In this document: positions 1 through 64,000 of the stretch, one piece after another
How positions within the stretch are numbered: the first letter of the stretch is position 1
How the letters are laid out: the number at the start of each line of letters is the position of its first letter
Assembly (NCBI RefSeq): GCF_902652985.1
Contig: NC_047018.1
Location: 3,720,001 to 3,784,000 of the forward strand
Origin: Pecten maximus
Taxonomy: Eukaryota
DNA length: 64,000 nucleotides
Direction: 5' to 3'
Program-made: the position numbers and the translations under genes
The notes under the pieces: model-generated
What the model was told of the DNA's origin: nothing
Databases searched by the model: none
The model's input: only the letters and a program-made list of their open reading frames with translations

Positions 1-57
1 TCAGCCAATGAAAAACGACGTTACAAATGGTGACGTCATTTTTACGTAATGAGATGA

Positions 58-442
58 CAATCTCTCCCAGGGTTCCTTGCGCTATGCCCCATTCACCTCT
101 GTCAACGTCTCACAAAGTACGCCAAATCGCGACGTTATGTATTGTTATGTGCATTATGACGTCACATAACACAGCGGCCGGCGTATGCAAATCGTGACAA
201 TTGGCTCACAAATACCCGTCCGCGATATAAAATCCATAACGTTTATGTAAATATTCTAACGGTCTGGTTATTTTCACGAACAATTAGAAATATTTTATAA
301 ATGAACCAAACAGAAAGAAGTTAAGAAATGCTTTAAAAATATTATCAATGGTCTGAAATACGTTTTACAAGAATCTTGAAATTCTGGTGAGACGTTGACA
401 GAGGTGAATGTAGCAGAGCGCAATGCACCCTGGGAGAGATTG
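58..442. mobile_element. MITE, non-autonomous DNA transposon with 9-bp TSD (AcademH-like)
   Basis: ~55-bp terminal inverted repeats (caatctctcccaggg...gtcaacgtctcac / gtgagacgttgac...ccctgggagagattg). Perfect 9-bp flanking direct repeat ATGAGATGA at 49-57 and 443-451. Superfamily inferred from termini and TSD length only. Confidence 0.85.
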
Positions 443-686
443 ATGAGATGATAACGTTATTTTTTCAGTCAAAAGAAATGCTTGTTGCAAGGAAAATTGA
501 ATTTTATATATACAAAGTTTAATATGATTGAAGGCAAAGCCTTGGAAGAGCGCAGTTACATATGTAATCTTTTAAACTAATTAAAACAGCGTTACTCGGA
601 TTAGCATTCGTACTGTCAACTGCAGAACTGATCAAACTGATTGCCTGTATCGAAATTCTCTGGAAATAGTAGCGTCATCTTTGACG

Positions 687-803
687 TAGACTGGATTACC
701 TGCCTTAGTACCAATTCTCTCCGCTAGGCTGCGCTCATTAATACTAATTTTCGGAGCGAAGCCTAGCGGAGAGAAGAAAAACTACGGCAGGCAATCCAGT
801 CTA
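687..803. mobile_element. MITE with TAG...CTA termini and 9-bp TSD (AcademH-like)
   Basis: Termini tagactggatt / aatccagtcta. TSD TCTTTGACG at 678-686 and 804-812. Confidence 0.85.
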
Positions 804-1039
804 TCTTTGACGTTGTATTTAATGACGTCACTCATGGCAACAAACAGCGTTATCTCGTATGCGTTTTTGTTTCCGACGCAATTTCAATGCGAAAATAAAA
901 AACAAAAGCAAATTAGTCATACTTTCTTTTTTTTTAATTTAAAGCAAAAGAAATGTGGCTAAAATATTTCCATACTCCAATTAAGTTTTTTTAAAAGATA
1001 GCAACTTCCGGTGACTTTGGTTTAAGGTTATTTCATCAT

Positions 1040-1181
1040 TAGACTGGATTGCCTGCCGTATTTTTTCTACTCTCCGCTAGGCTTCGCTCCAAAAATACAA
1101 CTACGCGAAATTCTTTGAAATTAGTATTAATGAGCGCAGTCTAGCGGAGAAAATTGGTACTAATGCAGGTAATCCAGTCTA
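1040..1181. mobile_element. Second copy of the same MITE family, inverted relative to 687-803
   Basis: Same termini. TSD TTTCATCAT / TTTCACCAT (1031-1039, 1182-1190; one mismatch). Internal sequence is the reverse complement of the 687-803 copy plus about 25 bp. Confidence 0.85.
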
Positions 1182-1867
1182 TTTCACCATGAAATACTAC
1201 TTCCGGTTTTGGACCATTAGACCATCTTTGTCCGTATGTATGGAAAGGGAGGCAACTCTTTTTAGAGGTACCACTTATCAGTCATAGACAGAGCTCCGCT
1301 CGCGGCCCTTCGAGCTGCGCTCTTATAAAACTTGGTTTAGTACCCTTACCTCACCATGCTTTAAATTCATTATCAGCGTTATAGATACATAACCTTGCAA
1401 ATAGTTGTAGATAACTTCTCATAAGGGCCGTTCAAGTAGCACTTAATTCCAGGTACCTACTTTCTAAACACAACTTTAAAGAGCTTTTTTGTTACTGAGA
1501 AGACGTCGTTTGAACGAAAAGTGTTCGTGCAGCGGACGACGACGGACAGAGCAAGATGGCTATCTGTCATCCTGAACCTCCGAGTCAGATGACCTTAGTG
1601 ATAGGTATCAATGTATCATGAAAAAGAAACAAACAATGTTTCCATACAACGTCTATCAATTATTTAATCACGCATACTAAGAAATTGATAATTAATCACA
1701 TGTAAGTAATCTAACAATCAAAACATTAACACTTAAAGCTATCTAATGAAGTAGAGATTCGAATGCATTATATCTTTTTTTATCTATATGCATCAAAATA
1801 AGATCCACACTCAAATCCTGAAAGGTTAGCATGTAGATTGTTCCAATATTATGAACGTAATCATTCT

Positions 1868-3937
1868 TTATTGAGGTCCATTAAATTGGTCAAACATCTG
1901 TATCAAAGCAATCAAGAACTCATCAGCATCCCTTAGTGTTTGAATACGAGGAATTTCGTCTCTAGCCATTCCAGTTGCAAGTTCAAGAATTTGCAGCAAC
2001 TCATCTTTACAACCTCGAGACGGATATTCTGTTGTGTATTCACTTGCGATTTCGTCTATGGTCTCCAAATTACAAGGAAGTGGATGAGAGCAATCAGAAG
2101 TTTCGTAGATATCAGGTTGATGGTAAAGTACATCTGGGATTCCGTGAGGTATTCGGAGTTGTCGTTGGGCTCTGATTCGGTGAGAGTTCCAGTTCAAGAC
2201 GAATATATCCAATTGTTCTTGAATGATGGGTAAATAACAAAATCGTATGCATTCAATATGCAGAGGATTTGTTGTATCCAACATGCCGCTATCTCTCATG
2301 TCTTGGAATTTATTTCTCCAAAAGTCAGTGAATGTAGTTCTTAAGGTACCCCATAAACGTTCAATTCGTTGGTTACCGCTTGATCTGGCTGTAATGTAAC
2401 TTCTAATGCCGTCCATTTCATCACCGTGATGCATTCGGAGACTCGTTTGCAAGTCCTTTACTAATACATTCTCGGTACCAGCATCTCCTCTTACAATGTG
2501 CGGAACCCTTCCCAGCGTGATGATGAACTTAAGATATAAGTTTGCAATTAATTTTGGATTGTTATTAGAAAATCCAGCTTTTAACCACAATATCTTTCTT
2601 GAGAATCCATCTATAGCTCCATGAATAGCAACACCAAACGGTTTAAGCTTATCATATCCATCGATGTGTACGAGGTAGTTAGGACCTTTGCTATAATATA
2701 ATCTCCGTCTTAAGCAACGTCTTGATCTCAGATACACTCCTTCTACGTCCATGATGCTTAAACATGCTCTTACTGTGTTCTGAGTTACTCTTATCCCATG
2801 GACAACATTTAGTAATCTCCACATTGCTTTGTAACCTAAATTGCAAAAACCATCTCGGTGCATATCAATAATTTTCTGTATTATTATTTGTAATGGAACT
2901 TCACATGCGTGTCTCCTTAATCCAAGTCTTAATTTCATTCTTTTCAGTGTTGACGTACTTATGAGAACTCCATGAACAAACAAAAGAAAACCGCATATTT
3001 CGCGTGAATTATACAAAAGTCCGAAGTAGTATCTGACTAGGTCTTCAACTTGTGCATTATCGCCTGGGTATGGAATAACAGCCTCTGACCGCATTAAACA
3101 ACACAGAAATATCAGGTACTGAAAATAGAACCACATTATTTTGATATATATAAGCACCTTTATAAGCTTAGTACACATACAGCTATAAATAATGCACGAT
3201 ATACACAAAGAAAACCTCATTTTAAGTTATGGAGATAAGCCTCAAACTGTGTAATATGTGTGAGAATGAACAGTATCCGTCAGGGCCGAGATTTGTTCAT
3301 TCTCACACATATTTCACAGTTTGAGGCTTATTTCTAACTTAAAACATAGCCATCCTTTGTGTTAATATAGAACACATATACGTTTAATTTAAACCAGAAA
3401 TGCAGCCTTTTGTTTATTAACTTTCTAAAACAATGCAAACTCTAGAGCAACATACTAGTAATATATGCAGGTGCATTTTGTGCAAGTTAACAAGTTTTGT
3501 TCTCATTCAATTTTTCCCTATTTTGCTTTGAAATACAGAAAATGTGACCTTTTGTTTGTTGCTTAATGCGAATACAAGGGGATTATGACGATATTACCTT
3601 TTACTTTGTTATATGTTACTGTGTTATATTAGAGTCACATATAAGACGGTAAAAGGTAACATTTAGAACAGTTACAGGAAAATAATTTTGCATATGTAGA
3701 TATTTCTTTTTTTTTTTTTAACAAATCAAGAATTTATCGATCTTCAATATAAATAGACAAACAAAAACAATAAAGCTTAGTTATAGTAATTCACTCATAT
3801 TGTTTTCATCAAATACATTGTATTTTCATTACGTTCATGATAATAAAATCCTTGGCAAACTATGTAAATTACTTGTATCATGCATATACTTATTTGTACT
3901 GCATTAACAGTGTTGAACCTACCTTTGATAATTCCAT
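1868..3937 (-). CDS. Integrase-core (DDE) transposase, IS3EU-like, about 421 aa
   Basis: Uninterrupted ORF with an N-terminal HTH-like region (LVRYYF...EICGFL...HGVLISTSTLKR) and DDE motifs HIDGYDKLKPFG...IDGFSR, RGDAGTEN and NQRIERLW. Proposed exon 1 3923-3937 (MELSK|gtaggt) splices in frame to the acceptor ttttcag| at 3118; exon 2 1868-3118. Exon 1 is less certain than the main ORF. Confidence 0.85.
3233..3332. repeat. Palindromic hairpin element with ~40-bp arms, in the transposase intron
   Basis: agataagcctcaaactgtgtaatatgtgtgagaatgaaca is the near-perfect reverse complement of tgttcattctcacacatatttcacagtttgaggcttattt, with a ~20-bp spacer. Confidence 0.8.
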
Positions 3938-4029
3938 CTTTATTATCAGCGTCGCCAACATCCAGCTATAAACTCATGCATGGACATCACCAATGATGAC
4001 TGTACACGAAGGAAGTTACCAAGTGATTT

Positions 4030-4360
4030 CACAACAAGACAACATCATGATGTCGACTTCTTTATGTTTCAAAGACAAGTCAATTTGATCATGTCGACAT
4101 GGTGTTATAACTTTTGTTATACGGGCGACTTTATTAAGTCGTCTTTATGTCTAGATCGGTACAAGTCGATTTTGCACTAAGTCGTCTGTCGACTTTCGAA
4201 ACAATTATCGCGATGGTTCATCTCGACATTCTGTGTTCTTTACTGCCAAGTCGAACAAAACATATCGCCAAGTCATGATAAATGCTCGTCATGTCGTTTT
4301 ATTTAAGTCAATTTAAGTAAGTTTTATCACACCAAAAGAAGGTCCAAATACGTTTCCATA
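4030..4360. mobile_element. Probable terminal/subterminal region of the DNA transposon (TCGAC-rich motifs, ends CGTTTCCATA)
   Basis: Repeated (a/t)gtcgac(a/t) motifs upstream of the transposase, ending ...CGTTTCCATA at 4360, consistent with an RTA terminus. The partner TIR was not found. Confidence 0.4.
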
Positions 4361-4489
4361 GATATCAACATTCTTTTTGACGTGTTGATATTCTGTCAAC
4401 GCGTACTGTAATATTCTGTCATTAAACTGTTTCCCTGAAGAACTTTCATCCGAATGCTGATGCAAGGGTGCAACTGATTGGTTAATCTG

Positions 4490-5383
4490 ATAAAGTTAAA
4501 CGCGTTAAGATTTAACGCGTAAAAATGATTATGAACGTGATAAAACTGTCTTTAACGCGTTAAATGAGAACTACGCGTTAAAATAACGCGTTAAATGTGT
4601 TTAACGCGTTAAAGCTTAACGCGTTAAATGTATCTCGTTTTTGACATGAACGGCCTTTCATAGTATGCACTCACCGACACGAAGGTGGCATTTTGTTCTG
4701 GGATATGGTAGTTTTGTCATCTTTGAACATTGATGAGATAATACAGAACATCTCACAATATACCATGTTATAAATGCAGTTTACAGAAAACGAGATGTAG
4801 AGACTGTATTTATCACTCCAACATCCATCAGCCTACTACAAGTATTTGTCGATAGTTCGTCTATCTGGTCGGCTGCCATGGCAACATTGATGACAGTAAA
4901 TATTCCTACAACTGGCAAATATAAACACACGATTAGAATTTAAATATAAAAGTAAACAGTAGTAAATTATTTAAAAGATAACAACAATAATTACGATAGC
5001 AATAGTTGACGGTAGAGTCAATTCTCTCCAGAAAACTGGCTCTGGCAGCCATACTGTTAGTCCTTTAAATACATAGTAGATACAGGGAATTCGATTGGTC
5101 TGTTATTTTAGTCATTTTAACGCGTTAAAACAAAAGCTACGACTTTTAACGCGTTAAATGAATGAAGCTGTTTATCACGTTAAATGCTAGCTAAGTAACA
5201 AATTTAACGCGTTAAAATTCCATGGAAAACATTTAACGCGTTAAAGCTTAATGCGTTAAAGCTTTACGCGTTAAAACTAGTTTTAACGCGTTAAATGTTA
5301 TGTTTAACGCGTTAAATGTGTTTTACGCGTTAAAGCTTAACGCGTTAAATGTATCTCGTTTTTGACATGAACGGCCTTTCATA
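4490..5383 (+). repeat. Two related element ends with TTAACGCGTTAA palindrome arrays
   Basis: Arrays at about 4495-4630 and 5115-5350, each ending in the identical gtatctcgtttttgacatgaacggcctttcata (ends at 4662 and 5383). Confidence 0.75.
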
Positions 5384-5393
5384 ACTCACCTAC

Positions 5394-6205
5394 ATGTACA
5401 TCACATGTAAACTCATGGAACTTGTCATAACAAGCACCATAATGAACCACTTGGAGAACAATAACATTTTATACAACCTACAACACGGATTTCGTTCTTC
5501 AAGATCTTGTGAAACACAACTTACTATACATTCATCCATGACCTTGCCCAAAACGCTAACACAAACACACAAACATACATGTACATCACCATCAAGGACT
5601 TTGCCAAAGCCTTTGACAAAGTACCACACGAAAGACTTCAGTACAAATTAAATTTTATGGGATTACACGGAACACACTCGCATGGATAACAGACTTCTTA
5701 ACACACCGCACCCAAACAGTAGTACTTGATGGGAAACACTCAGATAAAATACTAGTAACACCAGGAATATCCCAAGGAGCCTGTTTGGGACCCATCCTCT
5801 TCCTCATTTACATAAATGATTTACCAGATTATTTTAAACACAACACCCTCAGACTATTTGCAGATGACAGCATCATTTACAAAACAATACACAACATCAA
5901 TGACGCGACCAAACTACAACAAGACACAGTCGCATCAGGCAAATGGGAACACGATTGGCTGATGACCTTTCACCCCGACAAATGCAATATCATATCCACA
6001 TCCAACAAACGCACAAAAATTAAATACCCATACAAACTCCACAACCACACATTACAACAAGTAGATTCCAGAAAGTACTTAGGCATAACATCACAAAACA
6101 ACCTAAATGGGACACGCATATAAACAACATCACATCAAACGCAAACAAATCACTAGGATTTTTGAAACGGAACCTAAAAATTAACTCAGAACTTCTTTCC
6201 TCACA
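5394..6205 (+). mobile_element. Decayed non-LTR retrotransposon reverse transcriptase fragment (CR1/Jockey-like)
   Basis: QHGFRSSRSCETQL, DFAKAFDKVPH, QG..LGPILFLIYINDLP and LRLFADD across frameshifts. Confidence 0.9.
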
Positions 6206-6314
6206 CAATTACACAATGGAACCTCCTCCCGCTAGCAGCAGTACAGTGCACCACACTAGAAGGCTTCAAGGCACACATACCACACTCAGTCCTTGAACCC
6301 CTCATAAACAAACA

Positions 6315-7269
6315 CTAGGCCAAATAAAAAAAAAATCCTTTTAACTTTGCATGAAGCCACGTACTGTTTACGCTGCCACTCATCCCATACCAGATCACTG
6401 TACGTTTGATTCTTTCAAGAGTTTTAGTCTGCCCAAAATGGCGAAAAGATGGGAGGCCGTGAGCCTTCCCGAGGAAGTCCTGTTGCATACTATTGGGAGA
6501 TATGAACAATAGTTTGAGCCAGCCGGGTACCACACACTGTTTCTACATTTCACCTGCGAACGGCCTCCCCACTAATGTCGGGACTACCGGGCTAGCGAGA
6601 CGCAGCTTGTGTTGTTCGGGGATCTCGTCCGACTCAAACCATGAAATGAGCGTCGCCAAATCCTTACCTTCAAGCTGCCGTTCTTTCAGATCTTCCGGTT
6701 TCAAATATTCAGTCCAGTTTGACTCTAAAGGCACCGCTACCCTTCTTAGAGATAATGGAACCACATAATCAACGTCTTCCTCAAACGTCCCTCACTTCTC
6801 CTGCGCCCGAGAGCAGTATCTACAACCCCCACAAGGTAAGGCATCCAAAGGGATATATCCGCGGTAACACTTGCGCTCCGACAGTCTGTCAGGCACACGG
6901 GAGAGACCATCTGCATTGATATGCTCTTTTCTCGGACGATGCTGGATAATCATCGCGTAGGCAGACAATTCTTCAATCCACCGCGCTAGTTGGCCCTCAA
7001 TATGCTTGAAACTAAGAAGCCAAGTCAAACGGCTATGATCTGTCCTGAACGATAAAAGGTCTGCAGAGCAAGTAATGACGGAACTGTCTGGTGAAGGTCA
7101 CGACTGCGAGGAGTTGTTCCTTGCGAGTGGTATAATACTTTCTCTGGCAGGGTTTCAGGACTTTGCTTGCGAATGCGATAGTTCGCTCCCTTCCCTCCTG
7201 CATTTGAGACAACTCTGCCCCTATATACCACCATCCTTCTTTCTGACTAAAACTGGTGGTGTTGCCCAC
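6315..7269 (-). mobile_element. Decayed Gypsy-type LTR retrotransposon pol fragment (RNase H to integrase zinc-binding region)
   Basis: IAFASKVL..YYTTRKE.LLAVV.F..QFRHYL, GQLARW.EELS.Y...IQHRP...H.NADGLSR and H..HFG..KTLERI....W.GM, split by frameshifts. Confidence 0.9.
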
Positions 7270-7589
7270 TCAGAGGAACTGGGCTGATCTCAACCCGACC
7301 ATAGTCTGCTGATCTCAACACGACCATAGTCTGGTGACCTAAACCCCAACGTAGTCTGATTCGGAAATAGGAAGTATTCGAAAAACAACTACTGTGCATA
7401 AAGCATAACATATCACAACAAGAGATGACAGTTGAACGACCAGACGTCTTACAAACTTTGTTGAACTAGGACGACGAAAATCTGTCTATAAGATTTTGGA
7501 TCTCAGGAAATTAAAATGCAGGGCTCGGTTGAAACGCGAACTCGTACAAGGGATGGTAGCTGTACATTATAAGTTTTGAAGTTTCAGGG

Positions 7590-7856
7590 CAGTGGAGTAT
7601 GGTCGCCGTCTGGTTACGTACGTACTAGTTTGGTTCAGTGGAGCATGTCGCCGTCTCGTTACGTACGTATTAGTTTGGTTCAGTGGAGCATGGCCACCGT
7701 CTGCTTACGTTCGTATTACATGTAGTTTGATTTAGTGGAGTATGGTCACCGTCTGATTACGTAGGTATTAGTTTAGTTCAGTGGAGCATGTCGCCGTCTA
7801 GTTACGTACGTATTAGTTTGGTTTAATGGAGCATGTCGCCGTCTCGTTTCGTACGT
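7590..7856. repeat. Minisatellite, ~45-bp unit, ~6 copies
   Basis: Unit cagtggagcatgtcgccgtctcgttacgtacgtattagtttggtt. Confidence 0.85.
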
Positions 7857-8333
7857 AAGGGCGTGTCCCGGAAATTCGAAGAAGTAAGTAGTTGAAGTTG
7901 CTAAAAGGGAGTTAACAATTTTTTGTCCATTGAGACCCATGATATAATGATACTTTCCACCTCTATTAAAGACTTGCGTGTTCGTGAGGTTTTCTCGACA
8001 AGTTATATTTCTTCTACTTTATCAATTTTATGTAATGGATAAGAAGTTTTTCGTTTTAACAGACACGTCTGGCCTGTTTTGCAGTTGGTAGTCTCCTCTT
8101 TGTGTCAATATCGGGCAGATCATGTATGTCTAGTGACAAAGGGACTGGCCACTTTTAAAGGGACTGACGATCGGTAGATTTAAACATGACCTTGGCAAAT
8201 TTAAAAAGGAAGGTTACGGTATTATATGACCAGTTACCTGTCAGTATAGAAGAGGTCAAACAGCTTATTTGCTGAATGAACTCCGGAGATTTCATCTGAA
8301 ATCACAGGGGCGTGGGTGTTCAACAGAAATCAT

Positions 8334-8593
8334 TCACAGGGGTTCGTTACAAATGATATATGAGATAGGCTGTATATATTTATATGATATATGATTAGAT
8401 AATATACATGCAAGACCCATCTCATATGGTATTATACCATTTGTAACGAACCCCTGTGAGCCATTCATAAATAGCGGGCCAAAGATAGCACCGGATTCGT
8501 TATTGGTTATTGGCCAGTATTCGATCTGGCAGCGGATTCGTTATTCGAATCCTCAATAACCAATAACGAATCTGCTGCTAACTTCAGCCCGCT
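8334..8593. mobile_element. Two adjacent short inverted-repeat elements (MITE-like)
   Basis: tcacaggggttcgttacaaatg / catttgtaacgaacccctgtga (about 8334-8459) and tagcggg...gattcgttattggttatt / aataaccaataacgaatc...cccgcta (about 8472-8594). No clear TSD. Confidence 0.6.
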
Positions 8594-9121
8594 AAACAAG
8601 CTAAATGTTTACCATATCAATATAGTGTAACCATAGGTGTCCAATAACCTGTTGTTATAAGCTTTCAGGACTACCGAGAAACTTGATAGAATCTACTCCT
8701 TCCTGTTTCCAGAGTGAGAATTCAACTCTCCAGTGGACGTTTTGGCATCAAGCGTCACTGACGAGTCATCAGAGTGATGTCCCCAGCATTGATTTATCGT
8801 CGAAATATATTATGGGGGTAAGTGCACTTTCCCAATTGATAGTGCTATGTATTGGATATTAAAACATCGACGGAATCGGTACAGTTTAAGTTAATACACT
8901 GGGTAAATCTGTGGCCAGAACATTGCTTCGGAAAACTAATATGTATATAAATAAATCAATATCCGATCTCATTTTTAGACATTTTCTCTTTACATACTTC
9001 ATACATATACAAGCAAATAGTAGTGTTACCAATCGAATATACGTATAATAAAAAAAAACTAGACATAGACCTATGTATTTCTGTATACGGAATTGCAGCT
9101 CTGTATGTCAGTATGACGTCT

Positions 9122-12100
9122 TCAACATCCTCCCCTGTAAATGAAATATAAATGTGTTAACGACACATAACCGATAGGACTATCCATCTAATGAACTTTC
9201 CGTATTAGAGAAGCAGTGTTCAGACCAAAATATGGAATAAAAAGAAACGTTTATTAATTTCTTTGACTTCTTTTAGACTATTGCCCTTTCCCAATCTTAT
9301 TACTGCCATACGCACAGTTTAACAGCGAAGATAAAATTTTAAGGTAACTTTTAAGATTGTCGCCTGCACAGAGATCTAAACTTCTACAAGTAGGATGTTT
9401 GGTTTGATTTGGTTTCAGTATTGTTTGATGTCCTATTAACAGCCAGGGTAACTTAAGGATGTTAGAAATAATTACGTAATTTTACACGAAACAAGTCACC
9501 ATATACTCTACTCACCTGCACGTTGCGTAACAGTTCTGAGACATGAAGGCGGCGAAGGCACTGACGGGAGAACAGAAACCCATACGTTTCCTGTCCTCAC
9601 AGTAAGACTTGGGATAGTTGTCTCCACACGGCACTTAAATGATAGATCATTTCCGAAAGATTAAACGTAAACATATGATAGTCTTGATATCTTGAGGTTA
9701 AATATGAAAAGCTGGATGTACATAAAGATTCAATATAATATATCATAATGTTGCAAATCATTCATGATTATGGTTAAATTTTAGAAATATTCGCTCGTAA
9801 AATAAAATATACATTTAAACCTCGCCATATGGACGTATACGGAGTACATGTATATTATCTACTATCATTAAGATTCAATTTCAAACAATTTCAAACAATT
9901 TCATTGACATACAAACTGATGACAGAAGGACTGGATACCAATAGAGATATGGTGCTCCAATCATCCTTATTTTTATTATTAATATACTCCTACCTTATAC
10001 ATGTCCCCGGGTAACTTAATATACTTGACTCCTACCTTCAGTGGTGGTGAGTACTGGCGCCAAATGTAAGTCGTCCTTGCTGATAAAGCCCATCTCTAAC
10101 AATGTAGTGACATACTTCTGTGTCGCCATACTCATGGCCTCCTAGATGTCGTACAAAAATGGGGATAAGATATACCTAAAATCAAGCATTGGGTGGGGGC
10201 TGCGATATATATACGTTACAATGTTTTCAATTTCATATTTGATTGTGTTTTTTCTACAAAGAAACATTTGGGAAATGATTTGAACCACCCTAAAACTGGG
10301 TACTATTTTGCAATGGTGGCAACGTTTTGCTAATATTTTGCACCCATTTCCCCAATACTGACATATTCAAGTTTCTTCGACTTACACTCAGAGGGTTACA
10401 TAAGGGGACACACAGATTATATAAGGAGAGAATCTACCATCGACTTACAATGTTGTTCAAGGTGAAGTAGATACGTAACTCGGCGCATGGAAGGATGCTT
10501 TTGCCTATTTAATCTTATTATTTTAAATGATGAAAAACATCTGTTTTAAATTCCTCACCTCTAGAGTGGCACCTGTCCCCACCACTGCTATTCCACTGGC
10601 CACATCCTGTATCATCACGCTATTGCCTGTAGCGTTGAGCCTCACACCTCGTCCAAGGACTGTGTGCTGGAAGAAAGAACTTCCTGCTTAGCGGACGTGT
10701 TTAATCATACTTAATGCTAACTTGATGGAAAAATATTGATAGATGCCTCGAGATAATTACTCTAACAGGTAAGGGAACATGCGTAGTAATGATCGCCTAA
10801 AGAAGAGGATTATACTAACCCATCCAATATATAAAACTATATAATTACATATGAATTTTATGATATCACATGACGATAGATCATTTTACTTACATATGGA
10901 TGGTTTCCTAACAAATTGTCACTTAGATATGTCATAAACTGCTTTTCAAGTTGAACAATGCCTTCGGTCAATGGAGCGAGAAAAACTGATGCCGCTCCAG
11001 CCACAGGGTTCACTGCTGCAAGGGCAGCGCTGACACCTGCTGATGCCGCCGCCGAACCTGCTGATGCCGCCGATGTTGCTGCCCCGGTCGATGTTCCACC
11101 TTTCCTAACGTCTACACCTGATGTCAATAGTCTACCGAGTCCTCGGTATTCATGGCCATACACGCTGCACACAAGGAGTACTGAGATGTAAACTGAAAAA
11201 AATGACGTGAAAGAAAGTCAGCAAAAGGAACGCGGAAAAAAATGATACGCTGCGAAATAAGCAATTGATTTCCAGAACTTAGTTTTGGTAACATAAGCGT
11301 TTAAACATTCTATATTTCGATTTCATACGAACACGGACTTAGTTTACGCAATCTTCCTCAACTCCGTCCCCGCACCGTAATCTGTATATTGTAATTGACC
11401 ATTTTGAATTCCTCAACCCGGTCCCCACACCACAATCTGTATATTGTAATTGGCCGTTTCGAAATCCTTAACCCCATCCCCACACCGCAATCTGTGTATT
11501 GAAATTGGCCATTTTGAAATCTTCAACCTCATCAATGACCAACGAACATTTCCTATTACGTTGTCCACTTTTCGCGCAGTTTCGCTTACGTTGTTTTAGT
11601 GCTCTAAACTATCCCTTATCAACTGAAATACTACTCTTCGGAGATAACGAACTCACGTATGATGAAAATCTTTTTTCAGTGTTCAAGAATTTATAATTAT
11701 TTCTAAAATATTTGAATGATTGTTTTTTTCTTGTCCAGTACACAGCTGTTACAACAGGTTGTATATCTCATGTCATGGCATAAAAAGCCTCTCTAATATT
11801 TTTCTTCTAATCTTTTCATCTCTCCTCTTTTCCGAATTTCCCCATTTTTCATCTCTACAAGTATTACATTTGCTCACTTATGTATTCTCCCATGCTGCCG
11901 TTTACTTAATGTGTCATAAAAGGAGACGGATTAATATAAGTTTAATACTTGTTTCCGAATCCCATTCAAATTATGATTGTATGATTGTATATTGCATATG
12001 TATGAATTGAATGAATAAAATAAAGTTTATATTAAATCTTCAACCCCATCGCCACACCGCAATTTAGCCGTTTCGAAATCCGCAACCCCATTCCCACGTC

Positions 12101-12948
12101 ACAATGTGTATATTGTAAATTCCACAACCCCGTCCACACCCTGAACCATTCGTTCGAGTTAACCTCCCTTACTCCACTCTCCACCTAAACTAACTGGCCC
12201 GCCTATAAACCCTATCTGATCCTATACTCCATCCTTTCCTATTTGATCGACTGGTATATCACGTAAACTCAAATCGACAATAAAACGTCGAGTACCGTAG
12301 TGAAAACCATTCAAGGTGACTATCACACAATGAAAACAGAACGAGGACATCATGAAGTTTTATTACTGTCAAAGTTACGGACTGGCTTCGTGAAGTCTAA
12401 CCAAATTCCCTTGGTAATAGCTGCACCACCACAATTCTAACCAATTACCTCTAATGTTCAGTCCGGGTGGGACTTAATGCGGTGCCCAATGTTAGCACTG
12501 GCCACCATGCACGGGAAATATCCCACTGCGGTTTTTCGATTAGAGACACATAATAATTAAATAGCAATTTGTTAGGACTACTCTATCACTGATAGTAGGA
12601 GAAGGGCTAATATTGTTTTCTATTGATACTAACCAGAAGCAGATGCCTGTGATACAACCTGCATCAACGGCCAAGGCACATATGCTATATAAACAAATCA
12701 TTTAGCTTGACAGCAGTCTAAGGTTTATTTCGCTTTAACACCATCAGCTGAAACGTTTGTAACCTGTCTATATTTCTCAGTAAAACTCTCCCAAATACTA
12801 TATATCTGTGCCCTGTTGACGATTTCTGGTCCTCTTCTCCGTGTGTGACACATATAGACAAATAGACAATAATTAAAATCAATTGAAAATGAAATAATTC
12901 TACATATAAAGTCTCACCTGGCAACCTCATCATGGTAGGCCTTGGCAT
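9122..12948 (-). CDS. Secreted protein, about 224 aa: signal peptide, A/S/G-rich linker, ALF-like or HicB-like domain, C-terminal ShKT domain
   Basis: Six GT-AG exons with compatible phases: 12918-12948, 10894-11192, 10559-10666, 10036-10141, 9516-9633, 9122-9134. N-terminus MPRPTMMRLPVYISVLLVCSVYG. C-terminus PCGDNYPKSYCEDRKRMGFCSPVSAFAAFMSQNCYATCRGGC* fits the six-Cys ShKT pattern (C.D...C...G.C...M...C..TC..C). TATA box about 35 bp upstream of the ATG. Confidence 0.85.
11350..12140 (+). repeat. ~53-bp minisatellite interrupted by a LINE 3' fragment (about 11530-12030), in intron 1 of the ShKT gene
   Basis: Unit ..tcaaccccatccccacaccgcaatctgtatattgtaattggccgtt.. on both sides. The insert encodes HFLLRCPLF..LLFGDNEL (LINE ORF2 C-terminus) and ends aataaaataaagtt. 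Confidence 0.7.
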
Positions 12949-13284
12949 TGGGGTTATCTAGTCACTTGGTCTACCTACGTGCTTATATAACGTTTGTCAG
13001 CTGATAAACTAGTAGACCTTAATAATTCTCTATTCACTGTTTTCGAACATAAATAATCTGTTCTTCGCAACTGCAATGTCCGTTTGATTATTTTGTTTTT
13101 AATATTCAATAAACTGTTTAAATATTTACTCCTTAACATCTGCAATACCTTTAAACTTTTCCCTGGTAAGATAATAGGTAAAAATAGCAAGTGTCCGTTT
13201 GAAGGGACATTGACGGGGACAGAAGATATATATATGGCGGGATAGATAAGAGTTTGTGTCCTGTACTACACATAGCTGTTAACG
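12949..13284. promoter_or_regulatory. Compact divergent promoter region between the ShKT gene and EMI-like gene A
   Basis: ATGs are 336 bp apart head-to-head. TATATAA on the - strand at about 12984-12990 and TATATATA on the + strand at about 13227-13235. Confidence 0.55.
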
Positions 13285-15269
13285 ATGAATGGTGTCACAG
13301 GAACTCTACTCCTATTGAGCGTCCCGGTTCTAGCCAGCTTCTTTTGGAGCATTGATGGACGGACAATAAAGAGGGCAGGCGATAAGTATGATTCGGGGGG
13401 TATTTCAGATTAATACGTTTTCTTCAAAATATCGTGATTTAGAAGCAAATATCATTATCTGCAAATTGTTTATTACAATTTGAAATATGTAATGCTGTTA
13501 AGGTGGATTTTCTCCTCACCGTGCAGATAAATGGGTTGTATATTGTACTATAATAGGGCATGTGATATCTATAGCTTACATTTACTGCGATGTATTATTC
13601 TTTAGCTCCAACTGGTGTTGCGAAATAGAACCACAAAACACGACGAGTAATTTTACCTCGATAGAAATACACCAGTTCACGAAGGTGATATGGGAGGAGA
13701 TAGAAATCCCTGAGCACCGGTGTACGTATGGCGAGGAGGCGACAGTCGGACCGATAGGATTTTACTGCACTGGTAAAAAGAACGTGTCCAGGTCAGCTAT
13801 TTACCAAATCTTTGTAAACATCGAGAACACCTTAATGTCATTACTGTTACTAAATATTAGAACACCTGAATGTCATAACTGTTACTAAATATTAGAACAC
13901 CTGAATGTCATTACTGTTACTAAATATTAGAACACCTGAATGTCATTACTGTTACTAAATATTAGAACACCTGAATGTCATTACTGTTACTAAATATTAG
14001 AACACCTGAATGTCATAACTGTTACTAAAATATTAGAACACCTGAATGTCATTACTGTTACTAAATATAGAACACCTGAAGTCAGTCTTCACTTAAATAG
14101 TGAACACCTGATTCATTTATCTGTCACTAAATACTAGAACACCTGAATGTCATTACTGTTACTAAATATTAGAACACCTGAATGTCATTACTGTTACTAA
14201 ATACTAGAACACCTGAATGTCATTACTTTAACCAAATACTAGAACACCTGAATGTCATTACTGTTACTAAATATTAGAGCACCTGAATGTCATTACTGTT
14301 ACTAAATATTAGAACACCTGAATGTCATTACTGTTACTAAATATTAGAACACCTGAATGTCATTACTGTTACTAAATATTACAACACCTGAATGTCATTA
14401 CTGTTACTAAATATTACAACAACTGAATGTCATTACTGTTACTAAATATTACAACACCTGAATGTCATTACTGTAACCAGATATTAGCATATTCATTGGT
14501 TCACCTACTGTTTACTTCACATAGAACAATTGCGTCTGATTTTCTGCTACGGAATACACACTTTTGTTTTCTAAAATGTGTTCGATCGTGTCCGACTAAA
14601 GAAAAGTCGTTAATTTGAGAAGGTACGAGTTAACTTGTTAAACTAGACCAGTTTGGTGATACATATTAGTGCAATTGTAAAGTTTGACGTTTCTTCTCTT
14701 GATAAGAACTATCGCCGTTGGAAAAACCTTTCATCAGGACATTTGCAACGTTTTGAATGAAATCTTGCACACTGGCAAAGTTCCTTACCTTTCTTTATAT
14801 GCTATACATTTAGCTGTGGAAGAATGATTTGTTTTCATTCCACGGCGTATTTTTTGTACACAGGATGGTGGTCAGATACGTACAGGTGCCCGTGGTAAAG
14901 CCCCTCATACAACAGGGGGTGTGTCCCACGGAACATGTGGTGTGTTGCGAGGGCTACACCAAACAACAGGACCAGTGTCTAAGTAAGTTGTAGATACACA
15001 TCAAAAAGCGTGTTTTGCTGTTAAAAAAATAAATAAAAATTAAACGTATGTTATCAAAACGCTTAAAACAAAAACCTATAATATTGCAATTTTGTTGGTC
15101 TTGTAAAAGAAAGGTCTTGATATTTATTTATTTATTTGACCGTAATCGACTGCGATAGACATGCTTTTCTTGTCGTAATTGATAATCTTATTGAAGCAAA
15201 CTTGCTCCTACAGAATCCTCTGCTGTTGACTCCCTCCAGGCCCTCATCGATGCGGGATTGGTTGGATAA
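13285..15269 (+). CDS. Secreted 8-Cys EMI-like preproprotein A, about 153 aa
   Basis: Exons 13285-13385, 13606-13791, 14864-14982, 15214-15269 (intron phases 2,2,1). MNGVTGTLLLLSVPVLASFFWSIDG-RTIKR-AGDNSNWCCEIEP...HRCTY...FYCTG...GVCPTEHVVCCEGYTKQQDQCLKSSAVDSLQALIDAGLVG*. AATAAA at 15312. Confidence 0.85.
13823..14475. repeat. 35-bp minisatellite, ~18 copies, in intron 2 of gene A
   Basis: Unit agaacacctgaatgtcattactgttactaaatatt. Confidence 0.95.
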
Positions 15270-16389
15270 GGACTGATGACCAATTATCTATAAATCCTTA
15301 TACATAATATAAATAAAAACAAGTATATAAGGTTTATGTTTTGTTGTCATTCCATGTCATAAAATAACATTGTACGTGTATTAGACTACATATTCGTGAA
15401 GGAATTGAAGTCCGTGTTGTAGTTTTACATCCGTCCTGTATCGTATAGCGGGTGCTATGAGACGGGGACCTCATTTGACCACGATGTAATTATCATTTTT
15501 ATGTCATCGCTTCATTGGGAAAGTAATGACTTAGATGTTCAAACTGACGTTAGGAAAGCGAAAACAGCATAATGGTGGTATATATATTAAAACGTAAATG
15601 TAAATAAGTAATGTTATAAAGTGTTTTTATTGCTAACAGAGAAACATAAAACATTGGCGGGTGTACTTAATGAAAATGATGATGTTATGGTCAAAATAAC
15701 AATTACAACACAAGAAGCAATGCATTTCCAAGTTTAAAAAAAGTTGAACAGCACCAATGAGGGTGTAACAAACGTCATCATACAAAATCACTTGAGTAAG
15801 AATATACTGAGTTAGTTATAGGGATATATATGGCGAGGATCTGTCGCTACTCGATATTCTAATCATGATATAGATGATTTTCATTCCTATTTAAGTTCTC
15901 CACATTGAAATTCATTTTTCGGAATTAGTCAAGTAGTATTTCAGATGTTATAAAACTTCGAGATCAGCATTCAAACATACTTTAAGTACCTATTGATTTT
16001 ATGTTATTTCGCTAGTAAATAATTCAGCAAGAATGTTAAGGATTTCAACCTTAACGCTGGTTAGAATAAACAACCGTATAATGTCTAGCGTGAATATAAC
16101 GATATCACAGCTTATCATTACAAACAAAAACAAAAAAACAAGTTGCTTGTATGGGGAATTCTTTATAATATTCACAGGTATTACTTATTTTGATCACATC
16201 ACTTCATTGGATCCAACCAAAGGAAACATAAGGACACGTGGATAAAGTCTCAACGTTTGTGCTTTGCTAGCTTTAGTGAACATGTGACCGATGCTAGGAC
16301 ACAGATTATTTTATCTAGTACAGTTCTCGGTTCGAAGAAAGGTTAACCCGATAGTGAGTTCTGTCTGTTTGATTCCATAGATATCAAAC

Positions 16390-18353
16390 ATGGGCGACAT
16401 GTTGAGATTTAATTTGATGCTTGCTGCTTTACTTGTATGCCTTCCATCTTTTTTATTGGAGTCAGTACTACACGATGAATCAACGATGTTTGGAAATTTG
16501 AAGTATGATTCCCTGCCGGACCACGTGAAAGAAGTCTTGCGTGAAAGTAGAGCCTCTGGGGATGAATCGTAAATATAATATAACATTATTACTAGATTAT
16601 TATAATTATGTGACTAAGCGTACGTGTTATTTATTTATTTATTTATTTATTTTTGTGATCTCATGTTGGACCCGGGTCTGTTCAATTGAGTATAATCGGG
16701 AAATATGTACATTTACGTAGATGTCTCAGGCTGATTGTATTCGCTGACTATACTTTTGTCTTTTAGAGCTCATTGGTGTTGTAAGATCAATCCAACCAAA
16801 ACCATAGTGGATTCACGAACCGTGTCTGTGACAGTAGTCGTTCCAGTAAGACACACCCATTCTAAAAGTTGTGGGTTTTTATGGACTAAAAGATGCACCT
16901 CGACCTCTTACACGACTGGGTTAGTCTACTGAAAAGTATTTTTTACAGGTTTATGGTCAGAAATAACCTGTAATAAGTAATTATGTTGATTTCTAAAGTA
17001 GAAATGATGATAATGATGAATCCACACGGATAATTTCCTGTTTGTTATAACTACACTGAATGATACATTCATACTTTGTTACAGTTAATTAATGACACAA
17101 TCATACTTTGTTACAGTTAATTAATGACACAATCATACTTTGTTACAGTTAATTAATGATACAATCATACTTTGTTACAGTTAATTAATGGTACATTCAT
17201 ACTTTGTTACAGTTAATTAATGGTACAATCATACTTTGTTACAGTTAATTAATGACACAATCATACTTTGTTACAGTTAATTAATGACACAATCATACTT
17301 TGTTACAGTTAATAAATGACACAATCATACCTTGTTACAGTTAATTAATGGTAAATCATACTTTGTTACAGTTAATTAATGGTACAATCATACTTTGTTA
17401 CAGTTAATTAATGGTACAATCATACTTTGTTAAGCTTTATTAATGACACAATTATACGTTATTACAGTTAATTGATGATACAATCATACCTTGTTAAGCT
17501 TTATTAATGACACAATTATACGTTATTACAGTTAATTGATGATACAATCATACTTTGTTGCAGTTAAATAATGATATCATGATTCCCATTCAAAGTAGAT
17601 TCTATGAAACGCGTTGATTTCCATTGATAAAGTACTTGATAATAATAATAATGGTTATAATGAAAAAATATACTGGTTATGACTAAAGGTACAGGAGAGC
17701 GTACAAGGCGACCTACACCAGCAGACTGGTACCCACCACCTGTCCAGATGAACATCTAGTGTGTTGTAAGGACTTCATCAAAGTCGCGGATCAGTGCTTG
17801 CGTAAGTCAAGATTGTTAACAAAATATCCACTACAAGTTAGGATTACGATTTTATCAAATAAAAAATATATTGATCCACCTATATTACATGGTATTACAT
17901 GGTATTACATGATATTACATGTTATTACATAGTATTACATAATAGTACTTGATATTACATGTTATTACATAGTATTACGTGGTATCATATATTATTACAT
18001 AGTATTACGTGGTATTACATAGTATTACATAAAATTACATAGTATTACATGGTAGTACATAGTATTGCGTGGTATCATGTATTATTACATAGTATTACGT
18101 GGTATTACATAATCATTATTTAGAGTAATTAATGTTCCTGTCATTGAAATAGTGTAACTGTAAGGAGGTTTTATGTTTTACGTTTTAGATATTTTTTTTT
18201 ATATAACCCGAATTGTTTTTTATCTGACAATTATCATAAAGGTATCATAAAGATATAACGTAACTTAATTACATTGTTTCAGCTCAAAATCGACTCACTG
18301 ACATTAAGGATGACTTGCTGAAGTTGCACGACGCAGGAATAGTTATTGGGTAA
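16390..18353 (+). CDS. Secreted 8-Cys EMI-like preproprotein B, about 171 aa
   Basis: Exons 16390-16568, 16767-16919, 17689-17801 (alternative in-frame acceptor at 17695), 18283-18353 (phases 2,2,1). Signal peptide, then YDSLPDHVKEVLRESRASGDESAHWCCK...SCGFLWTKRCT...YRRAYK...TCPDEHLVCCKDFIKVADQCLP...DDLLKLHDAGIVIG*. AATAAA at 18376. Confidence 0.88.
17055..17570. repeat. 32-bp minisatellite, ~16 copies, in intron 2 of gene B
   Basis: Unit caatcatactttgttacagttaattaatgaca. Confidence 0.95.
17880..18110. repeat. 10-bp minisatellite in intron 3 of gene B
   Basis: Unit gtattacat(a/g). Confidence 0.9.
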
Positions 18354-18604
18354 ACTCCAAGATATCAACTGATTAAATAAACATATTGAACTGTTAATGT
18401 TGTGGTTTTTTTTTGTGTCGAGTTCATTCAACAACACTCGTTTATCTATACACTAATATTATCGGGTTTTAATTGATTTGAGTAATGACACGTTTCAGAA
18501 CATCTTTTACAATCATGGGAATATTGTACCTTTATATCTAGATTTCGACCTATTGACATATTCTGTGGTTCTTCAGTCACCTAGTAATCAGTGCTTTAGG
18601 CTTT

Positions 18605-18866
18605 TGGCATCATGACGAGTTCTAGAATGCAGAAACAGCTGTATGATGTCCCTGACATCACTTACAAGTCATACACAGAATAAATAGCTGTATGATGTCC
18701 CTAACAGCACTGAAGACTCCTAGAAGGATGAATCAGCTGTATGATGTCCCTAACATCACTGACGTGTCCTAGAAGGAAGGACTAAACAGTAGAATGATAT
18801 CCAAAATATCACTGATTAGTCTTAGGAGGACGAATTAGATGTATGATAACCCTAACATCACTGATA
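18605..18866 (+). repeat. Hammerhead-ribozyme satellite, block 1 (~6 degenerate 49-bp units)
   Basis: Recurrent cagctgtatgatgtccctaacatcactga. Catalytic cores are mutated in all copies here. Confidence 0.8.
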
Positions 18867-18887
18867 TATACTAAGTTAACTATACCA

Positions 18888-20026
18888 TTGATACCACTGT
18901 ATATTGATATTATTATTGAAAGTAAAAAAAAGGTACAAGAGATATGTATAATGTATTGAATAAAAATAATGTATTGCCTACAGGTCAAGCAAAGTGGGAC
19001 ACCATATTTGGAAATATACCTATTGAGGAATGGAAAAAATATTCAGATTGCCTTTTGACACAAATAAAAATTTCAAAACTACAATGGTTGCAATTTAGAA
19101 TTAATCATCATCTACAAACATTTATTTGAAAAAGATTAATTTGGTTCAGTCTGATTTGTGTAATTTCTGCTTCATAGAAAAAGAAACAATACAGCATGTA
19201 CTTTGGGAATGTAATAAAGTCCAAAATTTAATTATGGCTTTCCAAATTTGGGTGTAAGCTACTTGTAATGAGACATTTAATGTATGTAAAAAAGATTTCA
19301 TTTTTGGTGAAATAGCACAAACCCCACACCAAAATAACAGAGCAGAAAATATTATAATACTAAATATGAAGCACTATATTTATTGTCAAAAGTGTTTAGG
19401 TAAAGCTCTTTACTTACCCACTCTAATTAGTAACCTTAAAACTTCATATAACATCGAGAGATACTTAGCAAAAAAATATGACAAGCAATCTACTTTTATT
19501 GAGGATTTCAGTGCTTACCATTCAGCTTTTAGAAAATATAACAATTACAATAAGGTAGTGTCTTTCATTATGAAATAGATTTAAGTTTACCAATGTAATT
19601 TATTTTTATACTTTTTCAATTTGCTTGTGTTTTTGTTGGATTCGTATCAACCTTTTTTTTCCCCATTAAATGTTTTATTAGCAATAGTCAGTTATTTTTG
19701 TCACCCTTTCAGAAATTGCCTTTACTTTCGTCGAAAATCTCGTTCCTTCTTCTCTCCATCCTCTTATGTTCCTTTCTCTCTTATCTTTGTATTTCCTTTT
19801 CTAAATCAGCTTCTACTTTTTATCCAAACTATCCCCCAATCCCATTTTTCAATTAGCTCCAGTCAATATATTCATTTGTTGATTGTTTCAATTCTACATA
19901 CACTGTACTGCCCAATAATTAAGAATGTAATAGTAGATCTAAAATATGAGTATTCATAAAAATTGATTACATGTACGTAATTAAGAGAGTATTGATGTAT
20001 ATGTTTGCCTGGAACTAATAAAAAAA
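18888..20026 (+). mobile_element. 5'-truncated L1/Tx1-type LINE with poly(A) tail and TSD
   Basis: zf-RVT-like KLQWLQFRINH...C.FC..EKETIQHVLWEC, pyrimidine-rich 3' UTR, aataaaaaaaaa tail, TSD AACTATACCA at 18878-18887 and 20027-20036. Confidence 0.8.
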
Positions 20027-20036
20027 AACTATACCA

Positions 20037-20640
20037 AAGCTACAATTTCAGCTTTTCTTTACACTACCTTTCTCTGTTACTGATGGCACCGACTTACAGT
20101 GTTTTCAGTTCGACTTGATGCACAGAATAATTTACACTAATAAATTGCTCATGAAAATCAATATTTCTTAAACTGAATTATGTATTTTCTGTAACGAAAA
20201 CATAGAAACTTTAGAACATCTTGCCTGAGACTGTCTACACTTTAAAAACATTTGGTTGTATTTTCGTAACGTTATTTTCGAAAGAAATAATATTGATATA
20301 CTATGGTCCCTAATTACGTTTCTGTTTGGTTTACAAAATATGACAGGAAACGGAGAAATTGATTTGATTATTCTAATTGTAAAACAATATATTTATAAAT
20401 GCAAGTATACCTGTAAAGTTCCAACACGTGCAGGAGCATAGGTAAAAATACAACTCTATAAAAACATGGAATATCAATATCTCTATATGTACACCCTCAA
20501 AAAGCAGCAAACATGAAATCAAAGTCGAGAGATATATCAAGAGCCCGAGACCTATATTAAAAGTGGTCATAGATATGCTAATGTCTTTTATACAAGTATT
20601 TTTGTTGATACTTATTTTTTTTAAATGTAACCAGATAACA
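20037..20640 (+). mobile_element. Older L1/Tx1-type LINE 3' fragment
   Basis: LQCFQFDLMHRIIYTNKLL...CIFCNENIETLEHL...LIVKQYIYKCK, with stops. Confidence 0.75.
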
Positions 20641-20644
20641 TGTC

Positions 20645-21160
20645 AAAAAATCCCTGATGGGTCCTAAAAGGACTAGTTAGCTCTATGATATCTTTAACGT
20701 CACTGACGACTCCTAGAAGGATGATTCAGCTGTGTGTTGTCCATAGCATCTCTGACGAGTCTCTGAAGGACGAAACAGCTGTATGATGTCCCTAACATCA
20801 CTGACGAGAATTAGACGAATTAATTAGCTGTATGATGTCCCTAACATCACTGACGAGTCCTAGAAGGACGAAACAGCTGTATGATGTCCCTAACATCACT
20901 GACGAGTCTCTGAAGGACGAAACAGCCGTATGATGTCCCTAACATCTCTGTCGAGTCTCTGAAGGACGAAACAGCTGTATGATGTTCCTAACATCACTGA
21001 CGAGTCCTAGGAGGTCTTAACAGCTGTATGATGTCCCTAACATCTCTGGCCAGTCTCTGAGGGACGAAACAGCTGTATGATGTCCCTAACAGCACTGACG
21101 AGAATTAGACGAATGAATCAGCTGTATGATGTCCCTAACATCACTGACGAGTATTAGAGG
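20645..21160 (+). ncRNA. Tandem array of 11 minimal type I hammerhead ribozyme units (49-bp period), block 2
   Basis: Core CTG(A) starts at exactly 20654, 20703, 20752, 20801, 20850, 20899, 20948, 20997, 21046, 21095, 21144. Consensus acatca-CTGACGA-gtcc-tagaa-ggac-GAAA-cagctg-TA-tgatgt-cccta. Cores at 20752, 20850 and 20899 are intact. Confidence 0.88.
20844..20887 (+). ncRNA. Intact minimal type I hammerhead ribozyme
   Basis: Stem I acatca/tgatgt (6 WC pairs), CUGACGA, stem II gtcc/ggac with tagaa loop, GAAA, minimal stem III ac/gu with palindromic agcu loop, GUA cleavage triplet (cut predicted after 20881). Confidence 0.9.
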
Positions 21161-21357
21161 CAAGATCCATAAAAAATATATCTATTGAATGAGGGAATAC
21201 TAAAGATAATGATGGTTGTAATTGAACATTGGATATTATAAAACATCATTATTATCTCAGATTCCTCACGGCAAGAGGATAGAAACGAAAGAAATTAATA
21301 CTAAATGTTTACAATAATAGGCTACATTGTGGAGTTATCGCACACCATCCAAATTAT

Positions 21358-21440
21358 GACGAAACAGCTGTATGGTGTCCCTAACATTACTGACGAGTCC
21401 TAGAAGGACGAAACAGCTGTATGGTGTCACTAACATTACG
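21358..21440 (+). ncRNA. Hammerhead array block 3; intact copy at 21384-21427
   Basis: acatta-CTGACGA-gtcc-tagaa-ggac-GAAA-cagctg-TA-tggtgt. Stem I is retained through G-U wobbles. Confidence 0.85.
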
Positions 21441-21446
21441 GATAAT

Positions 21447-24370
21447 TATTAAATAAGTATTTATATAATAATCCGAATTTTTATGCTAATGACCGTAGCG
21501 ACTAAACAACAACTGTTCTGAATACATAATGACAAAATTAGATGATCTGACCACACGGGAACATTGTACAAATATTTATATTAATATAAGAAGTGAAACA
21601 TGAAGAATGAAATAATAAAAAAAATAAGGATAAAACTTGATGATGTTTAAAACGATGATGATATGAAAAAACCTACTTCAGCAGATATGAGCAAATGCGA
21701 CATGGAATAATTATTATCTCAAAAACATATAACAACACAAGAAAATTATACAAATAAAATATTAAGATATTTAGGTCCTTTGAACTTTTAATCCTAACAT
21801 ACCCTTTTCAATCGTTTGTATGTGATATTGCAAAGATGAGTTCGGAGTAAGATTGAGCGTGACTTACATGCATAAACAAATAAAAAGAATGAAAGAACAA
21901 AGAGTTTTGAAAGAATGTTCTGGAAGAAAGGTTATATATTTCTCTTTAGCTATCTACCTTGAATATTTCCTACTCCTTATATTTTAAGCTATTCTCCTAT
22001 CTTTACCATGTATCATATATTCAAATTATTTCCATTTCTGACATATATTTGTATTTGTAACAAGACACTCTCTCTCCTCTATTCAACTCAACACACATTC
22101 TTTCGCTCTCCTCTCAATCTCTACCTCCTCAGCTCTCTGCCTCTCGTTTTTTTTCTCTCTCCTCCTCCCCCACGTCTCTCTCCCCCTCCAGAATCTATCT
22201 CCCCCTCCAGATTCATCTCTCTCCCCTCTCTATTATCTTTCTGTCTTTATATGATTATGTTAAATAAAACATAATTTGAATAAATTAACAATATCACAAA
22301 AATATTACATATATTATTTGTATGTCGCTTTGTACCCATATAATATAGCTGACAATCAGATCATTTCTGAGTGCAATAATAAAAAAAAAAAAACAAACAA
22401 AAAACATTGTACGATGTTTACTTGCCGAAATATACGGAATTTAATTCCAATCCAAACCGCCTCACAGCTTCTGGTCGCCATCTTTGTTCAAATCAAAGCA
22501 TGTGTGCGTTTGAAAGAGTCAGTACTGCAAAGCTTCTAAACGATCTTGTGATGCAAATTTTAAGATTATAATAGAAACGAAATATGATTTTAAAATGATT
22601 TGATTTCAATTACTTGTGCTTTAGGTTAGCGAATCGTAGCAACTATTTACAACGAAAATTTAATGTTGCACTAAATACTGATCACAATATTTTTATTTTG
22701 TCATTTTTTATTCCTTTCATTTCATTTCATTATGAGTGTAATTTAGATTTCCCAATAAATTCGCGGGAAATGAATTTGATGACGTAACCGGAAGCTCACA
22801 TGCTATTAGAACGTGACCCGGAAAACATGACGATAATAAAAACAGAAGTTCTTGAACATTACTTTTCACATTTTTTTGAGACACCAATGTGCTAAAATAC
22901 AACGGAAAGTAACACCGATTATGTTCATAGCTATCGTATCAAGTAAAACGAACAGTTATTGCGAAAATAGCAGTATTTTCTTCACCTAGTTGGGCTAGAC
23001 CGACTTTCGTTTTCCAGTTTACAGATATGGTCATATTAAATAATTCATCTTCTCAACCATAGTCGATCTAATTACTTATCCGCGGGATTTTTCTATTAAG
23101 AATACATGTACTTCTCATGTACAGTGCATCTTTGTTTAAAATTGACTGGTCTGCAGGTCTGATCTGACTCCCTCAGCTGACCCTGACCACAGGGCCAAGT
23201 TACTATGGTATCCTTTTGTAAACACCTCATAATAAATGTATCAACAGCAGAATCGTCTGGATTACTACAGTTTTTACCTTTTAAATACTTTAATATATAA
23301 ATACTTATTACCCGTTAGCTTGTAATTAAATAAGTATTTATATAATAATCCGAATTTTTATGTTAATGACCGTAGCGTCTAAACAACAACTGTTCTGAAT
23401 ACATAATGACAAAATTAGATGATCTGACCACACGGGTACATTGTACGATGTTTACTTGCCGAAATATACGCATTTTAATTTCAATCCAAACCGCCTCACA
23501 GCTTCAGGTCGCCATCTTTGCTCAAATCAAAGCATCTGTGCGTTTGAAAGAGTCAGTACTGCAAAGCTTCTAAACGATCTTGTGATGCAAATTTTAAGAT
23601 TATAATAGAAACAAAATATGGATTTTAAAATGATTTGATTTCAATTACTTGTGCTTTAGGTTAGCGAATCGTAGCAACTATTTACAACGAAAATTTAATG
23701 TTGCACTAAATACTGATCACAATATTTTTATTTTGTCATTTTTTATTCCTTTCATTTCATTTCATTATGAGTGTAATTTAGATTTCCCAATAAATTCGCG
23801 GGAAATGAATTTGATGACGTAACCGGAAGCTCACATGCTATTAGAACGTGACCCGGAAAACATGACGATAATAAAAACAGAAGTTCTTGAACATTACCGG
23901 ATTATTTTCACATTTTTTTGAGACACCAATGTGCTAAAATACAACGGAAAGTAACACCGATTATGTTCATAGCTATCGTATCAAGTAAAACGAACAGTTA
24001 TTGCGAAAATAGCAGTATTTGCTTCACCCAGAGTCTCTGCTTCACCTAGGCTAGACCTACTTTCGTTTTCCAGTTTACAGTTATGGTAATATTAAATCAT
24101 TCATCTTCTCAACCATAGTCGATCTTATCCGCGAGATTTTTCTATTTAGAATATTTGTACTTCTCATGTACAGTGCATCTTTGTTTAAAATGGTCTGCAG
24201 ATCTGATCTGACTCCCTCAGCTGACCCTGACCACAGGGTCACGTTACTATCGTATCCTTTTGTAAACACATCATAATAAATGTATCAACGGCAGAATCGT
24301 CTGAATTACTACAATTTTTACCTTTTAAATACTTTAATATACAAATACTTATTACCGGTTAGCTTGTAAT
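21447..24370. repeat. ~1.05-kb tandem duplication; the first copy is interrupted by a retroelement
   Basis: 21447-21569 plus 22413-23325 is nearly identical to 23325-24370. Confidence 0.85.
21570..22402 (+). mobile_element. Poly(A)-tailed retroelement 3' fragment with TSD
   Basis: TSD AACATTGTAC at 21560-21569 and 22403-22412, CT-rich tract at 22060-22240, A-rich tail at 22375-22402. Absent from the duplicate copy at about 23445. Confidence 0.7.
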
Positions 24371-25395
24371 AATAATAATAATGGTCTTTATTTATACTTG
24401 ATAACATGTTGAGCTTAAAAACTCGTCTTACACATGGTCAAGATAAGTAATAGAATATACAATATTTACAACATATAAAAGAATAATACTATAACATTAA
24501 ACAAGGCACATATGATATAAAATACAAGATAATTTTGGAGCTGCCATTAAATGTAAAGGATAAAAGTACAACTACATCAGGATTACAGATTACTCCATAA
24601 AAAAGTTCTTTGCTGCTTTCTTAAAAGATAAAAGTGTTGAACAGTTTCTCACATTACTTGGTAAAAGATTCCATGTGTGAGCTCCTTGATATTTAAAAGA
24701 CTTTTTGAAAGTATTTGTATTGTGAGATGGTAAGTAAAAAACATTTGTGGTTGAGAATCTGGTAGACCTACAATGGACATCAGATATGCTAGTAAAACAA
24801 TTTAAATTTTGTGGAGCTAGGTCGTTAAGTACATGTATCTTGTACATAAAACAGACTGACTATATAAATCCTTTTTCTAAAAGGCAGCCATTTTAGTAAT
24901 TTAAACATGTCATTAGATGGAGTTAAAAAGTCACAATTTAAAATAATTCTGGCTGCTCTCTTCTGAAGACGCTCCAACTTAACAATATTCTTTTTTGTAC
25001 TATTGCCCCAGACAGTAGCACAGTAGTCAATATGAGGATTGATAAAACAGTTAAAAATAAAAAATCGTAATACTGGAAGTCTGGCTTAAAATGGTCTTAT
25101 CTTTTTCATTTGAAAAATTTGACATGAGATTTTTCTACATACATTTGAGAACTGGTAATCCCAAGACATACAATCATCAACTGATTCTCCTAACAGCTTT
25201 TCGTGTTTTACATTTTCTATATTTACATTGTTGATGACAGATAGTTCACCTTTTAATTTACATTTCCTCTGTGAGGTAGAAGCAAGCATAGCTTTGGTTT
25301 GGTCAGGATTAATACACATTTTGTTAACATCACACCATGATGAAACTGACTTGGCATCCTCATTGAGGTTTTTATTTATATCATCAATAGATTTC
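24371..25395 (-). mobile_element. 5'-truncated L2/CR1-group LINE (RT C-terminus and 3' tail)
   Basis: INPDQTKAML..., EKLLG..VDD.MSW, PHIDYCATVWGN, KKSFKYQGAHTWNLLP..VRNC.TL.SFKK. AATAAA then an (ATT)n tail on the - strand. Confidence 0.85.
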
Positions 25396-25532
25396 AGCTG
25401 TAGAAACAGCTGTATGGTGTCCCTAACATTACTGGTGAGTCCTTAAAGGACGAAACAGCTGTATGGTGTCGCTAACATTACTGATGAGTCGTAGAAGGAC
25501 GAAACAGCTGTATGGTGTCCCCAACATTACTG
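25395..25532 (+). ncRNA. Hammerhead array block 4; near-intact copy at 25475-25518
   Basis: acatta-CTGATGA-gtc(gtagaag)gac-GAAA-cagctg-TA-tggtgt. The preceding unit has the mutated core CTGGTGA. Confidence 0.82.
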
Positions 25533-26654
25533 TATACATAACATACACTGTAACATTATAAAAAAACAACAAAAAACAAACAAACAAACGAACAACCAAT
25601 CAAACAGAAAAACAAAAAACTTTTTATCGCCGATTGGATATATGTTTATCTCGCGTATAGAGGACGAACCTTCATAGAAACAAGCACTGAAATGGGATTT
25701 GTGATAAGATTTATTACAATTCCTTGGTTCAATGAGAGGAAGCATCTGCTTTCTTATGATAACATGTCCCAATGACCTTCATTGATAGAGAAGTGACATC
25801 ATACATAAGTACTCGAACCCCTAACATCTGCTTACTTACATCCCTTTTGCGTGCGTGGGTTGATTGAGGTTAAACAACATCCGGGATCATGGATAAAGTA
25901 TTAGAGGAGTCATGCGGTTCGTTCAGTGGAAAATGTCTATGTGTGATCTTTACGTAGACTCGTATTTATTTGTAAATTTGTAGCATTTTACATAGTACTA
26001 TATCAAAACCGATTACGGATTATGAGAGATTTTTATTTTCGTTTTACAATAGACTTTTGATACCACTTTCACATGCAACCAATTTTCATACTTATAGTAG
26101 TATCTTTTCTATGTAGAAATTGCACACACTGTACTTTCATTTTATGTCTTCACTGAAGATTTTAAGTATAATGCATCGATTACTGATATCATTTACCTAG
26201 TTCTTAGGTGAACTAGAAAAAAAACATAATTGGCGATAGATGACTTAAACGCTCTGAGTCAGTTTAATACCTAGTTCTAGGTGAACGTGATTAGAGTTTT
26301 CATGCTGACCATGATGTGGAGAAAATCGATAGAATTTCTGTGATAAAATTGGTAGCTTGACCAAGATATATTTTTAACGCGTTAAAATGCATATATAAAT
26401 TTATGTCTTGTTAAGACATTATCTTAGAAAGCTAGACTGTCTATGGTGTAACAAAAACTATTATGTTATGGCTACTCATAAATAAAGTACTAGAACATGT
26501 AGGATATCAAACAAGCCTTTAAACATTCATGCAAATGGCATCCTCTAGAACTGCATGACGCAATAAGAGTAAACAGTGACTGATGATATATCCCTATATC
26601 CTATAGTAGTCGTTTCTGTTCATTCAATATTGAGCAGTGTTCTTTAACAAATAC

Positions 26655-26800
26655 ATGTATGTAAATTATGCCATATAAATATGTATATTATGCCATATAA
26701 ATATGTAAATTATGCCATATAAATATGTATATTATGCCATATAAATATGTAAATTATGCCATATAAATATGTATATTATGCTATATGAATATGTATATTA
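26655..26800. repeat. ~22-bp AT-rich minisatellite
   Basis: ttatgccatataaatatgta(t/a)a, about 6 copies. Confidence 0.85.
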
Positions 26801-27454
26801 GGCAAAACATGTTAATATATTACAAATACGTCATTCATTTTTTTCACATTCATTCTACTTGCATATTATGTCTTTAAACATAATTTATAAAATACTCATT
26901 TCGGTAATATACTCTCTCAAGTGAAGAAAATAAATGCGTAAATATATTGGTGGAATATTAATATTAATCTTATTTAAGCGATCTAATTTTATATTGACGG
27001 GGGATATTCACGCCAATATCTCTAAACTGACCACAGGAGTTATAATTTCACGCCGACGATAGCTTTAAAGTCATTAGATAGAGTTCTGAAAAGGTACGGA
27101 ACAGTCAGAAATCTGGCTATCATAGCCTGACATCCTCTTGGACACGTTGCAGTATCGGCCACAATTGAAAAACTCCTCATGGTTCCTTATATCGTTTACC
27201 ATAAGACACACATGGTTTCGCACAGTAATTCGTACAATTCGTAACCAATATTGACACCTGTGATTTGGTGGATTCATATCGCTATTTCTTGTCGAATGAT
27301 AGTATCGATAATTTTCTCTGAATTCTTATCGAATCAAGTTTCTAGAAGATAATCTTTCAGAATGCCGATTAATCACGTAAACTGAGAGAGCAAAACATTA
27401 AACCTTTCTTTACAATGTTTCATCATTGACTTGACTTAACCAAGGTAGTATCGT

Positions 27455-30400
27455 CATAGTATTATCCTTAGTATAACTATATCAGTATATTAACACTATT
27501 ATCATTATTATAACTATATCAGTATATTAACACTATTATCATTATTATAACTATATCAGTATATTAACACTATTATCATTAGTATAACTATATCAGTATA
27601 TTAACACTATTATCATTATTATAACTATATCAGTATATTAACACTATTATCATCAGTATAACTATATCAGTATCGTCACACTATTATCCTTAGTATAACT
27701 ATATCAGTATATTAACATTATTATCATTAGTATAACTATATCAGTATATTAACACTATTATCATTAGTATAACTATATCAGTATATTAACACTATTATCA
27801 TCAGTATAACTATATCAGTATATTAACACTATTATCCTTAGTATAACTATATCAGTATATTAACTCTATTATCATTATTATAACTATATCAGTATCGTCA
27901 CTCTATTATCATTATTATAACTATATCAGTATCGTCACACTATTATCATTAGTATAACTATATCAGTATATTAACACTATTATCATTAGTATAACTATAT
28001 TAGTATATTAACACTATTATCATTAGTATAACTATATCAGTATCGTCACTCTATTATCATTATTATAACTATATCAGTATATTAACACTATTATCATTAG
28101 TATAACTATATCAGTATCGTCACACTATTATCCTTAGTATAACTATATCAGTATATTAACACTATTATCATTATTATAACTATATCAGTATATTAACACT
28201 ATCATCCTTAGTATAACTATATCAGTATATTAACACTATTATCATTAGTATAACTATATCAGTATATTAACACTATCATCCTTAGTATAACTATATCAGT
28301 ATATTAACACTATTTATATTAACACTATTATCATTAGTATAACTATATCAGTATATTAACACTATTTATATTAACACTATTATCATTAGTATAACTATAT
28401 CAGTATATTAACACTATTATCCTTAGTATAACTATATCAGTATATTAACACTATTATCATTAGTATAACTATATCAGTATATTAACACTATTATCCTTAG
28501 TATAACTATATCAGTATATTAACACTATCATCCTTAGTATAACTATATCAGTATATTAACACTATTATCCTTAGTATAACTATATCAGTATATTAACACT
28601 ATTATCCTTATTATAACTATATCAGTATATTAACACTATTATCCTTAGTATAACTATATCAGTATATTAACACTATTATCATTATTATAACTATATCAGT
28701 ATCGTCACTCTATTATCATTAGTATAACTATATCAGTATATTAACACTATTATCATTAGTATAACTATATTAGTATATTAACACTATTATCATTAGTATA
28801 ACTATATCAGTATCGTCACTCTATTATCATTATTATAACTATATCAGTATATTAACACTATTATCATTAGTATAACTATATCAGTATATTAACACTATTT
28901 ATATTAACACTAATATAATTAGTATAACTATATCAGTATATTAACACTATTATCCTTAGTATAACTATATCAGTATATTAACACTATTATCATTAGCATA
29001 ACTATATCAGTATATTAACACTATTATCCTTAGTATAACTATATCAGTATCGTCACACTATTATCACTAGTATAACTATATCAGTATATTAACACTATTT
29101 ATATTAACACTATTATCCTTAGTATAACTATATCAGTATCGTCACACTATTATCATTAGTATAACTATATCAGTATATTAACACTAGTATCCTTAGTATA
29201 ACTATATCAGTATATTAACACTATTATCCTTAGTATAACTATATCAGTATATTAACACTATTATCCTTAGTATAACTATATCAGTATCGTCACACTATTA
29301 TCATTATTATAACTATATCAGTATATTAACACTATTATCCTTAGTATAACTATATCAGTATATTAACACTATCATCCTTAGTATAACTATATCAGTATAT
29401 TAACACTATTATCCTTAGTATAACTATATCAGTATATTAACACTATTTATATTAACACTATTATCATTAGTATAACTATATCAGTATCGTCACACTATTA
29501 TCATTAGTATAACTATATCAGTATATTAACACTATTTATATTAACACTATTATCATTAGTATAACTATATCAGTATATTAACACTAGTATCCTTAGTATA
29601 ACTATATCAGTATATTAACACTATTATCATTAGTATAACTATATCAGTATATTAACACTATCATCCTTAGTATAACTATATCAGTATATTAACACTATTA
29701 TCATTAGTATAACTATATCAGTATATTAACACTATCATCATTAGTATAACTATATCCGTATATTAACACTATTATCATTAGTATAACTATATCAGTATAT
29801 TAACACTATCATCATTAGTATAACTATATCCGTATATTAACACTATTATCATAAGTATAACTATATCAGTATATTAACACTATTATCATTAGTATAACTA
29901 TATCAGCATATTAACACTATTATCCTTAGTATAACTATATCAGTATATTAACACTATTATCATTAGTATAACTATATCAGTATATTAACACTATTATCAT
30001 TAGTATAACTATATCAGTATATTAACACTATTATCCTTAGTATAACTATATCAGTATCATCACACTATTATCATCAGTATAACTATATCAGTATATTAAC
30101 ACTATTATCCTTAGTATAACTATATCAGTATATTAACACTATTATCATTAGTATAACTATATCAGTATATTAACACTATCATCATTAGTATAACTATATC
30201 CGTATATTAACACTATAATCATAAGTATAACTATATCAGTATATTAACACTATTATCATAAGTATAACTATATCAGTATATTAACACTATTATCATTAGT
30301 ATAACTATATCAGTATATTAACACTATTATTATTAGTATAACTATATCAGTATATTAACACTATTATCATTAGTATAACTATATCAGTATATTAACACTA

Positions 30401-32030
30401 TCATCATTAGTATAACTATATCCGTATATTAACACTATTATCATAAGTATAACTATATCAGTATATTAACACTATTATCATTAGTATAACTATATCAGTA
30501 TATTAACACTATCATCCTTAGTATAACTATATCAGTATATTAACACTATTATCATTAGTATAACTATATCAGCATATTAACACTATCATCCTTAGTATAA
30601 CTATATCAGTATATTAACACTATTATCATTAGTATAACTATATCAGTATATTAACACTATGATCATCAGTATAACTATATTAGTATATTAACACTATTAT
30701 CCTTAGTATAACTATATCAGTATATTAACACTATTATCATTAGTATAACTATATCAGTATATTAACACTATTATCCTTAGTATAACTATATCAGTATATT
30801 AACACTATTATCCTTAGTATAACTATATCAGTATATTAACACTATTATCATTAGTATAACTATATCAGTATATTAACACTATTATCATTAGTATAACTAT
30901 ATCAGTATCGTCACACTATTATCCTTAGTATAACTATATCAGTATATTAACACTATTATCATTATTATAACTATATCAGTATATTAACACTATCATCCTT
31001 AGTATAACTATATCAGTATATTAACACTATTATCCTTAGTATAACTATATCAGTATATTAACACTATTTTCCTTAGTATAACTATATCAGTATATTAACA
31101 CTATCATCATTAGTATAACTATATCAGTATATTAACACTATTTATATTAACACTATCATCCTTAGTATAACTATATCAGTATATTAACACTATTATCCTT
31201 AGTATAACTATATCAGTATATTAACACTATTTTCCTTAGTATAACTATATCAGCATATTAACACTATCATCCTTAGTATAACTATATCAGTATATTAACA
31301 CTATTATCCTTAGTATAACTATATCAGTATATTAACACTATTATCCTTAGTATAACTATATCAGTATATTAACACTATCATCCTTAGTATAACTATATCA
31401 GTATCGTCACTCTATTATCATTATTATAACTATATCAGTATATTAACACTATTATCATTAGTATACCTATATCAGTATATTAACACTATCATCCTTAGTA
31501 TAACTATATCAGTATATTAACACTATTATCATTAGTATAACTATATCAGCATATTAACACTATCATCCTTAGTATAACTATATCAGTATATCAACACTAT
31601 CATCCTTAGTATAACTATATCAGTATATTAACACTATTATCATTAGTATAACTATATCAGTATCATCACACTATTATCATTAGTATAACTATATCAGTAT
31701 CGTCACACTATTATCATTAGTATAACTATATCAGTATATTAACACTATTATCATTAGTATAACTATATCAGTATATTAACACTATTATCATTAGTATAAC
31801 TATATCAGTATATTAACACTATTATCATTAGTATAACTATATCAGTATATTAACACTATTATCCTTAGTATAACTATATCAGTATCGTCACACTATTATC
31901 ATTAGTATAACTATATCAGTATATTAACACTATTATCCTTAGTATAACTATATCAGTATCGTCACACTATTATCATTAGTATAACTATATCAGTATCGTC
32001 ACACTATTATCATTAGTATAACTATATCAG
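27455..32030. repeat. 37-bp minisatellite, ~120 copies
   Basis: Unit tattatcattagtataactatatcagtatattaacac. Confidence 0.97.
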
Positions 32031-33091
32031 GGAGACATATTGACATTATACGTGGATTATAAAGAGCAGAAAACTATGTTTTCGAAAAGGTTTCTTCCAT
32101 TAAATTCGGACCGTTAGTATTTTTCACTATGTACACCACCGAGGGAAACTGGAGGGACTCCTTCGCTCTGATTAAAAAAAAAAAAAAAACTTTCAATGGA
32201 ATTCCTGCATATGTTGTTCTGGGTGTGTTTTCTTTTAATTGTGCCACTTTTCCATATTAACAATATATCTGTTAGAATTAGTGCAAGTGAAACACTAGAT
32301 ATACAGTATAATAAAAACATTATTAAAAATAGTTTTGAAGAACACATTACGGTATTATAAGTAGATGAAATTCTTGTTACTTGATTAATGACAATGACTA
32401 TCAATGTGTCTCGATTCTAAAGGATAAGGGGATCCTGTTTTATAGGACTAATGTTGGTCCGCTTTGATCATCATTGAGATTCCTAATAAAAGACTGCTGA
32501 AACAAACATATCCCCAAAGACATGTCGATAGAACGTGTGGACACTTATTTTCCTACCAGCAGTATGATACGTTATCAAAATATATAGTTATTAAGAAAAT
32601 AATGTTATGTTTCGAAGAATTTCTTGAATCATACGAGACATACCTGGTACTTTATTATTATAATGTTTGTATTCAATGGAGGGATTTAAACAAGTTTCCG
32701 AAAGTATTTTAGATATGTTGGCAATCGCTGGTCTCCATAAACATAATGATCATTTAAACGCCAAGCAAAAACCATTTTCATACGAAACTATCGCTATATA
32801 ATATAGGTGGACTGAACGACTATGGTTGTAGAGTAGTTAAACACGATTTTAAAAGTAAAAATACCTTAAACTGAAGTATCCGCCCGCAATAAACAAATGT
32901 TTGGTGAACATACACCCCTAATATTTTATTTGGTTATTGGTGTTGTTACTAACCTTGATAACATTGTTAACTACTGACAGAAGTGAACCTGTGTAATGGG
33001 CTCTCCTGATGTAAAATACATCCTATCCATTACGCTGAGTCCTCATCTCTATATGGCAAGCAAAACAGACCATCCATATTTGACGATTTGA

Positions 33092-36000
33092 CCCTGTCCG
33101 AGACCTTCTGACAATATAACTACCCGTCCGAGACCTTCAGACAATATAACTACCCGTCCGAGACCTTCAGACAATATAACTACCCGTCCGAGACCTTCAG
33201 ACAATATAACTACCCGTCCGAGACCTTCAGACAATATAACTACCCGTCCGAGACCTTCAGACAATATAACTACCCGTCCGAGACCTTCAGACAATATAAC
33301 TACCCGTCCGAGACCTTCAGATAATATAACTACCCGTCCGAGACCTTCACACAATATAACTACCCGTCCGAGACCTTCACACAATATAACTACCCGTCCG
33401 AGACCTTCACATAATATAACTACCCGCCCGAGACATTAAGATAATACAACTACCCGTCCGAGACATTAAGATAATACAACTACCCGTCCGAGACATTAGA
33501 TAATATAACTACCCGTCCGAGACCTTCAGACAATATAACTACCCGTCCGAGACCTTAGATAATATAACTACCCGTCCGAGACCTTAGATAATATAACTAC
33601 CCGTCCGAGACATTAAGATAATACAACTACCCGTCCGAGACATTAAGATAATACAACTACCCGTCCGAGACCTTAGATAATATAACTACCCGTCCGAGAC
33701 CTTCAGACAATATAACTACCCGTCCGAGACCTTAGATAATATAACTACCCGTCCGAGACCTTAGATAATATAACTACCCGTCCGAGACATTAAGATAATA
33801 CAACTACCCGTCCGAGACATTAAGATAATACAACTACCCGTCCGAGACCTTCACATAATATAACTACCCGCCCGAGACATTAAGATAATACAACTACCCG
33901 TCCGAGACCTTAGATAATATAACTACCCGTCCGAGACCTTAGATAATATAACTACCCGTCCGAGACATTCAGACAAGATAACTACCCGTCCGAGACCTTC
34001 AGATAATATAACTACCCGTCCGAGACCTTCACACAATATAACTACTCGTCTGAGACCTTCAAATAATACAACTACCCGTCCGAGACCTTCAAATAATATA
34101 ACTACCCGTCCGAGACCTTCAAATAATACAACTACCCGTCCGAGACCTTCAAATAATACAACTACCCGTCCGAGACATTAAGATAATACAACTACCCGTC
34201 CGAGACCTTAGATAATATAACTACCCGTCCGAGACCTTCAGACAATATAACTACCCGTCCGAGACATTCAGATAATATAACTACCCGTCCGAGACTTTAG
34301 ATAATATAATTACCCGTCCGAGACCTTCAGATAATATAACTACCCGTCCGAGACCTTCAGATAATATAACTACCCGTCCGAGACCTTCACACAATATAAC
34401 TACCCGTCCGAGACCTTCAGATAATATAACTACCCGTCCGAGACCTTCAAATAATATAACTACCCGTCCGAGACCTTCAGACAATATAACTACCCGTCCG
34501 AGACCTTCACACAATATAACTACCCGTCCGAGACCTTCAGATAATATAACTACCCGTCCGAGACCTTCAGATAATATAACTACCCGTCCGAGACTTTAGA
34601 TAATATAACTACCCGTCCGAGACCTTCACACAATATAACTACCCGTCCGAGACCTTCAGATAATATAACTACCCGTCCGAGACCTTCAGATACTATAACT
34701 ACCCGTCCGAGACTTTAGATAATATAACTACCCGTCCGAGACTTTAGATAATATAACTACCCGTCCGAGACATTCAGATAATATAACTACCCGTCCGAGA
34801 CATTCAGACAATATAACTACCCGTCCGAGACCTTCAGACAATATAACTACCCGTCCGAGACCTTAGATAATATAACTACCCGTCCGAGACCTTCAGATAA
34901 TATAACTACCCGTCCGAGACCTTAGATAATATAACTACCCGTCCGAGACATTCAGACAATATAACTACCCGTCCGAGACCTTAGACAATATAACTACCCG
35001 TCCGAGACCTTAGATAATATAACTACCCGTCCGAGACCTTAGATAATATAACTACCCGTCCGAGACCTTCTGACAATGTAACTACCCGTCCGAGACCTTC
35101 TGACAATGTAACTACCCGTCCGAGACATTCAGACAATATAACAACCCGTCCGAGACCTTCAGATAATATAACTACCCGTCCGAGACCTTCAAATAATATA
35201 ACTACCCGTCCGAGACATTCAGATAATATAACTACCCGTCCGAGACCTTCAGACAATATAACTACCCGTCCGACACCTTCAGATAATATAACTACCCGTC
35301 CGAGACCTTAGATAATATAACTACCCGTCCGAGACCTTCAGATAATATTACTACCCGTCCGAGACCTTCAGATAATATAACTACCCGTCCGTGACTTTCA
35401 GATAATATAACTACCCGTCCGAGACCTTAGATAATATAACTACCCGTCCGAGACCTTCTGACAATGTAACTACCCGTCCGAGACATTCAGACAATATAAC
35501 AACCCGTCCGAGACCTTCACACAATATAACTACCCGTCCGAGACCTTCTGACAATGTAACTACCCGTCCGAGACCTTCACACAATATAACTACCCGTCCG
35601 AGACCTTAGATAATATAACTACCCGTCCGAAACCTTCAGACAATATAACTACCCGTCCGAGACCTTCAGACAATATAACTACCCGTCCGAGACCTTAGAC
35701 AATATAACTACCCGTCCGAGACCTTCAGACAATGTAACTACCCGTCCGAGACCTTCAGATAATATAACTACCCGTCCGAGACCTTCACACAATATAACTA
35801 CCCGTCCGAGACCTTCAGACAATATAACTACCCGTCCGAGACCTTAGATAATATAACTACCCGTCCGAGACCTTAGATAATATAACTACCCGTCCGAGAC
35901 ATTAAGATAATACAACTACCCGTCCGCGACATTAAGATAATACAACTACCCGTCCGAGACCTTAGATAATACAACTACCCGTCCGAGACCTTCACATAAT

Positions 36001-39000
36001 ATAACTACCCGCCCGAGACATTAAGATGATACAACTACCCGTCCGAGACCTTAGATAATATAACTACCCGTCCGAGACCTTAGATAATATAACTACCCGT
36101 CCGAGACATTCAGACAAGATAACTACCCGTCCGAGACCTTCAGATAATATAACTACCCGTCCGAGACCTTCACACAATATAACTACTCGTCCGAGACCTT
36201 CAAATAATACAACTACCCGTCCGAGACCTTCAAATAATATAACTACCCGTCCGAGACCTTCAAATAATACAACTACCCGTCCGAGACCTTCAAATAATAC
36301 AACTACCCGTCCGAGACATTAAGATAATACAACTACCCGTCCGAGACCTTAGATAATATAACTACCCGTCCGAGACCTTCAGACAATATAACTACCCGTC
36401 CGAGACATTCAGATAATATAACTACCCGTCCGAGACTTTAGATAATATAATTACCCGTCCGAGACCTTCAGATAATATAACTACCCGTCCGAGACCTTCA
36501 GATAATATAACTACCCGTCCGAGACCTTCACACAATATAACTACCCGTCCGAGACCTTCAGATAATATAACTACCCGTCCGAGACCTTCAAATAATATAA
36601 CTACCCGTCCGAGACCTTCAGACAATATAACTACCCGTCCGAGACCTTCACACAATATAACTACCCGTCCGAGACCTTCAGATAATATAACTACCCGTCC
36701 GAGACCTTCAGATACTATAACTACCCGTCCGAGACTTTAGATAATATAACTACCCGTCCGAGACTTTAGATAATATAACTACCCGTCCGAGACATTCAGA
36801 TAATATAACTACCCGTCCGAGACATTCAGACAATATAACTACCCGTCCGAGACCTTCAGACAATATAACTACCCGTCCGAGACCTTAGATAATATAACTA
36901 CCCGTCCGAGACCTTCAGATAATATAACTACCCGTCCGAGACCTTAGATAATATAACTACCCGTCCGAGACATTCAGACAATATAACTACCCGTCCGAGA
37001 CCTTAGACAATATAACTACCCGTCCGAGACCTTAGATAATATAACTACCCGTCCGAGACCTTAGATAATATAACTACCCGTCCGAGACCTTCTGACAATG
37101 TAACTACCCGTCCGAGACCTTCTGACAATGTAACTACCCGTCCGAGACATTCAGACAATATAACAACCCGTCCGAGACCTTCAGATAATATAACTACCCG
37201 TCCGAGACCTTCAAATAATATAACTACCCGTCCGAGACATTCAGATAATATAACTACCCGTCCGAGACCTTCAGACAATATAACTACCCGTCCGACACCT
37301 TCAGATAATATAACTACCCGTCCGAGACCTTAGATAATATAACTACCCGTCCGAGACCTTCAGATAATATTACTACCCGTCCGAGACCTTCAGATAATAT
37401 AACTACCCGTCCGTGACCTTCAGATAATATAACTACCCGTCCGAGACCTTAGATAATATAACTACCCGTCCGAGACCTTCTGACAATGTAACTACCCGTC
37501 CGAGACATTCAGACAATATAACAACCCGTCCGAGACCTTCACACAATATAACTACCCGTCCGAGACCTTCTGACAATGTAACTACCCGTCCGAGACCTTC
37601 ACACAATATAACTACCCGTCCGAGACCTTAGATAATATAACTACCCGTCCGAAACCTTCAGACAATATAACTACCCGTCCGAGACCTTCAGACAATATAA
37701 CTACCCGTCCGAGACCTTAGACAATATAACTACCCGTCCGAGACCTTCAGACAATGTAACTACCCGTCCGAGACCTTCCGATAATATAACTACCCGTCCG
37801 AGACCTTCACACAATATAACTACCCGTCCGAGACCTTCACACAATATAACTACCCGTCCGAGACCTAAGACAATACAACTACCCGTCCGAGACCTTAGAT
37901 AATATAACTACCCGTCAGAGACCTTAGATAATATAACTACCCGTCCGAGACCTTCAGACAATATAACTACCCGTCCGAGACCTTCAAACAATATAACTAC
38001 CCGTCCGAGACCTTAGATAATATAACTACCCGTCCGAGACCTTCAAACAATATAACTACCCGTCCGAGACCTTCAGACAATATAACTACTCGTCCGAGAC
38101 CTTCACACAATATAACTACCCGTCCGAGACCTTAGATAATATAACTACTCGTCCGAGACCTTAGATAATATAACTACCCGTCCGAGACCTTCTGACAATG
38201 TAACTACCCGTCCGAGACCTTAGATAATATAACTACCCGTCCGAGACCTTCAGACAATATAACAACCCGTCCGAGACCTTCAGACAATATAACTACCCGT
38301 CCGAGACATTCAGACAATATAACTACTCGTCCGAGACATTCAGACAATATAACTACCCGTCCGAGACCTTCAGATAATATAACTACCCGTCCGAGACCTT
38401 CACACAATATAACTACCCGTCCGACACCTTCAGATAATATAACTTCCCGTCCGAGACCTTCAGACAATATAACTACCCGTCCGAGACCTTAGATAATATA
38501 ACTACCCGTCCGAGACATTCAGATAATATAACTACCCGTCCGAGACCTTAGATAATATAACTACCCGTCCGAGACCTTCACACAATATAACTACCCGTCC
38601 GAGACCTTCAGATAATATAGCTACCCGTCCGAGACATTCAGACAATATAACTACCCGTCCGAGACCTTAGACAATATAACTACCCGTCCGAGACCTTAGA
38701 TAATATAACTACCCGTCCGAGACCTTCTGACAATGTAACTACCCGTCCGAGACCTTCTGACAATGTAATTACCCGTCCGAGACATTCAGACAATATAACA
38801 ACCCGTCCGAGACCTTCAGATAATATAACTACCCGTCCGAGACCTTCAAATAATATAACTACCCGTCCGAGACATTCAGATAATATAACTACCCGTCCGA
38901 GACCTTCAGACAATATAACTACCCGTCCGACACCTTCAGATAATATAACTACCCGTCCGAGACCTTAGATAATATAACTACCCGTCCGAGACCTTCAGAT

Positions 39001-40260
39001 AATATTACTACCCGTCCGAGACCTTCAGATAATATAACTACCCGTCCGAGACCTTCAGATAATATAACTACCCGTCCGAGACCTTAGATAATATAACTAC
39101 CCGTCCGAGACCTTCTGACAATGTAACTACCCGTCCGAGACATTCAGACAATATAAGAACCCGTCCGAGACCTTCACACAATATAACTACCCGTCCGAGA
39201 CCTTCTGACAATGTAACTACCCGTCCGAGACCTTCACACAATATCACTACCCGTCCGAGACCTTAGATAATATAACTACCCGTCCGAAACCTTCAGACAA
39301 TATAACTACCCGTCCGAGACCTTCAGACAATATAACTACCCGTCCGAGACCTTAGACAATATAACTACCCGTCCGAGACCTTCTGACAATATAACTACCC
39401 GTCCGAGACCTTCAGACAATATAACTACCCGTCCGAGACCTTCAGACAATATAACTACCCGTCCGAGACCTAAGACAATATAACTACCCGTCCGAGACCT
39501 TAGATAATATAACTACCCGTCAGAGACCTTAGATAATATAACTACCCGTCCGAGACCTTCAGACAATATAACTACCCGTCCGAGACCTTCAAACAATATA
39601 ACTACCCGTCCGAGACCTTAGATAATATAACTACCCGTCCGAGACCTTCAGACAATATAACTACCCGTCCGAGACCTTCAGATAATATAACTACCCGTCC
39701 GAGACCTTCAGACAATATAACTACCCGTCCGAGACCTTCAGACAATATAACTACCCGTCCGAGACCTTAGATAATATAACTACCCGTCCGAGACCTTCAC
39801 ACAATATAACTACCCATCCGAGACCTTAGATAATAAAACTACCCGTCCGAGACCTTCAGGCAATATAACTACCCGTCCGAGACATTCAGACAATATAACT
39901 ACCCGTCCGAGATCTTCAGATAACATAACTACCCGTCCGACACCTTCAGATAACATAACTACCCGTCCGAGACCTTCAGACAATATAACAACCCGTCCGA
40001 GACCTTCACACAATATAACTACCCGTCCGAGACCTTCTGACAATGTAACTACCCGTCCGAGACCCTCACACAAAATAACTACCCGTCCGAGACCTTCACA
40101 CAATATAACTACCCATCCGAGACCTTCAGATAATATAACTACCCGTCCGAGACCTTCAGATAATATAACAACCTGTCCGAGACCTTAGATAATATAACTA
40201 CCCGTCCGAGACCTTCAGACAATATAACTACCCGTCCGAGACCTTCAGATAATATAACAA
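33092..40260. repeat. 29/30-bp minisatellite, ~240 copies, with higher-order duplications
   Basis: Unit aactacccgtccgagaccttcagacaatat. Accounts for all the EGLGRVVILS ORFs. Confidence 0.97.
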
Positions 40261-41190
40261 CACACGACATGAATGGCCAAGCACACAAATACTAATAAAT
40301 CGAATGTTATCCATCCAAAATGATAAAAGTTTGATAAACCTCTTTATCTGACTTTTGAGTGTCTCTCTACAGGAATATTTTCAAATCCCTATACATGTTC
40401 ACGGTAAAGAATATGTATCTTATAAGGAGTTGACCTATTTATTTATTGACATATTGTCGAAACTGCTCTAAAATCAACCACTACAGTAATACCACAGTAT
40501 CTTTTATACATATTGAATTATTGATCGTCTAATTGGCATAACCTGATGCATTAAATCAATAGAAATGAAGAATCAATATATTTTTTCTTAATGATATAGT
40601 AATATAATCAAGTCTTAAATTAATTGTGTAACTTTTTTCAAATCCTTCTTACCGGTTTGAAAAAAGACACGAGTATATGATATTATATTTGAAGTTTCAC
40701 GAATTATTTTATCTTTTTTGGAAACATGGCCTAATTTACACATGTACTAAAACATTGGATCTGTAACACTTACTTCAAGAAGAGATTTGTCTCAAAGTAT
40801 TACACATTGACGATGTTAACCTACACGTGTCCCTCTATGGTAAAGACTCCTACATACGTTAAGAGTCACGAGAATCAATTTATCCACAATAGACACGTGC
40901 ATGTGGTAATATTTATTCCCAAAACTATGTCTGAAGAGAATATCTGTTTTACTATGATCATTTTACAGTTTGCTATTCTATATTTTATAATCTGAGAATA
41001 TTGTCGGTATTCTATAGCTCTGCTGACAGAGTTCAGAGTAATCTGAGAATATTGTCGGTATTCTATAGCTCTGCTGACAGAGTTCACAGTTTAAAGACGT
41101 GTATTCATTCGAGTTCATTTTATTTGTGATGATAAAAAACAAACAAAAGTTTTCATTTAGTTTTCACTTCATTTCAACTGGCCGGAATGT

Positions 41191-44100
41191 TCATCCTAGA
41201 AGTCCAGCAGCCTGTAGCTTGAGGAGAGAATCAGTGAGAGAGCTCAGGTAATGGCCGTCCGCCGCTGTGGAGAAATGTTCAAAAACATTAATAAGTAGTA
41301 TGGAAATCAAAGGATTGGTCTAGCTTTAGGCACGAAGTGTTAAAATCTTTACTACATTGTATTAATGTATAGGTCATATGTGCATGTGCATAACTCGTGT
41401 CAGTAGAAAACCATTATAAAACGGTTATTGCGAGAGCGATCTGTATTGGCAATGATTCATTGTCACATTTGGTAAAATAAGATGTCAAATATTCACAAGA
41501 ATCCTGATCACATTATCCTCATTAAACGAAAAATTCTATTATCGTTTTTAATCTCAGAAAACAACAGTTTCTGGCCTACCCAAGCAATTATCAGCGGCAA
41601 GCACGAAGCCGTTACAACATGTGATCTGCTGGTCTGGACAGGCGCCCTTGTTAGGGACGAGCTGGGTATCGATGTAGGTGATCAACTTCTCACTGTATTG
41701 AAGAAAAGTAAGATGGTGATGGAACACAACAAAATAAGTATGTAACACACACAATGTAAACATTCTACATCTCGGTCATATTGATCTATGATCGACTCAT
41801 TCACTTGGAATCATGAAAACAATGTCAGGGTCACTAAGTCTTCTTCCATAACAGTGTTTTTTTCTAATCGGAATAGGGGGAGCATAAAGATGTTTGACCT
41901 CTATTGTTGTCCTTACTGTTGGAAACCAGTCAGATTGTTAGTTACATGACATTAATTATTCGCAAGATGGTTGTCATGGTGACCAGGATTTTCATCGAGG
42001 TGGAAACAAATAATGAGAGGAGACGATGAGACTTGAAATGAAGAGTAAAACATACAAGCTTTTTAAAAAATTGTCTCTGATCAAATCAAAATCGCCAATT
42101 TGTGAAATTATGATGCTGCTTGTGAAATAATAAGTCGATTTAAAGGATGGAAAAAATGGAGTCATTTTTAAGGTTGATTTCTCTAATCTTGAAAAGAATC
42201 ATCTCTATTGAAAAATCAAGTACACAATTTTACACAAAGGCAAAGTGCCTAACATTTCATTACGTTACGGCATAATCGGTGTTTGCCTAATGAGCGTATT
42301 AAACGCTTTTGGACTAAATCTGCGAATAGCAAATACTGATGTTTATGGAATGACGTACACATATTGTATATTGGTAGTCTCGCATGTCTTGGTGTTCAGA
42401 AATCCACATCCGTCCTGTGTGTGAACCTGGACCGACTCTTTGATGGTGTGGGCTGCGATCTTTGACACCGTTGTGGTGTTAACTACCTGGTCAGCACCGT
42501 TCTTACAGCACCAGTTACTGTAACATATAACGATAGACACATCACCAGTTACTGTAACATATAACGATAGACACATCACCAGTTACTGTAACATATAGAC
42601 ACATCACCAGTTACTGTAACACATAGACACATCACCAGTTACTGTAACATATAGACACATCACCAGTTACTGTAACATATAGACACATCACCAGTTACTG
42701 TAACACATAGACACATCACCAGTTACTGTAACATATAGACACATCACCAGTTACTGTAACATATAGACACATCACCAGTTACTGTAACATATAGACACAT
42801 CACCAGTTACTGTAACATATAACGATAGACACATCACCAGTTACTGTAACACATAGACACATCACCAGTTACTGTAACATATAACGATAGACACATCACC
42901 AGTTACTGTAACATATAACGATAGACACATCACCAGTTACTGTAACATATAACGATAGACACATCACCAGTTACTGTAACATATAACGATAGACACATCA
43001 CCAGTTACTGTAACATATAACGATAGACACATCACCAGTTACTGTAACATATAACGATAGACACATCACCAGTTACTGTAACATATAGACACATCACCAG
43101 TTACTGTAACATATAACGATAGACACATCACCAGTTACTGTAACATATAGACACATCACCAGTTACTGTAACATATAACGATAGACACATCACCAGTTAC
43201 TGTAACATATAGACACATCACCAGTTACTGTAACATATAGACACAGCACCAGTTAATGTAACATATAGACACAGCACCAGTTAATGTAACATATAACGAT
43301 AGACACATCACCAGTTACTGTAACATATAACGATAGACACATCACCAGTTACTGTAACATATAACGATAGACACATCACCAGTTACTGTAACATATAACG
43401 ATAGACACATCACCACTTACTGTAACACATAAACACATCACCAGTTACTGTAACATATAGACACATCACCAGTTACTGTAACATATAACGATAGACACAT
43501 CACCAGTTACTGTAACATATAACGATAGACACATCACCAGTTACTGTAACATATAACGATAGACACATCACCAGTTACTGTAACATATAGACACATCACC
43601 AGTTACTGTAACATATATAACGATAGACACATCACCAGTTACTGTAACATATAACGATAGACACATCACCAGTTACTGTAACATATAACGATAGACACAT
43701 CACCAGTTACTGTAACATATAACGATAGACACATCACCAGTTACTGTAACATATAACGATAGACACATCACCAGTTACTGTAACATATAACGATAGACAC
43801 ATCACCAGTTACTGTAACATATAACGATAGACACATCACCAGTTACTGTAACATATAACGATAGACACATCACCAGTTACTGTAACATATAACGATAGAC
43901 ACATCACCAGTTACTGTAACATATAACGAAATCACCAGTTACTGTAACATATAACGATAGACACATCACCAGTTACTGTAACATATAGACACATCACCAG
44001 TTACTGTAACATATAACGATAGACACATCACCAGTTACTGTAACATATAACGATAGACACATCACCAGTTACTGTAACATATAACGATAGACACATCACC

Positions 44101-47100
44101 AGTTACTCTAACATATAGACACATCACCAGTTACTGTAACATATAACGATAGACACATCACCAGTTACTGTAACATATAGACACATCACCAGTTACTGTA
44201 ACATATAACGAAATCACCAGTTACTGTAACATATAACGAAATCACCAGTTACTGTAACATATAACGAAATCACCAGTTACTGTAACATATAACGATAGAC
44301 ACATCACCAGTTACTGTAACATATAGACACATCACCAGTTACTGTAACATATAACGACAGCACCAGTTACTGTAACATATAACGATAGACACATCACCAG
44401 TTACTGTAACATATAACGATAGACACATCACCAGTTACTGTAACATATAACGATAGACACATCACCAGTTACTGTAACATATAACGACATCACCAGTTAC
44501 TGTAACATATAGACACATCACCAGTTACTGTAACATATAACGATAGACACATCACCAGTTACTGTAACATATAGACACATCACCAGTTACTGTAACATAT
44601 AACGATAGACACATCACCAGTTACTGTAACATATAGACACATCACCAGTTACTGTAACATATAACGATAGACACATCACCAGTTACTGTAACATATAGAC
44701 ACATCACCAGTTACTGTAACATATAACGACATCACCAGTTACTGTAACATATAACGATAGACACAGCACCAGTTACTGTAACATATAGACACATCACCAG
44801 TTACTGTAACATATAGACACATCACCAGTTACTGTAACATATAGACACATCACCAGTTACTGTAACACATAGACACATCACCAGTTACTGTAACATATAG
44901 ACACATCGCCAGTTACTGTAACATATAGACACATCACCAGTTACTGTAACATATAACGATAGACACATCACCAGTTACTGTAACATATAACGATAGACAC
45001 ATCACCAGTTACTGTAACATATAACGATAGACACATCACCAGTTACTGTAACATATAACGATAGACACATCACCAGTTACTGTAACATATATACACATCA
45101 CCAGTTACTGTAACATATAGACACATCACCAGTTACTGTAACATATAGACACATCACCAGTTACTGTAACATATAGACACATCACCAGTTACTGTAACAT
45201 ATAGACACATCACCAGTTACTGTAACATATAGACACATCACCAGTTACTGTAACATATAGACACATCACCAGTTACTGTAACATATAGACACATCACCAG
45301 TTACTGTAACATATAGACACATCACCAGTTACTGTAACATATAACGATAGACACATCACCAGTTACTGTAACATATAACGATAGACACATCACCAGTTAC
45401 TGTAACATATAACGACATCACCAGTTACTGTAACATATAACGATAGACACATCACCAGTTACTGTAACATATAGACACATCACCAGTTACTGTAACATAT
45501 AGACACATCACCAGTTACTGTAACATATAACGACATCACCAGTTACTGTAACATATAACGATAGACACATCACCAGTTACTGTAACATATAGACACATCA
45601 CCAGTTACTGTAACATATAACGATAGACACATCACCAGTTACTGTAACATATAGACACATCACCAGTTACTGTAACATATAGACACATCACCAGTTACTG
45701 TAACATATAACGATAGACACATCACCAGTTACTGTAACATATAGACACATCACCAGTTACTGTAACATATAACGATAGACACATCACCAGTTACTGTAAC
45801 ATATAGACACATCACCAGTTACTGTAACATATAACGATAGACACATCACCAGTTACTGTAACATATAACGATAGACACATCACCAGTTACTGTAACATAT
45901 AACGATAGACACATCACCAGTTACTGTAACATATAACGATAGACACATCACCAGTTACTGTAACATATAGACACATCACCAGTTACTGTAACATATAACG
46001 ATAGACACATCACCAGTTACTGTAACATATAGACACATCACCAGTTACTGTAACATATAACGATAGACACATCACCAGTTACTGTAACATATAACGATAG
46101 ACACATCACCAGTTACTGTAACATATAACGATAGACACATCACCAGTTACTGTAACATATAACGATAGACACATCACCAGTTACTGTAACATATAGACAC
46201 ATCACCAGTTACTGTAACATATAACGATAGACACATCACCAGTTACTGTAACATATAACGATAGACACATCACCAGTTACTGTAACATATAACGATAGAC
46301 ACATCACCAGTTACTGTAACATATAACGATAGACACATCACCAGTTACTGTAACATATAACGATACACACATCACCAGTTACTGTAACATATAACGATAT
46401 ACACATCACCAGTTACTGTAACATATAACGATAGACACATCACCAGTTACTGTAACATATAACGATAGACACATCACCAGTTACTGTAACATATAACGAT
46501 AGACACATCACCAGTTACTGTAACATATAGACACATCACCAGTTACTGTAACATATAACGACATCACCAGTTACTGTAACATATAGACACATCACCAGTT
46601 ACTGTAACATATAACGATAGACACATCACCAGTTACTGTAACATATAGACACATCACCAGTTACTGTAACATATAACGATAGACACATCACCAGTTACTG
46701 TAACATATAGACACATCACTAGTTACTGTAACATATAGACACATCACCAGTTACTGTAACATATAGACACATCACCAGTTACTGTAACATATAACGATAG
46801 ACACATCACCAGTTACTGTAACATATAGACACATCACCAGTTACTGTAACATATAGACACATCACCAGTTACTGTAACATATAACGATAGACACATCACC
46901 AGTTACTGTAACATATAGACACATCACCAGTTACTGTAACATATAACGATAGACACATCACCAGTTACTGTAACATATAGACACATCACCAGTTACTGTA
47001 ACATATAACGACATCACCAGTTACTGTAACATATAGACACATCACCAGTTACTGTAACATATAGACACATCACCAGTTACTGTAACATATAACGATAGAC

Positions 47101-48565
47101 ACATCACCAGTTACTGTAACATATAACGATAGACACATCACCAGTTACTGTAACATATATAACGATAGACACATCACCAGTTACTGTAACATATAGACAC
47201 ATCACCAGTTACTGTAACATATAACGATAGACACATCACCAGTTACTGTAACATATAGACACATCACCAGTTACTGTAACATATAACGATAGACACATCA
47301 CCAGTTACTGTAACATATAACGATAGACACATCACCAGTTACTGTAACATATAGACACATCACCAGTTACTGTAACATATAACGATAGACACATCACCAG
47401 TTACTGTAACATATAGACACATCACCAGTTACTGTAACATATAACGATAGACACATCACCAGTTACTGTAACATATAGACACATCACCAGTTACTGTAAC
47501 ATATAACGATAGACACATCACCAGTTACTGTAACATATAGACACATCACCAGTTACTGTAACATATAGATACATCACCAGTTACTGTAACATATAGACAC
47601 ATCACCAGTTACTGTAACATATAGACACAGCACCAGTTACTGTAACACATAGACACATCACCAGTTACTGTAACATATAACGATAGACACATCACCAGTT
47701 ACTGTAACATATAACGATAGACACATCACCAGTTACTGTAACATATAGACACATCACCAGTTACTGTAACATATAGACACATCACCAGTTACTGTAACAT
47801 ATAGACACATCACCAGTTACTGTAACATATAGACTCATCACCAGTTACTGTAACATATAGACTCATCACCAGTTACTGTAACATATAGACACATCACCAG
47901 TTACTGTAACATATAGACACATCACCAGTTACTGTAACATATAGACACATCACCAGTTACTGTAACATATAACGAAATCACCATATACTTCAAGTCAGCC
48001 ATAGACAAAGATATCACAGAATTCCCTTTTTGTTAGTTCTGTACTCTATATCAAAAACCGATAGATTTGATATGCAAATTAAGCAGTAATTCTAACTACA
48101 TTATGTAAGCGCAAAATATAAACAATGACTGAGATTCAACTGGACTTCTGGTCTAGTGAGACTGGCAGGCTATTTGTGACAATTCGTTATTATGGTAGTG
48201 AAAACGCAGCGGTCAGCTGTAGAATATATATCACATCATATGGATATCTAAATTCCGTGCATCTATAGTGTATGCTAAGTTAAATGTTTAGATAGCTTCT
48301 GTATACTTTGCATGTTGTCATTCCTATATAAGGTGTTAGACATAAAGCACTCTAAGTGTTCAATAACTGATCATTATATATATATACTGAACCTGCTATC
48401 GCCCATTTTCTTCCCTCTTTTCAGCATCAGCTGCAGGTGTCGGGGTAGCTGGTCATAGTGCACACTGGCCAATAAATCCAGCTCAGCTTGTGTATAAACA
48501 CGGGACTCCGAAACACCCCAGAGTGCCAACACTATCACAATCTGTACCAAAAACAATTTATACAT
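41191..48565 (-). CDS. Secreted 8-Cys EMI-like preproprotein C, about 172 aa
   Basis: Exons 48393-48565, 42359-42517, 41580-41692, 41191-41264 (phases 2,2,1). MYKLFLVQIVIVLALWGVSES...YDQLPRHLQLMLKRGKKMGDSSNWCCK...GCGFLNTKTCE...ACPDQQITCCNGFVLAADNCLAADGHYLSSLTDSLLKLQAAGLLG*. TATTTAAA about 50 bp upstream; AATAAA on the - strand at about 41119-41124. Confidence 0.88.
42510..47985. repeat. 28/34-bp minisatellite, ~175 copies, filling intron 1 of gene C; the unit contains the splice acceptor
   Basis: Unit accagttactgtaacatata(acgata)gacacatc, which on the - strand reads ...tatgttacag|TAACTGGTG. Confidence 0.97.
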
Positions 48566-49831
48566 CTTTGTTTAATGGGGGAGTCGCAGGTGTGGTAGTC
48601 CACCGTACACTGTACTTTAAATAGTGGCATAGACTATGACACATATACAGACAAGGTCATCCTATCAGTTATAGAGATAAGCACTGTCTCTGGCTTACTG
48701 TCCGGAAAACCATACAAATTACAAGGAATCAACAGGAAACCATATGATTTAGTCGTGTAACAAACTAAGGTGCATTATTGGAATATATTTAATGATCATG
48801 TTCTGTTTGATTTGAAAGAAGTTATTGTATTTCAAACTTGAAGCTCAACATCACATAGTAATACTATCGTTATCCTGAATAGCCCAAGACGATATTAGCA
48901 TAGGGCAACCAACAAGACAAGCTTGCTAATACTTCTTCTGAGCAAAAGAATAAAAACAATGATACATACTTTAAAATGAATATTGTTGTTTATTGTATTA
49001 TATGATTGTTACAAACTGTATCATATCAAAATTGTCATAAACATCATAAAAGGTCCAAACCTGCCACAATGATTCCTGTACACATCTCCATACCCGCGAG
49101 AACCAGGCACGTGGAGTATAACACTTTATGGTACAAACTGTGTGCAGAGACTCTATCAAAACTGGTATCTAGAACGAACTGTTATTAATGTTGGGTGAAA
49201 TATTTGTAAACCTGGGGCCTATGTATAGCTAGGTATGTGTAGAAGAGTGCTGTGTCAGTGCATTTTCTTTTGTATCTCTATTGCATGGTTGTAAATAAAT
49301 GTATATAAGTTGGTTATGCTGGTTCTCATTAGTTTTTGACACCTAATACCACACCTCGTGACAGCGGAATAATGAACATTTATTAAAGTGGTGTAAAAAT
49401 GGCACGGATATGGGTGATAAAGTATGAAAATACCAAATAAAATCCACTGATACTGTATATATAGTGGGTAATGAATTATATCTAAGTTTGTCGTTTGACG
49501 TTAATGATAAATGCTATATTTGCGGGGTTGAGCAAAGAGCAACATAACCATATTATTTTACGACATTTATTCAAATAAAGAAACCATCAATTCTTTTTTG
49601 TTATCATTTGTAGATCTGTCAATGATTGACCACCTACCTGTATATATACACCCAATAAAGAGATGTGACGTCACGGAAAATCCATTTAATGGACTATTTT
49701 TAACTATGTATATAGGGTAAAGAATGTGCCTACTTAAGCATGGTATTGATATTTATATTCACGGCTAGTGGTGAAACACATATACAACCATTTGGATCAC
49801 ACAAACGACATAACTAAACAACAGCCGAAAT

Positions 49832-52800
49832 ATGGCGACACAACTAGGTAACTCTGCCGAAGAGCGGCAAAGGAATGCTGACCGTTTAGTCAACTTATTG
49901 AATGTGGACGGCAATGGACAATGCGCTGATTGTGGTGCGATATGTAAGTGTTGGGTATGGTACCTAACATTGTGGTGTGATATGTAAGTGTTGACTGTGG
50001 TACCTAACATTGTGGTACGATATGTAAGTGTTGACTGTGGTACCTAACATTGTGGTACGATATGTAAGTGTTGACTGTGGTACCTAACATTGTGGTACGA
50101 TATGTAAGTGTTGACTGTGGTACCTAACATTGTGGTGCGATATGTAAGTGTTGGGTATGGTACCTAACATTGTGGTGTGATATGTAAGTGTTGGGTATGG
50201 TACCTAACATTGTGGTGTGATATGTAAGTGTTGACTGTGGTACCTAACATTGTGGTACGATATGTAAGTGTTGGGTATGGTACCTAACATTGTGGTACGA
50301 TATGTAAGTGTTGGGTATGGTACCTAACATTGTGGTGTGATATGTAAGTGTTGACTGTGGTACCTAACATTGTAGTACGATATGTAAGTGTTGGGTATGG
50401 TACCTAACATTGTGGTGTGATATGTAAGTGTTGGGTATGGTACCTAACATTGTGGTACGATATGTAAGTGTTGGGTATGGTACCTAACATTGTGGTACGA
50501 TATGTAAGTGTTGACTGTGGTACCTAACATTGTGGTACGATATGTAAGTGTTGGGTATGGTACCTAACATTGTGATGCGATATGTAAGTGTTGGGTATGG
50601 TACCTAACATTGTGGTACGATATGTAAGTGTTGACTGTGGTACCTAACATTGTGGTGCGATATGTAAGTGTTGGGTATGGTACCTAACATTGTGGTACGA
50701 TATGTAAGTGTTGGGTATGGTACCTAACATTGTGGTACGATATGTAAGTGTTGGGTATGGTACCTAACATTGTGGTGCGATATGTAAGTGTTGACTGTGG
50801 TACCTAACATTGTGGTACGATATGTAAGTGTTGGGTATGGTACCTAACATTGTGGTACGATATGTAAGTGTTGGGTATGGTACCTAACATTGTGGTGCGA
50901 TATGTAAGTGTTGGGTATGGTACCTAACATTGTGGTGCGATATGTAAGTGTTGGGTATGGTACCTAACATTGTGATGCGATATGTAAGTGTTGGGTATGG
51001 TACCTAACATTGTGGTACGATATGTAAGTGTTGACTGTGGTACCTAACATTGTGGTGCGATATGTAAGTGTTGGGTATGGTACCTAACATTGTGGTACGA
51101 TATGTAAGTGTTGGGTATGGTACCTAACATTGTGGTGTGATATGTAAGTGTTGGGTATGGTACCTAACATTGTGGTACGATATGTAAGTGTTGGCTATGG
51201 TACCTAACATTGTGGTACGATATGTAAGTGTTGACTGTGGTACCTAACATTGTGGTGTGATATGTAAGTGTTGGGTATGGTACCTAACATTGTGGTGTGA
51301 TATGTAAGTGTTGGGTATGGTACCTAACATTGTGGTACGATATGTAAGTGTTGGGTATGGTACCTAACATTGTGGTGCGATATGTAAGTGTTGGGTATGG
51401 TGCCTAACATTGTGGTGTGATATGTAAGTGTTGGGTATGGTACCTAACATTGTGGTACGATATGTAAGTGTTGGGTATGGTACCTAACATTGTGGTGCGA
51501 TATGTAAGTGTTGACTGTGGTACCTAACATTGTGGTACGATATGTAAGTGTTGGGTATGGTACCTAACATTGTGGTACGATATGTAACTGTTGGGTATGG
51601 TACCTAACATAGTGGTACGATATGTAAGTGTTGACTGTGGTACCTAACATTGTGGTACGATATGTAAGTGTTGACTGTGGTACCTAACATTGTGGTGTGA
51701 TATGTAAGTGTTGGGTATGGTACCTAACATTGTGGTACGATATGTAAGTGTTGGGTATGGTACCTAACATTGTGGTGTGATATGTAAGTGTTGGGTATGG
51801 TACCTAACATTGTGGTGTGATATGTAAGTGTTGGGTATGGTACCTAACATTGTGGTACGATATGTAAGTGTTGACTGTGGTACCTAACATTGTGGTACGA
51901 TATGTAAGTGTTGGGTATGGTACCTAACATTGTGGTACGATATGTAAGTGTTGGGTATGGTACCTAACATTGTGGTACGATATGTAAGTGTTGGGTATGG
52001 TACCTAACATTGTGGTGTGATATGTAAGTGTTGACTGTGTTACCTAACATTGTGGTGTGATATGTAAGTGTTGACTGTGGTACCTAACATTGTGGTACGA
52101 TATGTAAGTGTTGGGTATGGTACCTAACATTGTGGTACGATATGTAAGTGTTGACTGTGGTACCTAACATTGTGGTGTGATATGTAAGTGTTGGGTATGG
52201 TACCTAACATTGTGGTACGATATGTAAGTGTTTGCTGTGGTACCAACATGGTTGTTAGTCCTAACACTATTTTAACAGGTGGATAGTTGACTTTGTATAT
52301 TGGCCCAATATGACTTTATTGTTGCAAGGCAGTTCAGCGACAAACTTCCACATGACACTATTTCTCAACAGCCTTAGATCCGTCCTGTGTCGGTACATTC
52401 ACTACCTCTATACTGTATTCTCTGTTAACATTAGAGATTGTTTTAGGATCAAACCCCTATTCTGTTTTGGGGAATATATGTTTTAGCCTGTCTGGTGACC
52501 AAAGTTCTTCAGCCAACTTACAGGAGAGTTGGCATACCAGTTCTGAATTCTTATGAGTATCTACACTGGTTTAGTAAAAAAAACAAAAGTTATGGCGCCT
52601 ATGCCGCCCGTCCACTTCTACAGTTTATTCTGTTTAGGTGTCTTTCTATTACTCCTGCCATGAAGCGCAATCTTATCTGTCATTCGAATGTGTTATTCAC
52701 GAATTATTTTTTGTATAATAAAGTGTGTGTTGATCGGCAGAGCAGAAGTGTAAATAATATAAATGTAGGAAAGGGTGGTACACAAGTGTCCACGTTGAGT

Positions 52801-55800
52801 AAAATGATACCAAACTTTATGTTTATATTATTTTAATAGTATTAAGGTGATGTTAGTACATTACACACCAACTATTGATTGGTCGATCTAAATTAATGGC
52901 CACCATGTCATTTGTCTTCACAGCACCAAAATGGGCCTCCTGGACGTTGGGTGTATTCATTTGTTTACATTGCTCTGGGATTCATCGAAACATCCTGGGC
53001 CACACCAGCAAATTAAAGTCCCTAACTCTCGATTTCTGGACAACAGCAGAAGTTGATGTAAGTAGAAAGTTTTCGTTTGTTTATTTGTTAATGTGAAGTA
53101 AAACTCATCCTTAACACCACTGACGAGCCATCAGTTAGCTGTCTGTTACAAACTGTATACTGTTGTTTTCACCAGTGTGTACAATCATGTAACAAATGCG
53201 ACAAGTACACTGTACTAAATACAAACACAGTATATTGATATTACTGTAACTATGGCAACAGGTATACTGTACTAAATACAAACACAGTATATTGATATTA
53301 CTGTAACTATGGCAACAAGTATACTGTACTAAATACAAACACAGTATATTGATATTACTGTAACTATTGCAACAAGTATACTGTACTACATACAAACACA
53401 GTATATTGATATTACTGTAACTATGGCAACAAGTATACTGTACTACATACAAACACAGATATCATATTGATAATACTGTAACTACGGCGACAGGTATTAT
53501 GCACTAAATACAAACTCACACAGATACTAGTAATTCGACTGACATGATAATTACGCATTTGATATGTTGTAGAACATGGAGGAGATTGGAAACATCAAGG
53601 CAAACAAATTGTACGAGGCTTCACTTCCCAAGGATTTTCAACGACCACAACAAAATAAGTATCCTGTTTAGATATCAGTTTGACTAGCTTATTTAGGTAT
53701 ATACCTGTCATGTTTTAGATATCAATATGACGAGCTTATTTAGGTATATACCTGTCATGTTTTAGATATCAATATGACTAGCTTATTTAGGTATATACCT
53801 GTCATGTTTTAGATACCAGTATGACGAGCTTATTTAGGTATATACCGGGCCTGTTTTAGATATCAATATGACGAGCTTATTTAGGTATATACCGGGCCTG
53901 TTTTAGATATCAGTATGACTAGTTTATTTAGGTATATACCGGGCCTGTTTTAAATATCAGTATGACTAGCTTATTTAGGTATATACCGGGCCTGTTTTAA
54001 ATATCAGTATGACTAGCTTATTTAGGCATATACCGGGCCTGTTTTAGTTATCAATATGACTGGCTTATTTAGGTATATACGGGCCTGTTTTAGTTGTCAA
54101 TATGACTAGCTTATTTAGGTATATACCGGGCCTGTTTTAAATATCAATATGACAAGCTTATTTAGGTATATACCGGGCCTGTTTTAAATATCAACATGAC
54201 TAGCTTATTTAGGTATATACCTGTCATGTTTTAGATATCAATATGACTAGCTTATTTAGGTACATTTTGTATATACCTGTCATGTTTAGATACAAGTATG
54301 ACAAGCTTATTTAGGTATATACCGGGCGTGTTTTAGATACCAGTATAACTAGCTTATTTAGGTATATACCGGGCCTGTTTTAGATATCAGTATGACTAGC
54401 TTATTTAGGTATATACCGGGCCTGTTTTAGATACCAGTATGGCTAGCTTATTTAGGTATATACCGGGCCTGTTTTAGATACCAGTATGGCTAGCTTATTT
54501 AGGTATATACCTGTCATGCTTTAAATATCAACATGGCTAGCTATATAGATCTATAGTTTATATTAAATATTTTAGATCAAATACTTTGCATACAAATCAA
54601 AATGTATGAATGATGTGTGAATGTTTATGTTTGAGTTACCTCCCTTAAATGTTAGTTATACATATATATTTTTTTCATTTCATAGTAAATGTATATATCT
54701 AATTTTATATTTATACGATCCACTTGCCACCTTAGGAGAAAATTCATATATGCTTGGCCTGTTATTTGATCCTTTTGACTAATACCATCAAATGTCAATA
54801 ACATTTGTTGAAATGAAAAGGGCTTTGAATAAGTTGTACAAATTGTGCCCAATCCTCTCGATCAGAAAATGCAATAAAATACGTTTAAGTCAAAATAAAA
54901 AAACTCCTTAACAAAATTCAAGCGCATTAATGATGGAATTTATAAGGAACAAGTACGAATTTAAGAAATACAAGTCTCCACCTGTATTATGGGAGACCAC
55001 TACCCCCATAGGTAACGAGGAGACCACTACCCCCACAGGTTACGAAGACAACACAAGTCGCCTCAACACAATACATGGAAAAGATATCGAAAATGATCCG
55101 AAAAAAGTGAGCGAAGAAGACATAAACAATGGTCCAAAAATAGTGAGCGAAGAAGAAACAGGATGTCTCTGTATGGTAAGTATGTATTTATCTACTTAGT
55201 ACTGTTGACAAACTGACTGGCGTATTCAAATTAATTCTAACAGGTTAGTACATTGAGGAGTTAACGTATCAGAAATACTTGTCTTAGAAAAATAAAGAAT
55301 ACAATTAACAGTCTTGATTTTATATAAAAAAAAAACTAAAATAACATTCATACTAAATAAATACGTTTAAAGTATTCCTGTGTCCGATCGCGGAAACAAC
55401 TGTCTTCACTCATGAAATTATAATGACAAAAAACGATGACAATGATTAGGTGCCCTCGCATCAGCCAGTATTCCATGAGGACGGTTGTCTAGAGTGACAC
55501 CAACAGTCAGGGTCATATGAGGACGGATGTTTAGAGGGACACCAACCGTCAGGGTCATATGAGGACGGGTGTTTAGAGGGACACCAACAGTCAGGGTCAA
55601 GTGAGGACGGGTGTTTAGAGGGACACCAACAGTCAGGGTCAAGTGAGGACGGGTGTTTAGAGGGAGACAACAGTCAGGGTCAAGTGAGGACGGGTGTTTA
55701 GAGGGACACCAACAGTCAGGGTCAAGTGAGGACGAGTGTCTAGAGGGAGACAACAGTCAGGGTTATATGAGGACGGGTGTGTAGGGGACACCAACAGTCA

Positions 55801-56780
55801 GTGTCAAGTGAGGACGGGTGTTTAGAGGGACACAGACAGTCAAGGTCATATGAGGACGGGTGTTTAGAGGGACACCAACAGTCAGTGTCAAATGAGGACG
55901 GGTGACTAGGGGGACACCAACTGCCAGGGTCAAATGAGGACGGGTGTTAAAAGGAACACCAACAGCCAGGGTCAAATGAGAATGGGTGTCCAGGGGACAC
56001 CAACAGTCAGGGTCATATGAGGACGGGTTTCTAGAGGGACACCAACAGTCAGGGTCATATGAGGACGGGTTTCTAGAGGGACACCAACAGTCAGGGTCAT
56101 ATGAGGACGGGTTTCTAGAGGGACACCAACAGTCAGGGTCATATGAGGACGGGTTTCTAGAGGGACATCAACAGTCAGGGTCATATGAGGACGGGTTTCT
56201 AGAGGGACACCAACAGTCAGGGTGATATGAGGACGGGTTTCTAGAGGGACACCAACAGTCAGGGTGATATGAGGACGGGTTTCTAGAGGGACACCAACAG
56301 TCAGGGTGATATGAGGACGGGTTTCTAGAGGGACACCAACAGTCAGGGTCATATGAGGACGGGTTTTTAGAGGGACACCAACAGTCAGGGTCATATGAGG
56401 ACGGGTTTCTAGAGGGACACCAACAGTCTGGGTCATATATAGGGATGGGTGTTAAGAGGGACGCCAACAGTCGAGGTCATATGGGGTTGGGTAAATAGAG
56501 ACAACGTATTAGTCTAAAAAAGATGTATAAAAATTATCATTCCGCTGTTTCGTCATGCTAGGTCTCTCGTGATACAAGTGATCAGAAATAAAAAGGTCCT
56601 AAAGGGAAGTCAGGAATTAAATAACGGACTACGGCGCTATAACCACAAGACTGGGCTCATTTGGTAAAGTTTGAACACCGGATGAACTGTCATTGGAAAT
56701 AATTTTATTATATAGTAGTATATTTTCATTCTGAATATTTACATATGTTGCAGAATTCGTGTTCTTGTAACGTCCTATAA
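49832..56780 (+). CDS. Short SMAP-like ArfGAP, about 203 aa, with predicted C-terminal CaaX (CNVL)
   Basis: Exons 49832-49943, 52924-53057, 53573-53658, 54923-55175, 56754-56780. Zinc finger CADC-x16-CLHC-SGIH-R (CX2CX16CX2CX4R), W.S..LGVFIC, KSLTLDFW, GN.KANKLYEA.LP..F.RP, FIRNKYE.KKY. The last exon (NSCSCNVL*) is the least certain part. Confidence 0.85.
49930..52245. repeat. 40-bp minisatellite, ~57 copies, in ArfGAP intron 1; the unit contains the 5' splice site
   Basis: Unit ttgtggtgcgatat|gtaagtgttgggtatggtacctaaca. Confidence 0.97.
53200..53520. repeat. 57-bp minisatellite in ArfGAP intron 2
   Basis: Unit acaagtatactgtactaaatacaaacacagtatattgatattactgtaactatggca, about 5 copies. Confidence 0.9.
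53665..54545. repeat. 47-bp minisatellite in ArfGAP intron 3
   Basis: Unit gatatcagtatgactagcttatttaggtatataccgggcctgtttta, about 18 copies. Confidence 0.95.
55475..56490. repeat. 42-bp minisatellite in ArfGAP intron 4
   Basis: Unit gagggacaccaacagtcagggtcatatgaggacgggtgttta, about 24 copies. Confidence 0.95.
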
Positions 56781-56895
56781 AAGCTGCCCGGACACACCAT
56801 GAAGACGAATATCTTTGGATCATTATCGGATCGGTTAATTACACAAAACTACGCTATACAGTGGCCTAGAAACAAAACGCAGACGAACAATCGAT

Positions 56896-59630
56896 CATTG
56901 AGGCGCGTGTTGTCATCTACATCAGGGACGTGTGTACGTCTACATTGAGGCGCGTGCTATCATCTACATTAGGGACGTGTGTAGTTTTACATTGAAGCGC
57001 GTGTTGTCATCTACATCAGGGACGTGTGTACGTCTACATTGAGGCGCGTGTTGTCATCTACGTCAGGGACCTGAGTACGTCTACATTGAGGCGTGTATTG
57101 TCATCTACATCAGGGACGTGTGTACGTCTACATTGAGGCGCGTGTTATCACCTACATCAGGGACGTGTGTACGTCTACATTGAGGCGAGTGTTGTCATCT
57201 ACATCAGGGACGTGTGTACGTCTACATTGAGGCGCGTGTTGTCATCTACATCAGGGACTTGAGTACGTTTACATTGAGGCGCGTTATCATCTACATCAGG
57301 GACGTGTGTGCGTCTACATTGAGGCGCGTGTTGTCATCTACATCAGAGACGTGTGTACGGCTACATTGAGGCGCGTGTTGTCATCTACATCAGGGACGTG
57401 TGAACGTCTACGTTGAGGCGCGTGTTGTCATCTACATCAGGGACGTGTGTACGTCTAGATTGAGGTGTGTGTTGTCATCTACATCAGAGACGTGTGTATG
57501 TCTACATTGAGGCGCGTGTTGTCACCTACATCAGGGACTTGAATACGTCTACATTGAGGCGCGCGTTATCATCTACATCAGGGACGTATGTACGTCTACA
57601 TTGAGGCGCGTGTTGTCATCTACATCAGAGACGTGTGTACGTCTACATTGAGGCGCGTGTTGTCATCTACATCAGGGACGTGTGTACGTCTACACTGAGG
57701 CGCGTGTTATCATCTACATCAGGAACGTGTGTACGACTACATTGAGGCGCGTGTTGTCATCTACATCAGAGACGTGTGTACGTCTACAATGAGGCGCGTG
57801 TTGTCATCTACATCAGGGACGTGTGTACGTCTAGATTGAGGCGTGTGTTGTCATCTACATCAGAGACGTGTGTATGTCTACATTGAGGCGCGTGTTGTCA
57901 TCTACATCAGGGATATGTGTACGTCAACAATGAGGCGCGTTATCATCTACATCAGGGACTTGTGTACGTCTAGATTGAGGCGTGTGTTGTCATCTATATC
58001 AGGGACGTGTGTACGTCTACATTGAGGCGCGTGTTATCATCTACATCAGGGAGTTGAGTACGTCTACATTGAGGCGCGTGTTATGATCTACATCAGGGAC
58101 GTGTGTACGTCTACATTGAGGCGCGTGTTATGATCTACATCAGGGACGTGTGTACGTCTTCATTGAGCACGCGTTGTCATCTACATCAGGGACGTGTGTA
58201 CGTCTACATTGAGGCTCGTGTTGTCATCTACATCAGGGACGTGTGTGCGTCTTCATTGATGTACTTGTTATTATCATCTATATCAGGGACGTGTGTACGT
58301 CTTCATTGAGGTACTTGTTATTATCATCTACATCAGGGACGTGTGTACGTCTTCATTGAGCACGTGTTGTCATCTACATCAGGGACGTGTGTACGTCTAC
58401 ATTGAGGCGCGTGTTGTCATCTATATCAGGGACGTGTGAACGTCTACATTGAGGCGTGTGTTATCATCTATATCAGGGACGTGTACGTCTACATTGAGGT
58501 ACTTGTTATTATCATCTACATCAGGGACGTGTGTACGTCTTCATTGAGCACGCGTTGTCATCTACATCAGGGACGTGTGTACGTCTACATTGAGGCGTGT
58601 GTTATCATCTATATCAGGGACGTGTACGTCTACATTGAGGTACTTGTTATTATCATCTACATCAGGGACGTGTGTACGTCTTCATTGAGCACGCGTTGTC
58701 ATCTACATCAGGGACGTGTGTACGTCTACATTGAGGCGCGTGTTGTCATCTATATCAGGGACGTGTGTCCGTCTACATTGAGGCGCGTGTTGTCATCTAC
58801 ATCAGGGACGTATGTACGTCTACATTAAGGCCCGTGTTGTCATCTACATCAGGGATATATGAACGTCTACATTGAGGCGTGTGTTGTCATCTACATCAGA
58901 GACGTGTGTACGTCAACATTGAGGCGCGTTATCATCTACATCAGGGACGTACGTCTACATTGAGGCGCGTGTTGTCATCTATATTAGGGACGTGTGTACA
59001 TTTACATTGAGGTGCGTGTTGTCATCTACATCAGGGAAATGTGTACGTCTACATTGAGGCGCGTGTTGTCATCTACATCAGGGACGTATGTACGTCTACA
59101 TTGAGGCGTGTGTTATCATCTACATCAGGGACGTGTATGTCTACATTGAGGCGCGTGTTGTCATCTACATCAGGGACGTGTGTACGTCTACATTGAGGCG
59201 CGTGTTGTCATCTACATCAGGGATGTGTGAACATCTACGTTGAGGCGCGTGTTGTCATCTTACATCAGGGACGTGTGTACGTCTACATTGAGGTGTTTTT
59301 TATTATCATCTACATCAGGGACGTGTGTACGTCTACATTGAGGCGCGTGTTGTCATCTATATCAGGGACGTGTGTATGTCTACATTGAGGCACGTGTTGT
59401 CATCTACATCAGGGACGTGTGTACGTCTACATTGAGGCGCGTGTTGTCATCTACATCAGGGACATGTGTATGCCTACAGTGAGGCGCGTGTTGTCATCTA
59501 CATCAGAGACGTGTGAACGTCTACATTGAGGCGCGTGTTGTCATCTACATCAGGGACATTTGTATGTCTACATTGAGGCGCGTGTTGTCATCTACATCAG
59601 GGACGTGTGAACGGCTACATTAAGCACGTG
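56896..59630. repeat. 47-bp minisatellite, ~58 copies
   Basis: Unit cattgaggcgcgtgttgtcatctacatcagggacgtgtgtacgtcta. Confidence 0.95.
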
Positions 59631-60174
59631 TTCATTCAGAGTGACGTGGTAGATAACATTGTGCAAAAGGAATATAACTTACATTGTGATTGAGTGTGTG
59701 TATCTGTGTAAGTGTGCAGGACTTTGTTTTAAACTTTTAACTTGCTTGGAGCGAGATGAGGAAAACCATAAGAATATTAAATTTTTTTTTAATTTACATA
59801 TTTAAATTCAGTTTGAAAACGTACAATTAAAAGATAATGTATTAAACTAGTTTTCGTTTTTCTTTATACATTTTGTATTTTGTGAATAGTTAATGAAACT
59901 CTTACTTGACTCACAGGGGCATGTCTAGTCTTATATTAAAACATATCCCAAACATCCGATCGCCATTGAAATTCTGACCTATTTTTTTCAAACTTATTTT
60001 TTCGTACAAAATCTTCACCTACCAACATAAATATACTACCGATCTCTTCAGAAAACTTCAATCTATCGGTTCATACATGTTTTACATATGTAATATTAAT
60101 CCAACTTTAATCATGACATGCGACATGATTTCAACCTTCCCAAAATTCCTTTACTTACAAACAGTGGATATTTA

Positions 60175-61232
60175 TATACTGTAGAAAGGTGACCTGAGGT
60201 GACCATATCTACATACAGTGGAGAGGTGACCCGAGGTGACCATATTTACATACAGTGGAGAGGTGACCTGAGGTGACCATATCTACATACAGTGGAGGTG
60301 ACCTGAGGTGACCATATCTACATACAGTGGAGAGGTGACCCGAGGTGACCATATTTACATACAGTGGAGAGGTGACCTGAGGTGACCATATCTACATACA
60401 GTGGAGAGGTGACCTAAGGTGACCATATTTACATACAGTGGAGAGGTGACCTGAGGTGGTCATATTTACATACAGTGGAGAGTTGATCTGAGGTGACCAT
60501 ATTTACATACAGTGGAGAGGTGACCTGAGGTGACCATATTTACATACAGTGGAGAGGTGACTGAAGGTAGCCATATTTACATACAGTGGAGAGGTGACCT
60601 AAGGTGACCATATCTACATACAGTGGAGAGGTGACCTGAGGTGGTCATATCTACATACAGTGGAGAGGTGACCTGAGGTGACCATATCTACATACAGTGG
60701 AGAGGTGACCTAAGGTGACCATATCTACATACAGTGGAGAGGTGACCTGAGGTGACCATATCTACATACAGTGGAGAGGTGACCTGAGGTGACCATATTT
60801 ACATACAGTGGAGCGGTGACCTGAGGTGACCATATCTACATATAGTGGAGAGGTGACCTGAGGTGGTCATATTTACATACAGTGGAGAGGTGACCTAAGG
60901 TGACCATATCTACATACAGTGGAGAGGTGACCTGAGGTGGTCATATTTACATACAGTGGAGAGGTGACCTAAGGTGACCATATCTACATACAGTGGAGAG
61001 GTGACCTGAGGTGACCATATCTACATACAGTGGAGAGGTGACCTAAGGTGACCATATTTACATACAGTGGAGAGGTGACCTGAGGTGGTCATATTTACAT
61101 ACAGTGGAGAGGTGACCTGAGGTGACCATATCTACATACAGTGGAGAAGTGACTTAGGTGACCATATTTACATATAGTCGAGTGGTGACCTGAGTTGACC
61201 ATGTCTACATTCAGTAGAAAGGTGACCTAAGG
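60175..61232. repeat. 37-bp minisatellite, ~28 copies
   Basis: Unit atacagtggagaggtgacctgaggtgaccatatctac. Confidence 0.95.
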
Positions 61233-61361
61233 ACATCAACAGGTCTATTGTTTACCGTACAGAATGTCATCACCAAATAGACTTCCTAGAAATAGTTTTA
61301 TTTAAATACATAAATATACACAAATGAAAACATACATAAACATTTAATAAATATTCAAATT

Positions 61362-62977
61362 TCATAAAATCTCATCAATCAATCCAAATTCTTTGGCTTC
61401 AAGTGGGGTCATATAGTTGTCTCTGTCCAAGGCTTGCTCTGAAATATTAACAATTTGACACTTAAATATCATCAATTCAGATATTCTGAGAACATCAATT
61501 ACTCAATACCTTTAGTAATCTGAATTTGTCATGACATTCTGAGTAGACTACGATGATAACTTAAATTTTGATATAAATTTAAATTTAAAGATAAATTCAT
61601 ACAGATTTTATCAGCAACAACAGATACTGCCTCTCAACTCAAATTAATTTCTGACATTATGATTTGATTAATCTACCTAGCAAAACCCCCTTAATGGCAA
61701 TTTCAATGTGACTGTGGCTGCATTTTTGGTATGTATACAATTAAGATCGCCAGGAACAAGCATTGGAAGATAGAATTTATACTGACTTGTTTCCCTGAAC
61801 AATCAAGGGGACATTAGATATATACAGACCTGTCTTTTTTAACAATCAAGGAGACATTAGATATATACAGACCTGTCTTTTTTAACAATCAAGGAGACAT
61901 TAGATATATATTGACCTGTTTCTTTGAACAAGCAAGGGGACATTAGATATATATTGACCTGTTTCTTTAGTAAACTTTAAAAAACCATACTTTTCCAGAT
62001 GAAGGGCAGTAATAGTTATTAACCTAGATATTAAAGAACAAAATAAAGATGGTACCTGATTTAGTGAAGTAAGACAATAACAACCTACCTATAACTGGTG
62101 GTGTCAGACCTGTGTGTTTAACATACAGATTTTATCAGTATGACAATAACCTACCTATAACCAATGGTGTCAGACCTGTGTGTTTAACATACAGATTTTA
62201 TCAGTATGACAATAACAACCTACCTATAACTGATGGTGTCAGACCTGTGTGTTTAACATACAGATTTTATCAGTATGACTATAACAACCTACCTATAACC
62301 AGTGGTGTCAGACCTGTGTGTTTAACATACAGATTTTATCAGTATGACAATAACAGCCTACCTATAACCAGTGGTGTCAGACCTGTGTGTTTAACATACA
62401 GATTCTGAATCAGCTCCTTCGTTCTCTTCATATTGGCAGCCATAATTTTGAGGTCTGTGACATAGCCCTAAACAAAGATGTAACACTGTTAATCACTTAA
62501 TTCACAACAATAACATATTTCACATGGAATTATGGTTCATAAGATTATCAACATGTGAAATTTGGTAATTGAGTCCAATGTCAAACAAAGGTCCTAGTTT
62601 TTAGATTTTAAGTAAGGGTTTCGGTTAGAGCTAACTTTTGCACCTACTTACGACATACCAAAAGTTAGAAGTGGGCTTATCCTAGGTACGTTACGGAGTG
62701 TCACCTCATGATAGAAATGAACAACAAACATGGTACTGTATTATATCAAGGTGAGAATTTCAGTCAAAATTTTACTGATGACACACCTGTAATCCTGATG
62801 TGAGCGGTTGGTGGACCATGATGGTGGAGTGTGGTGAGGCGTATCGCATGCCTTCTGTACCCGCAGTGAGAAGGAGGGAGCCCATGCTACAGGCTTCCCC
62901 TATACACAGTGTTGCTATGGGGTTGTTAATGTACTGCATGGTATCATAGATGGCAAGACCTGCAGATACCTTTCCAC
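61362..62977 (-). CDS. CLPP: ATP-dependent Clp protease proteolytic subunit, mitochondrial; last three exons (5' exons not found in the window)
   Basis: Exons 62787-62977 ([17 protein letters not shown]...[17 protein letters not shown]...IMVHQP), 62362-62467 (GYVTDL...LYVKHTG), 61362-61438 ([23 protein letters not shown]). Ser-His-Asp triad present. Confidence 0.93.
61797..61970. repeat. ~43-bp minisatellite, 4 copies, in the last ClpP intron
   Basis: Unit aacaatcaaggagacattagatatatacagacctgtctttttt. Confidence 0.85.
62073..62404. repeat. 69-bp repeat, 5 copies, derived from the ClpP exon end and donor site
   Basis: On the - strand each unit reads AATCTGTATGTTAAACACACAGGTCTGACACCA..GTTATAG|gtagg... 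Confidence 0.92.
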
Positions 62978-64000
62978 CTGGAGAATCAAAAGTCAGTATA
63001 TCTAGTTGTAGTAGTCCTATACAGTAAAAACATTATTGTATTCATCCATTCATTATTTAATGGAACAGCAATCTGATCATCATCCCAAGTTCAGTAAATA
63101 CATACAAAAAAAAAAAATCAAAGTACTGGAAGTACTGTAAACGAACATTATTGTTTAATGCAAAATCAGTAATCTTCTAAGTTTAAAGTTGATAAATTTA
63201 CTGATATCGGTTTAGGAATGAATTGCAAATAATTTGAAATGTTTGCAGCTGTTGTGATATGATTGTACACATGCATGTCTCTGTAAGGTCCTAATTGAAA
63301 TTGGAAGTTTGTTGATCTATCTTGGATGGATGAAAATAAAATATGTCTTCTTTCTTTCGGGAAGGCATCATCAGTTATAATACAGCCAGGACTCTGTGAC
63401 CTTATTGATGCCAACTTCTAATATGCACTAAATTTAGGCTAGTTCCATCGTTAGTTCAACTTAATATGATGAAACACACAAAGAATTACTGAAAACCAAA
63501 ACCAGAGCTGCTAATCAAATCCCGGATTAGGAATGTATCCTATTGAAACTGTACTAAAGCATGTATGGTACTTCAAAACAAAAAACTTGACTCCTTTTGT
63601 GCTGGAATCATTTGATGTTAATAAATCTTTATATGAGAAGATATACTTCTGGTATAAATTAGAGTATTGTAAACAATGTGATAACAACCAGATAAAGACT
63701 ATCTTCATCGAATAATTCAGCAAACAGGAAAAGAAAACTTCAAGCTTCATTTTCAACTTCAAACCTGATCACAAAGATTACAGTCCATTCGATGGGACGA
63801 CACATTCCCTATTTATTGTCCTTTTCCAATGCTAATCATCCAATCATACTGAACCACACAGTTCAGCAATGTAATTGCACAAATCACACCTTTATGTGTA
63901 GAGAACATTTTTGGGGGTGTTATAAGATTCCATAACTGTATGCAAATTTGTGAAGCATTCCATATCTATATCTATATATATACCGTATGTGTATATATCT

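Follow-up and report, generated by a model that had tools for sequence, protein, structure and literature searches.

A Pecten maximus gene of a conserved lophotrochozoan family with a predicted ALF-like fold and a C-terminal ShKT module

Results

Gene structure, splicing and neighbourhood

The window analysed here is a stretch of 64,000 nt from Pecten maximus (contig NC_047018.1, positions 3,720,001 to 3,784,000). On its minus strand lies a gene of six coding exons with 675 coding nt in total (224 aa plus stop) and five introns, all GT-AG, which agrees with the database protein P0001 (224 aa, uncharacterized LOC117324998, Pecten maximus). Coding exon 1 (12918..12948) encodes residues 1-10 from a Met at 12948 and also contains, at 12930, the Met that is the start common to P0002 and P0003; its joint with exon 2 (11192/12918) is present in transcript contigs. 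Exon 2 (10894..11192, residues 11-110) encodes the remainder of the predicted signal peptide, a basic segment, an Ala/Ser/Gly-rich and hydrophobic segment and, at 10894..10977, amphipathic helix 1 (residues 83-110), which in the structure model is the first part of a domain with the fold of anti-lipopolysaccharide factors (ALFs). Exon 3 (10559..10666, residues 111-146) carries all four predicted beta-strands with a short cysteine-free hairpin, exon 4 (10036..10141, residues 147-181) both predicted C-terminal helices of this fold and a Pro/Thr-rich linker, and exon 5 (9516..9633) the first five cysteines of a ShKT module (Cys184, 193, 202, 216 and 220). The first-pass annotation had placed the last ShKT cysteine on a 13-nt coding exon, which is what exon 6 proved to be (9122..9134, Cys224 and the stop; splice joint 9133/9515), and the middle region that it had quoted is likewise present in the six-exon translation. 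The 3' untranslated region covers 8979..9121; one X11 contig has a loose end of poly(A) type at 8979, and transcript contigs extend as far as 8973-8984.

Splicing was checked on contigs from 8 of 24 listed sequencing runs, drawn from five studies, among which X1 and X2 alone are recorded as RNA and the remainder are presumed RNA. Spliced joints of the gene are found in seven of the eight runs and four of the five studies, none being seen in run X12 when looked for. Intron 1 is bridged in 5/8 runs, introns 2 and 4 in 7/8 each, intron 3 with acceptor 10141 in 6/8 (three exactly, three with the paralogue's base) and intron 5 in 3/8. The earlier reading depended on the acceptor of exon 4; this is 10141, and as no other acceptor occurs among the contigs of the eight runs, splicing gives no ground against that reading. 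Because exons 3-5 share 92-96% DNA identity with the paralogue P0003 described below, some contigs are paralogue transcripts; in X2, X5 and X10, however, the introns are bridged by contigs that lack the bases diagnostic of the paralogue, and the window copy itself is therefore spliced as modelled. The contigs show splicing and are uninformative on tissue or expression level. In addition, intron-containing contigs at 9232-9608 and 9579-10065 in X1 and X2 represent unspliced precursor or DNA, one X2 contig leaves exon 2 at position 11194 into sequence absent from the window and the other loci compared (perhaps a chimera or another first exon), and in one X7 contig ShKT bases of the paralogue type continue into the 3' UTR of the window locus, so that this contig may be an allele or a chimera.

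Head-to-head with this gene lies a plus-strand gene (13280-15280; joints 13385/13606, 13788/14861 and 14982/15214, GT-AG), the small product of which begins like a signal peptide and has its cysteines in an arrangement that is EMI-like by eye, with no Pfam match for the two exons scanned. The joint at 13385 was considered as part of a 5' UTR exon of the ALF-fold/ShKT gene and rejected, since its GT-AG signals are on the plus strand, which assigns it to this neighbour. As RNA contigs span 12918 to 13385, the 5' ends of both genes may overlap. A second spliced plus-strand gene (16362-16921 and beyond, joint 16568/16767, next exon near 17691) encodes a similar secreted, cysteine-containing product, again with no Pfam match for the one exon scanned. 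Elsewhere in the window, an integrase-core ORF (1868-3226, minus strand; rva_4, E 2e-36), a reverse transcriptase fragment (5617-6123, plus strand; E 5e-12) and an open frame with no significant Pfam match (25086-25442, minus strand) are remains of mobile elements, and about 13830-14480 and 28000-62400 are taken up by long arrays of tandem repeats that are strongly GC-skewed.

Precursor layout and ShKT module

Residues 11-21 form a hydrophobic core of the signal-peptide type by hydropathy, with probable cleavage near G23, and a hydrophobic N-terminal stretch recurs in 9/9 sequences checked, so that the secretion proposed earlier is borne out as far as hydropathy alone can tell. A short basic segment follows and ends in the dibasic pair R40-K41, a motif at which a convertase would be expected to cleave; a dibasic site between signal and domain is present in six of the nine sequences checked, four of them scallop. 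Residues 42-82 are Ala/Ser/Gly-rich and then hydrophobic, a stretch that is long in scallops only, and lead into the middle domain (residues 83-176), the Pro/Thr-rich linker (172-183) and the ShKT module (184-224).

The ShKT module, with six cysteines (the last at position 224), was recognised by profile when exon 5 was searched alone (22.3 bits against the Pfam ShK cut-off of 20.9), the whole protein scoring 17.8, below the cut-off. The best PDB match of the family profile of this module is 7l2g (E 4e-5), and its PDB relatives include sea anemone peptides. As in other ShKT proteins (PF01549; ShK, BgK, aurelin, molluscan CAP-ShKT and M12-ShKT) the module is C-terminal and has six cysteines, whereas its partner is a predicted ALF fold in place of a protease, CAP or tyrosinase domain, and in scallops three residues separate the last two cysteines instead of two.

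Six cysteines, sea anemone relatives and a homologue in a nemertean, a member of a toxin-secreting group, would suit a defensive toxin, with a ShKT module that blocks potassium channels in predators or parasites while the ALF-fold domain serves as carrier or membrane anchor. In ShK, the functional Lys-Tyr dyad precedes the fourth cysteine (PMC6409789). In the present family F211 is invariant and is preceded by A, T or S in nine of ten sequences and by Lys solely in the Pinctada protein; the ShK dyad is therefore absent, no Lys-aromatic pair being found in 9/10 ALF-fold/ShKT sequences, and by this test on the sequence the protein is a ShKT-domain protein and not a ShK-type toxin. Yet channel block neither requires the dyad nor is assured by it, according to the same source (PMC6409789), which also describes ShKT as a common accessory module of non-toxic multidomain proteins and aurelin as an antimicrobial peptide with a ShKT fold. 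Given also that the protein is conserved in filter-feeding bivalves, we consider a toxin very improbable.

Predicted fold of the middle domain

The middle domain is predicted to have ALF topology, with three helices packed on a four-stranded sheet in the model, and in structure comparison of the model its top match is shrimp ALFPm3 (2JOB), with full-domain coverage and a lead of 2.7 Z units over the second-ranked match. The first-pass annotation's ALF-like reading by eye thus stands at the level of the predicted fold, while homology is not shown at the level of sequence, where identity is 8% and the ALF profile PF11630 gives no row at E<=10 in 11/11 proteins (HMMER filters drop weak matches). 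Run against the Pecten maximus genome, PF11630 has no match at the ALF-fold/ShKT locus, and two matches elsewhere stay below the threshold (one at E 0.5, interrupted by stops, the other at E 3.5 within a frame of 805 aa). A full-length model from four sequences was too weak for use.

Profile and structure databases add little else. Against Pfam the middle domain yields nothing significant, the Pinctada protein having one weak row (DUF7387, E 0.017); the best rows in PHROGs and NCBIfam have E 0.07 and 0.02 and belong to unrelated families; and there is no significant match among PDB sequences, where rows for TATA-binding protein (E 0.6) were judged to be chance. ESM Atlas gives no feature match for P0001 residues 75-178 or P0007, with all structure rows at TM <0.5, and Foldseek against viral models gives no match at E<=0.001.

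The low identity, the missing HMM link to ALF, the weak DUF7387 row and the fact that the fold is small and common would all fit convergence, that is, an independent secreted alpha/beta domain of the dsRBD/HPF/HicB-like class, for which ALF would be uninformative on function; Foldseek, moreover, ranks dsRBDs first in both models. A dsRBD-type fold had been one of the alternatives named earlier, and it is indeed the next-best fold class, with a shared helix-three strands-helix core, but the basic RNA-binding surface, the intracellular site and the profile do not agree: the proteins scanned have no dsrm or HPF Pfam row, and dsRBD and HPF/RaiA proteins bind RNA inside the cell and match less of the domain's length, whereas the scallop domain is predicted to be secreted and is neutral to anionic. 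HicB, the other alternative, has no entry among the 50 structure matches listed. We regard convergence as unlikely, and homology of the middle domain to ALF as reasonably probable overall.

Register against ALF

The register against ALF was inferred from the model, as the structure comparison gives no residue pairs. The ALF disulfide links Cys34 and Cys55 (PMC10672452), with 20 residues between the two cysteines (PMC6213531). That this pair is missing had been stated before, and the domain in fact contains no cysteine in 10/10 aligned sequences. In the model, V118 and D131, both invariant, are likely the cross-strand equivalent of the disulfide pair at the hairpin base, and a salt bridge between D131 and the likewise invariant R116 may replace the disulfide. 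The model hairpin spans residues 116-131 with about 12 residues between positions 118 and 131, and is thus, in the inferred register, about 8 residues shorter than that of ALF, which explains 8 of the 10 residues of ALF that found no partner in the 2JOB comparison. The alignment shows R116, V118, I129, D131, G135 and G142 of exon 3 as invariant, together with a basic residue at 119.

Group B ALFs carry seven charged LPS-binding residues on the sheet (PMC3701609). About one of these is kept in the inferred register, namely position 119, which lies right after the equivalent of the first ALF cysteine and is R or K in all ten sequences; at the other charge positions, small polar or aliphatic residues predominate. 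With a net charge of -5 to +1 in the ten aligned sequences, LPS binding by the middle domain appears doubtful. In ALF genes one exon encodes helix 1, the next the sheet and a third the pair of C-terminal helices (PMC6213531), and scallop exons 2, 3 and 4, with phase 0 introns, partition the domain likewise; this is no more than suggestive, the likeness being one of partition, exact positions and phases aside. Compared with ALFs (PF11630; ALFPm3; Limulus ALF), which are single-domain proteins, the scallop protein adds an N-terminal segment and the C-terminal ShKT module. Because disulfide, hairpin length, charge cluster and profile all differ from those of ALFs, we do not file the protein as an ALF.

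Family, distribution and paralogue

Orthologues are present in Mizuhopecten and Ylistrum. A search of 1.84 billion representatives with a scallop-only profile of the middle domain (one round, E<=0.001) gave eight matches, of which P0001, one Logan protein, a Saccostrea and a Pinctada protein and two Lineus longissimus isoforms were kept; since a single round with a scallop-only profile was used, the taxonomic range is a minimum. P0010, a protein of 1135 aa with bacterial Ig repeats that matched over 32 residues, was dropped as spurious, and P0011 and its cluster mate P0013, apparent single-exon read-throughs, were left out of the folding alignment. All ten aligned sequences have the domain followed by a ShKT-type cysteine array (six cysteines in eight, ending after five in two), and 25 of the 65 residues of the core (111-175) are identical between scallop and nemertean. 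The fusion, regarded earlier as unusual, has therefore lost its singularity, being not peculiar to this locus but conserved from scallops to a nemertean. As the layout is shared by bivalves and a nemertean, it is probably older than the split of molluscs and nemerteans, and we take the lophotrochozoan gene family to be real, with its ALF-like fold predicted and its ShKT tail. Two word-based searches with alignments (about 8,000 candidates scored in each) brought no new relatives, and none was confirmed among the pattern matches (19 viral, 71 metagenome, 65 prokaryote); at this low sensitivity there is therefore no sign of a microbial origin.

The Pecten maximus genome holds at least two copies, one in the window and one on the same contig at a distance of 3.25 Mb, as found by three single-exon searches. 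The paralogue P0003 (G000:C4:6973843-6986968; L003, L004 and L010), so similar in exons 3-5, has 74% DNA identity in exon 2, which suggests that the 3' part has undergone gene conversion or that exon 2 changes fast. Alongside it the first two exons of the head-to-head neighbour are duplicated as well (91-95%). Intron 4 of the paralogue measures about 8 kb, against 402 nt at the window locus, and contains an 819-aa open frame that is DDE transposase-like by eye (L003, within 1-6000, minus strand).

Discussion

The predicted signal peptide, the cysteine-free domain with its predicted ALF fold and the ShKT module lead us to favour, at just short of even confidence, a protein that is secreted for host defence and attaches to the surface of microbes. 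After removal of the signal peptide, a convertase would trim the precursor at R40-K41, the ALF-fold wedge would dock on the microbial envelope via its exposed sheet, R119 and amphipathic helix 1, and the ShKT module, tethered by a flexible Thr-rich linker, would serve as a stable unit for effector action or interaction and not as a classical Kv blocker. Lacking the long cationic disulfide hairpin and having a neutral to anionic domain, the protein would bind LPS weakly and microbial envelopes with modest affinity, as group D shrimp ALFs do, and its role would be recognition or tagging more than potent killing. There is a likeness here to anionic ALF-type proteins, of which the group D ALF keeps two of the seven LPS-binding residues and binds LPS 20-fold less (PMC3701609), and in crab scygonadins the hairpin is shortened to 17 residues (PMC6213531); both retain the cysteine pair and are without a ShKT module, the scallop protein being the opposite on both counts.

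Loss of the disulfide and of nearly all LPS-binding charges could also belong to a true ALF homologue with a non-immune extracellular task in mucus, shell matrix, reproductive fluid or wound repair, binding a host lipid, glycan or protein. The one to two copies found per genome and the well conserved core, unlike expanded and fast-changing antimicrobial families, fit such a task, and some shrimp ALFs are described as reacting to tissue damage and not to pathogens (PMC6213531). However, anionic ALFs without most LPS-binding residues remain part of shrimp immunity (PMC3701609), the precursor layout, we infer, is like that of host-defence peptides, and no non-immune association of these loci was found in the literature searched; we judge this alternative to be rather improbable.

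ALFs appear exclusive to marine chelicerates and crustaceans in a 2018 survey (PMC6213531), and the ALF species row of PMC13518417 holds crustaceans in its visible part, whereas ALF-fold/ShKT proteins occur in bivalves and a nemertean. Among the matches listed in our literature searches, in which subscription journals were mostly outside the scope, no paper title reports ALF, or a protein like it, from molluscs or nemerteans. No papers naming these loci were found, although expression tables in supplements, outside the search scope, may list them, and an architecture of ALF fold plus ShKT was not encountered in the searches made.

Returning to the host-defence reading, we put forward tentatively, at somewhat less than even confidence, that the ALF family stems from a protostome ancestor and that bivalves and nemerteans keep a disulfide-free, ShKT-fused branch that recognises microbes without the canonical hairpin, the cationic hairpin of shrimps and horseshoe crabs being a later elaboration, or one that was lost here. 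If the middle domain is a true homologue, the origin of the ALF defence family would move back to the split of ecdysozoans and lophotrochozoans, and farmed bivalves would gain a so far unrecognised candidate immune protein. It would also provide a natural ALF scaffold without the hairpin and disulfide that are held to be the functional core, so that the role of the remaining ALF fold would become testable.

Follow-up and report, generated by a model that had tools for sequence, protein, structure and literature searches.

EMI domains are described as carrying seven cysteines at regular positions, or six in MMRN1 and MEGF10, together with a C-terminal consensus WRCCPG(Y/F)xGxxC, and as self-interacting or multimerising (PMC3342094); they are also predicted to bind phosphatidylserine (PMC13751773). 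Another described system relevant to the locus studied here is the mirage minisatellite, whose tandem unit lies across an intron-exon boundary while normal splicing is kept (PMC3087553). In a window of 64,000 nucleotides of the Pecten maximus genome, the initial annotation had singled out three genes, A, B and C, as a cluster of stand-alone EMI-like secreted preproproteins. We propose, with a probability of roughly 0.38, that their products are secreted proproteins of an ancient spiralian family, probably cut by a convertase and amidated, and likely serve as surface-binding coat proteins with sibling types aligned side by side; the aromatic, basic tip of a predicted long, rigid beta-hairpin would hold on to membranes or anionic surfaces.

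Gene models, transcripts and the intron array of gene C

All three genes are transcribed and spliced (Table 1). In models built from the window, each is an intact four-exon gene with exclusively GT-AG introns in phases 2/2/1, and exon 3 measures 113 nt in both B and C and 119 nt in A. The predicted products (153, 171 and 172 aa for A, B and C, respectively) are identical letter for letter to the uncharacterised P. maximus proteins P0012, P0001 and P0006. Each has a hydrophobic N-terminus, a mature part with eight cysteines in the order CC-C-C-CP-CC-C, and a terminal Gly; the ninth Cys of B lies in its signal peptide. The exon number, intron phases, shared 113-nt exon, cysteine pattern and Gly end had all been read from the sequence beforehand and stand in the models, and the RNA-seq check proposed with them came out in their favour. 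Contigs from four runs of four studies, three of these runs being only presumed RNA, back all nine junctions (4/4, 4/4 and 3/4 runs in A; 4/4, 4/4 and 2/4 in B; in C, 4/4 for exon 2-3, 2/4 for exon 3-4 and, for exon 1-2, a loose end matching the end of exon 1 in 3/4), and for gene B poly(A) follows window position 18392 in one run. As a chance control, a profile made from 59 non-scallop homologues was run against the window and ten shuffled windows; A, B and C scored 65, 134 and 136 bits, and five exons scored 30-45 bits, with no shuffled window exceeding 10 bits.

Table 1. Features of the locus, in window coordinates
Feature	Position	Strand	Content and support
Gene X	9122..12933	-	six predicted exons, 219 aa; predicted model
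Gene A exon 1	13285..13385	+	signal peptide and basic site IKR, without pro-helix; junction in 4/4 runs
Gene A exon 2	13606..13791	+	WCC, hairpin strand 1, acidic 14-residue tip between Cys3 and Cys4
Gene A exon 3	14864..14982	+	strand 2, base CP-x6-CC-x9-C
Gene A exon 4	15214..15269	+	C-terminal helix, Gly-stop; junction in 3/4 runs
Gene B (B1) exon 1	16390..16568	+	signal peptide, pro-helix, site RESR
Gene B exon 2	16767..16919	+	WCC, strand 1, aromatic/basic tip of 7 residues
Gene B exon 3	17689..17801	+	113 nt; Cys base and Tyr-rich strand 2
Gene B exon 4	18283..18353	+	C-terminal helix, Gly-stop; junction in 2/4 runs
Gene C exon 4	41191..41264	-	C-terminal helix, Gly-stop; 2/4 runs
Gene C exon 3	41580..41692	-	113 nt; gene model and RNA contigs
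Gene C exon 2	42359..42517	-	gene model and RNA contigs
Mirage minisatellite, gene C intron 1	42505..47975	-	tandem copies of the 3' splice site and first exon 2 bases
Gene C exon 1	48393..48565	-	signal peptide, pro-helix, KR/KK site; loose end in 3/4 runs

Gene X lies head-to-head with A, with 352 bp between the start codons, and its predicted product combines a signal peptide, a hydrophobic Ala/Gly/Ser-rich stretch and a C-terminal ShK domain (PF01549, 21.3 bits against a cut-off of 20.9). A second block, 3.3 Mb from the cluster, contains B2, D and C' along with A', which is broken; four gene X exons have counterparts there, and gene X was duplicated along with the cluster. This scallop duplicate block is a clear case of exon-wise concerted evolution, in which C has been homogenised and B1/B2 have diverged.

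The array in intron 1 of gene C is of the known mirage kind: its tandem unit spans the intron-exon boundary and normal splicing persists. Upstream of the true acceptor lie 172 decoy acceptors, each reading into a stop within 12 codons, and it is the last, true acceptor that is spliced to exon 1 in the RNA contigs. Tandem boundary copies and intact splicing are shared with the amphioxus mirage minisatellites; the scale differs, with 172 decoys over 5.5 kb in C and 3-6 units in the amphioxus globin example (PMC3087553). The paralogue C' also has a mirage array, with 32 decoys.

An ancient spiralian family and its processing motifs

The family of A, B and C comprises 94 clusters at E≤1e-3 (47 at ≤1e-10) and is covered by no Pfam model. 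Names were obtained for 26 of 32 members looked up; all 26 are spiralian and uncharacterised, they come from molluscs, annelids, nemerteans, bryozoans and rotifers, and there is no arthropod among them. The module follows the prepro part at the N-terminus and is usually alone, with Link (Xlink) modules after it in P0020 and P0021 (2/67 scanned) and triplication in two proteins; in Owenia, the three tandem repeats do not sort into different types. The picture of an uncharacterised, secreted, mostly stand-alone family with an EMI-like look is supported. An automatic UniRef name, hydrophobin, for P0015 was rejected: hydrophobins have the Cys pattern C-CC-C-C-CC-C, unlike CC-C-C-C-CC-C here, and none of 15 scallop proteins had a hydrophobin Pfam match.

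In the tree, types A (98/91), B (92/63) and D (80/85) span phyla, type C is resolved in bivalves only, and the AU test rejects a clade of scallop sequences alone (p=0.0008). Since A, B and D cross phyla, they form an ancient paralogue set and not a young expansion; the family is ancient and spiralian, its types A, B and D are deep, and the proposal of a local, fast-diverging three-gene effector cluster is not supported. The A, B and D members of a chiton, and the A, B and C-like members of a nemertean, are on equally long contigs and were read as sharing one chromosome. The inter-Cys regions, first described as highly divergent, do differ in sequence between paralogues, but their length is almost constant, and the counterparts from other scallops show 69-85% identity.

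A basic site before the mature part and a C-terminal Gly(-Lys/Arg), the marks of a convertase-cut, PAM-amidated precursor, are present at the level of sequence motifs. The end motif G[KR]0-4 occurs in 51/73 family proteins (shuffle mean 7, maximum 16), leaving 22/73 without a terminal Gly; KR/RR occurs at most 18 aa before the first CC in 27/61, against a 9% background, leaving 34/61 without KR/RR near the mature start. The basic sites claimed for A, B and C are all there, but that of B is only R-x-x-R, not dibasic, and D is without a clear site. These family-wide basic sites and Gly ends (often Gly-Lys/Arg) fit convertase cleavage and amidation, and the signature proposed for three genes extends, as motifs, to the family.

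Predicted hairpin and candidate functions

An AlphaFold2 model (pLDDT 89, about 96-98 in the hairpin) predicts a small cysteine base, a C-terminal helix and a beta-hairpin of 26+26 residues whose aromatic/basic tip is closed by Cys; pTM is only 0.56, so that the relative placement of arm, base and helices is uncertain. By residue count, the predicted hairpin would span about 85 Å. The pro-helix may remain packed on the C-terminal helix instead of being discarded, an indirect hint from structural alignments that match residues about 38-55 to residues 150-171. Six of the eight Cys are invariant and two are kept in at least 90% of 74 sequences. Cys3 and Cys4 are jointly missing in P0066 and P0094. 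The Cys3-Cys4 loop has 7 aa in 59/74 sequences, and the Cys4-Cys5 spacing is 25 aa in 51/74 and 27 aa in 13/13 A-type sequences. Among 51 seven-residue tip loops, 47 contain Phe/Trp and 34 have Lys/Arg preceding Cys4; the B-type hairpin has a net charge of +4 to +11 (12/12), and A-type tips are acidic in 11/13. The strands, rich in Tyr/Thr/Val, are not cleanly amphipathic, and their column profile lacks an alternating hydrophobic face.

Judging by model, motifs and analogy, the most likely function is that of an extracellular surface-binding, self-assembling coat or opsonin. A cut at the basic site would free the mature part from the pro-helix, and the terminal Gly would become an amide; beside the predicted Cys base and C-terminal helix, two 26-residue strands closed by Cys3-Cys4 would make up a rigid arm, whose tip in types B, C and D could enter lipid or attach to polyanions of microbes, dying cells or particles of food. 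Types may co-assemble and so gain avidity; this step is the least secure, and is suggested by hairpins of constant length, by linked types having been kept together for so long, and by arms that are acidic in A and basic in B. The end product would be a mucosal or extracellular coat that works like an opsonin or agglutinin. The Link fusions and triple Owenia copies fit a module for display or multimerisation. The scallop conservation (69-85% identity; dN 0.035 and dS 0.147 for C vs C') is not that of a fast-evolving pathogen sensor and counts against a coat or opsonin. The low pTM, a pro-helix that may be retained, strands that are not cleanly amphipathic, unsorted Owenia repeats and missing basic sites or Gly ends were also weighed on that side.

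A structural matrix or mucus polymer, in which hairpins freed of the pro-helix would stack by their edges, building the fibres or sheets of a cuticle, mucus, gut lining or egg coat, and the tip would be only a cross-linking patch, is unlikely. It would suit the long two-stranded arm with its free edges, constant length and Tyr/Thr/Val-rich make-up, and EMI-bearing proteins are matrix multimers (PMC3342094). The Link-module fusions and the occurrence across soft-bodied spiralians, shelled or not, point the same way. However, most members are without low-complexity or repeat character, and bioactive secreted proteins are the more usual carriers of an amidation-type C-terminus and a conserved aromatic/basic tip.

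Quite unlikely is a role as processed, amidated, Cys-rich hormones or modulators of growth factors, possibly acting as heterodimers, with a tip that would bind a receptor or growth factor. Such ligands would agree with the prepropeptide plan, its basic cleavage sites and its Gly(-Lys/Arg) ends, with the deep conservation of types and with the interaction of the EMILIN1 EMI domain with proTGF-beta (PMC3342094). On the other side, sequence comparison gave neither cystine-knot nor insulin spacing, Link fusions and extra copies in particular lineages would be unusual for hormones, and a neuropeptide catalogue of scallop ganglia (PMC5996578) had none of the family motifs in the text of six supplementary files.

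Very unlikely, in our estimate, is a pan-spiralian, convertase-activated assembly of dedicated subunits (acidic-tipped A; aromatic, basic-tipped B, C and D), whose equal-length hairpins would zip into a barrel or fibre after the pro-helix cut, as an undescribed membrane-attack or coating machine predating the mollusc/annelid/nemertean split. Similarly improbable is a multi-subunit beta-barrel pore former, a digestive or defensive cytolysin in which cleaved hairpins of several types would form a long barrel and the tips enter the target membrane; convertase-type activation, constant strand length, the hydrophobic tip and the head-to-head neighbour X with its ShK domain would agree with it. In a PDB search with the model, no solved structure matched significantly, and the best, non-significant Foldseek matches were long stems of oligomeric pores and rings.

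This is a conserved secreted family without a name, Pfam model or solved fold. It occurs in at least five spiralian phyla, and its subunit types predate the mollusc-annelid-nemertean split. That they were retained for so long implies a central role in these animals, among them farmed scallops, oysters and mussels. Because the proteins are small and easily expressed, lipid binding, assembly and amidation are directly testable.

Comparison with EMI domains and other known systems

The Pfam EMI model (PF07546) finds no match in A, B and C themselves and reaches E 0.16-0.94 in 6/82 proteins, with a best score of 13.2 bits against a gathering cut-off of 25. Of the EMI end consensus, CC-x-G-Y/F is kept (G in 45/63, an aromatic in 92%), without W-R or the Gly at the second position; the CC-to-last-Cys spacing is 9 residues versus 7 in EMI. 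No EMI-bearing structure is among the PDB matches listed for the model. That these are ordinary EMI-domain proteins with downstream modules lost and nothing distinct is highly improbable: a weak alignment does span most of the EMI model in those six proteins, and language-model features rank EMI/EGF clusters next (0.78), but scores stay below the Pfam cut-off everywhere, there are eight Cys with another C-terminal spacing, EGF, collagen and FAS1 are absent from all 67 Pfam-scanned proteins (of 90 non-scallop profile hits), and a pro-helix, a C-terminal helix and types of its own set the family apart.

Like the EMI domains of EMILINs/Multimerins and CED-1/Draper/MEGF10, the module is secreted and N-terminal after the signal, and in both a Tyr-rich strand comes after a Cys-closed loop and the end reads CC-x-G-aromatic...C. 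Unlike EMI, the family has eight Cys in place of seven, with a leading CC and an inserted CP-x6, and is mostly stand-alone, with a pro-helix, basic site, C-terminal helix and Gly end. The predicted fold looks EMI-like, but given the sub-threshold Pfam scores and the eight Cys, including the extra base Cys, the family is not classed as EMI, and the label 'EMI-only' is dropped. A stand-alone EMI-like hairpin would offer a tractable model for EMI domains, themselves poorly resolved structurally.

The stems of PDB pores and rings (aerolysin, lysenin, protective-antigen type, FliF ring) resemble the predicted model in having a single very long beta-hairpin per subunit. Nimrod B proteins differ from the family in being made of NIM/EGF-like repeats. 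For how a surface-binding coat or opsonin could work, secreted Nimrod B, as in Drosophila NimB4, serves as the model, a soluble bridge to particles that is kin of engulfment receptors (PMC8419693).

Gene models and splice junctions

The exons of genes A, B, and C were located by a motif scan and assembled by hand. As the initial annotation had proposed, all three rebuilt models consist of four exons with intron phases 2/2/1, and every intron is of the GT-AG type. The models are identical to the Pecten maximus database entries LOC117325000, LOC117325001, and LOC117325002 (uncharacterised). Their proteins show 27-34% identity to each other (pairwise BLASTP, E 3e-10 to 4e-25) and score 65-136 bits with a control profile made exclusively from 59 non-scallop homologues, compared with at most 10 bits for 10 shuffled windows.

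Coordinates of genes and repeat elements in the window
Feature	Position	Strand	Description
Transposon-type gene	1868-3226	-	intact 452-codon frame; integrase core (Pfam rva_4, E 1.7e-36), weak HTH_21 match
Fragments resembling reverse-transcriptase/retroelement remains, judged by eye from the ORF list	5617-6296; 25086-25442; 6792-7097	+; -; -	
Gene X	12933-9122	-	predicted, 219 aa, secreted
Gene A	13285-15269	+	four exons, intact, 153 aa
Gene B	16390-18353	+	four exons, intact, 171 aa
Gene C	48565-41191	-	four exons, intact, 172 aa
Mirage array, C intron 1	42505-47975		5.5 kb; copies of C acceptor and exon 2 start
Large minisatellite arrays	27460-40258; 49929-62404		units of 37, 30, 40, 47, 42 bp

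Part of the A/B stretch is contained in 11 of the 24 runs listed, which derive from four studies, and the junctions were checked in one run per study. RNA support for the splice junctions, a check set by the initial annotation, was obtained in these four runs (one recorded as RNA, the remaining three assigned to RNA by guess): contigs bridge all six junctions of A (4/4, 4/4, and 3/4 runs) and B (4/4, 4/4, and 2/4 runs) exactly as modelled, and one contig ends in poly(A) after B. Gene C is likewise spliced as modelled, with the exon 2-3 junction bridged in 4/4 runs, the exon 3-4 junction in 2/4, and a contig that continues from exon 2 into the terminal part of exon 1 in 3/4; one of these three contigs matches C exon 2 with zero differences. 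Exon 4 of the paralogue C' is also present in one run. In another case, a contig of one run joins a C'-like exon 2 (window 42359-42517 compared with the C' locus) to C-type exons 3-4, reflecting a recombinant allele or else the path taken in assembly.

Gene A lies head-to-head with X, their start codons being 352 bp apart with a TATA element about 57 bases upstream of each. Besides an Ala/Gly/Ser-rich hydrophobic stretch and an unassigned middle domain, the predicted X protein has an ShK domain at its C-terminus. In two runs, the contig with spliced A exons runs on through 13100-13285 and crosses the promoter region of A and X, reaching several hundred bases beyond 13100 on the upstream side, which may represent a long 5' leader, an overlap with the X transcript, or a contig join.

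A deeply conserved, undescribed family

A HMMER search of 1.84 billion representatives with a 15-sequence scallop profile yielded 94 proteins at E<=1e-3, including 4 scallop and 90 non-scallop sequences. The 32 non-scallop proteins looked up include members from molluscs (oysters, a mussel, and the chiton Liolophura), the annelid Owenia, the nemerteans Lineus and Tubulanus, the bryozoans Bugula and Watersipora, and the rotifers Rotaria and Seison; a restriction to spiralians is tentative, as it is based on 32 of the 90 non-scallop proteins. Names are attached to 26 of these 32, every one "uncharacterised", "unnamed", or "hypothetical", and we found no description of the family in the accessible literature (oyster members may appear among the cell-type markers in the supplements of bioRxiv 10.64898/2026.03.09.710468) or in the available text of PMC5996578, six supplements included. 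The family is real, undescribed, and deeply conserved, in agreement with its initial designation as uncharacterised. In the atlas, the family lies closest to a mollusc cluster (0.92), with a rotifer cluster next (0.89); EMI/EGF clusters follow at 0.78, as a lead only.

Paralogue types A, B, and D of the family are deep. In a tree of 28 rows with known taxa, each of them places scallop genes together with genes from a chiton, a nemertean, or an annelid (support 98/91 for A, 92/63 for B, and 80/85 for D). Type C is resolved within bivalves only (91/94), and a clade confined to scallops is rejected (p=0.0008). Because the groups had first appeared in a quick 74-row tree, the 28-row tree does not test them independently.

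The duplicated block and the decoy-acceptor array

Another block of these genes occupies about C4:6.974-7.019 Mb. It comprises X', A', B2, a fourth type designated D, and C', with order and orientation as in the window (G000:C4:3720001-3784000), X having been duplicated along with the cluster. Only exons with short flanks (74-97%) and the intron-1 array of C are alignable between the blocks, and a comparison of 324 kb with 290 kb revealed no gaps and no collinear sequence beyond the block. Tandem repeats make up ~45% of both regions; D sits between B2 and C', where the window has minisatellite arrays between B and C. No further intact family copies were found in the genome. A' (G000:C4:6987407-6989080) is broken: it carries a one-base insertion, has lost Cys4 and Cys5 through deletions of 14 and 48 bases, and shows no detectable exon 4. 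Mizuhopecten and Ylistrum have intact counterparts of A', and B (B1) and B2 are on separate scaffolds in these species as well. Across species, the B2 copies cluster by locus (98/95). The two A copies of Mizuhopecten cluster by species (100/98), as do the two C copies (97/98); for C, the AU test rejects a grouping by locus (p=0.002 and 0.001). The dS between C and C' is 0 in exon 1 and 0.92 in exon 4. Our interpretation is an old duplication in which gene conversion acted exon by exon, with very old alleles as a less likely alternative.

Intron 1 of C carries 173 copies of its own acceptor and exon 2 start, the true acceptor being the last. Each of the 172 decoys leads to a stop within 12 codons. 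The last acceptor is the one used in RNA contigs, in which low-level decoy use could go unseen because contigs drop rare forms. In C' the decoys number 32; D carries its exon-3 end and donor in 7 copies. The array in C is a large example of the known "mirage" class, as far as the available text of PMC3087553 describes it.

Predicted fold, processing motifs, and putative role

The AlphaFold2 model of B (74 sequences, mean pLDDT 89, pTM 0.56) predicts signal/pro helices, a single long hairpin formed by strands 70-95 and 101-126, a small base of strands and cysteines, and a helix spanning residues 150-165; 15 sequences gave an identical topology (pLDDT 72). No significant match to the model was found among the solved and viral structures compared. 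Six cysteines are invariant and the first two almost invariant, with a Cys3-Cys4 spacing of 7 aa in 59/74 and a Cys4-Cys5 spacing of 25 aa in 51/74 sequences. In type A, the latter is 27 aa in 13/13, and the tip is mostly longer and acidic in 11. Two members jointly lack Cys3 and Cys4 and also have a shortened arm, which points to a putative Cys3-Cys4 bond and a separable base. A 7-aa tip occurs in 51/63 non-redundant rows, with Gly first in 47, Phe or Trp in 47, and Lys/Arg last in 34. Tyr is conserved at several positions of the return strand, and the hairpin net charge is +4 to +11 in type B and -2 to -6 in scallop and oyster A. Most members are single-domain; among 67 scanned, two are Link (Xlink) module fusions (P0020 and P0021) and two, from Owenia, are three-copy proteins (P0019 and P0038, whose tips are basic, not aromatic).

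For the processing suggested initially, the sequence motifs are present. A C-terminal G[KR]0-4 is present in 51/73 members (shuffle mean 7), or 40/62 with scallop orthologues removed, and Gly is followed by basic residues in 13. KR/RR occurs <=18 aa from the first CC in 27/61 rows (5 of the 61 being fragments matched at a wrong CC), against a background of 9% of mature 18-mers. The motifs are family-wide; about half of the members lack the dibasic site.

Our favoured reading, at a probability of roughly 0.38, is a putative extracellular coat or opsonin-like role. Convertase cleavage would release the mature domain, amidation would cap the C-terminal helix, the aromatic/basic tip may bind membranes or polyanions, and arms of different types, equal in length, could pair edge to edge. 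However, the low pTM, the missing dibasic sites, strong sequence conservation, the lack of a clean amphipathic face on the strands, and the failure of the Owenia repeats to map to distinct types speak against this coat or opsonin-like role. A matrix polymer is the leading alternative, though an unlikely one, and a signalling ligand is less plausible still. We doubt that the types form a hetero-oligomeric machine, and a pore-forming role appears similarly improbable. That the proteins are plain EMI remnants we consider very improbable.

The EMI-only reading of the initial annotation was abandoned: the family falls short of EMI in its score and, by the definition in the accessible part of PMC3342094, in the number of cysteines and the C-terminal consensus, and we regard it as EMI-like rather than as a member of EMI. 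Phosphatidylserine binding is predicted for the EMI domain in the available text of PMC13751773. The family itself would work like a detached EMI arm.
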